Below are positions 1 to 64,000 of a stretch of DNA of 64,000 nt, piece after piece (position 1 is the first letter of the stretch; each line of letters starts with the position of its first letter). This stretch comes from Cyanophora paradoxa CCMP329. Taxonomy: Eukaryota; Plantae; Glaucophyta. The stretch lies in assembly GCA_004431415.1 (NCBI GenBank), contig QPMI01000520.1, positions 62,001 to 126,000 of the forward strand, written 5' to 3'. The notes below the pieces were generated by a model. The model had not been told where the DNA came from. It saw only the letters and a list, made by a program, of their open reading frames with translations, and did not search any database. Position numbers and translations under genes: made by a program.

Positions 1-421
1 AAGTCCTCGTCCTCCACGTCGTTGTCGTGGTCGTCGTCGTCCGGGTCCACGGGGTTCGTGATCCTGCCGGCGCGTCAGAGGCGTGCGGGAGGGAGAGCGA
101 GGCAGGGCGGAACGCCGCGCACTTCACTTTCTGAACGACCAGCACGCCCAACTCGAAGTTCGCGCTCTTTCCGCTGCACGACGCCGTCGCAGCCTTGAGC
201 TCGGCCATCGCCGCCTCGATATCAGTCATCGCCTGGTTGCTCAGAATTCCGTCGCAGTTGCATAGGGGGGCTGGCGCGGTCAGGCCGCACGCCTCCGGAT
301 TCTTGACTGGGTCCGGCACATCGGCGACAGTCCAGCCGCCGGCGGGCGCGGCAGCGCTCGCCGCGGCTATGGAAATATAGCAGATGAGGGTCGCGAGGGC
401 GACAGTGCGCAGCGCCCGCAT
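1..421 (-). CDS. Secreted TPM/MOLO-1-like domain protein, 5' part (spliced, runs off the window)
   Basis: Manual translation from ATG 421: signal peptide MRALRTVALATLICYISIAAA, then WTVADVPDPVKNPEACG...LCNCDGILS, resembling the MOLO1/TPM W..P.P...CG...CD.DGILS pattern. Confidence 0.5.
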   Translation of the reverse strand, partial: MRALRTVALATLICYISIAAASAAAPAGGWTVADVPDPVKNPEACGLTAPAPLCNCDGILSNQAMTDIEAAMAELKAATASCSGKSANFELGVLVVQKVKCAAFRPASLSLPHASDAPAGSRTPWTRTTTTTTTTWRTRT

Positions 422-642
422 CGTCCGTTCGCTGGCAACTGTACTAAAAAGCTGCTGGCCTCAATCGTGCGCTAGGCTTGGCCTGTCTTTCGTCAGCAGC
501 TTCAGACGAGCGCCAATAGTAGGCTCTACCCCCTGACAAGGGCCTACCGGTACCCCCATCGCCAAACACGTCGGTTACTCGAGCCCGTTTCTAGCACAGC
601 TGTACTGCTTAAAGTCTACAGCGCAGCCGTCAATTTACAGCG

Positions 643-1706
643 ATGGAGGGTCCGGCCGGCGAGGTCCGGTTCCAGGTCCTGTCGCCCGAACTAGTCGCCC
701 AGGCGCACGCGGTTCCAGTCGACCAGTCATTCGATGAATCCGAATTCCAGGTGCGATGCTGGGTGCAAGCGGCCCCCGCAGGTGCCTGTGAGCCCTCGTC
801 GCCCCGTTTCCGACGCGCGCCTCGCAGCCGATTCAAGCAACACTGGGCTGGGCGAAGCGGGGGAAGCTCCTCTCCACAGTGGAGGACAAAGATGCGCTGG
901 AAAGCAGACCGAAGCCGCCGCCGGCCGAGTCGGAGAGCCCCTCAGTAGCGTTGTATCCAGCTGGCGTTCCGCGGTCAGACGTGCCGGAGCCGCCGGGGCC
1001 CATGCCCTTAGCACTCGCATCTGCGCCCCCTGCGGTCGTGGAGTCTCCGCGCCCCGCGTCGGCCTTCCTCAGTAACTTCTTGAACCGTATCGGGCTCCCC
1101 CTTCCGGGCCGCCGGCTCTCCGCAAGCGACGGGCGAGCGCCGGCTGTCGCAATCGGCGGGCTCTCTGCGTCCAATTCCCCGCCTTCCACCCCCGGACGCC
1201 TCACGAGGTCGCTCCCGGGACCCGGCGCCGGCCCCGCCCCCGCGACGGGCGAGAAGCCGGAGCGGACGCGCTCGCAACACCGGGCGAAAGTCCCATTCGA
1301 GAACCAGGTGGAGCTCGGGAACCCACGAGCACTCGACGGAGACGCGGTGCGCGCGCGGCGCAGCGCCCCCGCCCGTCTGCCGGCCCGACTGACGCCGGCG
1401 CGCCCGCGGCCGCCGCAGGCGCCCTCCTCGGCGCGGGCGCAGACGCCGTCGGCGGCGGGCGCGTGGCGGCGCGGGCTGGGGCGCCTGTTTGACTGGCGGC
1501 TCCTCGCGGCGGTCGCGGCGGTCCTCCTCACTGTCTGCCTCGTCCTCGCCTCCGTCGGCGGCCGCAAGAACTTCGGAATGGCCCTCGCGAGCTTCTGCTG
1601 CGGCCTCGCCAGCTTCCCCCTCGCCTTCTGCGCCTTCTTCTCCAGGAGACGCCTCGCCCACTCCAACCCCTCCCCGCGGGCCGCCTCGGCCTCTGTACAG
1701 GTCTAG
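643..1706 (+). CDS. Hypothetical protein with C-terminal hydrophobic segments (spliced)
   Basis: Exon MEGPAGEV...ESEFQ followed by a GT-AG intron into ORF 879-1706, which ends in two hydrophobic stretches (LLAAVAAVLLTVCLVLASV; FGMALASFCCGLASFPLAFCAFF). Confidence 0.4.
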
Positions 1707-2070
1707 GCCCAGGTCAGGGCCTATGTTTTTTCATTCGGTGCAAAACGCACCTTCTTGCTTTTATTTCAATTCGAAATGCGCCCATCTCTCGATCCAGGTA
1801 CAGCGTGTACGTAGCGTTATCTTCATTATTTCTTGACATAGCACATGATCACAAATACAAACAGTCCGCGCTGCACAGGGTGACTGTTCTGCCTACACGA
1901 AGAGCACACGAGTAAATCGCATACGACGATGCACGACGAAAGCGGCCAGGCGGCGCGCGTGGGTTCAGATCCTAGAAGCCCCGCGATAGCCGCCAGAGGC
2001 AAAAACTGGAAGGGGGAGCGAGATCGGGAGCGGGGAGGTGCCTGCAGCCTGAATCGAGCTGGCGCGGCCC

Positions 2071-3160
2071 CTAGAGCTTCCGCCCCGTGCCGAAGGAGTC
2101 ATCGTCCTCGTCGTCCACGAAAAAGACCTGCGCGGCCAGCTCAGAGGTGCATCAGGGGGCGCGGCGGGGGGGGGCGCGCCTGGTACGCTACATAGAGAAG
2201 CCCCGCCGCGACGGCGATGCTGAAGGCGGAGGAGAGGATCTTGAACAGGAAGGCGAGGACGGAGAAGGATAGCCAGACAGAGCCGCCGATCTTGAGCGCG
2301 CGCCAGTAGTTCTGCAGGGCCGCCGGCACCGCCGGGTCCTCCCGCACGATCGAATTGAAGGCCGACTTCGCCGCCTTCACCCACCGAATCTTCGGCAGCT
2401 TCAACTGCGCGCCACGGAGTCAGATTTCGGGGGCGGCATCTCAGCTGCAGCGGGCCTCGAACGCGCGGGAGAGCCCCTCAGTCGCGGATATCGAAGGCGC
2501 CGAACTCGCGGCCCTCGATGTCGCGACGCTCGGTGACAGCGCAGTGGGACACACTCCCAAATGGGCTCCCCTCGTTAGCTAGCCACGATTCTAAGGCGGC
2601 GAGCGCGTCGTGCGGGCCCTGGGCCACTCCCTCAACGGTTCCGCGCGAGGTGTTCTGCACATATCCCACGACCCCTAGCTCTTGCGCCTTCTTCTGAGTG
2701 AAGGCGCGGAAGTAGACGCCTTGAACTCGACCGAACACCTCATAAGAGAAAGAGCCCAGGGCGGCGGAGGCCTAGAGAACCCATTTACACATGAAGCCCC
2801 GCCGCACGCGGCAATTGACGCACCCGCAGCTTGTCATCGTCATCGTCGTCGAAGGCTGCGTTGACCACCCTGAAGGCGAATACAGGCCGCGACGACTGCG
2901 ACGGAGCAGTCAGCCGCCGTCGTCGAGACGTCCGGCGCGAGCGGGGCGTCCGCCACCCCCGAGGGAGGACGCGCGACACACACCTCGGCGACTGGCGTGC
3001 GGCACAGGAACGTCGGCTGCTCGCCTGCGACGAACCGCCTATGATTCTGCAGCACCGCCGGAGCTGATGACCGCGTTCTACAAACGGCGGCCGGCGCCTG
3101 GCACTGGAGCTGCGGTGCGGGCCTGGCTGCCACGAGGGCGCCGCACGTCGAGAAGGCCAT
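2071..3160 (-). CDS. Putative plastid-targeted small membrane protein (exons 3160-2984, 2895-2824, 2404-2180, 2127-2071)
   Basis: [14 protein letters not shown] transit-peptide-like start; all four exons join in phase 0; CTGAC branch-like site and CAG acceptor before 2404; two TM segments in exon 3. Confidence 0.55.
2478..2771 (-). CDS. ACYP: Acylphosphatase catalytic exon
   Basis: Signature [12 protein letters not shown]...[20 protein letters not shown]...WL...GSP; in-frame splice acceptor at 2772. Confidence 0.9.
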
Positions 3161-3345
3161 CTTTTTTTCTGTTCTGGGTACCGGTCGAAGTCTCGCCGCC
3201 CTGAAGCCAGCCAGCCCCTGAAAAGCCAGCCTGGGCCAGCTATTCGGCTCGGTGAGTGTGATCTCTTGCGCTTCCTTGCCGGATTGACGTCAGTCGGGTT
3301 CCGAGCCGAGCCATCCAGCCCATCGATATATCGGCTGCGACAGCG

Positions 3346-5362
3346 ATGGAGGCTAGCCCGTCAAATTCGATGGCTGATCTCTCGCGGTTTTTCAAGCGAC
3401 CCCGTGTCGACGCGGAATCGCCCCTCGACGTGCTTCCTGATCCGCTCCTAGACAAGATCCTCCGCTACGTGGCCTCCAGCTGCAATCCATGGTGCGTACT
3501 GTGCGCAGATGGATACCGCACGAGGCTCGCCGTGGCGCCGCCAGCCCTCGACGGGAGCCTCGTTGGGCTGATCGGCCCCGGCCCAATCGGGCGCCATGGG
3601 ACGCGCCGGCCGCTGACGCCGGTGCGAGCAGGCAGCGGTGGGCGTGTACGGCCGTATGCAGGCGCTTCCGGCGGCTGGCCCAGTGTGCGCCGTGGGAGCG
3701 GCTGGAGATTCTGGCGGAGAACGTGCGCGACCAAACCCTCCTGTCCGATACGCACACCAAATCAGCGACGGACATCATGAACGAGCTGACGACAAGGATC
3801 TCTTCGAGGAGCCTGGACATGTCCTGCCTCAAGGAGATCGACATCGACGTCTCGGCCGCCGGCCTCCAGAACGAGGAGAAGCGCAAGGGTCCGTCCCCGC
3901 CTCCCGGCGCGGCGACGCCGGCCGCGAATCAGCTCGCTCTGACGGCAGCGCCGCGCAGCTGCGGAGGCGGCGGCGGGGCTGCTGGCGGCGGTGAGCATGG
4001 AGGCGGCGCTGACGGGGGTGAGCCTGCGCTTCGGGGAGTGGTCGAGCGCCTCCTTCGGGGAGCGCGAGTGCTTCCAGTCGCTCGTGGCGCTCGCCGGCAC
4101 GCGCACCGCCGCCAGCCTCGCCTCCTTCAGCGTCACCGCCAGCCCCTACTCCCCGCCCGTCTCCCGCGGCCTGCCCCCGCGCCGCTCCGCCGACCGCCTC
4201 CTCGCCCTCCTCAAGCGCTTCTCGAGCCTGCGGAGTCTCGGGCTGCCCTTCCAGCTGCCCGTCACGCCCGAGGAGGCCGGCTCGCTCGTCTCCGCCCAGC
4301 TGCGCTCCCTGCGGGCCCTCCACCTCGCCCTGCCCGGCCCCGCCGCCGCCGAGACTCTCCAGCGCATCGCGGCCCTCCCGCTGGAGGAGCTGAGCCTCTT
4401 CCTTTCAGGCGGGGAGACAAACGGGCTGGCGACGCTGGCGGGCCCCGGCTCGCGCTGCCTGGAGACGCTGCGGCGGCTCGCGATCGACGCGGGGCACCCG
4501 CTCCCCGCGGGGGAGCTCGCGGCCCTCGCCCAGCTTCCCTCCCTCCGCTCCCTCTGCCTCTCCGTCATGGCGCGCGACGCCGCCCCGGGCCCCTCCCCCT
4601 CCTCGCCGCACGCTAAGGGGGCGCGCAGGGGGAGCAGGCCGGCGCGCAGGTCTCGGCCGTCCTCTCGGGGGCCCCCCAGCTCCGCGAGCTCTGCCTCAAC
4701 GTCCGCGTGCGCTTCTCCTGCCCTTCGGCTCGCCGCCGCAGCCGCTGAGCCGCTCGCAGGTGTCCCCCGTGCGGAGCACGTCGGTCTCGGAGGGGGCGGC
4801 CCCCGGGGCCTCCCCCGCGGCGGTCGCGCGGGCCCTCGGCGCCGCCCCGGACGCCCTGCGCCGCCTCGAGGCGCTGGACGTCGCCGTGTACGGGTACTGC
4901 ACGGCCGACGCGGGGCCCGAGCTCGCGGCCCTCGTGCGGGCGGCAGGGCGCGTCCTCCGCTCCTACCGCCACGACTCGGACGAGCGCTCCACCGCCGGCC
5001 AGGCGCGCCCGCCGCCCGCCCCTCCCCCCTGCCCGCCGCCGCCGTCTGTGCGTGACCGCCCTCGGCAGGCGTACGTGTGGGGCCCGGCGTTCGCGGCGCT
5101 GACGGAGGAGGAGGCGCGGGCGATCACGGAGTGCGGGCCGCGGCTGCGCTCGGTCTCCCTCTGGAACGCGCTGGAGGCGGAGGACGACGCGCTGGCGTAC
5201 CCCCTGCTGCGCTCCCTCGGGCAGCGCACGCCGCGGGTCGCCCTCGAGGTGCGCCTCGACCAGCACGCGGGGGAGGAGATCGAGTACCCCCTCTCGCACC
5301 TCGCCGGCGTCGTCTCCCGCTGGCTCTCCTTCGCCTCCGTCCGCTTCCGCTCCTTCTACTAG
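3346..5362 (+). CDS. F-box / leucine-rich-repeat protein (multi-exon, boundaries approximate)
   Basis: F-box-like PLDVLPDPLLDKILRYV...VCRRFRRLA; LRR-like LRSLRALHL, LEELSL, LPSLRSLCL, LRRLEALDV spread over short-intron exons. Confidence 0.7.
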
Positions 5363-5681
5363 GCCCCCGCGCCCCTCGAGCTCCCGCCCCCCGCCCCGCC
5401 ACGCTCTCCGCAACCTCTGCTCTTTTCTCATGTAATTACTGCGTGGACTTTATCCCGCCCGACCGAGCGGACGGTCGTCGGTGACTACGTACATAATTAG
5501 CTGATTTCAATGAGAAATCTATCTCTACGCTATCACTGCAAGGCGGCAGCGGTCTCCAAGTTACATCTGACGTGGGGGGGGCTGAAAAAAAGGGGGTGAT
5601 ACAACGCTCGCCGAAATGGCTCTCTTCAGAAGAGAGGACGACAAAACGACCGGGTCCGAGAGAATCGACAGAGCGGTGCGA

Positions 5682-7567
5682 CTAAGAGGGCGGCGCGTCC
5701 GACCGGGCGGCCGCTTGCGCGGCCGCGGCCGCGGCGTCGGCGTCGAGCTGACGCTGCTCCTCCGGCGGACGGATCTGCGCGGCGCGGGCCCGTCAACGAC
5801 GGAACGGAGCGGGAGGCAGGGGGCGGGGCGGGGCGGGGCGGGGCGGACGCTGCGGAAGTTGTAGAGAAGGAGGAGGTCGTAGAGGATCATGAGGCTGCCG
5901 GCGAGGAACCAGGGGATGTCCATCAGCTTGGTGGTGCGCCCAAAGAGCATGCCGGCGACGAAGGGCGACATCGAGGCGCCCAGCGTGCGGCTGATGTTCG
6001 CCAGCCCCGCCGCCGCCGTCCGCTCGCTCGGGTGGCACACCGCCACCGTGTACGACGACCTGCCCCTCCCCGTCAGCAAGAGAGAAGAAGAGGAGGGGGA
6101 AAGGAGAGGAAAAGGAGGGAAGCGGACCGGGTGGGCGCGTCCATCTGGGAGATGGAGTAGCGCATGAGGAGCATCGCGATGGCGAGCTTCATCGAGGGCA
6201 TCAGCGGCACGAGGAGCAGGAAGACGTTCGACGGCAGGTGCGTGAAGACCTGCGCGGGAGGGCGTCAGCGGCGGCCGGCGCGTGCGGCGGCGGCGGCGGC
6301 GCGCGGACCATGCAGCGGACGAGGCCGATGCGGTTGGCGAGCGGGGCGGCGGCGAGGGCGGAGAGGCCGCCCATGAGGTTGGCGCCGCAGAGGATGCGGC
6401 CGAGGACGCCCGGGTCGGCGCCCCACCGGACGTGGAACCAGTCCGAGACGACCGACTGGAGGATGAAGCCGGCGCCGAACGCGTCGATCGCGTACAGCGA
6501 GCAGAGCTTGAGGACGACGTTGCCCGACTTGGGCAGCGCCCACTGGCTCTTCAAGAAGGCCTTGGCGCGCTGGATGAAACCGGCGATGCCTGGCGCGTGG
6601 TCCGACGTCGACGCCTGCCGCTCCGCCTCGCGCTCCTCGCGCTGCTGCTTCTGCAGCGCCGCGTGCTCCGCCTTGAGCTCCACCTTGGGCGACATGCGCG
6701 AGGCGAGGACCGCCAGGCCGCCGCCGAGGATGCCGTACGCGATGATGCACGTGCGGTACGCCTTCTCGGCCGCCCACGCGCTCGTGAAGATCAGGTGCTT
6801 CGCCGTCGCGCCGCCGATGAGCGAGCCGGCCGCCGCGCAGAGCGACCCGATCAGCGAGTACCACGCCAGCAGCTTCGTGCGATCCCGATTCCGGACAAGC
6901 TGCGAGATAGCCGAGTGCTCGATCGGCTGGAACGGGCCTGCACGTGCCTCAGCCGGCGGCGGGCGGGCGCCGCGCGACGCCGGTACGAACCAATGTCCTG
7001 GCCGCCGGGACTAATGACGCCGAACACGGCGGCAAGGGTCAGCACGAGCATCTTGTCGCGGGCGTAGGCGAAGACGAGGCCGGAGAGGACGACGAGCGAG
7101 CCGCCGAGCATGAGCATCTTCCGCCGACCGACGCGATCCGCAACGCCTGTGATGCCGAGCTGCGCGCGAGTCAGCGCGCAGGCGGGCGTCGGGCCCGCCA
7201 TGGCACGGCGGACCGAAAGGAAGGAGTCGCCGATGAAGGTGAGCGTGAAGAGCGCGCCGATCGCCTGGGGAGACAGACCGACCTCTTTCAGGTACAGAAC
7301 GAGCACGACCGAGAGAAGTCCGAAGGAGAACATCCGCAACGCGCGGCTGGCAAAGAGGAGCCGGACGTCCCCGGAGAGGGAGGCCAGGCTGAGCCCCGGC
7401 TGCGACGAGCTGGCGGCTGCTGCAGCGGACGAGGAGGGAGGGCTGGGGGACGGGGTGGGATGCAGAGGTTGGTACGAAATGGGATCGTCGCTATTGGAGT
7501 CGACATAGCCGCCCGTGTTGAACTCTGTAGAGTCTGCGAAGTGTTCCGGACCCCGATCCTCGGCCAC
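5682..7567 (-). CDS. Major facilitator superfamily transporter (multi-exon, start uncertain)
   Basis: MFS motif A GVADRVGRRK, C-half LANRIGL, ERTAAAGLANISRTLGASMSPF and many TM helices across ORFs 6851-7567, 6201-6695 and 5561-6079. Confidence 0.85.
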
Positions 7568-7985
7568 GGGCCCAAGCGCGCGGCTTGCGGTGAACTCCTG
7601 CGCCGGGGCGGGAAAAAGGGCATTAGGGCGGGATGCGTTGCTCGCATCTCCGGGCGTTGCGCTGTTGCCGTAAAGGACGGATATATGGTTCAGAGCACGG
7701 CGAAGCTCACCCGGCGCCTCCGCGTCCGCGCCAGGACACAGCTCTGTGCACCCGCCAAGAACTCATTCCCGAAACTGAAATTCCGTCCTATGCACTTGCT
7801 GCGGCTGTGACGCAGGTAAAGCAATCAGACGAGGAAGGAGAATGTGCGGCCGCGTGTCGGAGACACGCGGAACGGGGCTCACTTGTCCACTGCCCGTCTC
7901 CCACCGCACGCATCGAGCGCTGGCCGACGTGGTGCGGCAGAAGGGGCGGGCTGTCGCGGGCCGACCGCATGCGGCAGGAGCCCAA

Positions 7986-9791
7986 TGAAGAACGACGCCA
8001 TTCTCAGGCGCGTCGCCGGTTTGCCCGGCCGCACTTAACGCTGCCGCGTCTGGAAGGCCCGCACGTCCGTCTCGACGCTCGTCGGTGACGTCGGAGTACG
8101 AACTCTTGCCGTGGCTGGCCCCTGGCTGGACCCGCGCGGTCGCGATCCTGCTACGGTATCCCCTCCTTGAGGCTGTACCCGGAGTGGGAGAGCAGTCTTC
8201 GAGCAGCATTGCAGAAGCTCTACAGAAGCTCTCAAGGAGAAGACGTAGGGAAGGAAGCTTAAGATAGCACGGAGCTGATCCACAGGCGCGGGCTCCGGGC
8301 GCCGCCGCGGGCGCTCGGCTCGATGGACTCCATGGCCACACCGCTGACGGGCCCAAGCAAGCGCCAGTCACCGCCGCCGAGCCTTGTCGAGAAGCCAAAT
8401 GAGAGATGTAGCCACCCCGGCCCATGTACATATGCCGGCGCTCACGTACGCCACGGCCAGTTGTGTACTGTATCCCGCTCGCCTTCGAGAACGCTTTCCA
8501 AGCGCTGGACGATGGCCTGATTCCAGCATGCCAGCGCGGAGGCCTTCCTGCAAACCTCATAGCAACCGGGTTGACAATCTTCTCGTCGATCGAGGCCCGC
8601 TCTCGTCCCTGACCTCATCCCATGCGCGCCGGGTTCGATCTCGCATGCGCAGGTCGGGCTGGCCGCGCCGCTCGCTTTGTACCTTTTACAGGAGGACCTC
8701 GCGGCGAACGTCGTCTTGAGCCTGATTACGGCCTTGACTTTCCTTTCACAGCTCCCGAAACGTTTCGTGTGGCGGCCACGCCCTTGGATGGCGAGCCGTG
8801 CCCGCGCGTTTAAGCGCGACTACACCTCCTCCTTCCCTTCCCGCGGGGTCGCCTGCGCCGTGGTCTGGTGAGCCGCCGCCGCAGCCGCCGCGCCGACGGG
8901 CGCAGCCTCATCGCGCACACCTCGGGGCGCAGGAGCGTCGCCGCCGGCTACATCGCGTCGGGGTACGCTGCGCAGCGGGAGGCGGCCGCCGGCGGGAGGC
9001 CGGGCCCCCTGCAGGCCCCCGCGTGGTCCTGGTGGCTCGCGCTCCCCGCGGGGCTCCTCCTCTCGTGGGCGCGCATCAACGTCGGCAACCACTACCCCTC
9101 CGACTGCGTCTTCGGCGCTCTGGAGGCGTGCATTCTTTCCCGCGCGTGCGAGCGCGCCGCCGCTCCGTGACGCGCGCCGCGCCCCGCGCGCAGGGCCTCC
9201 TCGCGATCGGCCTGGGCCACGGCCTGGAGGCCGTCCTCTCGGGGGTCTGCGGGGGGTACTGCTACGCGGGGGCGGGCGTGGAGGGCATCGGGCCGGAGGG
9301 GGGCCTGGGCCCGCGGGGCTGGACCCTCGCCGTCCTCGCCAGCCTCCTGGGGGTACTCCTCCTCGAGGTCCTCCAGGCCGAGCCCGTCCACCTGCGCGTA
9401 CCCCGGCCCCGTCCGCTCGTCCCCCCCCCCTGACGACGTACCCGGCGCGCAGGTGGACGAAGGCTGAGCACGCCTTCGGTCTGCTTTTTGCCTCCCTCCT
9501 TTTCCGCACCGTCTTCCTTTGCCCGGGGCTCGTCCGGCGCGCCCTCGCCGCCCCGCCGGCCTCCTCCCTGGAACCCGCCGCCGCCCCCCTGGCCATCGCC
9601 GCCCTCTCCGTCGCCCTCTGCACGGTGCCGGCCTCGGGCCTCGTCGGGCGCGCCGGCGGCTGAGTGCGGTGCAGGCCGTGGGGATGGGCGTCAAGACGAA
9701 GCCGGAGAAGGGCCGCCTCCTCGGCCTCGCCAAGTACGCCACTATTTTCGCCTCCGCCGCCGCCGCCCTCTGCCTTTGGCGCTCCCCGTAG
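7986..9791 (+). CDS. PAP2-superfamily membrane phosphatase (multi-exon, start uncertain)
   Basis: Motif 1 KRFVWRPRP, motif 2 SFPSRG (variant of PSGH), motif 3 ARINVGNHYPSD. Confidence 0.75.
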
Positions 9792-10012
9792 CCCCGCTCC
9801 CGAGGCCCCGCACCGCGCTGCACCGCGCTCTAGTGGTGTATCGGGGCATGTATTATTGTACAGCTGCAGCTTACGCTAGCTCCCAATTGCCGTCGTTTGC
9901 TTTTGACCCAACTATGGCTACCTACAGTGCGAATCGGAAAAATGTGCGAAGAGAACAATGTGGAGCGCGGGGAACGAAATATGCGAAAAGAACAATCTGG
10001 AATGGAGGGGTG

Positions 10013-13000
10013 CTAGGCGGAGGCGTGGGGCGCCTCGGGGCCGGGCCCGGCGCTGCGCTGGCGGCCCCGGAGGAGGCGCACCGCCTGGCGGAGGGTCGGC
10101 GCGCTCCCCGTCCCCGGCGCGACCCCCCGCGCGCGCGCCCTCTGCAGCGCCGCCGCCGAGGAGGCGAGGCTCACCCCGCTCGCCTGCCGCCCCAGCTCCC
10201 GCTCCGAGGCCAGCCGCGCCAAGAGCGGGCCCCCGGCGGGCCCCGCCCTTGAAGGCCCCCGCTCGGAGGCGACGGGGGCGTACACCGTGATCCGCCGCAG
10301 CCGCACGGGGCCCAGGCCCAGTGGGGGTACCAGGGCGGCGCGAAGGGCGCGTCCGCCGGTCCCGGAGGCAGCTGCCGCGGGGGCGGCCAGGTGGTCTGGC
10401 TTGGAGAGCCCTCGCCGCCGCCCGGCAGGCCCCGGGGGCCCGCCTCGCCGCCGCGCCCCGGGCTCCTCGCCCGTCCGGCGGCTGAGAGCGCGGCCCCTGG
10501 CCGGCGGCGCGGCTCCGCAGGGCTCCTCGTCCCGCCAGCCGCCCCCGGCGAGGCACGGGGCGGGGGCGGAGGGCGGCGGGCCCCCGCGCCTCGCCGCGCC
10601 CTCGTCCTCGCTGGAGGGCCCTTCGGAGGCGAGGCTCGCGGGGCGGGCGGCGGGCGCGGGGCCGGCGCCGCGGCGAGGGCCTCCAGCGCCGCCTCCGCCA
10701 TCGCCTCCTCCACCAGCGCCCGCGCCGCCCCGGCCAGCCCGCCCCGCCCCGCCCCCGCCGTCCCCGGCCTCGACCCTGCTGCCGACGCCGCCGCCGACGT
10801 CGAAGCCGAGGCCCGCGAGTCGGGGCGCGGCTCCGCCGGCGCAGCCGCCACAGGCGCAGGGGCGTCGGGCGGGCAGGGTCCTCCGGGCGGGGCGGGGCGT
10901 GGGGCCGGCCGGGGCGGCGGGGGCGTCGGCGGGCCCCTGCGGCGGAGGCGGCGGAGGCGGGGGCTCTCGAGGGAGGCGCCCCCGGGGGCTCCCCGGGGCC
11001 CGGGGCGGCTCGGGGCGGGAGGTCGGCGGGGCCGACGCGGAGGCGCGGGCGAGGCGGGCGAGCGCGAGGGACTCCTCCCCGCGCCCGCCCGCCCGCGCCG
11101 CGGGAACTCCAGGGCGAGGGGCCGCAGCGCCGGCAACTCGCCCCGCCCGGCCTCCTCCTCCGCGGCGGCCGCGGCGGCCGCGGCGCCCTCCATCACGGCC
11201 GACCCGCCCGAGGTCGAGCGGCGGTGCGCGGGCGGGGCGGCGCGGCCGCCGGCTCCTCGGGGGCCAGAGGGGCCGGGGCGGCGCGGGGCGGCGCGGGGAG
11301 GGGCCGCGGGGGCGCGGGGAGGGCCTCGGGAGGGCGGCGAGGAGGCCCTCGAGGAGGGCGGCCTGGGCGGGGGCGAGGGCGGCGAGGGGCGCCGGGCGTT
11401 GCGCCGGCGGGGCGGCCGGCGGGAGGGAGCCGTGGAGGGCGGCGGCGCGGGGAGGGCTGGCGGGGGCAGGGGCGGGAGCTGCGGAGGGGGCGCGAGGGAC
11501 GCGGCGTCGCGCAGGGCGACCGTGAGGGCGGCGAGGGGCGCCGCGCCGGCCCCCGGGGCGACGGGGCGGCGGTGGGCGGGGCGTCGGGGAGGGCGGCGGC
11601 GCGGAGGGCGGCGAGGCGTTCGGCGGCGACTGCGGCGGGGCCGTCGACGAGGGCGAGCAGGCGGATGGGCACGGCCTCGAGGCCCGGCGGGTCGGCGTAG
11701 AGGCGGGCAGGGGGCGGGGGCGGAGGCGGCGGCGGGGCGGGCGTGTGGCGCTCGGGGTGTGGGAGCGGCGGGAGCGGAAGGATGCGTCCGAGCGGAGGGA
11801 GCGAAACGAGGCGGAGCCCTTCGCCGAGCGCGAGCCGCCCTCCGCCCTGCCCGCCCCGCCCCGCCAACGCCGGTGCTCAGCGCCGCGGTCTCGGCGGGCG
11901 CGGGCGGGCGGGGGCGCACCGCTCGTCGCCGCCGGCGCCGGGGGCGCGCTGGCGGACGGAGAGCTGCCTCGTCACCGCGTCCACCAGCGAGTTCTCCAGC
12001 CGCCTCGCGAACGCCCCGGGCGAGGCCTGCTCCGCCGCCCTCTCCGCCGCCCCTCCGCCTCCGCCCCCGCCCCGCGGCGCCGGCCTCCTGCCGCGGGGCT
12101 CAGGGGCGGGGCGGGGGAGAGGGAGGGGGGCGCGGGGCGGGGCGGACGGCCTCGGAGAGGTCGACCCTGAAGCGCTCGGAGACGCGCTGCACCACCTCCC
12201 GCCGCACCCGCGCCTCGAAGCCCGCCCGCTCCCCGCCCCGCCCCGCCCCGCACCAGCGCCCGCCCCGGCCCCCCCCTCCCTCGGCCGCCGGCGCCGCTGC
12301 CGCCGCCGCGGCCGCTGCGGCGGCGGCGCGCTCGTCGCTGGCGAGGAGGTCGGCGCGGGCGCCGCGGAGGACGCCCTCAATCTCCTGCGGGGCGGCGCGG
12401 CGGCACCGCTCGGAGGGGGCGGGGCCTGGGGGAGGGCGGGTAGAGGAAGGTGGGGGGGCGGACCTGGCGGACGGCGTGGCGGACCTGGGCGGCGAGGTCG
12501 AGGACGGAGCGGTCCGTGCGGATGCCGGCCACCTCCACGCTGAAGCGCACCCGCAGCGCCCGCCGCAGCTCCCGCGCCCGCCCCGCCGTGTCGATCCCCA
12601 GCGCCTCCAGCGTCTCCGTCAGCTCCAGCCCCGACGGGTCCCGCCGCGCCACCCGCCCGACCTCCGCCGCCACGCCCACGACCACCTCCGTCAGCTCCGC
12701 GAGCTGCCCCGAGCTCGACGGGCGCCGCCCGCCCCGCTCGAGCGCCGCCCCCGCCGCCGCCCCGCGAGCGCCCCCGCCGCCGCCCGCCGCCCGCCCCAGC
12801 GTCTCCTGCGAGGGCGGCCCGCTCTTCTCCGAGCCCGAGCCGGCCCCGCGCGACCTGCGCCGCCGCCCCTTCCCTTTCTTCTTCTTCTCCTGCCCGCCCT
12901 CCGCCGCCGCCGCCGGCGGCGGCCCCGCCTGCCCATCCCCCTCGCCTTGCTGCCCCTCGGCGGGGGCAGCGGGGGCCTCGGGGGCCCGCTGTGGGGCATC

Positions 13001-14030
13001 GTCCGTCTCCGCCGCCGCCGTCTCGTCCCCGGCCGGCGTGGTCGGCGTGATGGCCTCCGTCTCGTACCCCGACGACTCGGAGCCCGAGGAGGGCTCCGAC
13101 CGCGGCGGGCTCGCCGGCTTGGGGGCCCGCATCAGCACCTGCGGCCCCCGCTCGGCCCTCGGAGGCGCACCCCCCGCTGGAGGGGCGGCCCGCACCGACG
13201 TGCGCCTGTGGATGAGGTCGCGCAGCCGCACGCGCTCCCGCGGGGCCGGCCCCCGCGCGCTCCCGCCCACCGGCGTGCTCGCCCCGGAGTCGGCGCCGCT
13301 CGCCGCCGCCGGGGCTGGGCGTTGAGGGGCGGCGGCGAGGTGCTCCCGCCGAGCCCGATGAAGACGCGCTCGGGGGCTTGGGCGCCGGCGGCTCCTCCTC
13401 CGGCAGGTCCACGTACACGACCTGCCGGGCGCCCTCGGCCGGCGCCCCCGCCGCCGCCCCGCCAAGGCCGCACCTTCGGCGCCTCGTAGACGAGCGTGTC
13501 GGCGCCTGCGCGCGGGGGCCGGCGTCGGCCCCGGCGGGGGCGGCGGCCTCGGAGGGTGCCGGAATGGGGCGGGGGCACCCACCCTCCGTGAACATGGGGG
13601 CGCGATCCAGCTCCTCCATGTCCTTCATGTAGAGCGCGGAGCTGCGCGCCCATCAGCTCCGCGCCCCTCCCCCCGCGCGAGCGCGCGCGGGCGCTCGCAG
13701 GAGCGCTCGTGTCACTTCGCACCGCAGGGAGGTAGCAAAAGACTTGAGCAGGTTCCGGTCCGTCTCCTCCATCACCTCCTCCCGCACCTGATTTACCAGA
13801 AGGTACCATGGGTCGTCTTTGCTCACGTGGTTTTTGCCGGCCGTGGGGTCGTGCGCCGTGCTAGCTTTCGGGCCGGACGGAGCGCTTAAGCTTAGGCCGC
13901 CATGCTCCAGCTCGCCCAGGGGCCTCAGGAAGCTCTGCGGGCCTGGCTCCGGGGGCCTCAGGAAGCTCTGCGGGCCTACCGGCAGCCTAACCGCTGCTGG
14001 GCCCACGGCCGGCTCGGGCCCGTCGGATGC
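10013..14030 (-). CDS. Long low-complexity Ala/Pro/Ser-rich hypothetical protein (multi-exon, frame path unresolved)
   Basis: Plausible exons MASDGPEP...LLKSFATSLR, MKDMEELDRAPMFTEG and 12377-13582 (with an ACP-like segment); extreme GC makes the structure ambiguous. Confidence 0.3.
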
Positions 14031-14190
14031 CATTAGCTGCAATATCTAGCTTTCTAAAGCTCCTCCATGGCTCGCACGGCTCAGAAAGCATTCCCACCTG
14101 GTGGGCGCGGTATACCCCCCAGCGCCCTTCTTATCGGGCTCGTCGCGTCAACCCGTCGCGTCGCGCTCCCCACTAGAGCAGCTCGCAGCA

Positions 14191-16148
14191 ATGGAGGGTG
14201 CCGAACAGGCTACCGAAGCATCGGCCGGGCCATCAAACACAGAGCTCGCCTCGCAAAGCCCACCGGCAGACGCGATCACAACGCAGGAGGAGTACATTCC
14301 GCTATCTTCGGCGCCCCCTCAGCAGCCGCCCACCCCCGCGGACCAGAATTACGCGCCGGCCGAGTACAACCCGGATGAGCCGACGACTTCGCATGGCGGC
14401 GAGGGCGGTGGCGAAGCGCGTCATTACGAAGATCACAATTGGAGCGATTCGCACCAGCAAGGCGAGGAGCGCGATCAATACTACCGGCACGATGAGCACC
14501 AAGGCGGACAAGGCCATCACGATGGCGAACGGGATCACGCCGAGCAGCACCATCAGTATCCGGAGCACGCGGAACACGACGTGAAGCTGGAGGAGGGGTC
14601 GGGGGAATCGAAGCCTGACGAGGTGCGGCACGAGCCCACTGGGATCGGGCGGGGCCATCGACCCGGGAAGTGTCTAATCACGGGCCTTTCCGCTTGGGTA
14701 TACTTGCTGGGTTCTCTTGGTTCGCGTTTCTCCTCTCCTGGGCACTCCTCTATCTTGCTACCGCTCGTGGTTCCTCAATGCAGAAGTCTAGCCTCTCGAT
14801 GCCACCGAAGACATACAATATCTATGTTGGCGACCTCGCTCCCGATGTCTCGGAAGGTTTGCACAAATACGGCTACGCGACGACTGCGGACCCGCCCGCG
14901 CGTGTTTTCCCCGCCCCCTCCCAAGCCCTCACCGTCCCCGTACTCGCAGACGATCTTAGCTCGACGTTTAAAGCTGCAGGGTCCGGCCTCTTTCCTTTTC
15001 TTGTCTTGCCGCGCCCTTCGCTGACCGCTGTGATCAGGGAGGTTGTCAACACCAGCGTGGCACGGCACCCGAGCGGCGTTTCGAAAGGCTACGGATTCGT
15101 TCACTTCACAACGCGGGAATCACAGGAGAAGGCCCTGCAAGAGCTTTCCAATGTCGTAATCAAGGTGTGCTCCAATTTTCCTTGCGATCGGTTCCCCGCT
15201 CACGCGTCCTTCCTTAGGGCCGTGCCGTGCGCGCTGTTGTAAGCGAGGAGAAGAACACGCTGTGGCTCGGCAACCTCGTGCGCCGATCCCGCCCCGCCCG
15301 CTGAGCCTTTGTCCCGACGCGGGCCGCGTCCCTACCCCAGACGCTGGACACGTCCGAGGATCAGAGTGCGCTCCGGCGGCGTCCCCTTGCACGCTCTGCT
15401 CCGCCGCTCACCCGGGGGCTCGCAGTCACGGAGGCGTTGAAGGCCCTGGGCGTGGAGTCGCTCCTCCACGTGAGCCTGAAGCGCAAGCCCGACGGGAGCT
15501 CGCGCGGTGCGCCCCGCCCGCCCGCCCGCGTGCCCGCTCGTCCTCGGCTGCGGGCTGAGGCGGGGGCAGGCTTCGCGTTCGTGGAGTTTGACAGCCACGC
15601 GACGGCGGACGCGGCGAAGCAGAAGCTGGACCGGCTGACGGTCCAGGGGCGCGCCGTCTCTGTCAACTGGGCCGACGCGCAGCGGGTGCGCGCGCCGCGG
15701 CCCCGGCCCCGCGCGGGGCGGGGTGCGAGGGCCGGCGGCAGGCGGCGGTGGAGGAGGACGTGATGGCCAAGGTCCGCTCCATCTACGTCTCGGGGCTGAG
15801 CCCCAACACGGCCGACGAGGAGCTCCGCGACCTCTTCCTCGCCCACGGCGAGATCGAGAAGGTCCCCCGCCCGCCCCGCCCCCCGCCGCCCGGCGCGCGC
15901 CGACGCGCCGGCGCAGGTGACGCTGCCGCGGCACTTCGGGACGAACACGGCGAAGGGGTACGCGTTCATCGACTTCAAGGAGCGGCAGGCGGCGCTCAAG
16001 GCGATCGAGGCGCTCAACAACTCGAGCTTCCACGGGCAGAAGATCTTCGTCGAGCTCTGCAGGCCCGAGGGCAAGCGGTGCGCCGCCTCCGCTTTCCCTC
16101 CACCCCCCCTACCCACCTCCTCCCCTACCCACCACCTCCCCCCCCCCC

Positions 16149-16179
<31 letters not shown>

Positions 16180-16723
16180 ACACCCATCCCTCTCCTGTCC
16201 AGAGCGCCGGCACGCGTCCCGCCTTACGCCCCGTTGCAGCGGCGTCGCGGGGCCTCCGCGCGGAGCGGTCGACCGCGGGACTCCGAGGAGGGACGACCGG
16301 GCGGGTACGGCCCAGATAGGGGGTACCGGGGACGGGACGACCGGCCGGGGCCGTACGACCGGGACCGCCGGGGTCCGCCGGGGCGGGGCCCGCCGCCCCC
16401 GCGCGGCGGCTACGAGCGCGACCGGGACGACCGGGGCCCGATGCGGGGCGGGCCGGCGGGCCCGATGGCGGGCGGCGGGCGCGTGGGCCCGCTGGGCGGC
16501 ATCGGGGCGATGCTGCTGGCGCAGGCGAAGCAGGCGGGGATCCCGCTGAACACGGCCGTGCAGGCGGCCCTCGCGCCCAACTCGCCCGTGGTCAACCTGC
16601 TGCGCCAGCAGCTCCAGCAGCAGCTCCTCGCCAGCGGCCGCGGCGCCGCCCTCGGGGCCGCCCTCGGCGGCATGGGCGCCGCTGCTTTCCCGCAGGCACA
16701 AGCGCAGGCGCAGGCGCTGGCCT

Positions 16724-16792
<69 letters not shown>

Positions 16793-17806
16793 CGGCGGCG
16801 CAGGCGCAGGCGGCGCAGCAGCAGCAGGTGGCGGCAGTACAGGCGGCGGCGGCGATGCAGGCGGCGCTGCAGCAGCCGTCGATGTCCGCGCAGCCGGCCC
16901 CGCCCGTGCGCCCTTCGAGCCTCCGCCCTCGCACTGTCGGCACTGACCTGCCCACTCTAGGCGAACGCGTACGCGCCGCCGGCGGCGGCGGCGGCGGCGG
17001 GGTATCCGCAGACGACGTCTGCGTACGGGCAGGCGGCCGGCTACGCCCAGCCGGCGGCCGGCTACGCCCAGCCGGCGGCCGGATACGCCCAGCCGGCGGC
17101 AGGCTACGGGCAGGCGGCGACGGGCTACACGCAGGCGCCTGGCTACGGGCAAGCGGCGGGGGGCTACGGGCAGGCGGCGACGTCTGCGTACGGGCAGCCG
17201 GCAGGGGGCCTCTTTCCGGCGTACAGCGCAGCGGCGCCGCCACCTCCGCCTCCTCCCACGGCAGCGCCGGCGGCGGTGGCGTCGACGGCGATAGAGGCGG
17301 CGCGGGCGATGGGCAGCTACGGCAAGAACTCGGCGCCTCCCACCGGCCAGACCGTCTACCAGATGGCATCTGCCGCACAGGCCGGCAAGACGGCCGGTGT
17401 CCCCGCCCCCGCCGCCGCCCCCGCAGCCTCGGCCTACCAATGGGGCCAGGCGGCACAGCAGGCGCAGCAACAGCAGCAGGCCCAGCAACAGCAGCAGCAA
17501 GCGGCGTATGGACAGCAAGCGGCTTACGGACAGCAGCAGGCAGCTTATGGACAGCAGCAGGCGGCTTACGGGCAACAGCAAGCGACGTACGGGCAGCAGG
17601 CGGCGTATGGACAGCAACAGGCGTACGGGCAGCAACAGGCGTACGGGCAGCAACAGGCGTACGGCTACGGGGCGGCAGGGCACGACCCGAACGCGGCGTA
17701 TCAGCAGCAGCAGGCGCAGGCGCAGGCCGCCCAGCAACAGGCGGCCTGGGCAGCCTACGCCCAGCAGCAGCAGCAGGCAGGCATGGGCCGCGGCCGCGGC
17801 TACTGA
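14191..17806 (+). CDS. Three-RRM RNA-binding protein, hnRNP R/Q-like, with RGG, polyQ and QQQAAYG prion-like tail
   Basis: RNP motifs IYVGDL/KGYGFVHF, GFAFVEF, IYVSGL/KGYAFIDF; linker VSVNWAD...EEDVMAKVRSIYV characteristic of hnRNP R/Q. Confidence 0.85.
16726..16791 (+). repeat. (CAG)22 coding polyglutamine tract
   Basis: Direct count of an uninterrupted CAG run. Confidence 0.95.
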
Positions 17807-18285
17807 TCATGAGCCCGTCCCCCTCCCCACCCCCCTCGACCTCGCGTCGAATTTTCCTTTCCTTCCCCCGTCCTCGAGCGCAAAGCATTTAAATACGGCT
17901 GTGGCCAATTTATCGTGGATCATACCCTCAGTTGTGCTTTCCTTTAAATTTTCTAGGAATGCTTTAATTTGGCACCTTTTTTGCCGCCAAGAACTTCGTG
18001 TTTGGCGGGGGGCGGCATTGCGGCAATATAGCCCAGAACTTCGAATTTTGACAACATTGGACAGCCTTGAAAGTCGGAAGGCCGGACTTCATGATCATGA
18101 TCAGCTACCGGTAGCACGACCGTTAATGTTGCTCCGAATTGAATTTCGAAAAACGTCCGACGGTCGGCATATATACATGTAATCGGCCTTGGGGAAAGGA
18201 GAGGCCCTTAGGTCTGTGCCTATCCTGTCTGTAAATTTCAAAATGCGATTCAGGTGAAAATTTTTGGACCTAGGTACCCATTTTA

Positions 18286-19553
18286 ACAAGCGAGTCCCTG
18301 CGGAGCAGCTGCAGGAGTGGCCTTGGGTCTTGGGGTCTCAAGGCGTGAGGGTGGCCGCTCTTTGTTTTAAAACGGGGCCACTCGGCAAGGGTAGGGGGGA
18401 GAAATAGGGGGGTCCACTCGGCAAGGGTACACACTCAAGTGAGAGGGTACAGAATTGTGCTGCAAGGGTACAGATATCGATGCGGGGCCCAATCGGCCGT
18501 CTTCACGTCGACGTTGATCGATCGTCGATCGCGATTCACACGAACAGAGTTTTTTGGTGATTCAATCATTGATGTTGTGATCGGCCAAACGTTCGCCAAA
18601 CGATTGCCAACAATTCTTTTAATTGCGAGCGCCTAATTGATCTGCCAATTACTGCTAACCAATTACTAACAATGACAGGCGCACCAGCTCTGTTTATGAG
18701 TCTGTGAGAATTTGCATTGGCGAAGGGGAGCCAATGACATTTGCGCTTGTCCGTGAATGGGGCGATATCGATTGAGCTTTTTGGCCAATGGTGATCGGGC
18801 TTAACGCGAACAATTTCGTTCATACGTGCTGTTAGTGCTTGTTAGAGGTGTCACATTTGAAAAGTAGCGCCGCCATCGTGCTCCCTAGGCTCCTCTCCTT
18901 TCCCCAAGGCCGATTTCGACCCTAGGGAACACGATGGCCGGACTACTTTTCAGATGTGACACCTCGAGCTCTAACAAGCACTAACAGCACGTACGAACGA
19001 AATTGTTCGCGTTAAGCCCGATCGCCATTGGTCAAAAAGCTCAATCGCCCCATTCACGGACAAGCGCAAATGTCATTGGCTCCCCTTCGCCAATGCAAAT
19101 TCTCACAGACTCATAAACAGAGCCGGCGCGCCTGTAGATGTTGATGTGATTGTTAGTAATTGGTTAGCAGTAATTGGCAGATCAATTAGGCGCTCGCAAT
19201 TAAAAGAATTGTTGGCAATCGTTTGGCGAACGTTTGGCCGATCACAACATCAATGATTGAATCACCAAAAAACTCTGTTCGTGTGAATCGCGATCGACGA
19301 TCGATCAACGACGTGAAGACGGCCGATTGGGCCCCGCATCGATATCTGTACCCTTGCAGCACAATTCTGTACCCTCTCACTTGAGTGTGTACCCTTGCCG
19401 AGTGGACCCCCCTATTTCTCCCCCCCCCACCCCCTCGAGCTCCCCCGTAACCGCGCGCGGTTGCGGGCCCCGTTTTAAAACAAAGAGCGGCCACCCTCAC
19501 GCCTTGAGACCCCAAGACCTAAGGCCATTCCTGCTCCGCAGGGACTCGCTTGT
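18286..19553. mobile_element. Non-autonomous foldback element, ~600-bp imperfect inverted arms, probable TA target duplication
   Basis: 18286-18888 is the reverse complement (with indels) of about 18920-19553; ends ACAAGCGAG...CTCGCTTGT are flanked by TA on both sides; mirror ORFs 18439-18636(+) and 19186-19515(-). Confidence 0.75.
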
Positions 19554-20279
19554 TATAAATACTACGATACCGCAGCTGGGCTCCGTGATCTGCATGCGCA
19601 GCTGGCGCGGGCAAACCGCGCTCGCGATCGGTGGCGCGCGCTCGGGAAGTGGTGCGCGCGTCGAGGGCTTCGGCCTGGGGCGTTCGCGTAAAAAGACTTT
19701 CCTCAGGGTAATTATAAGTTCGCACTCTCCAATGTGATTGGCCAGCGCGCGCGGCGTCCTCCCACGTGACCGTGCTCGCGCCCAGCCTCGCTCTTGCATT
19801 ACGGAATGTCGAGCATAATGCAAGCATTGACCTCGAACTGGTCTGGCCCGTATACCTGCTCCCTGTACATGTACGCCGCTGGACCCGTTTTTGTCCCGGG
19901 TGTTGGTGCCTGTTCCTGGACCACCCTTTGGTCGGACGGGACCGAGAGACATGGTTTCGGGATCCCCTTGAGATGCGCTTTCAGGATCTACCGCGCGGCC
20001 CGGGTTTTGCGGGGATTTGGGCCCCCGGGGGTAGGGTTGGGCCCGAGGGACAGGGACATGTACAGGGGAAGTGTTTTTCCCTTCCCCAATAAGTACATGT
20101 GTACATATGCATGTGCTACGTATTGTGCAAGTCAAGCAGCTGCAGCTATGTATAGCTAGCTCGATCGCGAGCTCTTATAGCGCTGTCAAGAAATCGATCA
20201 CGATCTCGATAGATCTAGATCTAGAGCAAATGCTTCGGAAGTTGATCATGATCATGATCATGAGAAGGAAACGTCATCG

Positions 20280-21330
20280 AAGGCGTGCTGGAGGGCCCAG
20301 TCCGCCTCCCCAGCTGCCGCATCCTCGAAAGACTCCACGATCTGGTGTACATGCGCATGCGTATGCAGGTCGAGAGTGAGCACTCCTGTCACATGTACAT
20401 TGCAATTGCGTGTCGCATGCATTTATGTGCACATCGCACGCGTACGCGCACCTCATCGGAGGCAGCCGTGTCCTCATCAACCGGGTCGCAAGTATCGTCG
20501 AGTTGCTTCGTTCCATTTGGAGCGTATTTCTTGACAGTGAACTGTAAGCTGTAGGGCGGATACGGAGGCAAACTGTGCGACTCTCTAAACGAGGGAGCAA
20601 AAAACCGACAGTCATGTGCTACTACCCCCATATCTTTGGAGTAAGCCCACCAGAGCTGGTTTGGCTGGCCTGCTATTAGACTTGTGATTGGCGTTATAAC
20701 ACTGAAGTTGGTGCCGCCGGCAGTGGCCGGCGTCGACCACAGGTACTCCAAAGAACTCCGAGGAAGAGTTTGCAGCTCCGCCTCACCCGGCCTGTACCTG
20801 CAAGTCAACAAGAGGGCACCGGTACCCTGTGTCAGCGCACAGAATTCGAGCAAGTACAGAAATTTATAATTAAAGCGGCGAATTCGAAGAGCGTGTTTAC
20901 AGACCAAAGAATGCGGGAATCGATGGCGTTCGTCTGTTTGGCCACTGCACCGCGAATTTCCCAATACCCTTCCACGGGCATATATGCTTTGCCCGTGTTG
21001 TCCAGATCCATCTTCGGTATGTCCAGAATCCGTCCTTGGTTCGAAAGTCCGTGGAAGCCCAGGGCCTCAAGCTTTGTGCCCCCGGCGGTGCCGCGGAGGG
21101 AGCTGTACGACCAGAGGAACTTTTGATCGAGATTTGCTGCACGATTGTGATCAGGAAAGTAATGATCGGAGATGCCACGAGCGCACGGCTTGTGGGCTCG
21201 CACGTCGCGCCGCGCAGTGCCCAGCGCCCAGCGGCATCCTTGTTGCTGGAGTCAAAGAAGAGGCAGTCGCCAGTCATGGCCTGAGGCCAGGGGTGGTCAC
21301 GCCATCACTATCATCGATATGGAAAGCAAT
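20280..21330 (-). pseudogene. 3' part of an unknown spliced gene interrupted by the viral insertion
   Basis: Exon-like frames 21277-, 21203- and 20964- are linked by GT-AG introns; the frame from the right flank (QDVRPIA) continues as FHIDDSDG once the element and one TSD copy are removed. Confidence 0.45.
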
Positions 21331-22421
21331 ACACATAGACAATGCCCGCGTTTTATCCCTCGGCTAAGTTTAATTATAATTTGTTTATATTTTACCTATA
21401 TTTCTTGCATATTTTACGATAATTTATGTGTATTTTATCCTTTATTCTTGTCTTTTATGTGCGTATCTCATATAAATTACAAATGTTACCCTTACTGAAA
21501 ATTAATTTACTCGTATCTCTGATGTATTTTACCTCTATCTCTCGTAATCACTTGTATTTGAGGTGGATTTTAAACTTAGATAAATTATATCACGCCTCCT
21601 GATAAAACGCGGGCATTGTCTATGTGTGATATTACGCATTATCGTGTATAATGATATGGAAATAATATTTGTATGCATTATATGTAAAATATGTATTAAT
21701 GATCGTAATAAATATGTATAAAATATGTGTGAAATTCTAACGGAATTCCGTCGAAAAATAATAAAATGTTCTTTTGGATATAATGCGATGATGATATGGA
21801 GCGGATATGGTGCCGCATTAGAACGTAAACAACTACAATGTGCTGTATGGAGCGCGGGACGTGTAATATAATAATGATAACATAGTATTCTTTATGATAA
21901 TTGATATATCTTATGTTATTATAATGGTATTTTCTATATGTAACAGGTGTAACAGGTTTATCCCAAATTGGGCTACTAGGAGGGGGTCATGGATTCCCGA
22001 GTTTGGGGAGAACCTGTTACACCCGTTACAACGTAAACAACTACAATGTGCTGCATGGAACGCGGGATGTATAATACAACAAGGTTAATATATGATACTT
22101 GATGATACTTTATGATTATTTATGACTGATATTATGTTATTTTAATGGGTTCTTACTGATAATGGTTAGTGTAACAGGTGTAACGGGTTCATCCCAAACT
22201 TTCCCCTAGGAGGAGGTCGGCGGCTTGGAACTTTGGGGAGAACCTGTTACACCTGTTACACTACACTGAATCACAATTAATTAACCTGTTACATCTTCTT
22301 TTACCACTTATTACCGTGTCGGAAATCTCGATACTTTATGTCTCTCCGTATGCGGAGATCCACCAAAGATACCTATTATCCTCTCTTCTATTAACGATGA
22401 TATATTACATGTCTTTCGCTC
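21331..22421 (+). repeat. Left terminal inverted repeat (1091 bp)
   Basis: Reverse complement of 48752-49842; one mismatch noticed (21938 vs 49235). Confidence 0.96.
21939..22263. repeat. Two ~92-97-bp imperfect palindromes with TGTAAC/GTTACA iterons (21939-22030, 22167-22263)
   Basis: Arms TGTAACAGGTGTAAC(A/G)GGTT / AACCTGTTACACC(C/T)GTTACA; each is preceded by a ~47-bp direct repeat (21822, 22030). Confidence 0.9.
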
Positions 22422-22423
22422 GT

Positions 22424-23196
22424 GCAAAAAATGAAAGTCCCGTGAGCTACACAAATTGATTTAAGGAAGTTGCGATATAGAGGTGTAAGAAAGAAAATTA
22501 TTTTCTGTGTCTAATATAAAAGCAAACATGGCTTATCTGTTCAATGGTCGAATTATCTTCTCTGTTCGTGTTGGTGATCTTCCTTTTTCCATCGGTGAAA
22601 TGCTGGAAATTATAAATGCTATCCATCACAATGGAAGATTAATAGGAAATTCACCCACTTATTCTGATATGCGGGGTGTCGGTTATTTCATGGATAAACC
22701 TCATCAAATAGTCGTTAGACATGTCGATGATCGGTTTTACATTGCGAAAGCCATCGAGCCTATGGGAAATATTAAATTCCTTGTTAGACAACTCCGTTAT
22801 GAGGAAACAGAGGATGCTTATGTAGAAATTCTCGATTTCTGGCAACATGTCCGATGCACTCAATATAAGGTATCTGATGTCATGGATGTAATTGTAAGAG
22901 ATTACGGTAATCAGATGCAACCACGTTATTATTTTAAAGTAAATCGTGATCTCTCGGTTTATCATCGCAAGTTTGAAGGGCATAACTTAAAGTTAACTAC
23001 TCGTGCATCGGTTCGTAAATTCTTAAAAGCCAATGGTGCCGCATGGAGTCGTGGACATCGCATGTGGTATATTGAAGAAAAGGACAAAGTGGGTATTGTG
23101 GGTGATATATTCAGTTTGATCGATCGCAATTAATCAGGCAAAAATTGAAAGCCCCGTGGGCAACACAAAATGATTTAAGGAAGTTGCGATATATAG
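22424..23196 (+). promoter_or_regulatory. Duplicated ~59-bp putative early promoter (22424-22482 and 23138-23196) with AAAATTGA-type motif
   Basis: Identical 23-bp core TGATTTAAGGAAGTTGCGATATA at 22457 and 23171, each about 70 bp upstream of an ATG; exact AAAATTGA at 23141. Confidence 0.65.
22528..23133 (+). CDS. Viral hypothetical protein with C-terminal DUF5710-like motif
   Basis: Long ORF in AT-rich DNA; KFLKANGAAWSRGHRMWYI resembles the K..GA.W....K.WY motif. Confidence 0.6.
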   Translation: MAYLFNGRIIFSVRVGDLPFSIGEMLEIINAIHHNGRLIGNSPTYSDMRGVGYFMDKPHQIVVRHVDDRFYIAKAIEPMGNIKFLVRQLRYEETEDAYVEILDFWQHVRCTQYKVSDVMDVIVRDYGNQMQPRYYFKVNRDLSVYHRKFEGHNLKLTTRASVRKFLKANGAAWSRGHRMWYIEEKDKVGIVGDIFSLIDRN

Positions 23197-23238
23197 GGGT
23201 AATAAAGAAAGAGAAAAATTTTTCCGTGACGTATTACA

Positions 23239-23517
23239 ATGACGCGCGCTGAAATGTTTAAGGAGATCTCCGATATCATGGAAGCCGCCGAATACTTCTA
23301 TAAAGAAAACGACACCCTTTACCCTTCTCTGTCTCAAATTGTAGCGATCGGTTTCTTAGCTGATAGACCCGACCGACTGTATGCAAAGAGTGATGAAAAC
23401 CACTTTTTCCACTATCAAAAGCAAACTTTAAAAAGAGGAAAGGTGGAATACAACGTTAAAGCACTGTTTAACTTTGGCGGTGAGTTCATCCCTCTTATTG
23501 AATTCAAAAACCATTAA
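23239..23517 (+). CDS. Viral hypothetical protein (92 aa)
   Basis: ATG ORF behind the second copy of the duplicated promoter. Confidence 0.6.
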   Translation: MTRAEMFKEISDIMEAAEYFYKENDTLYPSLSQIVAIGFLADRPDRLYAKSDENHFFHYQKQTLKRGKVEYNVKALFNFGGEFIPLIEFKNH

Positions 23518-24425
23518 TCAATACCTAACGCTAAAAACTCCAACTCAAACGAATTATCGATACCGTTCATATCAACAAGATCACCGTAATAATCGCGAAA
23601 CTCTACCGTTAACTCATTAATCACTAAATTACGATCGTTTATTTTTATGTATTCGCCATGCTCTCCGCTATGGTAGATATACTTCCCGATGTCCTGACTT
23701 AATTGTAAACGCAAAATTGCGCCTTGGTTCTGTGGTTGCGATCGTGGGACTATATTATGGTTTGCCGCAAATGTGGCAATTTCTTTAATGTGCATATAAA
23801 TGTATTGTTCAGCGTTCATATCTGCCATCTTGTCACTTAATGCTCTAAACTGTAACTCTGTTACATCCATATTATCTGCCTCGAAGGTAATGCCCCACTG
23901 TGGGTGATCCGGCGTAATTGGTATTCCTGCATAAACAAGATGGTTTTCCGGTGCATACATCGACCTTTGTAACAAGTGAGTTTTAACAGTGCTGCCTAAC
24001 CATTCTATTGAACTTAAACCAAATAGTTTAGCTATCCTGGCGTTAGAGGCAATCACCTCAAAGAGATAATTACTATAAAACTCCAATTTGTAGGTGGTCG
24101 GGTTGTAGTATATTTTGAACTTATAACCATCACCGAGATTGAAATTCAAACCATAATTATATGGGTGAGTAACACTAAAATGCCCTTGATTAATGTAGCC
24201 ACTCGGTAGTGGGTTAATCTGTTTTACAACGTCACCATTAGCGGTGTCATATCTTACAAGTAAAAAATCGGTTCCTATTGAATTATATATACTGTTCGGA
24301 ATCTCAGCATACAAAACGCGACATTGCCGCGGTTTGGTTATTGGTCTTGTGAGTGCAACCCTATAAGAGTTTTCTTTTTGTCCTTGTTGTCGATCTCTAC
24401 TATCGACATTGATAAGACGAATCAT
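23514..24425 (-). CDS. Minor capsid (penton)-like single jelly-roll protein 1
   Basis: N-terminal INVDSRDR...YRVAL..PI.....VLYAEIPNSIYN and C-terminal LTVEFRDYYGDLVDMNGIDNSFELEF, typical of PLV/NCLDV pentons. Confidence 0.75.
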   Translation of the reverse strand: MIRLINVDSRDRQQGQKENSYRVALTRPITKPRQCRVLYAEIPNSIYNSIGTDFLLVRYDTANGDVVKQINPLPSGYINQGHFSVTHPYNYGLNFNLGDGYKFKIYYNPTTYKLEFYSNYLFEVIASNARIAKLFGLSSIEWLGSTVKTHLLQRSMYAPENHLVYAGIPITPDHPQWGITFEADNMDVTELQFRALSDKMADMNAEQYIYMHIKEIATFAANHNIVPRSQPQNQGAILRLQLSQDIGKYIYHSGEHGEYIKINDRNLVINELTVEFRDYYGDLVDMNGIDNSFELEFLALGID

Positions 24426-24454
24426 TTTATTATATGAATATAGATTAAAGAAAC

Positions 24455-25465
24455 ATGCCGGTCGAATATGTCGAAGTTTCATCATTTAGACAGGCTCCTA
24501 ATCTCGATGCGCCGACGTCTAAGTTTATCGCTGAATTACCAAAGATGTATGAGAATGTAAGAGCTGTCCGACTTGTTTCGGCGGAATTCTATAACTCCAT
24601 TCCTCTTATCAGCGGTGAAAGTGTCCCCGGAGATGTCACAGTTAATGATTCTTTCACCATTAATTTTAGTATCGCTAATTCAGCGATCAACTCTACCAAT
24701 GCTCCCGCTCCCGGTTTTGATGTTTGGCGCTCGATTCGTCCCGGTCAAGGTGGCGGAAGCTTAGTAATTAATACGCATCAGGAATTAGTAAACCGTATTA
24801 ATACTCGGTTTGCTGGTTTAACACCTGATCCTCAAATAAGGTGTAAATGGGATACCGTAGATAAACGCGTAATATTCTATGCTCCACATGAATTTTACAT
24901 AGCATTCACAACTGCTAAGGATCCTTCTAGTTCGATGGCTGAAAAATCAAACCGACACGGTCGTATGCTTGGTCTCGATGCCGGAAGAGCCGGTAACCGA
25001 TTTATCAAATCTAACATTTACTCAACTGAATATGATCCTATCTTTACAGGTGCTAATGTTCATGGTATCATCTCTACATTCCCTACTGAGAGTTGCAAAG
25101 ATAATGTATTATTCGTAAGAGTAAAAGAACTGGGTGACCTCGTTCAATGTGCCGATGGTCTCCTATCTGGATACTTCCATAAACTCGTGGTGCAAGATAA
25201 AGACTTTGCGGAACACGTTGTTTATAACTCAACAGAAGCAAACCCATTATATAAGTATTACGGGAAACCATTCGCAATCTCTCAAATGTCCGTAGAAATT
25301 GTGAATGCTCAAAACGAATTAATCGATTTCGAAGGGCAACCTGTCCATTTAACTTTCGAGATCCGATATGGTGAAGAACCCGCCGGTGATCCTATTTATG
25401 AGTATTTCAAAATGAGAATGAGAGAAACCCACCCAAATTATCCGGTGATTTGCAATTTTGGATAA
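24455..25465 (+). CDS. Minor capsid (penton)-like single jelly-roll protein 2
   Basis: VEVSSFR...FIAELPKMYENVRAVRLVSAEFYNS and C-terminal MSVEIVNAQNELIDFEGQPVHLTFEI; lies directly upstream of the MCP. Confidence 0.75.
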   Translation: MPVEYVEVSSFRQAPNLDAPTSKFIAELPKMYENVRAVRLVSAEFYNSIPLISGESVPGDVTVNDSFTINFSIANSAINSTNAPAPGFDVWRSIRPGQGGGSLVINTHQELVNRINTRFAGLTPDPQIRCKWDTVDKRVIFYAPHEFYIAFTTAKDPSSSMAEKSNRHGRMLGLDAGRAGNRFIKSNIYSTEYDPIFTGANVHGIISTFPTESCKDNVLFVRVKELGDLVQCADGLLSGYFHKLVVQDKDFAEHVVYNSTEANPLYKYYGKPFAISQMSVEIVNAQNELIDFEGQPVHLTFEIRYGEEPAGDPIYEYFKMRMRETHPNYPVICNFG

Positions 25466-25516
25466 TTAAGGATCATTCACAGAATTTTTATATTTTATTA
25501 TTGTAAAAGAGAAAAC

Positions 25517-26917
25517 ATGGACGTCACAACAACCCTCCAACGTCTTTCCCTCAAAGAGGCGCTAACCACCCCCGAAGAGGCGAAGGCGTTCTTCCTCGAT
25601 AACTCGCTTATGCTTGGTCTGGAATCGAAGACGAAACCCGTTCTCGTTACTGTTAGCCCATCGACAACCTTCCCTAACAACGCTGCGCAACGCGTAAGTT
25701 TCAAACTTCCACGTTACAACTTTATCGGTAAGCTGGAACTCGCTTTCGATCTTAGCGAAATAGTGGGTTTCATCGGTGATACCGATTTGGTTCGTAATGG
25801 TTATGTCCGCCCCGTCGGCGCTCTCGTAGAGCGTCTCGAAATCTCGTATGGCTCTTACCTTTTCACTGTGCCTTCTGATTTCCTTGCTCATTTCCCGCTG
25901 GTTTACTATTCGGAGGATCAGCTAGCGAAAAAGAAACGTTCGGCTGGTTTCCTGCACGGCATCCCACAACACGGAACTAACCGACTTGGTGGATCATTCT
26001 TTGTGGAAATCCCGGTGCCGTGGTTAAATAGTTACCTACCCCTTGGCGCGCTCTCAGGGGAAATGGTAGTTACCGCATGGTTCCGTGACCCCGCTAAGGG
26101 TGGATTCATTGAGACTTCTTATGGTGGTCGCGCTCTTCCGGTTGTAGGTGGAACCGCTGCCGATCAAACCGCTAATGACGGTCTCGGAAACGCTGCAAAT
26201 GTAACCCTTGCTAATGTCGGTCAAAACATCACAACTGGAACCATTACCGGTCTGTCCATTCCATCATCTGCACCTGTGGATACTATTATGATCACCAACC
26301 CACGCCTTTACATGCATGCCGTCAATGTTTCCGATGAGCTGTTTGCTACGGTCATTGAAAAGGTTAAGACTACTGGTATTGCGATTCCTGCTATCGACAT
26401 CGGCTACGTCGATGCTTTCGATGTTGCCGCCAACGGCAACAACCAACCCAACCGTATTAACATTAGCCAAATGTCGGGGCTTGCTTTCGCTCTTCTATTC
26501 TCGGTTCGTGACTACCTTAAAACCGGTCAGGATAACAGCGGCTCCCACAGTGTCCTTAAAACATATGCGGACTCGAAGGATATCACATACACGGTGGAGA
26601 TTAACGGACAGCGTCTTTATTCCACGGAGCCTATCCCACTCCTCAAAGGTGCGGAACTCATCGCCGATGCATTCAAGTGTTCTAACATGGACAAGGAAGC
26701 TAACCGCTATGTCCTGTCCGGTCTTCCGTTCTGTCTGGACGGAGAGAAGGCGATTCGTAACATCGCCCAAAGTGGTTATGTCGATCTAACTAACTCCTCA
26801 TCAAGTTTCCTAACCCTCTACGTCCCACAAAACATGCGCCTTACTGTTAACGTGCGCGCTCTCATGCACACGATGCTCATAGCGGACCGCGACGGTCTCC
26901 GGCGAGTCAATCTCTAA
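25517..26917 (+). CDS. Double jelly-roll major capsid protein
   Basis: 466 aa, beta-rich; VSFKLPR...IGKLELAFDL, LVERLEISYG and FFVEIPVPW..YLPLGALS.EMVVTAWFR patterns; located between penton and packaging ATPase. Confidence 0.8.
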   Translation: MDVTTTLQRLSLKEALTTPEEAKAFFLDNSLMLGLESKTKPVLVTVSPSTTFPNNAAQRVSFKLPRYNFIGKLELAFDLSEIVGFIGDTDLVRNGYVRPVGALVERLEISYGSYLFTVPSDFLAHFPLVYYSEDQLAKKKRSAGFLHGIPQHGTNRLGGSFFVEIPVPWLNSYLPLGALSGEMVVTAWFRDPAKGGFIETSYGGRALPVVGGTAADQTANDGLGNAANVTLANVGQNITTGTITGLSIPSSAPVDTIMITNPRLYMHAVNVSDELFATVIEKVKTTGIAIPAIDIGYVDAFDVAANGNNQPNRINISQMSGLAFALLFSVRDYLKTGQDNSGSHSVLKTYADSKDITYTVEINGQRLYSTEPIPLLKGAELIADAFKCSNMDKEANRYVLSGLPFCLDGEKAIRNIAQSGYVDLTNSSSSFLTLYVPQNMRLTVNVRALMHTMLIADRDGLRRVNL

Positions 26918-27001
26918 TAAGCACTGTATGTGTGTTTGTTACCATTATTTAGTCATATTTCGTTATTTTTATCTATCTTTATTAAGAAGATCTACAACAC
27001 C

Positions 27002-27784
27002 ATGGCGGATTTAGAAGAGTTTAATGCCGCTGAAATGATTGAACCACCGTTTCGATTATTGATACTCGGAAAATCCGGCTGCGGAAAAAGTGAGGCGGTA
27101 AAATATTATTTGAAACAACTACACGATGCGAAAAAGATAGATACAACGCTAATTATTTCTGCTACTAGTTTCACGCATTACTGGGATTCGGCGGCTACCG
27201 TTCAATTGGGCGCCTGGGATTCACAATACATCCATAAGATTATTAAAGATCGTGAAGAGAAGAGGGAAAGAGGAGAAAAACTTAACCATATGCTGATTAT
27301 TTTAGAAGACATGATAGAAAACGACCAATTAGACTTAACACGAGACAAAACAGTGGGGATGCTGTTTATTAGGTCAAGACATGTGAACTGCTCCCTGATT
27401 TGCATATCGCAAAAACTGCGCAAGGTTGCAAGTGTGATTCGCTGTAATTGCGATATCGTTATTATGGTTTGTGCAAGTAATCAGAAAGAATTAGAAGCTT
27501 TCGCCGAAGAGTATTCTACGTTTCCCCGTAAAGAAGACTTCTATAAGATGTTCGAAGAATACGTGCATTCTTACCAATTCATCGTTTATACATCATTCAA
27601 ATATAACGTAGGATATTATGTAGATAAAGCCGAATTGGTCGGTGAATTTGACTTTCCGCGGTTCCATCGCAAACCTAAAAAGAAAGAAGACGAATTAAAA
27701 CCACCTGAGCAAGAGGAAGCGCCAAAAGAGATTAAAAGCGCTGTTCATTCGAATAAATTGATGCGATATAAGAGAGGACTTTAA
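27002..27784 (+). CDS. A32-like (FtsK/HerA) genome packaging ATPase
   Basis: Walker A GKSGCGKS, Walker B LIILEDM, SRHVNCSLICISQK and IRCN motifs. Confidence 0.93.
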   Translation: MADLEEFNAAEMIEPPFRLLILGKSGCGKSEAVKYYLKQLHDAKKIDTTLIISATSFTHYWDSAATVQLGAWDSQYIHKIIKDREEKRERGEKLNHMLIILEDMIENDQLDLTRDKTVGMLFIRSRHVNCSLICISQKLRKVASVIRCNCDIVIMVCASNQKELEAFAEEYSTFPRKEDFYKMFEEYVHSYQFIVYTSFKYNVGYYVDKAELVGEFDFPRFHRKPKKKEDELKPPEQEEAPKEIKSAVHSNKLMRYKRGL

Positions 27785-27812
27785 AAATATCTTCCATATA
27801 ATTAAAGATACA

Positions 27813-28544
27813 ATGCCGCCAAAAAGTAAAGTAGGTGTCCCCGCTGGGGCTATTTCATATTCCGGTGGTGAAAGTTACGGATCTCTCAATACTACACCTA
27901 TGAAATTCGACGGAGTCAATCAAGTGAAACCATCGCAACCCGAAGAAGATCCTTTAAATGCTGCTTATGAAGAATCGCCGGCGGACAAAGCACCGCAAGC
28001 ATCAACAAGTGAAACACTCAATGTATCACCGGATGCATCGAAGATGAAGGCGGTCGGTGAGGGTGCGCGTCGTATTATCGGTGCCGCCGATGATCGCGGT
28101 CTTGGTCTACAAGATCTTGCACTTGCCCGCAAAGGTCAAGGTGTTTCGAAAGAATCGGACAAGGTTATACAATCGATGGCGGGAGAAGTAACTTATAAAG
28201 TTGCTCCAACTCAAAACGTCCACCGAATGCCGAAGGCTGAATGGGACACAATGACCGCTAAACTACGCGATCTCGAAGCTAAGTCAAGCGCTCTTGAACA
28301 GTATGTAATGGAAAAGAAAGAACGCGCTAAAATGAAGGAGATGTTACGTAAAGAGGTTTTCCGAATGGGAATTACGGGACTTCCTGATACTCAATTTATT
28401 CGGAAGAAAGAGACACAAATAGATGAGCAAGCGGTGGATGAAATGAATACCAAAAAGAAGGGAACCATAGAACCTGGCGCTACCAAAGCGGAAGTAGAGA
28501 AAGCCGTAGCACCAACAGTTTACAAGCGGAGAGTTTGGCTTTAA
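27813..28544 (+). CDS. Viral hypothetical protein (charged, coiled-coil; possible core protein)
   Basis: 243-aa ATG ORF co-oriented with the morphogenesis genes. Confidence 0.65.
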   Translation: MPPKSKVGVPAGAISYSGGESYGSLNTTPMKFDGVNQVKPSQPEEDPLNAAYEESPADKAPQASTSETLNVSPDASKMKAVGEGARRIIGAADDRGLGLQDLALARKGQGVSKESDKVIQSMAGEVTYKVAPTQNVHRMPKAEWDTMTAKLRDLEAKSSALEQYVMEKKERAKMKEMLRKEVFRMGITGLPDTQFIRKKETQIDEQAVDEMNTKKKGTIEPGATKAEVEKAVAPTVYKRRVWL

Positions 28545-28571
28545 ATATATCTGATTAATAAAGGATTCTCG

Positions 28572-28820
28572 ATGGACTTTCTCCAAAAGATCATAGAGAT
28601 GTTTAACCTGCACATTGTAAGCAATTGTCACAGCGGGTGCTGTGACACAACCGTAGAACTTGGTTTTTCAGATACCGAAGATAATGTAACGGAAGGTAGA
28701 GAGTCCCGGAGACATTCGGTAGACTCCACACATTCAGAACCCGCTACAAATGGTCGCCGGTTTTCTGTCGATCAAAGCGATGATTTACGAAGGCAAGCGT
28801 TTGATCATCGCGGTAATTAA
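28572..28820 (+). CDS. Small viral protein with amphipathic N-terminus and Cys cluster
   Basis: MDFLQKIIEMFNLHIVSNCHSGCCD; tightly packed ATG ORF. Confidence 0.55.
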   Translation: MDFLQKIIEMFNLHIVSNCHSGCCDTTVELGFSDTEDNVTEGRESRRHSVDSTHSEPATNGRRFSVDQSDDLRRQAFDHRGN

Positions 28821-29022
28821 AATATTTGTAATAAGTATCGGAAAATGCTCGAAGAAGTCTATAATATTATTTTAGCGAAACGTCAGATTTACGCCGTTGC
28901 ATCTGCGATAGAAAAACGTAGACAAGAGCTTGTCCGGTCGCCAAAAAATGACAACCCTAAAAGTATTTAAAGAAACAGCGATATTACAAACTGATAAAAT
29001 ATTTTCTGTGCTGAAAGTAAGA

Positions 29023-29298
29023 ATGGCTGCTATCGCCGATGATGTTAGTGTAATTGAATTCGAATTTGAAAGTGACAGCGATGAAATTGTTAACTCACCA
29101 CCAAAGGTTAAACTTAATCCTAAGAGTGCGGATGGGTTAAATTATCGGATCCGTGAAGTGCTGAAAATGCGAAAGAGGTATGAGGAAGACCCCGAATACC
29201 GCGAATTCAAAAAAAAGCAAGCTTTGGAGAACTATTACCGTCGGAAAGAATTGGAAGGTATCCATAGTGCAAAGCGTGGACGTCCTCGCAAATACTGA
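29023..29298 (+). CDS. Small basic DNA-binding protein with C-terminal AT-hook
   Basis: YEEDPEYREFKKKQALENYYRRK helix and KRGRPRK. Confidence 0.65.
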   Translation: MAAIADDVSVIEFEFESDSDEIVNSPPKVKLNPKSADGLNYRIREVLKMRKRYEEDPEYREFKKKQALENYYRRKELEGIHSAKRGRPRKY

Positions 29299-29487
29299 AA
29301 TGCCGCTATTGCCGCTGAAACATCATTACTTATTTTTCGGGCGGCTTACCGATGACAATCGGTAATCGCGTTACAGAATCCGGTTTTTTAGCATCGAGAA
29401 AAAAAGTGTAGGGCATTTAAAGACAAGGCGCCAAAAAATGATCAACAAGAAAAATTTTTATCTTTCGTTAAAGTAGAACGCGCAACG

Positions 29488-31827
29488 ATGGACAGCAAAA
29501 GTAAAACGATGCTTACCAAACTCACCAATTGGCTCCGCTCTAACGATGAGCTGGCGAAAAACCTTCTCATTCCCGTCGATCCTGTCGAAAAGCTTCCCGC
29601 TTTCGGTCATAAGGACGATAAATGGAATTGGAAGAGATACAAAGAAGCGGTGAAGTCAAACAAGTATGTAGCGTGGGGTATCCTCGCTAAAAACATCCTC
29701 TGTGTTGATTTCGATCAGGAAGAAGACTTTAACAAGTTCAAAGAACTCTTTCCTGATGATTTCACTGCTGCTATTCCAATTGAAAAGACTAAGAAGGGTT
29801 ACCATGTGTTCTTTGCACGCCCTCCTAAGTTCGATGAGCTGAAACTATTCGACAAAACCGGAGCTTTCAAAGGCTACGAGAAGATCGATTTTAAAACGAT
29901 TTGCTCTACTGGAACCGCTGGTGTTATCAATGTTTGCCCCTCTCCCGGTAAAACATGGATTCGTGAGCCATGGGCTACGGGATGTGAGCTTATCGAGCCA
30001 TCGGAGGCTTTCCAAAATTGGATGATCGAAAACTATAAACACAATGTTGTTATTAACATCGACAAAGCAAAGATTACAGGCAATGAATTCTTAACCACTC
30101 TCAATGAAAAACTTATTGAAATTGGCTTTGATTTCCCTTCTATCATCAGTCAAACCGAAAATGGCTATAACTTTACTGCTCAGAACAAAGGCGGAATATG
30201 CCCCTGTTGCAATAATTCACATGATAAGAACAATTGGTATGTGATGAAAGCACAGGGAAACGATAAGGACAAATTCGTGGTTTCTAATTACAGTTCCCGA
30301 TGCAAAAAAGTATTTATTAACATCGTAACCAAAACAGAACAATATATTAAGCTTTCCACTCTTATTGATCTGGCGATTGGATCTAATGGCGCTCATTACG
30401 ATGTCGCAAAAGTAGCTTATGAAGTCCTGAAAGATGATTACCGCTACTCAAATAAGACATGGTTCGAATTCGACACTAACTACGGTATTTGGGAGACTGA
30501 CGAAACCTCGAAGCGAATTTATCTCGCTATGAGCTGCAAGGTTTGCGCGGCATTCATGAACCGTTCCTATGAGCTTGGATTTAAAGCCATGAGAGACGAA
30601 GAAAACCGCGAATCCTTAGATGAAAAGAGTAAACTGGCTCTCAATATCGCAAAGAATCTTAAACAGACTGCTTACCGCACTTCCCTTATGACAGACTTAA
30701 CCGTTATGTTTAGTTGTCCTACCTTTTTCGAAAGATTGGACACAGTGCCTAACATTATCGGTTTCACGAATGGTGTTTTCGATCTTAACACTATGACCTT
30801 CCGTAAGGGAAAACCCGATGATATGGTTAGCAAGACCGTAGGCTACGAATTCATGGCTGCCGACCGTCAGAAAATCGCTAAGATTCAATCCATCTACGCT
30901 GATATTATCGAAGATCCCGATGAGCGTAACTATATTATCGGAGCGCTTGCTTTCGCTCTCACAGGTCGGACTGATATCCAAAAATTCAATTTCTGGTCTG
31001 GAAAAGGTGCTAATGGTAAATCGCTACTGCAAGAAATGGCTAAGAAAACATTCGGCGATTACTACGGCTCGATCAGCATGAGCTATTGGACAAAGCCTAA
31101 AAAGAATTCATCAGATGCTACGCCCGATCTTGCCGCAATTCTTGGGAAGCGAATCGTATTCAGTAACGAAGCGGAAGATGGCGATAAGTTGCAAATCAGT
31201 AAGATTAAGGAAATCACAGGTGGTAACGAAATGAAGGTTCGCGCTCTCTTTAAGGATCCCGTCGCCTTTATTCCGATGTGTCAAATCTTCCTATCCACCA
31301 ATGATAACCTTTCTCTCAGCAAGGCTGACGAAGCTATATTACGTCGGCTCATCTATTGCACATTCAAGAGTGTGTTTAAGCCGAATCCTAAGGAAGGTGA
31401 AAAGAAAGCCGATATTACCTTAATGCATCTTCTCAATGACGACGAGTATAAAATGGCTCAAATGTCTATATTCTTGGACATGTTTAGAACACAAGACCTT
31501 GCACATCTTATGCAAAATCCGCCCCAATCTATCATTGATTATGGTTCGGAATATTTCGCTGAAAATGATAAGATCGGTGAATGGATCAGAAATACCTATG
31601 AAAGAACAGGAAACCGCGACGACTTTGTTTCAAGTGATTCTATCATGAAGAAATATAGACAAGTGGATGATAAGGCGGAACCGACAAGCATCGGTAAACG
31701 GATGCGCGAGATATTTAATGTCAAGTCTGAGTCTAAGCGTGAAAGGGGCGCGGTTATTCGTGGATATTATGGAATCAAAGCCATAATTCACCATAACGAA
31801 TTTGTGGATGATGATGTAGAAGCGTAA
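29488..31827 (+). CDS. PrimPol-type primase fused to D5-like SF3 helicase
   Basis: LCVDFD and KTKKGYHVFF primase motifs, CPCC..H Zn site, D5_N-like IGFTNGVFDL, Walker A GKGANGKS, Walker B IVFSNE. Confidence 0.92.
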   Translation: MDSKSKTMLTKLTNWLRSNDELAKNLLIPVDPVEKLPAFGHKDDKWNWKRYKEAVKSNKYVAWGILAKNILCVDFDQEEDFNKFKELFPDDFTAAIPIEKTKKGYHVFFARPPKFDELKLFDKTGAFKGYEKIDFKTICSTGTAGVINVCPSPGKTWIREPWATGCELIEPSEAFQNWMIENYKHNVVINIDKAKITGNEFLTTLNEKLIEIGFDFPSIISQTENGYNFTAQNKGGICPCCNNSHDKNNWYVMKAQGNDKDKFVVSNYSSRCKKVFINIVTKTEQYIKLSTLIDLAIGSNGAHYDVAKVAYEVLKDDYRYSNKTWFEFDTNYGIWETDETSKRIYLAMSCKVCAAFMNRSYELGFKAMRDEENRESLDEKSKLALNIAKNLKQTAYRTSLMTDLTVMFSCPTFFERLDTVPNIIGFTNGVFDLNTMTFRKGKPDDMVSKTVGYEFMAADRQKIAKIQSIYADIIEDPDERNYIIGALAFALTGRTDIQKFNFWSGKGANGKSLLQEMAKKTFGDYYGSISMSYWTKPKKNSSDATPDLAAILGKRIVFSNEAEDGDKLQISKIKEITGGNEMKVRALFKDPVAFIPMCQIFLSTNDNLSLSKADEAILRRLIYCTFKSVFKPNPKEGEKKADITLMHLLNDDEYKMAQMSIFLDMFRTQDLAHLMQNPPQSIIDYGSEYFAENDKIGEWIRNTYERTGNRDDFVSSDSIMKKYRQVDDKAEPTSIGKRMREIFNVKSESKRERGAVIRGYYGIKAIIHHNEFVDDDVEA

Positions 31828-31898
31828 ATATAAATGAATTGAATGATTACTTTCTTACTTTTTTTTATAACCTTACTGTGTATGGTAAGAATTAACAA

Positions 31899-32055
31899 TG
31901 TAACAGGTGGAGTTTTTGGTTTTCAGTCTCGTGTAACAGGTGTAACAGGTCTATCCCAAACTTCCGAGCCGCCGACCCCCTCCTAGGGGAAAGTTTGGGG
32001 AGAACCTGTTACACCTGTTACACATACCATTCTCAGTGAGACCCCTTTAAAAAAG
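31899..32055. repeat. Internal copy of the TIR palindrome (core 31931-32023), candidate replication origin
   Basis: Diverged homologue of 48880-49035, placed just after the primase-helicase stop codon. Confidence 0.85.
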
Positions 32056-32171
32056 TGAATTCTCAGTGTGAATATCCTTATTAATATTATTTGTAGTGTT
32101 TTATTACTATAATCTGTAAAAATTGAACAAGATATTTAAGCATTTCTTTGTTTGACAATAGGAAGTTATCA

Positions 32172-32435
32172 ATGGCTACCCGTAAGTTTGCTTTCGAAAT
32201 GACCGATGAAGAATTAGACCAAAACATAAAACAAGAAATTACCATGGAAGCAACAGCGGAATATTTGAAAAGGATATTCGGTTATAATCCGTTATTGGAA
32301 ACAAAGAAACGCCGCACTCATGTTATCAAAGCGAATAACGTCCAACTTAACCTTATACTTCCTGAGGGCGTTAAAGTGCGGATTCGTGGAGTTACCGTTT
32401 ATGATCCTGAACGCGTTTCATTTCCGAAAAAATAA
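32172..32435 (+). CDS. Viral hypothetical protein (87 aa)
   Basis: ATG ORF preceded by AAAATTGA at 32119. Confidence 0.6.
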   Translation: MATRKFAFEMTDEELDQNIKQEITMEATAEYLKRIFGYNPLLETKKRRTHVIKANNVQLNLILPEGVKVRIRGVTVYDPERVSFPKK

Positions 32436-32453
32436 TGTTCCTATAAAGCAAAG

Positions 32454-35400
32454 ATGCCCCGCCAAACTAATAGACTTATCAAAGAAAAGAAAAATGAGAT
32501 TATCGGACTATTAGGAACCCTTTTAACCACCGGTGAAATCACAGAAGCCGAATTTGATAGAGAAGCCGCCATTTTAGATCGGAAGCCGCGACTACAACAA
32601 CTTACCGATATTGCTAATGACCTCTACGATCGTATGCAAAGAATGGAAGACTTTATGGACGAAGGACAACGCTTAGGAGCGATTGAACCCGAAGTAGAAG
32701 ATGGAGAGGCAATGAATCAGGCTTACTCGTGGCATTCTTACCGCGCAAGAAATCAAATAGTTGTCGATACTATCGATTATTTGGAACGCATCGCTACTAA
32801 CCTTCCACAGCGAATTAGAACGAAGTTAGAACAATTAAGAGCCGTTAAAGTCCGTCTTACATTCGTTTGTCGGTTCGTTAAAGTAAGTAATGAACGCATT
32901 TTTATTACTAAATACATTTACAGTGACTACTTTGTTATCACACGATCCCGTAATATAAATACGGAATTGCGTAAAGCTCTACAAGAAATGCAAGAACAAA
33001 TGAAACAAGTAGATAGTTACCGTTTGGATCGCTTAGAAATCCTTAGGGTAGTTATCATGTCTTACGCACCGGTGGGTGGTTGCTATTTTGCTACTCCCGA
33101 ATGGATCGCAAGAAAGAAAGCAACCGTTAACGTTAAGAATATCGACGGACAAGATTGTTTTAAATATGCTATTTTGGCTCGTCTACACCGAAAGGACATT
33201 AACCGCCATAAAAGCTATGATCCCATTCAATATCGCCGATGGCTTAATGAACTGAACTTTAATAATATCGAATTTCCGGTAGCATGCGATGCTGATGTTA
33301 TCGATCGATTCGAAGAACAGAACCCGGACTTATCGGTTAATATCTACGGTGCCGATAACGAAAAGGAGTCATTCTATCCGTTACATATGTCGAGCAATCC
33401 ACGTAGAAAGAATAAGATTAACCTTTTACTCATCGAAAATACGGAGGAGAATAGAGGACATTATGTAGCTATTGTGTCTCTAAGTCGCCTCCTTAAAACC
33501 ACGTTTGATAAAGCATGTGATGGACGCATTTATTACTGTGAAACCTGTCTATCACGTTTCCGATCTCAGGCGAAATTAGACCTACACATAGAAGCTAATC
33601 GGTGCATCGATTGGAGGGAAAGTAAGGGAAAATGTCCAAAACCCGATACTTACATGGAATTCGGATTAAAACACCTAAGAAAGACTGTATGGCTTCCTGT
33701 GATCTGTTACGTGAAAATCGAAGATCATTCGGTATCTGTGAGTGCAAACAAAACCAAACGCGAAATTAAAGCTGTGTCACTGAGAGTGGTAATAGGAGAA
33801 GAGGTGGTAGCTTTTCATTTTGAGGGAGCCGATCCTTTGGGTTCGCTGTTTGCCAAACTCATAGAAATAAGACCGCATGTAGTGCAAACTCTATTTAGAA
33901 ATATTCCCATGCATCCACTCACAGAAGATCAGAAGGCGGAATATAGAACCACAAAACATTGTTATATTTGCTTGCAACGATTCACAGCTGAAAACTTTTC
34001 GGTTCGCGATCACTGTCACCAAACGGGCGATTATATCGGGAAAGCATGCCGAAACTGTAACCTCCATAGGCGAATCTCTAAACAAACAAAGGTAGCTATT
34101 GTCGTAGATCAAATGGACGAATGCGGACATGGGATATTCCCAAAAAATAGCCCAACAAGACGATACCTTACGTGTGGAGATTCTAAGTAAAAATTTCGAT
34201 CAGTATCTATCGCTACAATGGGGCATGTGGAAATTCATAGATGCATCGCATTTTATGGATTTCCAAAGTGCAAATGTCGATGATCTTATGTTTAAATTCG
34301 AAGAATTCCGTAAATTGGCGTTCTCTCAATATGGATTAGATCCATGTCATTATGTTAGTGCTCCCGGTCTATCCTGGGATGCTATGTTAAAACATACAAA
34401 GGCAAAGATTGCACTTATCGATGATGTAGAGAAATACGAATTTATTGAAAGAGCTATTCGGGGTGGATTTGCTACTATGCCCACACGATATGCAAAGGTC
34501 GAAAATCCCGATGATCATATAGTTTTATTGGACGCAAATAATCTTTATGGTTATGCACTCAGCCAACCTTTACCTATTGGTGATTATCGATGGGAAGAAA
34601 CCACAGAGGCACTGAAAGAAGTAGAAGGACGAAATGCATTTATTGAGGTCGATTTAGAATATCCTATTTCCCTCGAAGATCATTATGATTTTCCACTTAT
34701 TGTGAATAAAGAAGTTATCACAACAGATATGTTAGGTGAATACCAACAAAACCTATTATATATGACAGGTGAAAAGTTAACCAAAGATCCACGCCTTACA
34801 GCAACATTTACACCAAAGACTAACTATGTTATCTCACAACCTCTACTTATCTATCTCGTTAAAAAGGGTGTAGTCATAAAAGCGATTCATAAGGTGATCT
34901 CATTCGCTACTTCTCCTTTCATGAAATCTTACATAGCTCTAAATACAAGACTACGACACGAATCAGGGAATAGATTCGAAAGCGACTTTTTTAAACTCAT
35001 GAACAATGCAATTTATGGAAAGTGCTTAGAATCTTGTAGGGGTCGCTCTTCTGTAAAGATCGCCAATAGTGAGAAACTATGTAAGAAATATGCCGCAAGT
35101 CCACTTATCAAAGCAACCAATGTATTAAACGAAAATGCCGTAGCCTTTGAAATGTATTCGAAACATGTAAACTTAGATAAACCCGTAGCTATTGGTGCTT
35201 TCGTTTTGGATTTCGCTAAGTTACATAATTATCAATTCTTCTATGAGGTGGTGAAAAAGAAATGGGAAACGGCTAAGCTACTATTCCACGATACCGATTC
35301 GTTCTGTCTATTACTGAAAACTGATAATCTAAATGCGGACATGAAAGCTATCGGTGAACACCCCGATAGGAGTAATTATAATCGCGATCATCCATTATAT

Positions 35401-35736
35401 AGTTTGTCGAATCGATTGACTCCGGGGAAGTATAAAAACGAATTCCCAAATGCAAAGATCTTAGAATATGTGGGTTTGAGATCGAAACTTTACGCTTTCA
35501 GAACTGAAACGTATGAGAAAATAAAGATGTCCGGGACAGCATCGAAGGAAGTCCATTTTGATGATTTTAAGAAATGTCTATTCGAAGGCATCACCAAAAC
35601 AGTAACAGTAAGAAACAAGCGACGGCAAGACCACAGCCTATATGATTTGGAGAGCAGAAGGGTTGCCCTAAACCAAATCGATAGCAAAAGGAAGATATCA
35701 AACGACGGCATTCACAGTGTTCCATTTGGTGTCTGA
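32454..35736 (+). CDS. polB: Protein-primed family B DNA polymerase (Polinton type) with vOTU-like and endonuclease VII domains; split by a +1 frameshift near 34140
   Basis: NIDGQDCFKYA and GHYVAI (OTU-like Cys/His), RDHCHQTG..GKAC..CN (EndoVII), YGLDPCHYVSAPGLSWDAMLK, motif A LDANNLYG, motif B KLMNNAIYGK, motif C HDTDS, VGLRSKLYA. Confidence 0.93.
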
Positions 35737-35894
35737 TACACTGTATCTATACTTCTCTTTTTATTTTTTCGGTCTCCTAAAAGTAATATACCTCGGAGGA
35801 TATGTAATAACCATATACATTTTTGAAATGGATCCTTTGGGTCAATTTCATAGAAATTAGGTATGGGGTTCTCTTTCCATACTGGGTCGTCCAT
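35712..35894 (-). CDS. Small viral hypothetical protein
   Basis: Short ORF (MDDPVWKENP...) convergent with polB; no recognisable motif. Confidence 0.3.
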   Translation of the reverse strand: MDDPVWKENPIPNFYEIDPKDPFQKCIWLLHILRGILLLGDRKNKKRSIDTVYQTPNGTL

Positions 35895-36066
35895 TATAAA
35901 TATATCAGAGATTAAGTAGGATGCGCACCATCTTAGCGAAAGTATTCCCATATGAGCTTGTCGATATCATAATGATCTATTACCATAAGACGTGTCCGAA
36001 TTGCTTTGATACTCGTATAATCACCAAAGGTAAATGTGGAAAAATTCTTATTTGTATGTCTAAAAT

Positions 36067-36339
36067 TTAATCAAAATACAACATAATCGGTTTCTCTTCT
36101 ATAACTATTCCCCATGTTGTCCTTTTTCTGTATGCATGAGAGTGTTTTTTAGAACACTGTCGGCAACCTGAACCCTTAATATGATTAAATCCGTAGGTTT
36201 GGAACGTTTTATTGCATTGTAAGCATCTAACAGATACCTTTTCTTGCGCTTTCTTATAAACAGTGTCGGTATAATCAAATTTATCCTTACCATGGACTGA
36301 CATAGCGGTATCTATAAACTTTCTTGTTTTTTCATCCAT
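36067..36339 (-). CDS. Stand-alone zinc-ribbon protein (DUF723/homing-endonuclease-associated type)
   Basis: FI..A..VHG.KFDY....Y.....KV...C..C...F......H..G.GC..C pattern. Confidence 0.7.
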   Translation of the reverse strand: MDEKTRKFIDTAMSVHGKDKFDYTDTVYKKAQEKVSVRCLQCNKTFQTYGFNHIKGSGCRQCSKKHSHAYRKRTTWGIVIEEKPIMLYFD

Positions 36340-36359
36340 TCCCTATATATACCTTAGAT

Positions 36360-37205
36360 TTATGGTAGCGGATCGCTACCGCCGATGGGATTGTATAGAT
36401 TGGTGTTAAGATATTGACCGAATCGGTTAGCTGTTGCGATTGCGTCGTTTCTTTCGGCATACATAATAACTCTATAATTTCCGAGTTGTGTAGCTCTTAT
36501 TATAAATTGGTTATCTTGCGTATCTAAAAGAGGTATTGAGTGGAACGCCTGACCGAAATTATCTATGGGGATAATATGTATTGTAAGGCGCGGTCTTGCT
36601 CCATCGGTTCTTCTACATAATGCGTAAATGTCCTCTGGTATCGTGTCTCTATATCTATAATTATTTCCTAAGGGTTCTAAGAAATCGGCTACCGCTGTTT
36701 CTAAATTTATAATGATCGTATAAATCTTTATTAGGTAAGGCTCATTCATACCTGGGCAATATGTCCTAATTCGTGTGTTCTCATCATCGGGATTTGGCTG
36801 ATCATTAACCAAAAGAGGCGCTCCAATGATACCACCGACTCGGAGACCATCACCAATGTAAGCGCCTCCCGATCTACATTTAATCGCTCCGTTTCTTGAT
36901 TCATAAGCGAAATTAGTAACCTTGTTATCATCATTATAACTATCGGGATCTCCATAAAAAGCATTAAAGTTTGCATTTGTTACAAGGAGTTTCGTAGTTT
37001 TCACAATTCCGTTATTTTTGTCACATCTTAACTCTTTCAGTCGCAATTTATGCGTATCACCAAAAGTATTAAGAGTAGGTGCAAGTTCGGTAGATTCTAA
37101 ACCATCGACATTATCGATAACAGCATGTTGTAATACGTGATTTGCCGGCGCGGCTAATGAAAGTTGCGCTGTTAAGATACGCTCAGGTGGAGCGGGTGCC
37201 GCCAT
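36360..37205 (-). CDS. Fibre/spike-like paralogue 4
   Basis: Shared N-domain LKELRCDKNNGIVKTT...RSGGAYIGDG with a divergent C-terminus. Confidence 0.65.
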   Translation of the reverse strand: MAAPAPPERILTAQLSLAAPANHVLQHAVIDNVDGLESTELAPTLNTFGDTHKLRLKELRCDKNNGIVKTTKLLVTNANFNAFYGDPDSYNDDNKVTNFAYESRNGAIKCRSGGAYIGDGLRVGGIIGAPLLVNDQPNPDDENTRIRTYCPGMNEPYLIKIYTIIINLETAVADFLEPLGNNYRYRDTIPEDIYALCRRTDGARPRLTIHIIPIDNFGQAFHSIPLLDTQDNQFIIRATQLGNYRVIMYAERNDAIATANRFGQYLNTNLYNPIGGSDPLP

Positions 37206-37224
37206 TTAATATAATAAAACATAA

Positions 37225-38067
37225 CTATGGTGTGGGATCACCTGGGAACGGATCATCGTAGAAGTTATTTAGATTGTTATCGGGATTGAGACCACGTGTA
37301 GCCGCCACAGCCGCTGGATCTGTTCGCATTCCGAAAATGAGAATATCGTAACCTCCTACTTCTGTCGTCCAAACATTGAACGTTTCGGGGTGCTGGTTGT
37401 CGAATTCCACCCAACCTCTACCGCGTCCGATTCCCTGAACAAAGAAAGTATAAGCCGGTCCGATAATACCATTTTGTGAACGACATATAGACTCAATAGA
37501 TTTAGGAATAGCAATATTTGGTAATAACCAATTTCCCATAATTCCATCGGGTTGTGTTGCATTTACGTTATCTACCCCAACTCTGACCATTCCAAACACA
37601 TACGGATAGTCTCCACACGGAGTATACATACGGATACGTTGCGGATTGTCCGCATGCTCAGGTAGAGTATCGGGAATATCGGTAACAGCAACGGAGGATG
37701 CAAGCATACCCGACACACGACAACCGCCGCCAATAACAGCGCCTCCTGATCGGACAACAGCGGCGGCACGTTCTCCATCAAAATCTAACGTTCTAATATC
37801 CACACCCCATGCGTCAGGTTGCCCAATACCCGCGTTAAAATTCGCATTTGTTACAAGAAGCTGAGTCGTTTTAACCACTCCCGAATTCTTGTCGGCTCGT
37901 AGTTCTTTAACACGTATCATACTGTTTTTATCGAATTCATTCGCGGAATTAGCGCGTTCGGTCGATTCCACACCGCGGATTTCATCAGCTACCTCATGTT
38001 GTCGAAAGTGGACGGCGGGCGATCCCAATGCGTAAACAGGTAATTGCACACGATTATATTCACCCAT
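37225..38067 (-). CDS. Fibre/spike-like paralogue 3
   Basis: Shared N-domain VKELRADKNSGVVKTT...RSGGAVIGGG. Confidence 0.65.
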   Translation of the reverse strand: MGEYNRVQLPVYALGSPAVHFRQHEVADEIRGVESTERANSANEFDKNSMIRVKELRADKNSGVVKTTQLLVTNANFNAGIGQPDAWGVDIRTLDFDGERAAAVVRSGGAVIGGGCRVSGMLASSVAVTDIPDTLPEHADNPQRIRMYTPCGDYPYVFGMVRVGVDNVNATQPDGIMGNWLLPNIAIPKSIESICRSQNGIIGPAYTFFVQGIGRGRGWVEFDNQHPETFNVWTTEVGGYDILIFGMRTDPAAVAATRGLNPDNNLNNFYDDPFPGDPTP

Positions 38068-38102
38068 TGCTTCTTTTACTAAGAAGGAAAGAAAAATAAT
38101 GT

Positions 38103-38369
38103 TCATTGCTCTTCTGTGACATTGTTATACTCGATGCCTTTCTTTACTGTTCCCCTTTGGAATGCCTGTAACACAATCGCTTCCTTTGAGGTTGGTATTT
38201 GAACTCCTGATGAGATGCAAGATTGAATTTCTTTTTGAACAATATCATCGATTGCGATTCTTGCCCTATTGTGAACCACATTATCGATCCAATCCTGAAC
38301 AGAAGCAGCGCAATATTCCATTCCCAACTTCTCAGTATCAGATAGAACAACTTGGTATATATTCGACAT
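38103..38369 (-). CDS. Phage-like small protein of the type found next to C1q-domain tail fibres
   Basis: LSDTE...MEY.A..VQDWIDN..HNRARIAIDDIV...C...GVQIP...EAIV..AF motif, recalled from aquatic tailed phages. Confidence 0.6.
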   Translation of the reverse strand: MSNIYQVVLSDTEKLGMEYCAASVQDWIDNVVHNRARIAIDDIVQKEIQSCISSGVQIPTSKEAIVLQAFQRGTVKKGIEYNNVTEEQ

Positions 38370-38390
38370 TCTTACTTTAAGATGAGAAAA

Positions 38391-39428
38391 TTAAGTGATG
38401 CTTAGAAGTTCAGCAGTAAACATTGTTCGACTTGAATAACCACCTGTGGTTCCTGTAACAAGTGTTACATATTCTCCCGCGGCAAGATTGAGAATAACAT
38501 TGATATAAAGAGGCTTAGCAGCTATTGTAGTCGAAGTTCCAAAAGTTGCGATAGAAAGACCACCAGGGTTAGTGTCATTCACCTGTAAAGTAAGACTTGC
38601 AGAAGCTGAACTTGTGGAGGCAGAGTTTACAGTAAATCTGTAATGACCAGCAACAGGAGCTGTATAGCGTCCATTGCCTTCATTAAAGGCATCTCTGTTA
38701 TCAATAAAAACGGTTGTCCAATTGATTAGAACAGCAGCACTTGTAGCAGTGTGTGAATAACCCAGTTGCGCACAGAATCGAGGTTGAAAATCATACTTTA
38801 AATAACAACTTAAATAACAACCTGTATTTAGGGTGAAACTATTGGCTTCCAGGGTTGCCATAACATCACTATTGCGTTTCAGAACCAGATTCGTGCTTGA
38901 TCCTGTATCTATTTCAGGTGTCACTATTTTGGTAGTTGCTGTCACAATAGATTGTTGCGCCCCAGGAACATACACACCACCATTGGCTGTTACCAAATCA
39001 TTAAATGTAGTTGCTCCTGTTACTGTGATTTGTTCAGTTGTGAGATTCCCATTTATTCTTGCTCCATCTCCAATGTATGCCCCTCCACTTTTTACCACAA
39101 GAGCAGAGTTATTACTTGTGTTATCAAAAGTAACTATTTTAGGTGTGGTGAACCCTCCCACATCATCATAAATAGCTGAATCTGGGACAATTGAACCCGA
39201 TTGAACTTGGTTCTTATTTGAAACTATTAAACCTGTGGTTCTTACCTTTCCATTATTGCGATCACATCGTATTTCTTTGCATCTTATCATAGAGTTTTGA
39301 GAAAATGAATCGGCTCCTGTTGTTTCAGTGCAAATAAACCCAGGGGTTGCATCTGTGACTGTGTGGTTAAGTTGATGTATTTTTGGGGCGGCATAACAGA
39401 AAACAGGAACGGCTATTTGTGTAGACAT
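38391..39428 (-). CDS. Fibre paralogue 2 with C1q/TNF-like head
   Basis: Shared N-domain plus PRFCA...FNEGNGRYTAPVAGHYRF...LNLAAGEYV...FTAELL. Confidence 0.75.
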   Translation of the reverse strand: MSTQIAVPVFCYAAPKIHQLNHTVTDATPGFICTETTGADSFSQNSMIRCKEIRCDRNNGKVRTTGLIVSNKNQVQSGSIVPDSAIYDDVGGFTTPKIVTFDNTSNNSALVVKSGGAYIGDGARINGNLTTEQITVTGATTFNDLVTANGGVYVPGAQQSIVTATTKIVTPEIDTGSSTNLVLKRNSDVMATLEANSFTLNTGCYLSCYLKYDFQPRFCAQLGYSHTATSAAVLINWTTVFIDNRDAFNEGNGRYTAPVAGHYRFTVNSASTSSASASLTLQVNDTNPGGLSIATFGTSTTIAAKPLYINVILNLAAGEYVTLVTGTTGGYSSRTMFTAELLSIT

Positions 39429-39450
39429 TCTTTATACTATATGGACAATA

Positions 39451-40524
39451 TTATATGGTGCTTACCAGATAGCAACCCAAATAACAGCGTTGGCTAATAG
39501 TGATAGTAACACCTGTTGAGTTTAATATTCCAACAGTGTCCCCCATGTTAAGAGTTAGTAATGTTTCGTATGTGATAGCCATTTGTCCTGTTAATGAACA
39601 TTGAAATTCGTAGTTGGATGCAATTCCATTTATTTGTAGCCGAAGGACAGTTGTATAAGAAGTCTGAGTATCTACCCTGAGAGCTGTAAAAAATACCCTG
39701 TATACACCAGCAACAGGTGCGGTAAATAAATACCAATCATTCCAATTGCCTTGATTGTTGACATAATAAGTGCCAAAACTTGGAACTGTAAAGGTAATTT
39801 GAGAGCCAGATGCCCATGATGATGTTGATATTGTCTGATTAGGTAATAGCTTTGTGACACAAAATCTTGGGCAATAAGTCCTTTTTAAATAGCAAGTAGG
39901 AGAAAGTGTAAATGATTTTATCTCTGTCTGTGCTACTGTCGTTTTTTCAAGAGTGACAATTGTATTACCATTTCGTTTATAGGTCGTATTGGAATCTGTT
40001 CCGTTACCAATCTCGGGTGCTTGAACTCTCAGAAATGCTTGAAGAGTCCCATAAATTATATTCCCTAAGAGACCATAGTTGATATTCATCAATTGAGTAA
40101 AAACGCTTGTCCCATTCACAGTCAATTGATTTGTTGTAACAGTCCCTACTACAATTGCTCCATCTTCAATGTAGGCACCTCCACTTCTGACTACAAGAGC
40201 TGAATTATTTATTGTGTTGTCGAAAGTTACTATTTTTGCTGTGGTGAATCCACCCACATTATCATATATTGCTGAATCGGGGACTACTTGACCCGCTTGA
40301 ACTTGATTTTTATTAGAGATAATAATACCTGTGGTTCTTATCCTACCATTATTGCGATCACATCTTATTTCTTTCACTCTCAGTATATTCCCTTCTGTAA
40401 AAGATGTATTGCTTGTGGTTTCAGTGCAAATAAAACCGGGTGTAGAGTCGACAACTTCATGGGAGGTGCTATGTAGTGATTTCGCGGCGAGTTCATAGTT
40501 TGGGATCTCTAAAAGGGAGGTCAT
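39451..40524 (-). CDS. Fibre paralogue 1 with C1q/TNF-like head (appears fused to the upstream fibre in the ORF track)
   Basis: Own ATG (MTSLLEIP) with AAAGATG context, aligned to the start of 38391-39428; FTAPVAGVYRVFF...LTLNMGDTV. Confidence 0.75.
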   Translation of the reverse strand: MTSLLEIPNYELAAKSLHSTSHEVVDSTPGFICTETTSNTSFTEGNILRVKEIRCDRNNGRIRTTGIIISNKNQVQAGQVVPDSAIYDNVGGFTTAKIVTFDNTINNSALVVRSGGAYIEDGAIVVGTVTTNQLTVNGTSVFTQLMNINYGLLGNIIYGTLQAFLRVQAPEIGNGTDSNTTYKRNGNTIVTLEKTTVAQTEIKSFTLSPTCYLKRTYCPRFCVTKLLPNQTISTSSWASGSQITFTVPSFGTYYVNNQGNWNDWYLFTAPVAGVYRVFFTALRVDTQTSYTTVLRLQINGIASNYEFQCSLTGQMAITYETLLTLNMGDTVGILNSTGVTITISQRCYLGCYLVSTI

Positions 40525-40543
40525 CTTTATAATTACGAAATAG

Positions 40544-43500
40544 TTAAATTGCGACAGCAATGTAATGGATTGTAACAGTTTTGGCTGTATTGTCCATTGC
40601 ATATGGATCAGTGAAAAGTTCACATGTGAAAAGTCACTGTAAACATTTAACAGGTTCACAGTAAAAATGACGGGAGTTACTTGATAATTTGGAGCTTGTC
40701 CTTCATGCCTTACTGTTGCTGTCACAACAGGAGGAGAAGCAAAGGCACTACTGAAATAGATGGTTAGATTGAACACATATAAATTATTGTAGTTCATAAC
40801 AGGAGTAGTGTAAACATACTTTCCTGCTTTTATTTTCCCATTGAAATATGAATTGAGTTGACTGGTAAGATCTGCTTCTGTAATGCATCTACTAATAGTG
40901 GAGCTATCTGTGGGGTTCATAGCATAAAAGTTTCTTGCATAAGCATTTCCTCTGACCAATAGAGTTTGATCATAATAATTCTGCGAATTGTGGAAAAACC
41001 ATGTTTCATCAAACATAGGTCCGGCTGGTTCTACTATCTGACCTGATCCTACATACATTGTGTTGTTGGCTCTTATAGTGGTTGCTGTGAATGGATCGAG
41101 AGTTGGTTTATTGGTCAGGTCATTGTAGTTGCCCGAAAAAATCGCTGGTTTGTTATAAATATCTGTATTCCAATCATGAGTGTGTGCAAAATCTGTAATC
41201 TCTGCCTTTGTGTGATTGTGGGCAAAATCTGTTATCTCACTCTTTACATGAGTGTGTGCGAAATCTGTGATTTCAGATTTTACATGAGAGTGAGCGAAAT
41301 TAGTAATATCTGCTCGGGTGTGATAGTGTGCAAAATCTGTAATTTGGGACTTGGTGTGAGTGTGTGCGAAATCTGTGATTTCTGCCTTTGTGTGGGTGTG
41401 TGATCTATTATTAAGATCGAGGAAGCTACCCGAAAATGCAACAGGGTGTAGATTTGCTGCGGTGGGTTTATTAATTAGATCATTATAATCTCCTGTGAAT
41501 GAAATGGTTTTTAGCTCTCCCCTTCCTACATAATCAGATGGTAGATCAATCTTTATAGGCATAATCGCTGGATCATCAGGAATCACATATTCACCTCCTG
41601 GATGAACCACAGGAAAGGTTTGATTACATTCAGTGTGGACAAAAAAGTTACATGCTGTAACTGTTCCATCAATAATCCCACCTGTTAGAGGAAGGTAATC
41701 ACCTGTTACACCAATATTTATACCTGCAATGATTGTATTCAGTTCGGTTTCATCTATGTAGTTTTGGGCTTGTAGGTAATCTTCTGTAACAATTCTTGAA
41801 ATTGTTTCATTGTGGATGTTTTTCGCTGAGGCTCTCTGATTGATTTCTAAGACCCCCTCACCGACTCCACCATTATAATTTGTTTTTATCCATGATATCT
41901 CGCATCTCTTGTAATCATCTCGATTTCCCAAAAGTGCATCTGGTAACAGTCTCTCTCTGCTGAATATTAATTTCGGTCTTGATGAATCCAAATCACTCAC
42001 ATCAGTAACATTAATCTGTATTGCTGCATCTTTGTCATCATAGTTAACTGGATCAGATGGTAGAGATACTAAACCTCCTGTCATCGGGATGTCATCAGCG
42101 TAGTAGCTTGTTAGATAGATACCTGGTTTGGTGTCTAATGCTCCAAAGTTCCCGCCTGCTGCAATCATCTGCATTCTTGTGGGGGGTCTAATGTATAATT
42201 CGCCTTCCATTGTGGTGCCTGCATCTATTCCTTTGCGATTCACATAGTAGTCATTTAATTGTAACCTTTCAGGTATGGTATTGCTCTGATAGAGACTTAC
42301 ACCATCTGTAAAATCTGTTAATATATTTCCTGCTGATGCAAACTTAGGCTGGTCATCTATTTCGCTCCACATGTGCCTATGGGCAAAATCCTCGATCTCA
42401 TCTTTGGTATGGGTGTGGTTTGCTATCCAATCTAAAACAACATTAGAAGTAGGATGATGTGGAAGGTTTGCTTCTATATTCACAGTCAAATAATCGACGA
42501 CTAAGTTGCTGGAATAAAGATTACTTGCCCAAAGGTTACTGGTGTAAATGTTACTTGCTGAAATGTTGCTGGTGTAAATGTTACTCGCCCATAGGTTACT
42601 TGTGTAAATGTTACTTGCTGAAATGTTACTGGTGTAAATGTTACTTGTGACTGTAAGGTTTGTATCATTTTTTATCACGAATAATGAAAGAATATTAGTA
42701 AGTTCTCCTTCGTCAATGTATCCCTGTTCTTCTAAATAATCCTCTGTTACCACTCTCGATATATCTTCATTGTGTATGTTTTTGGCGCTTGCTCTTTGAT
42801 TGATTTCTAATAAACCTTCACCAACTCCGCCATTATAATTTGTTTTTATCCATGCTACCTCACATCTTCTATAATCATCTCGATCTCCTATAAAAGTATT
42901 AGGTAAAAGACGCTGCCGAGTAAATACTAATTTTGGTCTCGATTGGTCAAAATCGCTTACATCTGTAACATTAATTTGTATTGCTGCGTCTTTGTTATCA
43001 TAACTATTTGGATCTAATGGAAGCGACGGTATAGGAGGTAATACATCTGTCATCGGGATATCCTCAGGATAGAAGCTTGTTAAATAAATTCCGGGTTTCG
43101 TCTCATACAAACCAAAATTACCATTAATTGGTAAAATCCCTTCTCTTCTGGGTGGTCTAATGTATAATTCGGCTTCCATTCCTGTTCCTGCTTCTATTCC
43201 CATGCGATTAAGGTAGTGGTCATTTAATTGTAATCTTTCTTCTATGTTGATATTTCTATAAAGACTTACACCATATTGGAAATCTGTTAATACATTTTCT
43301 GCGGATGCGAAAGTAGGTTGCTCATCGATTTCGTCCCAATTATGCCTGTGGTCTGCTGGTGGAAATTCAGTAGGTATGTTATCTAAATCTTCCCAATCGT
43401 GCCTATGCTCTGTCGGTGGGAATCTTTCCGGTTTGTTTAGAATGTCATCCCATTCGTGTTCGTGGGGATCTGGTGGGAATGTGTCGGGTTTGTTAATAAT

Positions 43501-44706
43501 ATCCCTCCAATCTACGGTAAAATCGAAAAATCCCGGCTGTAATCCATCTGGTAATAACTCTTCATCTGGTATATGTGGCTGTTCGTAATCGATGTTTGGT
43601 GGATCTAATCCATGTGGTAAAAGTTGTTCGTCGTAAGGTTCGTAGCGATCATATAACATATGGTTAGGATCAAATCCATCCGGTAATTCTTCCACGTCTT
43701 CACATTCTTTATGTTCGAGAGGTATAACATTAATATCTGGTGCTAAGAGTTCCTCAGCGGGCGGTTTGTAGTCTTTAAAAACTGGTTTATTATGGACTTT
43801 TTCCCAACTAACAAAATGATGCCCAAACGCTACCGTCTCATCTGCTGTGTATTCTCTTCCGGGTTGTTTCTTTGGTGTAAGATCTGGTGGATCCCATGGA
43901 AGTGGAAACGGAACCGGAGTAGGTCCGTAATGCTCTATGATCTCTCTTATGGTCTTTTCACTAACGAGCCGCTCCCCATTTGCATAAACATTACTACCAT
44001 GAATATTTCGCCACTGTCGGGTTCTAATACCAAGGTCTTTGGTGTTTGTTTTCAAAGGTAAAAGGTGGCGATCCATTTCGACAAGATCGGGATGTAAATG
44101 TATAGCTACTGGTTGACTGGGACTACTGTCGACTGTGATCGAATCCTTTTCTTTGGAAGTATCCGGTGGAAGAGTGAAACCAAACAGTGCGTTAGTGTTT
44201 GAATTGTTGACAATGTCCTTTGGGTAAACATTGTTGGTGTGGCGAATCTGATTCTCTTCACCATGTGGGGCTACCTGTAATATCTGAGGGATTTGTGTAA
44301 TCGCATTTGATCCTTCATTATAGATTCTCAAACCGCTACGATGAACTCCCTTCTCATCCTGGACATTAAAAACCAAACGTCCGCTATCGTAACGTGTGGG
44401 AATATCGGGATGCGTTCCACTTGCTTTAAGTTTCCGTGGTCTCCTTCTTGTTGCCTTGATCTCCGCAACCGTGTTTTTTTTTACATTCCCCAAACTGAAA
44501 GCTATACTTACATCTTCTTTCTCTGGGTCTGTTTGATTCACCGTTAAAGCATGAATTCTGGGATGCGTCTTACTGGGTTTATCGGCGCTCTGATCAATTG
44601 ACGCCGACCCTTTAATGGTGATATTATCAAAGTTAACATGCTTTGGGTTCCCTTTACCACCACTACCTGTTATGGTTTGTAAATTTGCTGGATAATTGAA
44701 ACTCAT
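40544..44706 (-). CDS. Large fibre protein with phage tail-fibre repeats
   Basis: HxHxWxDIxNKPxxFPP repeats, about six HTHTKAEITDFA repeats (41176-41400), SNIYTSN repeats, TGDYNDLINKP motifs, a ~215-aa internal duplication; natural end ...TVTIHYIAVAI* lies in the -1 frame. Confidence 0.8.
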
Positions 44707-44755
44707 CCCTGGTTACTCTAATAATAGAGATTTATTAAATTTCAATAAAGTAAAG

Positions 44756-46291
44756 ATGCCTCTAAGGGTTGTTTTAGCTTTGTCTGGCGGCGGCGCACGT
44801 GGTATTATCATAACAAGGTTGTTAAAAGAAATAGAAACAAGAACGGGTAAACGCGTTATTGATTTGGTCGACCTTGTAAGTGGAACGTCCACAGGCGGTA
44901 TTATTGCTATTGGTCTCAATGTGAAAAATCCCGAATTTCCCGATGAACCAAAATTAACAGCTACCGACCTTCATAATACTTACCTATATCATCTTCCTCT
45001 CATCTTTGCGAATCCACGGAATATCATAGAGAATGCACTTTTCAATACTAAATATGATGTATCACCATTAGAAACCGCTATTTTCTCTGTGACTGGGGAA
45101 GCTCTCATAAAAGATTCACTAAAAGATGTGGTTATTACGACGTTCGATACTGTAAGCATGAAACCAATTCTTATAGCAAACGATAACGATTACAAGACTA
45201 TACCAAGTAAGATTGCGGCACGTTCTACTTCTGCCGCTCCAACATATTTTGCTCCTGTCGATTACGAGGGGATGTGTCTAATTGATGGTGCGATATCAGG
45301 TAACAATAACCCAAGTGTTTGTGGTTACAGTCACGCAAAAAAGATATATGATAACGACGACGATATTATAGTTATTAGCATATCATGCGGTGAGGTAAAT
45401 GAAACAGACGCACCGAATGTGGGTTATTCTTACGAAAGTGTGAATACCTGGGGTATTCTTTCATGGATTGCTTCCACCTCAGGGAGTCCATTAATTAATA
45501 TGCTAATGGCTGCAAGTGAATTATCGGCTCTTGAAAAGATGCAAGAGTTTTTACCGTATAATGATGACCAAGGATACGCCCGATACTACCGTATCTCTGT
45601 GCCGCTTCCGAAGGATATCTTAAACTCCCTCGATGATACTTCTAAGATTCCGGACATGATCGCGGCGACTGAAACGTATATACAAGCAAACGACGCCATG
45701 ATAGATCGACTCTGTCAGTTACTTGTAACAAATTATGAGATTAAGAACCCTGTCAGATCCTATGTATCATCCACTCTCAATAACATACCTCCTATCGATG
45801 CTAATTGGTATCTTCTGTCAGATAATGCGTTTACCGCTTCTTCTGCAAAATTCGGAAAAGAGGCATTTAAAGCCCGCCCATCATTAACTGGATGGGAAGC
45901 GAATGCATCCGCAATTAACGGAGTATGGGAAACGCCAACTGAATATTTGCAAATAGCCTTCCCATATACATTTGAGGTCGCTTCTATAATTGCATATGGT
46001 TCAGGTATAACAACTGCGTTTATTAAGACTTTCAATGTTGCGACATCGCAAGATGATATAACATGGTCATTTATCAAATATGAGGGTGTAAATAGAATGT
46101 TTGTATGTGAGAATATAAATAATGCTAATAACTCTGGGGATGTATCATATGCTATGGGGTTCCCACTTTCGGTAAACGATGTATTTTACATAGGTTATCC
46201 ATTGAGAACACGATATATACGTATTTATCCTTTGGTATATATAAATGCCCCGACTATGAGAGTCGATGTAACGGGCGCATTTATACGATAG
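44756..46291 (+). CDS. Patatin-like phospholipase fused to an F5/8 type C (discoidin) domain
   Basis: GGGARG, GTSTG nucleophile elbow, TSAAPTYF, DGA; C-terminal FTASS...EYLQI...TRYIRIYP....APTMRVDV.G. Confidence 0.9.
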   Translation: MPLRVVLALSGGGARGIIITRLLKEIETRTGKRVIDLVDLVSGTSTGGIIAIGLNVKNPEFPDEPKLTATDLHNTYLYHLPLIFANPRNIIENALFNTKYDVSPLETAIFSVTGEALIKDSLKDVVITTFDTVSMKPILIANDNDYKTIPSKIAARSTSAAPTYFAPVDYEGMCLIDGAISGNNNPSVCGYSHAKKIYDNDDDIIVISISCGEVNETDAPNVGYSYESVNTWGILSWIASTSGSPLINMLMAASELSALEKMQEFLPYNDDQGYARYYRISVPLPKDILNSLDDTSKIPDMIAATETYIQANDAMIDRLCQLLVTNYEIKNPVRSYVSSTLNNIPPIDANWYLLSDNAFTASSAKFGKEAFKARPSLTGWEANASAINGVWETPTEYLQIAFPYTFEVASIIAYGSGITTAFIKTFNVATSQDDITWSFIKYEGVNRMFVCENINNANNSGDVSYAMGFPLSVNDVFYIGYPLRTRYIRIYPLVYINAPTMRVDVTGAFIR

Positions 46292-46461
46292 AAAAAAGAG
46301 GGAATTTTTCCGATTTTTTGATTATATATGTATATGTATATATAATAATATTATTTATTTTTTTTCCAAACATTTTTTTCTCGTTCAAACGGCATTACGG
46401 AGGTTTTGGTATATATAGTGTAAATATGTCGTGTATATATGGTGTATATATGTCGATTTGT

Positions 46462-46599
46462 CCCCGGGTTGTAATTTTTTTCTGATTACAACCGGGGAAG
46501 AACTATGACAACCCGGGGGCAAGTTCAATTACAACCCGGGAAGAAGTTCGATTACAACCGGGGGAAGATGTGAAATTTTGGGTTCCGGAACCCAAAATT
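46462..46599. repeat. Intergenic iteron-like array plus perfect 26-bp palindrome
   Basis: Four direct (T/G)ACAACC(C)GGG units at ~21-23-bp spacing, one inverted copy at 46462-46475, and AATTTTGGGTTCCGGAACCCAAAATT at 46574-46599. Confidence 0.85.
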
Positions 46600-46700
46600 C
46601 CAAGAAATTCATACAAACTGCTATAACTCTTCACCAACTCATCGCCTTTCAAAACCGCGACCATCGCCGGAATCCTCTTTTCATCCTCTACGCATCTAAG

Positions 46701-48416
46701 CTACTTCCGGGAACTGGATCGTAGATTTACGCGGGTTTGAGGTGCTGTATATGTCTCTTTTGAGGTCTGGAAGTCTGTATACCATCTCTGGCTGTTGACC
46801 TCTGATAGCTTCTGGGTTCCTGCTATGACCAACTTCTTAATTTCACGCTCCGCCTTCCCTTTCTTCTTAGTTCTGGCTTGTGTTAGCGGTTCTTCTGGGA
46901 CATCATCCGCTTTTTCGATGCCTTCCTTTCGTATCGCCGAATCTATCCGGGCTTCTTCTTTGGCTTGCTCTAATGCATCACCTGTGGGCGCCTCATGATA
47001 CTCTACACCTTTGATAGGTAACAGTTCGTGGAAAGCAAACCTCCCATCGACCATTTCACCATTCGGATTTCGTAATCGAAACTTAAAACCCTCTCTACCC
47101 TCGACAACCGCGTCCTTGGTGGAGTGGTAGAGCGCCGCACTCTCCATTCTTGAGCCTCTGGGTTCGAATCCAGGCCGGCCGAAGCAATCCCGCTTCGAAT
47201 CCCAGTGTGGTCGTTGGGGGGTTTGATGGTAACCCAACGCTGGGCGGACCCCATAGCCGCACCCAGTGGACCCGAAAGGCCGAAGGTGGGGGCGGTCCTG
47301 TGCGTTCCCATAAGAACACGCGCATAGGGAGAAGGCTGTGCGAGGAAGGGTAATCGCCCCAGTACGGCCCGGCCCGAGAACCCCTAAGGGGAGCAAATTT
47401 TTTTTTTCTCTACCCTCGACAGTATAAACGATCCGCGACCAATTGACACCCTGTTTAGCGAATGGGTTCTTTTCTATTCTCACCCGCACAAACATACCCT
47501 TTTGAATACCATCTAAGTAAGCCATCGACTTCTTAAACTTCTCGTCTTCTAAACCTATGATCTCTCTATAATGCTCATCTGTGGTTTCTGCGGGTTTTCT
47601 CTTAGTCGCTGAATGGACAGTATGGTTATAATTATACTCAATGTCACCCAATACATCAAAGAATCGCGCCGTGTTATTTGCTATGCAATAGTTCGTAATA
47701 AGCCGCTTGATCTGCTTGTTAAACGCTTCTATTCTACCCTGACTCCGATGATCTGCGACATCGCTAATCTGATGGTCGATGAACTTCTTAGCAAGGTAAT
47801 TAGTAAACATAGTATTAGTAAATTCGCTCCCGCTATCACTTTGGACACGTGCAATTGGTCGCGGAACTCTCTTTTGTAATTGTTCGAATGCGGCAAGAGT
47901 CGTAATAGCGCTCTTGTCTCTCATCGGAATAATATAACCTGTTCTAAGCGTTGATTCCATAGCCGACATAAACGTATCGTATCCGTCATTTTGCTTCTTA
48001 TAAGCTGGGAAAAACAGAAGATCGATAACATAGGTATCGAGAGGTTGCCTAATTGGTATCATCGGGTCTCTCTTTCTTGAAAGGGTAGGCGCGTTAATCT
48101 GAACAACTTCCTGTTTATCATACCATTCTTTCATCTTCTTATAGTCTTCATCTGGTAGTTCTTTCCTCATAGCTCCGAAACCCTTGTAACCGGTGCGCGG
48201 ATCGTAAAACTTCTTAGCAATCTTAGATTCTTTCGTTACAGTCTCAGTAGGCAATGCCTCCGGAATCAGTTCTTTAACTATCTCAGACTTCTTTAAAATT
48301 CGTGTGGTTTTCTGTTCTATCGGAATGGTTATAGGTAGCATGTTACCCTGATCTTCTTTCATGCTCTTCTTTACGATCTTAGGAATGGGTCTTAAACCTA
48401 TCTGTGCGGAAGGCAT
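46701..48416 (-). CDS. int: Retroviral-like (rve/DDE) integrase with an in-frame 105-codon SINE insertion
   Basis: YVIDL, VQSDSGSEF and GRIEAFNK (intact D,D,E), YNHTVHSATKRKP; duplicated VEGRE peptide marks the insertion. Confidence 0.93.
   Translation of the reverse strand: MPSAQIGLRPIPKIVKKSMKEDQGNMLPITIPIEQKTTRILKKSEIVKELIPEALPTETVTKESKIAKKFYDPRTGYKGFGAMRKELPDEDYKKMKEWYDKQEVVQINAPTLSRKRDPMIPIRQPLDTYVIDLLFFPAYKKQNDGYDTFMSAMESTLRTGYIIPMRDKSAITTLAAFEQLQKRVPRPIARVQSDSGSEFTNTMFTNYLAKKFIDHQISDVADHRSQGRIEAFNKQIKRLITNYCIANNTARFFDVLGDIEYNYNHTVHSATKRKPAETTDEHYREIIGLEDEKFKKSMAYLDGIQKGMFVRVRIEKNPFAKQGVNWSRIVYTVEGREKKNLLPLGVLGPGRTGAITLPRTAFSLCACSYGNAQDRPHLRPFGSTGCGYGVRPALGYHQTPQRPHWDSKRDCFGRPGFEPRGSRMESAALYHSTKDAVVEGREGFKFRLRNPNGEMVDGRFAFHELLPIKGVEYHEAPTGDALEQAKEEARIDSAIRKEGIEKADDVPEEPLTQARTKKKGKAEREIKKLVIAGTQKLSEVNSQRWYTDFQTSKETYTAPQTRVNLRSSSRK
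47107..47406 (+). mobile_element. tRNA-derived SINE (300 bp) with T-tail and 15-bp TSD
   Basis: A box TGGTGGAGTGG, B box GGTTCGAATCC, GC-rich structured body, terminal T run; TSD TCTCTACCCTCGACA at 47092-47106 and 47407-47421. Confidence 0.88.
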
Positions 48417-48460
48417 CTTTACCTTATTTCCGTAATTTAATTTTTCTATATAATTCATAA

Positions 48461-48862
48461 ATGAACCATCGGGGCTTTCATGTGATGTTAGATTACAAGT
48501 TTTCGAATCCGCTAATTACGGGAGTGGACAACTTAGAGACCACAACAAAATGGTTAATGCACTTTTTACAAGATATTATACAAGAGCAAGGTATACGAGT
48601 AGTTCACAAGCATTACGAGATTTTCGATGGTGGTCTTTCACCTCCTGGTTTTACATTAGTTCTCCTATTAGATGAGAGTCATTGCACCGCTCATTGTTAC
48701 TCAGACGAGGGCATGTTAGCAATCGATATATTCAGTTGCGGAAGGGATGCGGAGCGAAAGACATGTAATATATCATCGTTAATAGAAGAGAGGATAATAG
48801 GTATCTTTGGTGGATCTCCGCATACGGAGAGACATAAAGTATCGAGATTTCCGACACGGTAA
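48461..48862 (+). CDS. speD: Prokaryote-type pyruvoyl-dependent S-adenosylmethionine decarboxylase family proenzyme
   Basis: G.HVMLD, PPGFTLVLLLDESH (self-cleavage site), HCY.DEG.LAIDIFSCG; 133 aa. Confidence 0.88.
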   Translation: MNHRGFHVMLDYKFSNPLITGVDNLETTTKWLMHFLQDIIQEQGIRVVHKHYEIFDGGLSPPGFTLVLLLDESHCTAHCYSDEGMLAIDIFSCGRDAERKTCNISSLIEERIIGIFGGSPHTERHKVSRFPTR

Positions 48863-49842
48863 TAAGTGGTAAAAGAAGATGTAACAGGTTAATTAATTGT
48901 GATTCAGTGTAGTGTAACAGGTGTAACAGGTTCTCCCCAAAGTTCCAAGCCGCCGACCTCCTCCTAGGGGAAAGTTTGGGATGAACCCGTTACACCTGTT
49001 ACACTAACCATTATCAGTAAGAACCCATTAAAATAACATAATATCAGTCATAAATAATCATAAAGTATCATCAAGTATCATATATTAACCTTGTTGTATT
49101 ATACATCCCGCGTTCCATGCAGCACATTGTAGTTGTTTACGTTGTAACGGGTGTAACAGGTTCTCCCCAAACTCGGGAATCCATGACCCCCTCCTAGTAG
49201 CCCAATTTGGGATAAACCTGTTACACCTGTTACACATAGAAAATACCATTATAATAACATAAGATATATCAATTATCATAAAGAATACTATGTTATCATT
49301 ATTATATTACACGTCCCGCGCTCCATACAGCACATTGTAGTTGTTTACGTTCTAATGCGGCACCATATCCGCTCCATATCATCATCGCATTATATCCAAA
49401 AGAACATTTTATTATTTTTCGACGGAATTCCGTTAGAATTTCACACATATTTTATACATATTTATTACGATCATTAATACATATTTTACATATAATGCAT
49501 ACAAATATTATTTCCATATCATTATACACGATAATGCGTAATATCACACATAGACAATGCCCGCGTTTTATCAGGAGGCGTGATATAATTTATCTAAGTT
49601 TAAAATCCACCTCAAATACAAGTGATTACGAGAGATAGAGGTAAAATACATCAGAGATACGAGTAAATTAATTTTCAGTAAGGGTAACATTTGTAATTTA
49701 TATGAGATACGCACATAAAAGACAAGAATAAAGGATAAAATACACATAAATTATCGTAAAATATGCAAGAAATATAGGTAAAATATAAACAAATTATAAT
49801 TAAACTTAGCCGAGGGATAAAACGCGGGCATTGTCTATGTGT
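48752..49842 (-). repeat. Right terminal inverted repeat (1091 bp)
   Basis: Reverse complement of 21331-22421; overlaps the last 111 bp of speD. Confidence 0.96.
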
Positions 49843-50022
49843 AGCAATGGGGCGGACATCCTGGATCGTGAACTTATCCTGGACAGTCGCATCGTTCGAG
49901 GGCAGGCCATTATCCACCGGCACGACCTCAATGGCCGGCGTCACATCAATCTGCCTGCACGCGCACCCACCCATCTCACCGACCCCGTCGAGCATGCGCA
50001 GTCTTACATCTTCGACTTTACG

Positions 50023-51780
50023 TCACCATCCACAACGCCAAACTGGCTGAGAAGTGCGTGCGGCCCGCCTCGCGAGCGGAAGTGAGCGAGTACTTACGCT
50101 GTGACAGGCTGCTGGAGCTCAGCAAGGCTCGCAAACTCCAGTTCCAGACATGCCCCATCACCATGAGCCCCGTCGACGCTGCGCCGCCGCTCCACAAGTG
50201 TGCACAGTTCACCCTGGCCGTACACCAAGATACGGCAGCGCTACCGGTACGTGTAATGCAAACTGGCGCAAGAAGCACTCCTTTATCAAAAGGACTGATG
50301 GTTTTCACAGCTCTCGGAGATCATCAAGAGCGTGGCGCAGGACGACCGAGAAGTGGCGCTGATCTACAACTTCTGCACGTACGACGTCGGCAAAACGACG
50401 CCGCCAGCCGAGGTCCTCCAGGTCCTTGTCCACGAAGACAAGGCCGCGGCCTGGGAGGCGGCGATGAGCCCGGCAGCAGCAGGAACGGGTCACCCGAAGT
50501 ACGAGACGCTCAAGTATTCGGTGAGCATTGGCGACCCGGCGCGCGAGGGCACGCTCTGGCGGGTGCGGCCGCCGGAGGACCTCGCGGCGCGCCGGCGCTT
50601 CCGCAAGAACCTGGTGGGATGCAAGCGCCACCGCCTCCTCGCCCATTTTGCGCATCGGAACGCAGATTGCCCAGGCCGGGGCTGGCAGCCTACGGTCGTG
50701 CAGCCGGACCCGGCGTCGGCGCAGCCAGCCGCAGCCGCGGCGGCAGAGAACGATCCCCTCGCCGCGGCGGCGGCGGGGCAGGCAGCGCGGCACCGGGCTC
50801 CAACCCGGCGGGGCGAGGCGGCTGCGGGGGTGGCCGCGGGCAGAACCGCGGGCCCCGCCCGGGGGCAGGCGGGGCTGGTGCTGGGCGCGGCGCGGGCGGC
50901 AAGCGCACAACGGAGGCACCGGACCCCCGGGACGCCTTCTTCTCCAAGCGCCCGCGGGCCCTCGCCCCGTTCAACCCGCCGGTGCCGGCCTGGGGCCCCC
51001 CCACCCGGACGGCGACGGCGGCGGATCTAGCCTCGGTGATCGCCGGGGTCCCGGTGCAGGACGGGGCCTGGCCGCCCCTGGTCCCGGAAGCTGCCTCGGC
51101 GGCGGAGGGACCGCCGGGGCGCGGGCGAGCGACCCGGGGCCGTGGCCGTGGCCACGGCGGGGGCTCGCACAGCGAACAGCGCCAGCAGGCTGGGCAGGAG
51201 CCGGGTTTCCATTTCTCCCCCCCAGTTCAGGGGGGTCTCCCGGGCTTCACAATGCCAACTTCCTCGCTGCAGCTCGCGCAGCAGATGCAGGTTAATCAGG
51301 CGATGGCGATGTTTCTTGGCGCCTCCCTAGCCGCCCAGCAGCAAGGGCGCAGCTAAGCTGTAGGACTAGTACAGTTCAGTACAAGTACCTGTACTGACCA
51401 AGTGCAGCCGGGGGCACGATAGCGCGCCACTGCGTCGGGGAGGGGGGGGCCAGGGTGGGGTGGGATAGGAAGCAGGAGGGGCGGAAGAAGTGGAACCGGA
51501 GTGCCCAGCCATGGTGGAGGCGTGACCCTCTCTGAACAACCGCTCCTATCGGGAGCGGAGGCACCAAGTTCCCCTCCTTCCACTACCTTCTTCTTCTATC
51601 CCTCTTGCCCAGCTTATCCTCCTCATCCCGTAGAGATAGGTCCAGTAGAACGTAGCTATAGAATAGAATTATAGAGCACAGCACTCGACGGTCCTTGGAT
51701 AGAACCCAGTCGGAGAGGTTTATTTGGGCGATGTGAAACTCCTAGTAGTTGTTGTTGTGTGCTAATGCAAATCATTCGGA
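50023..51780 (+). mobile_element. 1758-bp insert (probable 5'-truncated mobile element) between two copies of a 985-bp duplication
   Basis: Begins mid-reading-frame; intron 50247-50310 joins two frames; Cys/His cluster CKRHRLLAHFAHRNADC and RG-rich tail ending at 51356; then a ~420-bp 3' region. Confidence 0.5.
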
Positions 51781-52765
51781 ATAATATCAGTCATAAATAA
51801 TCATAAAGTATCATCAAGTATCATATATTAACCTTGTTGTATTATACATCCCGCGTTCCATGCAGCACATTGTAGTTGTTTACGTTGTAACGGGTGTAAC
51901 AGGTTCTCCCCAAACTCGGGAATCCATGACCCCCTCCTAGTAGCCCAATTTGGGATAAACCTGTTACACCTGTTACACATAGAAAATACCATTATAATAA
52001 CATAAGATATATCAATTATCATAAAGAATACTATGTTATCATTATTATATTACACGTCCCGCGCTCCATACAGCACATTGTAGTTGTTTACGTTCTAATG
52101 CGGCACCATATCCGCTCCATATCATCATCGCATTATATCCAAAAGAACATTTTATTATTTTTCGACGGAATTCCGTTAGAATTTCACACATATTTTATAC
52201 ATATTTATTACGATCATTAATACATATTTTACATATAATGCATACAAATATTATTTCCATATCATTATACACGATAATGCGTAATATCACACATAGACAA
52301 TGCCCGCGTTTTATCAGGAGGCGTGATATAATTTATCTAAGTTTAAAATCCACCTCAAATACAAGTGATTACGAGAGATAGAGGTAAAATACATCAGAGA
52401 TACGAGTAAATTAATTTTCAGTAAGGGTAACATTTGTAATTTATATGAGATACGCACATAAAAGACAAGAATAAAGGATAAAATACACATAAATTATCGT
52501 AAAATATGCAAGAAATATAGGTAAAATATAAACAAATTATAATTAAACTTAGCCGAGGGATAAAACGCGGGCATTGTCTATGTGTAGCAATGGGGCGGAC
52601 ATCCTGGATCGTGAACTTATCCTGGACAGTCGCATCGTTCGAGGGCAGGCCATTATCCACCGGCACGACCTCAATGGCCGGCGTCACATCAATCTGCCTG
52701 CACGCGCACCCACCCATCTCACCGACCCCGTCGAGCATGCGCAGTCTTACATCTTCGACTTTACG
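51781..52765 (+). repeat. Direct duplicate of 49038-50022 (outer 805 bp of the right TIR plus 180 bp of host flank)
   Basis: Constant offset of 2743 bp; identical ORF translations (49085/51828, 49675/52418); identity ends after TTCGACTTTACG. Confidence 0.95.
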
Positions 52766-55700
52766 GTCGCATACCACAGCTGGGCCCGGACGCTGCCGCT
52801 GCTGTCCTTCACGAACGCGAGGCTCTGCTTGTCGCCTAATTATGAAGAGCATGCATTAATATATCGAGTCAGAAGGACAATCTTAATTGTGCAGCTAGCA
52901 GGGGCATGCGCAGCTCAAATGCGCACCAGGGTGGATGGAGACAAGCGCATGCCCGTCCTTTTCGCCAACTTGGTTGAACTTGACATGCTGGTCCCGATAT
53001 CCGCTCTGTGCACGAGCACGTGAGTGTGAGGTTCAGCAAAACAAAATGTGCGTGCTCGTGCGGGGTTCGCATCCTGATAAATGCAAAGTTCCTTAAATCT
53101 AAAATCTAAATGTAAGTAATTAATGCAAGCAGGAAATATATATAGCGATGCTATGATGCGCATTTAATTTTATGAATTAACGATTGGGAAGAATAAATGC
53201 CGGAAGCTTGACGTTCTGAAATTAAATATAAATTTGAATTTGGGCCAGGGGTGTCCGAGTTCGAAATATGTTCGACGAACCGGCTCGCGCCAAAGACATA
53301 TCTTGCCGCCGGCCTTGGTTGCCTCCTTGCCTGGAGTATCGCTGTATGTTTGCGAGTTCACGATTTTCAAGATGCGATATTCATCTGCTTCTTCCGGATG
53401 ATTCTTGGCATACTTAAAGAAGCGTGAGCCCTTAGGCGGCGCTGGCGCCGCGGGGGCCTCCCAAAGAACGAATGCTGCAGTTGGGCGATGTCATTACATT
53501 TACAGTATAAATTTCGCGCCATGCGCCGTGCCACGGTGCGCGGCGACTTCTATTTGCAGGCCAAATATGAATAAAAGGCGCACGATCGCTTGGATTGCAT
53601 TCTTTTTCTGTCAGCGGCGGTTGGCTCCTGAACTCGGAGCTCAAGCTGCTGTCGTTATCTATATACTTGAAAGCAGAAACACTCATGTTCGAAGCAATGC
53701 ATTTGCCCGTCGACGTCTGCACGCGTACGTGTACGTATACGCGAAGTTGTTGGAATTTAGCCTGGCCACGGCGGCCAGTCTGGCTAGCGCTTTTGCAAGT
53801 TTATCGCTTACATCACGGAGCATAAAGAACCCCTTCGGAATGAAAGGCTTGCCGGTGGGGTCAGGGTCAGGAATTGACTGCACCGCTGGCGTTTCATCTT
53901 CCTACATGGGTGGTTAGATAAGCTTTCGAGAGCGAAACAAACCGGGCGATGGCAAGAAGTATCTATATAGAGCTATATACATATACAGATATATCGATGA
54001 GACCAGTCTCTGGGCCGGGACGCACGGTGGTCTCATTGTCGATGCCGATGTCCACGTGCGCGGCGATATCTTGCAATTGTAGTTGCGCTTGGGTGCTCGA
54101 CGCGTTGCCTGAATCCACGATGCTGAAAAGAGGAGCCATCAATTTCATCATGCACCGAAATCAAGCCGAGGAGATCTAGCTATAGAGAGCCTATTTAACC
54201 AGTTCGGATGTCGATATTTGCAATTATATAATAACAACGCATATATATGCAACTTAAAATGGAAGTCGCGAGTTGGGACGGTCTGCACCCATTGTATCCG
54301 GTGCCCAAACCGTCAGTCGACGTCGACGTCTGGGCGATCGCGAGGGGCGCCGAGTAGCTGTCAGTGGTCAGGTCGCCGCCAGGTGTGAGGTCAAGGTCGC
54401 CGCCGGCCGTGGGGTCGATGTCGCCGCCGGCGCCGGCCGTGGGGTCGATGTCGCCGCCGGCCGTGGGGTCGATGTCGCCGCCGGCCGTGGGGTCGATGTC
54501 GCCGCCGGCGCCGGCCGTGGGGTCGATGCCGCTGCCGGCCGTGGGTCGATACCGCTGCCGGCCGTGGGCCGATATCGATGTCGCCGCCGGCGCCGGCCGT
54601 GGGGTCGATGTCGCCGCCGGCCGTGGGGTCGATGTCGCCGCCGGCCGTGGGGTCGAGGTCGCCGCCGGCCGTGGGGTCGATGTCGCCGCCGGCCGTGGGG
54701 TCGATGTCGCCGCCGGCCGTGGGGTCGATGTCGCCGCCGGCCGTGGGGTCGATGTCGCCGCCGGCGCCGGCCGTGGGGTCGATGTCGCCGCCGGCCGTGG
54801 GGTCGATGTCGCGATCGCCGCCGGCCGTGGGGTCGAGGTCGCCGCCGGCCGTGGGGTCGATGTCGCCGCCGGCCGTGGGGTCGATGTCGCCGCCGGCGCC
54901 GGCCGTGGGGTCGATGTCGCCGCCGGCCGTGGGGTCGAGGTCGCCGCGGCCGTGGGGTCGATGTCGCCGCCGGCGCCGCGGCCGGCCGTGGGGTCGAGGT
55001 CGCCGCCGGCCGTGGGGTCGAGGTCGCCGCCGGCCGTGGGGTCGCTGCCGGCCGTGGGGTCGATGTCACCGCCGGGTGTGGTGTCGAGGGCGTCGTAGTC
55101 CCTTGGCGCAACGGGGTCGTCATCGCTGCATGCGCAGGTGTCGTCGATCTTGCTGCCCTTGTCGAGGGCCATCGCCTCCGCCTCGACCTCGTCCCGCGCC
55201 GACGCCTGCTGGACGGCGTCGTACTTGGCGCGGACCTCCTCCGCCAGCCGCGCCAGGACCTGCTCTGCCTCCTCGAAGGTCATCCCTAGCTCCGCCGCCC
55301 GCGACGTGACGAGCTGCCGAATCAGCTTTGCGTCCTCTGTCGACTTCTGCGCCAGCTGCTGCACGTCGTCGCGCTCCACCTCCAGCTTCGCCAGGCGACC
55401 GGCAAAAGCGGTCTGCTTGTCGAGCAGCTGCGACACCTTGTACGCGTTGGGCTGCTCGCGTGCCTGCTCGGCCGCGACCTGCTCGGCAACTTTGGCTGCC
55501 TCGCTCTGCACGCGCCCTATCGCCCGCTCAACCTCCTGCCCGCGCTGCGAGCGTTCCAGCATCTGTGCCCACGCCCCCGTCATGCCGCCGCTTGCAGACA
55601 GCGTGCTGGCATTAAAATGGGGCGGGCGGGCGGCTGCGGGCGGGTGCGCACGCCAACGACAGCTTGCTCGAAGCGCTCCTTGAGAGTTGCCAGGATGCCC

Positions 55701-56650
55701 TCAGCGCTCGTGTCCGTCGGGTCCGGCTCCGCCTCGGATTCGTAGTTCACAGCATTCTCTGCACATGTTGCAATCGTGATCATGAGCTTTGCGATCTATC
55801 CATATGCATCTATTTGCATGTATGTGGCAATTTATATTCTAAGAGCGTCTTTGAGAGACCAGATCTAGAGCTCGCGATCGGTTGGACTGCGGATGTCGAT
55901 GCTGCAGCTGCTGTGTGTTTAATTTGCGATTGCAACGCACCGTGCTCGGCCGGCACAAACTTGCCGTCGGGCCCGATCACGCACTTGCCCGCGACGAGCG
56001 CATCAACCGCCTGCTCGCGATCGGAGTGCGGGCTGTCAGTTTTCGGCGACTGCGTGGAACTGCCCTGCGCATGCATGCAATTGCAAACGATCGCGAACAG
56101 CCGACCTTGTCGATGCACTGGATCTCGTTGCTCGCGAGGTGGCCTTTGAAGGCCGCTTTTTGGGCGTCGGTGAGCTTGCAGACGTTGTTCTGGGAGACTT
56201 TGAGGAGCGGGCACTTCTGGAAGACCGACTTGAACTTCACGCCCCTGCGCACGTGCGGCGCGCGCGCGCGGCGCCCCCTCAGCGTCTGCTGCGGCTGCCG
56301 CGCGGTGCGACGCGCGCGTCGGGGCGCGTGCGCACAGCTCGATGACGCCCTTTGGTGTGTACATGGTTTCGCCCTTCGGATTGTACGCCTTGTGGAAGCT
56401 GGAGGCCAGGGGAAGCGTCGATGTCGTGATTGGGCTTGCACGCATTTCATTTAATAGTAATTCGACGCACGTAATCTTCTGGGGGCGGATTTCGCCTTCG
56501 CGGTGCCAGTCGTCGGTTTTCTCCACCGCGTACGCCTTGTCGCCCACCGGTTTCTCCTCTTTCTCAGGCAGCTCCGTTGTCTTCTCCTTGCCAACGACGC
56601 GCTTGTCGTTGTGCTGCCGGATGTACGCTGCGCATGCCGGCCGCGGGGCT
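52586..56650 (-). pseudogene. Upstream exons of unknown spliced gene(s) with coiled-coil and repeat region; probably the 5' part of the virus-interrupted gene
   Basis: Series of same-strand exon-like ORFs (56547-, 55783-, 55583-, 54151-, 53883-, 53370-, 52852-); no recognisable family. Confidence 0.35.
54395..55072. repeat. GC-rich minisatellite, 24-bp unit GGCCGTGGGGTCGATGTCGCCGCC with 30-bp variants
   Basis: Directly visible tandem array of over 20 units; reads GGDIDPTA or AATSTPRP on the minus strand. Confidence 0.95.
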
Positions 56651-56951
56651 CGTGAGGGGCACCACGTGCACGTACGCGTGGACGTGCACGAGACTCATGC
56701 ATGAATCAATTAATTATGAGGCGCTTGTCGGGAACGCACTGTTGATCTGGCCAAGTTCCGCGCCAGGCTGGATGCTGCGAGGCCCGGGCGGTCAAAACAA
56801 ATATTTCCAATGTTTTATTGATTAAAGATAGCATCCAGATTCGAATTCGCTCATTGTTATAATTATGATCATGAGCATCTTCTTTATAATCTATAATTCA
56901 ATATTTTGATCAAAGTGAATTGGAAACGGCACGAGCGGCGAAAGAGGCGCA

Positions 56952-59158
56952 CTAGTAGCCGGTGATGTCGGCCTGGTCGGTCTGCTCGTACGTGCCCTTG
57001 CCGTACTCGATGCCGTCCTGCGACCAATCCTTCGTGCACTCCTTCGTGATTGGCTGCTTCCACTTCAGGGTGTGCTTCTCGTCATACTTCAGCTCGAAGT
57101 CCTGCGCATGCGGTGCGGCCCAATCAGAAATCGACCAGAGAAATGCAAAGCTGGGGTGTTGCCATGGCCAAATTGCAACTGAATGAATTCAATTCAAAGA
57201 ATTTCGAACCTGTTTGGCGATGGTCTGGACCTCGCAGGCCGTGACATCCTCGGTCTTGACGACGTTGAAGTTAACGTCCGCCTTGAAAAGGGACTCGACG
57301 CCGATGTTCTTGGCAGCCATCGCCTTCAGAAGGCCCTTCGGGAGCGTGTCCTGGCACTGCTCACGGCACCCGGGTCGACACCCGGCCCGCGTTGGCGAAC
57401 TTCCTCAAGCTCGAATTGCGGCCGCCTGATCGCAGGGCCGCACCAGGCGGGGGATGCTGTCGTCGACGTGGAGCTTGTACTGCTTGAAGTCGTGGTGCTC
57501 AGCCTCCTGCAGCTCCTTGACCTCGAGCCCGACGTTCTCAATGACGAGATTGTCGCAGCTCTTCGCGTCGATGTACTCCTTCGGCTGCTCATCTGCGCGC
57601 CCTCATGATTATGATCAGCGGAAGCGAGGCGTCGGGGCACAATATCAATGTCGGCGTGCAATGTTGCAATTGCGCACCGACGAATTTGCAGTTGACGGTG
57701 CCGCATTTGCCGACCATGGGGCCCGTCGGCTTGAAGTCCTGGGTGTCCCACTGCGCAGGCCGGGCCCCGTCATGATCAGCGCTGCCCGCGACCAGCTGCA
57801 GTTGCAGCTGAATATATATGCACGATCGCGAGCACGCACGTCCCAGGTGGTGGCGCCTGGCTGCCCAGGGATGACCTGGCCCTCGATGATCTGCTTCTCG
57901 CCATAGACTACCTTGTCGATCTTGACCTGCTGCTTCGTCTCCAGGTGCCCTGCGCGCGCAGTCTCGTGAGAAGACACCGCACGCGGCGGCCATATACATT
58001 GCATATGCATGGGCGCGGGCCGGGCACCACGTGCACGTACCATGCTCGGTGATCGGGGTGACGACGTCGTCGGAGCCAGAACGCTCGTACGGTTGGGTGA
58101 TCCTGCGCGGCGGTCATGATCAGCTGAAGAACTGCCATGCATATGCACATGGCCAGCATTGATCGGACATCGGGCCCGCCACTCACTTCCAGGTGCCTGC
58201 GCGAGGGCACATCGAGAATAATCAGCACGTTCACGCACGCGTACTCGCGATCCCGGCAGATCTAGATTTACATCTCGATCTCTAGATCTATTTCAAGTTT
58301 CATGATGTACAGCAGCTGCGCATGCAGCTGCAGGCCAATCATCATGGCATGATCACAGCAGCCGACATGCATATCGATATCCTGCACTGCGGCAGCGCAG
58401 CGCGTGCGCAGCGCGCGCGCGTGCGCACCGGAGCGCTCGGCGTCGGCCGTGTACTTGGCCTCCCCGGCGACCCTGAGCTCCCCCGGCCGCTGCACCTCCC
58501 CGACGACCTTGAAGGGCCGCACGTAGTCCACCTGCTTCACGTGGAAGCCGTCCTGCGGCACCTCGCACTCGCCCTGCGCGGCAGGCGCTGCAGCCGCGGA
58601 CGGACGTCAGCTTTACATGTGTTTGCACGTTTGCAGCACGCGGAATAGGAGGCGCGACAATCTAAGATCTGTAGCTAGATATATATATATATATATATCG
58701 ATCTACACATATGCATTGATGGTGTCCACTGGGCCAGCGCGCGCACGCTTGGTCATGGCATGCTGCACTTCGAACGTCTGCGAGCACATGCACCGTGGCA
58801 CTTGGTCAGTCGGTGGACCCGGAAGTTGGAAGGGAATTAAAATCACCCGCGCGCGCGGCAGTGGCCCCGGCCCCCATATGCATCCCAGCAGTATTTATGC
58901 ACATGCATATGCATCTATATTGCATATCGCCAGCAGAACTCAACAGAAGACACGCACCGCCTCCTCGCTCTCCGGAAGGCTCGCGTAGTACGAGGCCGAT
59001 TCGTCGCCGCGCACGTCGCTGCCATAGACGCCCAGATCAAGCGCGAACTGCGGCTGCGGCTGCGGCTCTCCCTCGGCCAGCGTCTCGGGGGCGACGGAGA
59101 CGGGCGAGCCGCCGCCGCGGCCGAGGTGCTGGAGGGGTTTCTCCTTGCTCTCGACCAT
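56952..59158 (-). CDS. Unknown multi-exon gene
   Basis: Exon-like segments MVESKEKP..., PQDGFHVKQVDYVRPF, HLETKQQVKIDKVVYG, WDTQDFKPTGP, ...YEQTDQADITGY*, bounded by GT/AG. Confidence 0.35.
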
Positions 59159-60691
59159 GCGCATGCTGCCCACGGCGCGGCACAAACAGATCTAGACGCG
59201 TACGAACGCCCCGCGCGCCTGCGCCGCAGTGCTGCTGCTCGCCAGGCCGCGTCGACGTCGAGCTTCAGGCTGCAGCGAGTCTGCCAGCGACCCGGATCAG
59301 CAGCCGCTGAGCAGTCGACCGTCGGACGCGCGCGCGGTCTCTTAAGCCTAACTAGCACGCCGGCGGCCTCTGCTCGGGCTCTGACTGGGCCGGCCGCCGG
59401 TTGGAAACGGGGTAGCCTAGTAGGGAAAGCGCGGGCCGGGACGCGCGCGCGCGGGCCCGCGCGCGGCCGGCCCAGCGCCGGCGCCCCGTCTGCGCATGCG
59501 CATGCACATGCACTGCCGCACTGCCGCAGTGCCGGCGCCGGCGCCACGCGCCGGGCGCCGAGCCTCGGAGGCCGCGCCGCGGCCGCGCGGCGCGGCCGGC
59601 GCCGCCGGGCCGCGCCTGCATGCACGCATGCGAATGACTGCGCATGCGCATATCATACCGTAGTACTACTAGGCTTAGTAGGCTATGCATGCCGGCGCCG
59701 CACCTGCACTGCCGCCGGTCGGCGCCGCGCCGCCGCCGCGCCCGCACTGCCGGCGCCACGCGCCTCGCGCAAGTCCAGCAAGCCGCTAGCCGGAGCTCAG
59801 CTAGTTGGCCAGCGCGAAAGCCTGTCGGCTAGCTAGCCGGCTTTATCGTGCGAGTGTACCCAGCAATCTCCTGAAACTCGCAGGAGCTCTTTTTTTCGGC
59901 ATCCGGTACATCGGGTACTTGATGCGGCCTAGCGCGCCACGCGCTGCTTCCCGAGCACTGGCATGTATGGCAAGCTTTGCTGAGCATTGCAAGAGCTTTC
60001 TTATGCACTTGGTCCGGCCCCTATACGACCACAGGATCAGGCGCTGCAAGGGATAGTTCCGGAAAGGGTCCGGTCCTTTTTTCAGCGCTGCATTCTGCTC
60101 TTTCCGGGTTCTGACAACGAATTCCGGGCTCTCATGCATGCACTAACACTCGTTCAAGAGCTCGGAGCTGGATCGGGAGATGAGCAGACTCGTCATTTTG
60201 TGAGTTTCCGAAAACGGGGGCCCTACCCCGTTTCCAATTAGTTTAACGTTAACTTGGAAAGAAAGCTTCCTAGACCGGGCCTAAGTATACAGCCTATATA
60301 CAGGCACAGGCGCGGGTACCGGGGGTAGCCCAGCCTATAGCTACTAGGCTATAGGCTATCGCTAGAAGCTGAGTGCTAGTACCACAAACTACAGTACCAA
60401 GTAGTCCTAGTAGACTGCTCTGCAATCAGTGCAATGTCGGACGCGTACCGAAGACGGCTCCTTGCAGGCGTGTAAGAGCCTCCGGGGTTTTTTTCGAACA
60501 TGAAACCGCTGCCTCTTTCCCGGCGGATTTTTTCCACGACGGGTACGTTGAAAGGAGAAATAACGCTAACGCTAGCGCTAGCGCTTGCGCTTGCGCGCAC
60601 TGGCAGCGCCGGCGTCGACGTCGGGCCGCCGGCGCAGGCGCCGGCGCCGGCACAGACGGCCGGATGGACATCGATCGCGGCCGCCGCGCGC

Positions 60692-62687
60692 CTACTGCAT
60701 GCGGACCTCCGTGCCGAAGCGGGCGCCGCCCTTCTTGAGGTTCGCGGGGCTGAAGGGGGAGTACTTGTGCTGGTCGTAGACGTGGCCCGGCGAGTGGGAC
60801 ATGTAGAGCTGGTGCTTCTGCACCTCGTGCTCAAGCACGGGCACTGCGCCGCCCAGGCGCCACCCAGCCAGTGAGCCCGCGAGCGAGTGGGGCGCGGGGC
60901 CGGCAAGGGGCGGGGCGGGCGGCGGGGCGGGGCGCACCGTGGCCCTTGAGGACCTTTTCGGAGCTGTAGCGCTGCTCCTCCTTGCCCCAGCGGGCGGCGG
61001 GGGCGCCCCGCAGGCGCGGGTCGCCCTGCGGGCCGCACGTCCCCGGGAGGTCGTACGAGGCCGGGCCGACGCCCGGGCGGATGTCGCCGCGGATGGGGCC
61101 CGAGCACTCCCGGACCTCCGTGCGCGCCCCCCACGCGGTCGCCGGGCCGACCTTGGGCCCGATCGCGGGGGGCAGGTCGTAGGCGTCGGGGGAGGGGCCC
61201 CCCGTGCAGAGCTTCGACCACACCTCAGCCGTCCGCTCCCCGACCCCGAAGCCAAAGGCCCCTGCCCCCGCCCCGCCGTGAGCGCCGGCCCGGCCCCGCG
61301 GGGCGGGTGCCCGGAGGGAGGGGTCGGGGTTGGGGCGCACCGCCGAAGTGGCGGGTGACCTGCCAGGGGACCTGCTCGTAGGTGCCGGCGCCGGGCGTCG
61401 CGTGGGAGAGGTCCATGTAGAAGCGGTCCTCGCTGCCGCCGAGGCCCCGGGCGCCGCCGGTCTGCTCGGCGGCCGGCTTGATGCGGACCTCGTAGGCACC
61501 GGGCCCCGGGTTGTCCTTGAGGACCCCCACCGTGCCCGTCACCGCCACGCGCGACTTGATCGAGAAGGCTGGCGTCCGGCCCCCCGCCTTGTCCCGCACC
61601 TCGTACGTCCCCGGGCCCGGCGTCATCGACCCCCACCGCCACGGCGCCTGCCCCGCCGTCGCCCGGTCCTTCCGCTCCGGCGGCCGCTGCGGCGGCCGCT
61701 CCGCCAGCGGCACCCGCCCCGAGGGGGCCGGCGACGTCGCCGGGCGGGCCGAGGGCGCCAGGGCGGGGGCCGAGGCGGAGGCGCGCAGCGAGGAGGGGCC
61801 GGCGAGGGGGCGCGCGGGGCAGGGGACTCGGGGGCGGCCTCGTGGGGGAAGGCGGGGGCGGGGCGCGGGGCCGGGGCGGGGCTGGAGGCGGCGGCGGGGG
61901 CGGAGGCGTGGGAGTGGGCGAGGGAGGCGCCCGAGCGGTACGAGGCGGGGCCCGGGGAGAAGAGGCTCGGCGAGGAGGCCCGCCCGGGGCTGCCCCGCGA
62001 GATGCTCGGGCGCGCCGAGGCGGCCGGCGAGGCGTGCTGCAGCGCCGCCGCCGAGTGCGCGCTGTTCATCATCGCCTGCGCCCGGGCGCCCACGCCGGCG
62101 AAGAGGGAGGCCAGGGTCGGCTTCACGGCGGCCGGCGACGGCACCCGCTCCTTCGCGCGGTAGGAGCGGACGAGGGCCGCCGGGTTGCGCCCCGCGGGGC
62201 CCCGCGGAGGGAGGCGGCCGGGCGGGGTGGCCTCGTGGTCGAGGCGGCCGTAGAGGACGGTGGAGGAGGAGCTGGAGGGCCGAAGCGCGTCCAGGTCCTC
62301 GTAGATGAAGTCGTTCCCCTCCGAGGCCCGCGACAGCGGCCGCTCCCGCGACGCCGGCCGCTCGAGCGCGTCGTGCCCGTGCCCGTGCGTGTGCGCGTGC
62401 GGTGCCTGCATCGCCCCGGGCGAGGGCGGCGCGCCCGGCCCCGCGAGTCGGGCCGCCTCGTCGCGCGAGGCCCGCCGCGCGCTGCGGGCGGCCTGCACGC
62501 CGGCCCCTGCCGGCCGCTCCTCCAGCATCAAGAGCTCGACGTCTTCATCCGGGGAGAGTGCCGGCGTCGGGCCCCGCTCCTCGCCGGCCTCGCCGTCCGC
62601 GTGCTCTGACGGGAGGAGATCCGAATCGGGCGCGGGCGCATCGGGTGCGTCGCCGACCTCCACGCTAAGCTCCTCTTGTCTCCTCAT
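60692..62687 (-). CDS. SHIPPO/STPG (sperm-tail PG-rich) repeat protein, ODF3-like
   Basis: Repeated TPGPGTYEV, NPGPGAYEV, TPGAGTYE, GPSPDAYDL, VGPASYDL and SPGHVYD. Confidence 0.8.
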
Positions 62688-63056
62688 GTCTGCAGACGCA
62701 GCGCTGCGCGGGGGCGTGAGCGGGTGACCGATGCAATCCGATTCGGCACGGATGAGGAACTAACCGTCCGCCGGTTGGGGGGATCTCCTCGAATCAGCAA
62801 AGAAGCTCCAGCTTGCTAGGCGCGCAGGCGCCGGTCCGCCTGGAGCACTGGTGGTTGCAGCGGCACCTTGACTCCGGATGGCGTTCCGAACAAGCAGGCG
62901 GGGCTGGGCAAGCAGCGGCGATCGATGCGGTAGACACGCTGTAGGATTCTTCTGCCGCTGGCTTCTCAGTTGGCTCTGGTTCAGACTAGTTGGTTCGTCC
63001 GGGTACAACGTGGTACAAGAGGGGGTAGACAAACGAAGGAAGCTTCGAGCAAAAGC

Positions 63057-64000
63057 ATGCAGGAGCTCGAGGACGTTGCTGAACTCCAGGCGCTTCTTTC
63101 CCAGGCCAAGCGACCGCGCGTGCGTGCATTGCTGCAGAGGGAGCTCGAGGCGGTGCGCACGGCGCGCGACGCCGCAGGGCCCGCGAATGCTCTAAGCTGA
63201 TCGCACACCGTAGTTGCAGAGCTCGAGCTATGCTCCGACCGGTACCGCTGCGGCGGCCGCCCCAGCAGCCACGCCGGCACCGGCCGGCGCGCAGCCGACG
63301 CCTGCCCCGCCAGTCCGGCAGGTCCTCTACACTCCGAGTGCGTGCAATAACCTTGACGCACGACTAGCGCGCTAGCCCCCCTGCAGCTGCCGCCAGCCGG
63401 GCGCGCGCGTGTACGCGCCGAACGCCTCCGGGCCCGCTGAACGGGCGCGCGCGCGCAGTCTCGTCGTACGCGTTCGACCAGAGCGACACGCACGTGAAGA
63501 TTTACATCTCGCTGGACGGCGTGGGCGACCTCCCCAAGGAGCAGATCGAGGCCAAGTTCACCAAGGACTCCCTCGACCTCGTCGTGAGCGGCCTCAAGGG
63601 CAAGAACCACCGCCTCTACGTCCCCAAGCTCGACAAGGAGGTGCCCCGGCGCCCGTCCTATGGCTCATCCGGCCCAGATCTAGATTTGATCTGACTCCCG
63701 AGAGGCAGATCGTGGCGGAGGAGAGCTCGTTCCGGGTCTCGGCCTCGTCGCACCGGGTGACGCTCTCGCTGCGGAAGGCGGGGAAGTGGGACCACTGGAG
63801 CAGCGTCGCCGAGGACCCGCGCTTCAAGGTCCCCAAGGGCGCCGACAAGGACCCCGGCGCCTCCATCACCGAGATGATGAAGTCCGCCGCTTGCACTTGG
63901 CTCCGAGTAGAGCTCGCCACAGCCCGCTGACAGTGACGGCGCCCCGCAGGACGATGTACGAGGAGGGGGACGACAACCTGAAGAAGACGATCGCGCAGGC
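63057..64000 (+). CDS. CACYBP: Calcyclin-binding protein / Siah-interacting protein (spliced, runs off the window)
   Basis: N-terminal DVAELQALLSQAKRPRVRALL, CS domain YAFDQSDTHVKIYISLDGV, SGS domain DPGASITEMMK.MYEEGDDNLKKTIAQA. Confidence 0.9.

What the first reader, a model, noticed from the sequence alone, without database searches (positions are those of the whole stretch)
21331..49842. Intact-looking endogenous Polinton-like virus with an unusual gene combination in a probable glaucophyte-like alga
Seen: near-identical 1091-bp TIRs, a 6-bp TSD (typical of rve-integrase Polintons), AC...GT rather than AG...CT termini, and a full morphogenesis module. It combines pPolB, PrimPol-SF3 helicase, rve integrase, two pentons, five fibre-like genes, patatin-discoidin and SpeD, with no recognisable adenain/Ulp1 maturation protease. 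Canonical Mavericks and virophages have that protease, and many PLVs use tyrosine recombinases. Inference: a recently integrated member of a distinct PLV lineage, possibly an inducible anti-giant-virus element.
Basis: partly seen in the sequence, partly recalled or inferred. Interest (0 to 1): 0.85.

Follow-up and report, generated by a model that had tools for sequence, protein, structure and literature searches.

The report
Catalogued algal provirus lacking polymerase proofreading
This is a real, full-length 28.5-kb virus genome integrated in an alga (likely Cyanophora paradoxa) that belongs to a family already listed in published surveys; the one fresh feature is a DNA polymerase that lacks its proofreading motifs and likely works together with a separate primase-helicase.

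Summary
The element is real: 28,512 bp, 1,091-bp TIRs (one mismatch), a 6-bp TSD (AGCAAT), 40% GC in 70% GC flanks, and many related copies in DNA runs of one organism. It is not a new lineage. Its capsid protein is about 98% identical (by eye) to a Cyanophora paradoxa MCP in Bellas 2023 Table S2. Bulzu 2025 Table S6 already gives the same gene set for 156 glaucophyte elements: 0 proteases, 0 tyrosine recombinases, 85 rve, 89 lipases, 66 AdoMetDC. AC…GT ends are also known in Mavericks. 'Intact-looking' is overstated for this copy: a tRNA-like SINE sits in the integrase gene, and one-base differences split pPolB and fuse two fibre genes. Contigs from the runs lack the SINE and both frameshifts. 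Two features I did not find described: the pPolB has lost all three exonuclease motifs plus about 94 residues (106 of 120 relatives keep all three), and a palindromic unit lies beside the AEP-S3H gene and twice in each TIR. This is likely a further independent case of exonuclease loss paired with a helicase. An anti-giant-virus role is untested.

The parts
21325..21330 (+). Left target-site duplication AGCAAT
21331..22421 (+). Left TIR, 1,091 bp, starts ACACATAG; holds two copies of a ~100-bp palindromic unit (about 21938-22030 and 22165-22265)
22528..23133 (+). Orphan ORF, 201 aa; no family hit, no adenain-type motif
23239..23517 (+). Orphan ORF, 92 aa; its upstream region repeats about 25 bp of the upstream region of the 201-aa ORF
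23514..24485 (-). Likely minor capsid (penton) 1; probable start 24425; one relative at 53% (P0124)
   Evidence: penton identity inferred from recalled motifs and position
24455..25465 (+). Likely minor capsid (penton) 2, head-to-head with penton 1
   Evidence: E 0.012 to penton 1; no useful PDB hit; inferred
25517..26917 (+). Major capsid protein, 466 aa, double jelly-roll type; about 98% identical by eye to a C. paradoxa MCP in Bellas 2023 Table S2
27002..27784 (+). A32-like packaging ATPase, Walker A/B present
27813..29298 (+). Three orphan ORFs (243, 82, 116 aa); the 243-aa one has no cysteine
29488..31827 (+). AEP (Prim-Pol)-D5_N-superfamily 3 helicase fusion, 779 aa
31898..32067 (.). Internal copy of the TIR palindromic unit directly downstream of AEP-S3H (81-83% to the TIR copy; hairpin z -9.2); likely replication origin
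   Evidence: origin role inferred
32454..35736 (+). pPolB (about 1,093 aa): N-terminal region, vOTU-type Cys/His domain, exonuclease domain lacking Exo I/II/III and ~94 aa, EndoVII-like zinc finger, intact palm motifs A/B/C; split at the A-run 34142 in this assembly
36067..36339 (-). 90-aa zinc-finger protein like HNH-associated repeats
36360..39428 (-). Fibre-like paralogues of 281, 293 and 345 aa (C1q in the last) sharing a ~120-aa N-terminal domain, plus an 88-aa ORF
39451..44706 (-). 1,751-aa ORF that joins a long tail-fibre-like gene and a 357-aa C1q fibre gene (start 40524); contigs of two runs carry one more base at 40631
44756..46291 (+). Patatin phospholipase-F5/8 discoidin fusion; GGGxRG, GxSxG and DGA motifs present
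46701..48458 (-). rve/DDE integrase; catalytic core upstream of the SINE insertion; 480 aa without it
47093..47420 (+). tRNA-like SINE (47106-47407; A/B-box-like motifs, T-tail) with 13-bp TSD, in frame (315 bp) in the integrase gene; skipped in a contig of run X1
   Evidence: A/B boxes recalled; no ARAGORN or Rfam hit
48461..48862 (+). SpeD-like pyruvoyl AdoMet decarboxylase, 133 aa; ESH and SCG motifs present; its end runs into the right TIR
48752..49842 (+). Right TIR
49843..49848 (+). Right target-site duplication AGCAAT
51781..52765 (+). Exact 985-bp duplicate of 49038-50022 (805 bp of right TIR plus 180 bp of flank), separated from it by a 1,758-bp repeated, spliced element

Best explanation
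This is one copy of a multi-copy endogenous polinton-like virus family already catalogued in Cyanophora paradoxa, integrated with a 6-bp target duplication, whose polymerase lacks the proofreading motifs and likely relies on the element's own primase-helicase. Shown: TIRs, TSD, gene set, near-identity of the capsid protein to a published C. paradoxa entry, many related copies, loss of Exo I/II/III. Inferred cycle: the rve integrase joins the linear genome's ends to host DNA; the provirus is likely kept silent by CpG methylation; on activation the vOTU domain would release the terminal protein, pPolB would prime at the AC ends, and AEP-S3H would load at the palindromic units next to its gene and in both TIRs; the A32 ATPase would fill a double jelly-roll capsid that needs no maturation protease, with fibres for attachment and the patatin lipase for membrane entry. 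This copy carries a SINE in its integrase tail and is probably less fit than its sisters.
For: Anatomy. Family identity: MCP differs from Bellas Table S2 gene_64235 (C. paradoxa) by about 5 substitutions and 1 indel over the 400 residues shown (by eye); best database hit P0001 is a C. paradoxa protein at 58-60%; 366 MCP hits in that genome. Gene set: 156 glaucophyte elements with 0 proteases, 0 tyrosine recombinases, 85 rve, 89 lipases, 66 PF02675, 49 PF03175, 40 D5_N; discoidin-patatin fusions named for glaucophyte PLVs. Copies: 20 of 24 listed runs hold 0.60-0.63 of the words; 915-1,414 contigs of 90-100% likeness laid per DNA run. Exonuclease loss. Exonuclease loss goes with helicase gain in mavirus and Tlr1-type PLVs. 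Palindromes. Methylation of viral genes in C. paradoxa.
Against: No particle, free DNA or transcript of the element was observed. The MCP models are poor (pLDDT 33-35), so the fold match is weak. Penton identity has no tool hit. Which of the two Bellas clusters (16 or 24) holds this MCP was not shown. The junction contigs reach only 29 bases into the TIR, under the tool's 31-base bar for a bridge. Exonuclease loss rests on alignment and motif patterns in two proteins (this one and P0004), not on an assay. No host gene was matched to C. paradoxa directly.
Confidence: 0.72

Rival explanations
1. The family is helper-dependent, like mavirus or Gezel-14T: giant-virus infection reactivates it and it protects the algal population.
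For: C. paradoxa carries endogenous giant-virus regions. Exonuclease-less pPolB plus S3H plus rve is the mavirus replication set. High copy number.
Against: No test of induction. The AAAATTGA motif (recalled as a giant-virus early promoter) occurs only twice in the element, about what base composition gives by my hand estimate. Published counts for C. paradoxa are zero in all virophage MCP clusters. TsV-type PLVs are autonomous lytic viruses.
Confidence: 0.3
2. This copy is a dead provirus: SINE, two frameshifts and a partly duplicated end mark decay, and the family now spreads only in trans or not at all.
For: SINE with TSD in the integrase; frame breaks at 34142 and 40631; 985-bp end duplication; a 1,494-bp deletion in AEP-S3H among other copies; the ratio of element to flank contig depth is alike in runs of 2012, 2019 and 2024 (6.5, 6.7, 7.4; a rough figure, not a copy number).
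Against: TIRs differ at 1 of 1,091 bases; all catalytic motifs tested are present; at 34142 all contig depth in three DNA runs, and at 40631 in two, has the unbroken form, so these may be assembly errors, which Bellas et al. report as common in such elements; the SINE keeps the frame and spares the D-D-E core.
Confidence: 0.3
3. The palindromes are not origins but scars of a mobile AEP-S3H module that entered a pPolB-rve element, which is midway through swapping replicases while pPolB decays.
For: Barth et al. describe dual-replicase genomes with internal repeats bracketing one replicase, including a contig from the C. paradoxa assembly. In glaucophyte elements pPolB (49 of 156) and D5_N (40 of 156) are both patchy.
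Against: Palm motifs and the vOTU Cys/His pair are kept, and P0004 shares the identical exonuclease deletion at only 42-50% identity, which points to a long-maintained protein. The unit is built into both TIRs.
Confidence: 0.25

Closest known systems
Cyanophora paradoxa endogenous PLVs (Bellas et al. 2023, PMC10120064, MCP clusters 16 and 24, both marked 'new'; Bulzu et al. 2025, PMC12220804, Table S6)
   Same: Near-identical MCP; rve, lipase, AdoMetDC, A32 ATPase, pPolB, D5-type primase-helicase; no protease; no tyrosine recombinase; discoidin-patatin fusion.
   Different: Nothing at family level. In the passages and tables I saw, these papers give counts only, with no genome map, TIR anatomy or polymerase analysis of this family.
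Maverick/Polinton (Polintoviricetes) with EndoVII-bearing pPolB
   Same: pPolB 34-40% identical over the palm region to hundreds of such proteins, including ones annotated in snakes and a coral; vOTU domain; rve; 6-bp TSD; (AC)n...(GT)n ends as in Monopterus Mavericks.
   Different: MCP not detectably related; no adenain-type protease; exonuclease motifs lost; extra AEP-S3H, fibres, SpeD.
Mavirus-type virophages (Lavidavirales)
   Same: rve integration with TSD; exonuclease-deficient pPolB with a separately encoded S3H.
   Different: No virophage-type MCP or protease found; here the exonuclease domain remains as a recognisable remnant with a zinc finger and the helicase is fused to an AEP primase; helper dependence untested.
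Aquintoviricetes PLVs (Gezel-14T, TsV-N1, Dino group)
   Same: Protease-less morphogenesis module, phage-like fibres, lipase, variable replicase.
   Different: No MCP similarity detected to any of them; no reference set was at hand for an MCP or ATPase tree.

Membership tests
C. paradoxa endogenous PLV family (Bellas 2023; Bulzu 2025) | MCP of the C. paradoxa clusters | tested here: met
   About 98% identical by eye over 400 residues to Table S2 gene_64235; 58-60% to P0001, also listed there
C. paradoxa endogenous PLV family (Bellas 2023; Bulzu 2025) | rve, lipase, AdoMetDC, A32 ATPase present; protease and tyrosine recombinase absent | tested here: met
   against Table S6
Maverick/Polinton (Polintoviricetes) | pPolB plus rve integrase | tested here: met
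Maverick/Polinton (Polintoviricetes) | Long TIRs and 6-bp TSD | tested here: met
Maverick/Polinton (Polintoviricetes) | Maverick-clade major capsid protein | tested here: not met
   phmmer over 1.84 billion representatives gave 3 hits, two Cyanophora-type MCPs and one repetitive 4,613-aa protein; published counts for C. paradoxa are zero in Maverick clusters
Maverick/Polinton (Polintoviricetes) | Adenain/Ulp1-type maturation protease | tested here: not met
   No hit in Pfam, PHROGs, NCBIfam or motif scan; a remote fold in an orphan ORF is not excluded because none was folded
Maverick/Polinton (Polintoviricetes) | pPolB with TP-vOTU-EXO-PALM organisation | tested here: inconclusive
   vOTU Cys/His pattern and palm motifs present; EXO domain present only as a remnant without catalytic motifs; TP not tested
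Virophages (Virophaviricetes) | Virophage-type MCP | tested here: inconclusive
   Low-confidence model matches several double jelly-roll capsids (Z 7-8 poxvirus scaffold, PBCV-1, PRD1; Sputnik 6.0, mavirus 5.7); published counts are zero in virophage clusters
Virophages (Virophaviricetes) | Cysteine maturation protease | tested here: not met
Virophages (Virophaviricetes) | Dependence on a giant virus | not testable with these tools
   needs infection experiments
Aquintoviricetes | Reduced morphogenetic module without protease | tested here: met
Aquintoviricetes | MCP and ATPase grouping with Gezel-14T/TsV/Dino clades | not tested
   no reference sequences retrieved

The most novel reading that the evidence does not exclude
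The Cyanophora PLVs are a third, independent case of proofreading loss in a polinton-type pPolB, caught with the dead exonuclease domain still in place, and they replicate by a two-enzyme system: protein-primed synthesis from the ends by pPolB, with an AEP-S3H primase-helicase loading at its own palindromic origin, which has been copied twice into each TIR. They may form an unplaced capsid lineage confined to glaucophytes.
Probability: 0.4. Interest if true: 0.55.

Novelty: new member of a known kind. Interest (0 to 1): 0.33.

Why it matters
As a discovery it is modest: the family and its gene set are in published supplements. Its value is as a well-bounded copy in a culturable alga near the root of plants. 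If the polymerase reading holds, it tests the proposed rule that these viruses trade proofreading for a helicase, using an intermediate in which the dead domain is still visible. It also offers defined candidate origins and a host known to carry giant-virus insertions, so autonomy versus helper dependence can be tested.

Tried and rejected
No whole genome is held for this window, so copies and empty sites could not be counted. IMG/VR scans with MCP, ATPase and AEP-S3H, a DNA-pattern scan for the palindrome, and a metagenome scan with the MCP alignment found no loci; these find close relatives only. PDB sequence searches with MCP, its alignment and both pentons gave nothing useful. Both AlphaFold models of the MCP were poor. 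The protein atlas gave no answer, so the orphan ORFs were not searched by structure. No RNA holder was listed, and the two guessed-RNA runs laid had no contig on the part of the element each covered; by the tool's own warning this is no evidence on expression. Rfam gave only sub-threshold miRNA matches to hairpins and nothing for the SINE; ARAGORN found no tRNA. No convincing shared promoter motif beyond AT-rich words. My first Exo II pattern was wrong (0 of 120) and was corrected (118 of 120). The pPolB tree is the quick tree only, on 45 of the 120 listed hits plus this protein (47 chosen, 2 dropped for lack of the anchor motif); the window protein and P0004 form a long-branched pair, so nested versus sister placement is open. 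I first misread Bulzu Table S6 by one column (139 'proteases'); the percentage row shows 156 is the element count and 139 is the ATPase column. A programmed -1 frameshift at 34142 was rejected: the second ORF is in the +1 frame and the contigs lack the extra base. An assembly artefact for the third TIR piece was rejected: contigs branch at 50022/52765 and the shared 180 bp has 1.6-2 times the flank depth. Three look-ups of earlier scan findings returned nothing.
Full report
Observation. The element spans 21331-49842 (28,512 bp). Its TIRs are 1,091 bp with one mismatch, both ends are flanked by AGCAAT, and the termini read ACACATAG...CTATGTGT. GC is 0.399 inside and 0.704 in the gene-rich flanks. 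A 6-bp match at both ends would arise by chance about 1 time in 4,000. The element sits in an island of other repeats between host genes (an MFS transporter and an RRM protein on the left).

Genes. Family scans confirm an A32 ATPase, an AEP-D5_N-S3H fusion, patatin-F5/8, AdoMet decarboxylase, C1q fibres and an rve/DDE integrase. The 466-aa ORF at 25517 has no Pfam or PDB sequence hit. A weak model (pLDDT 35) has double jelly-roll capsids as its top six matches (Z 7.0-8.3, rmsd 4.8-9.7 A, 152-185 aligned), and Bellas et al. give HHpred probabilities of 94% and 98.5% to large-virus MCPs for its two closest relatives. The two pentons are inferred from position and recalled motifs only. Four fibre-like proteins share a ~120-aa N-terminal domain at 35-45% identity. 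No maturation protease was found by three libraries or a six-frame motif scan, and no gap inside the coding region exceeds 409 bp.

This copy is not pristine. A 302-bp insertion with tRNA-like A/B boxes (recalled consensus), a T-tail and a 13-bp duplication adds 105 codons in frame to the integrase, behind its D-D-E core; a contig of run X1 skips exactly these 315 bases at depth 551. pPolB is split at an A-run at 34142; in three of three DNA runs all contig depth at that place lacks the extra base. The 1,751-aa ORF is a fusion: in the two DNA runs that cover 40631 all depth has one more base, and a separate 357-aa C1q gene starts at 40524. The two one-base differences are either assembly errors or private mutations; Bellas et al. 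report such errors as common in these elements. Right of the element, 805 bp of TIR plus 180 bp of flank are duplicated exactly around a 1,758-bp repeated element; contig branch points and depth support this as real.

Copies and junctions. Twenty of 24 listed runs, all under one organism label and from 17 studies, hold 0.60-0.63 of the sampled words. Per DNA run, 915-1,414 contigs at 90-100% likeness were laid on 19500-36500, showing many related copies. A 1,297-bp contig with no differences runs from the left flank 29 bases into the TIR in two runs, and a 209-bp contig does the same on the right in one; 29 is under the tool's 31-base bar, so the junctions are supported but not proven, and no long reads were available.

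Host and prior description. Among 5.8 billion clustered proteins the MCP had one hit among the 7,993 candidates scored, a Cyanophora paradoxa protein at 58%; among 1.84 billion representatives one more MCP at 37%. Bellas et al. 2023 Table S2 lists a C. paradoxa MCP that differs from this one by about five substitutions and one indel over the 400 residues shown (by eye). Table S4 counts 366 MCP hits in that genome, 272 and 94 in clusters 16 and 24, both marked 'new' and outside the named virophage, Gossevirus and Maverick columns; by my column count a 'Dino' sub-label stands over cluster 16, but the count may be off and I did not see which cluster holds this MCP. Bulzu et al. 2025 Table S6 gives, for 156 glaucophyte elements, 0 in all nine protease columns, 0 tyrosine recombinases, 85 rve, 89 lipases, 66 PF02675, 139 PF04665, 49 PF03175, 40 D5_N and 8 Prim-Pol, and its text names discoidin-patatin fusions in glaucophyte PLVs. 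Starrett et al. also mention such contigs in C. paradoxa. Protease-less modules are typical of most PLVs, two pentons occur in other groups, and (AC)3A...T(GT)3 ends are known from Monopterus Mavericks.

What remains fresh. First, the polymerase. Its palm half finds 2,698 long relatives; the best is an unnamed 1,083-aa protein (P0004, 48%), then EndoVII-bearing Maverick-type pPolBs at 34-40%. In the alignment the window protein keeps a vOTU-type Cys...His pair, the EndoVII-like zinc finger and palm motifs A, B and C, but Exo I reads YVKIE for YADxE, Exo II reads DQMDECG for HNLRGYD, and the stretch with KGxxPY and Exo III is gone. By motif patterns, 106 of the 120 listed hits keep all three Exo motifs and only P0004 lacks all three; the span between two flanking anchors is 34 residues in both against a median of 128 in the 110 other hits where it could be measured. 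Contigs over parts of this gene differ from the window by only 1-5 bases, so this is a family trait. Krupovic et al. describe exonuclease loss twice, in mavirus (with a separate S3H) and in Tlr1-type PLVs (fused S1H), and propose that helicase gain compensates. This element fits that pattern with an AEP-S3H. The tree cannot show whether the pair nests within or is sister to the exonuclease-bearing group, so independence of the loss is inferred from the retained remnant. Second, a ~100-bp unit with GTAACAGGTGTAAC arms around a CTAGGAGGxGGTC core occurs twice in each TIR and once right after the AEP-S3H stop codon; it folds far better than shuffles (z -4.9, -7.5, -9.2). Iterated repeats beside primase-helicase genes act as origins in phage satellites (recalled), so an origin role is likely but untested; Barth et al. 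read such internal repeats as marks of mobile replicases. I did not find either feature described for this family; a search for AdoMet decarboxylase with 'polinton' gave no paper, though the domain is counted in Bulzu's table.

Mechanism. Shown: integration signature, gene set, motif states, multi-copy family. From established knowledge: rve integrases leave 6-bp TSDs; vOTU likely frees the terminal protein; viral genes in C. paradoxa are enriched in the methylated, silent fraction and the genome holds giant-virus insertions. Inferred: latency under methylation, end-primed replication helped by AEP-S3H at the palindromes, protease-free assembly, lipase-aided entry, SpeD-like enzyme supplying polyamines or a related amine. 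Autonomous versus helper-dependent replication is open; I put helper dependence at about 0.3.

Papers, as seen. PMC10120064: passages, section 9, supplement rows (Tables S1, S2, S4; file cut when stored). PMC12220804: passages, section 11, supplement rows (S6, S11, S12); its per-element data on Zenodo were not seen and may already hold this copy. 10.64898/2026.10.13.758929: abstract, section 10 (first part), sections 11 and 13, passages. 10.64898/2026.06.19.733378: abstract, sections 6 and 7, passages. 10.1101/2024.03.18.585575: passages, section 10. Supplements of these three preprints are closed and may bear on placement and on the exonuclease claim. PMC8502044, PMC8097293, PMC12721341: passages. 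PMC12344493: abstract, passages, section 9. PMC13215967: abstract and outline; a term search found no mention of Cyanophora.

Verdict. A real, well-bounded, slightly damaged copy of an already catalogued glaucophyte PLV family. Interest 0.33; the polymerase and palindrome anatomy would merit about 0.55 if confirmed.

Noticed in passing
window 50023-51780: 1,758-bp GC-rich repeated element between the two copies of a 985-bp duplication; contigs of a guessed-RNA run show two spliced introns (50053-50109, 50245-50310) and its right end (about 51724-51773) is very highly repeated. No Pfam hit. It may have caused the unusually long duplication.
   Followed up: partly
window 18281-19558: 1.28-kb foldback (nested inverted repeats, 95-100% arms), MITE-like, left of the provirus.
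   Followed up: no
window 21172-21330 with 49849 onward: The provirus interrupts an open frame that continues across the TSD (131 codons into the first right flank, 196 into the duplicate); no Pfam hit on the pieces.
   Followed up: partly
window 29213-30708: Contigs in two runs skip 1,494 bp inside AEP-S3H, pointing to deleted, non-autonomous copies elsewhere.
   Followed up: no
window 39300-43400: Many joints and loose ends in the fibre region across runs: fibre repeats and gene number vary between copies.
   Followed up: no
window 21331-21397 and 21561-21627: The first 67 bp of each TIR have a 72% inverted copy 163 bp inside, so each end could fold back on itself.
   Followed up: no
window 22458-22480 and 23170-23195: The upstream regions of the 201-aa and 92-aa ORFs share GATTTAAGGAAGTTGCGATATA, a possible duplicated early promoter.
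   Followed up: no
window 46408-46565: Short tandem repeats (CCGGGG-containing 23-mers and TA-rich units) between the converging patatin and integrase genes.
   Followed up: no
window 54296-55095: 24/30-bp tandem array inside a long minus-strand ORF of a probable further repeat or host gene.
   Followed up: no
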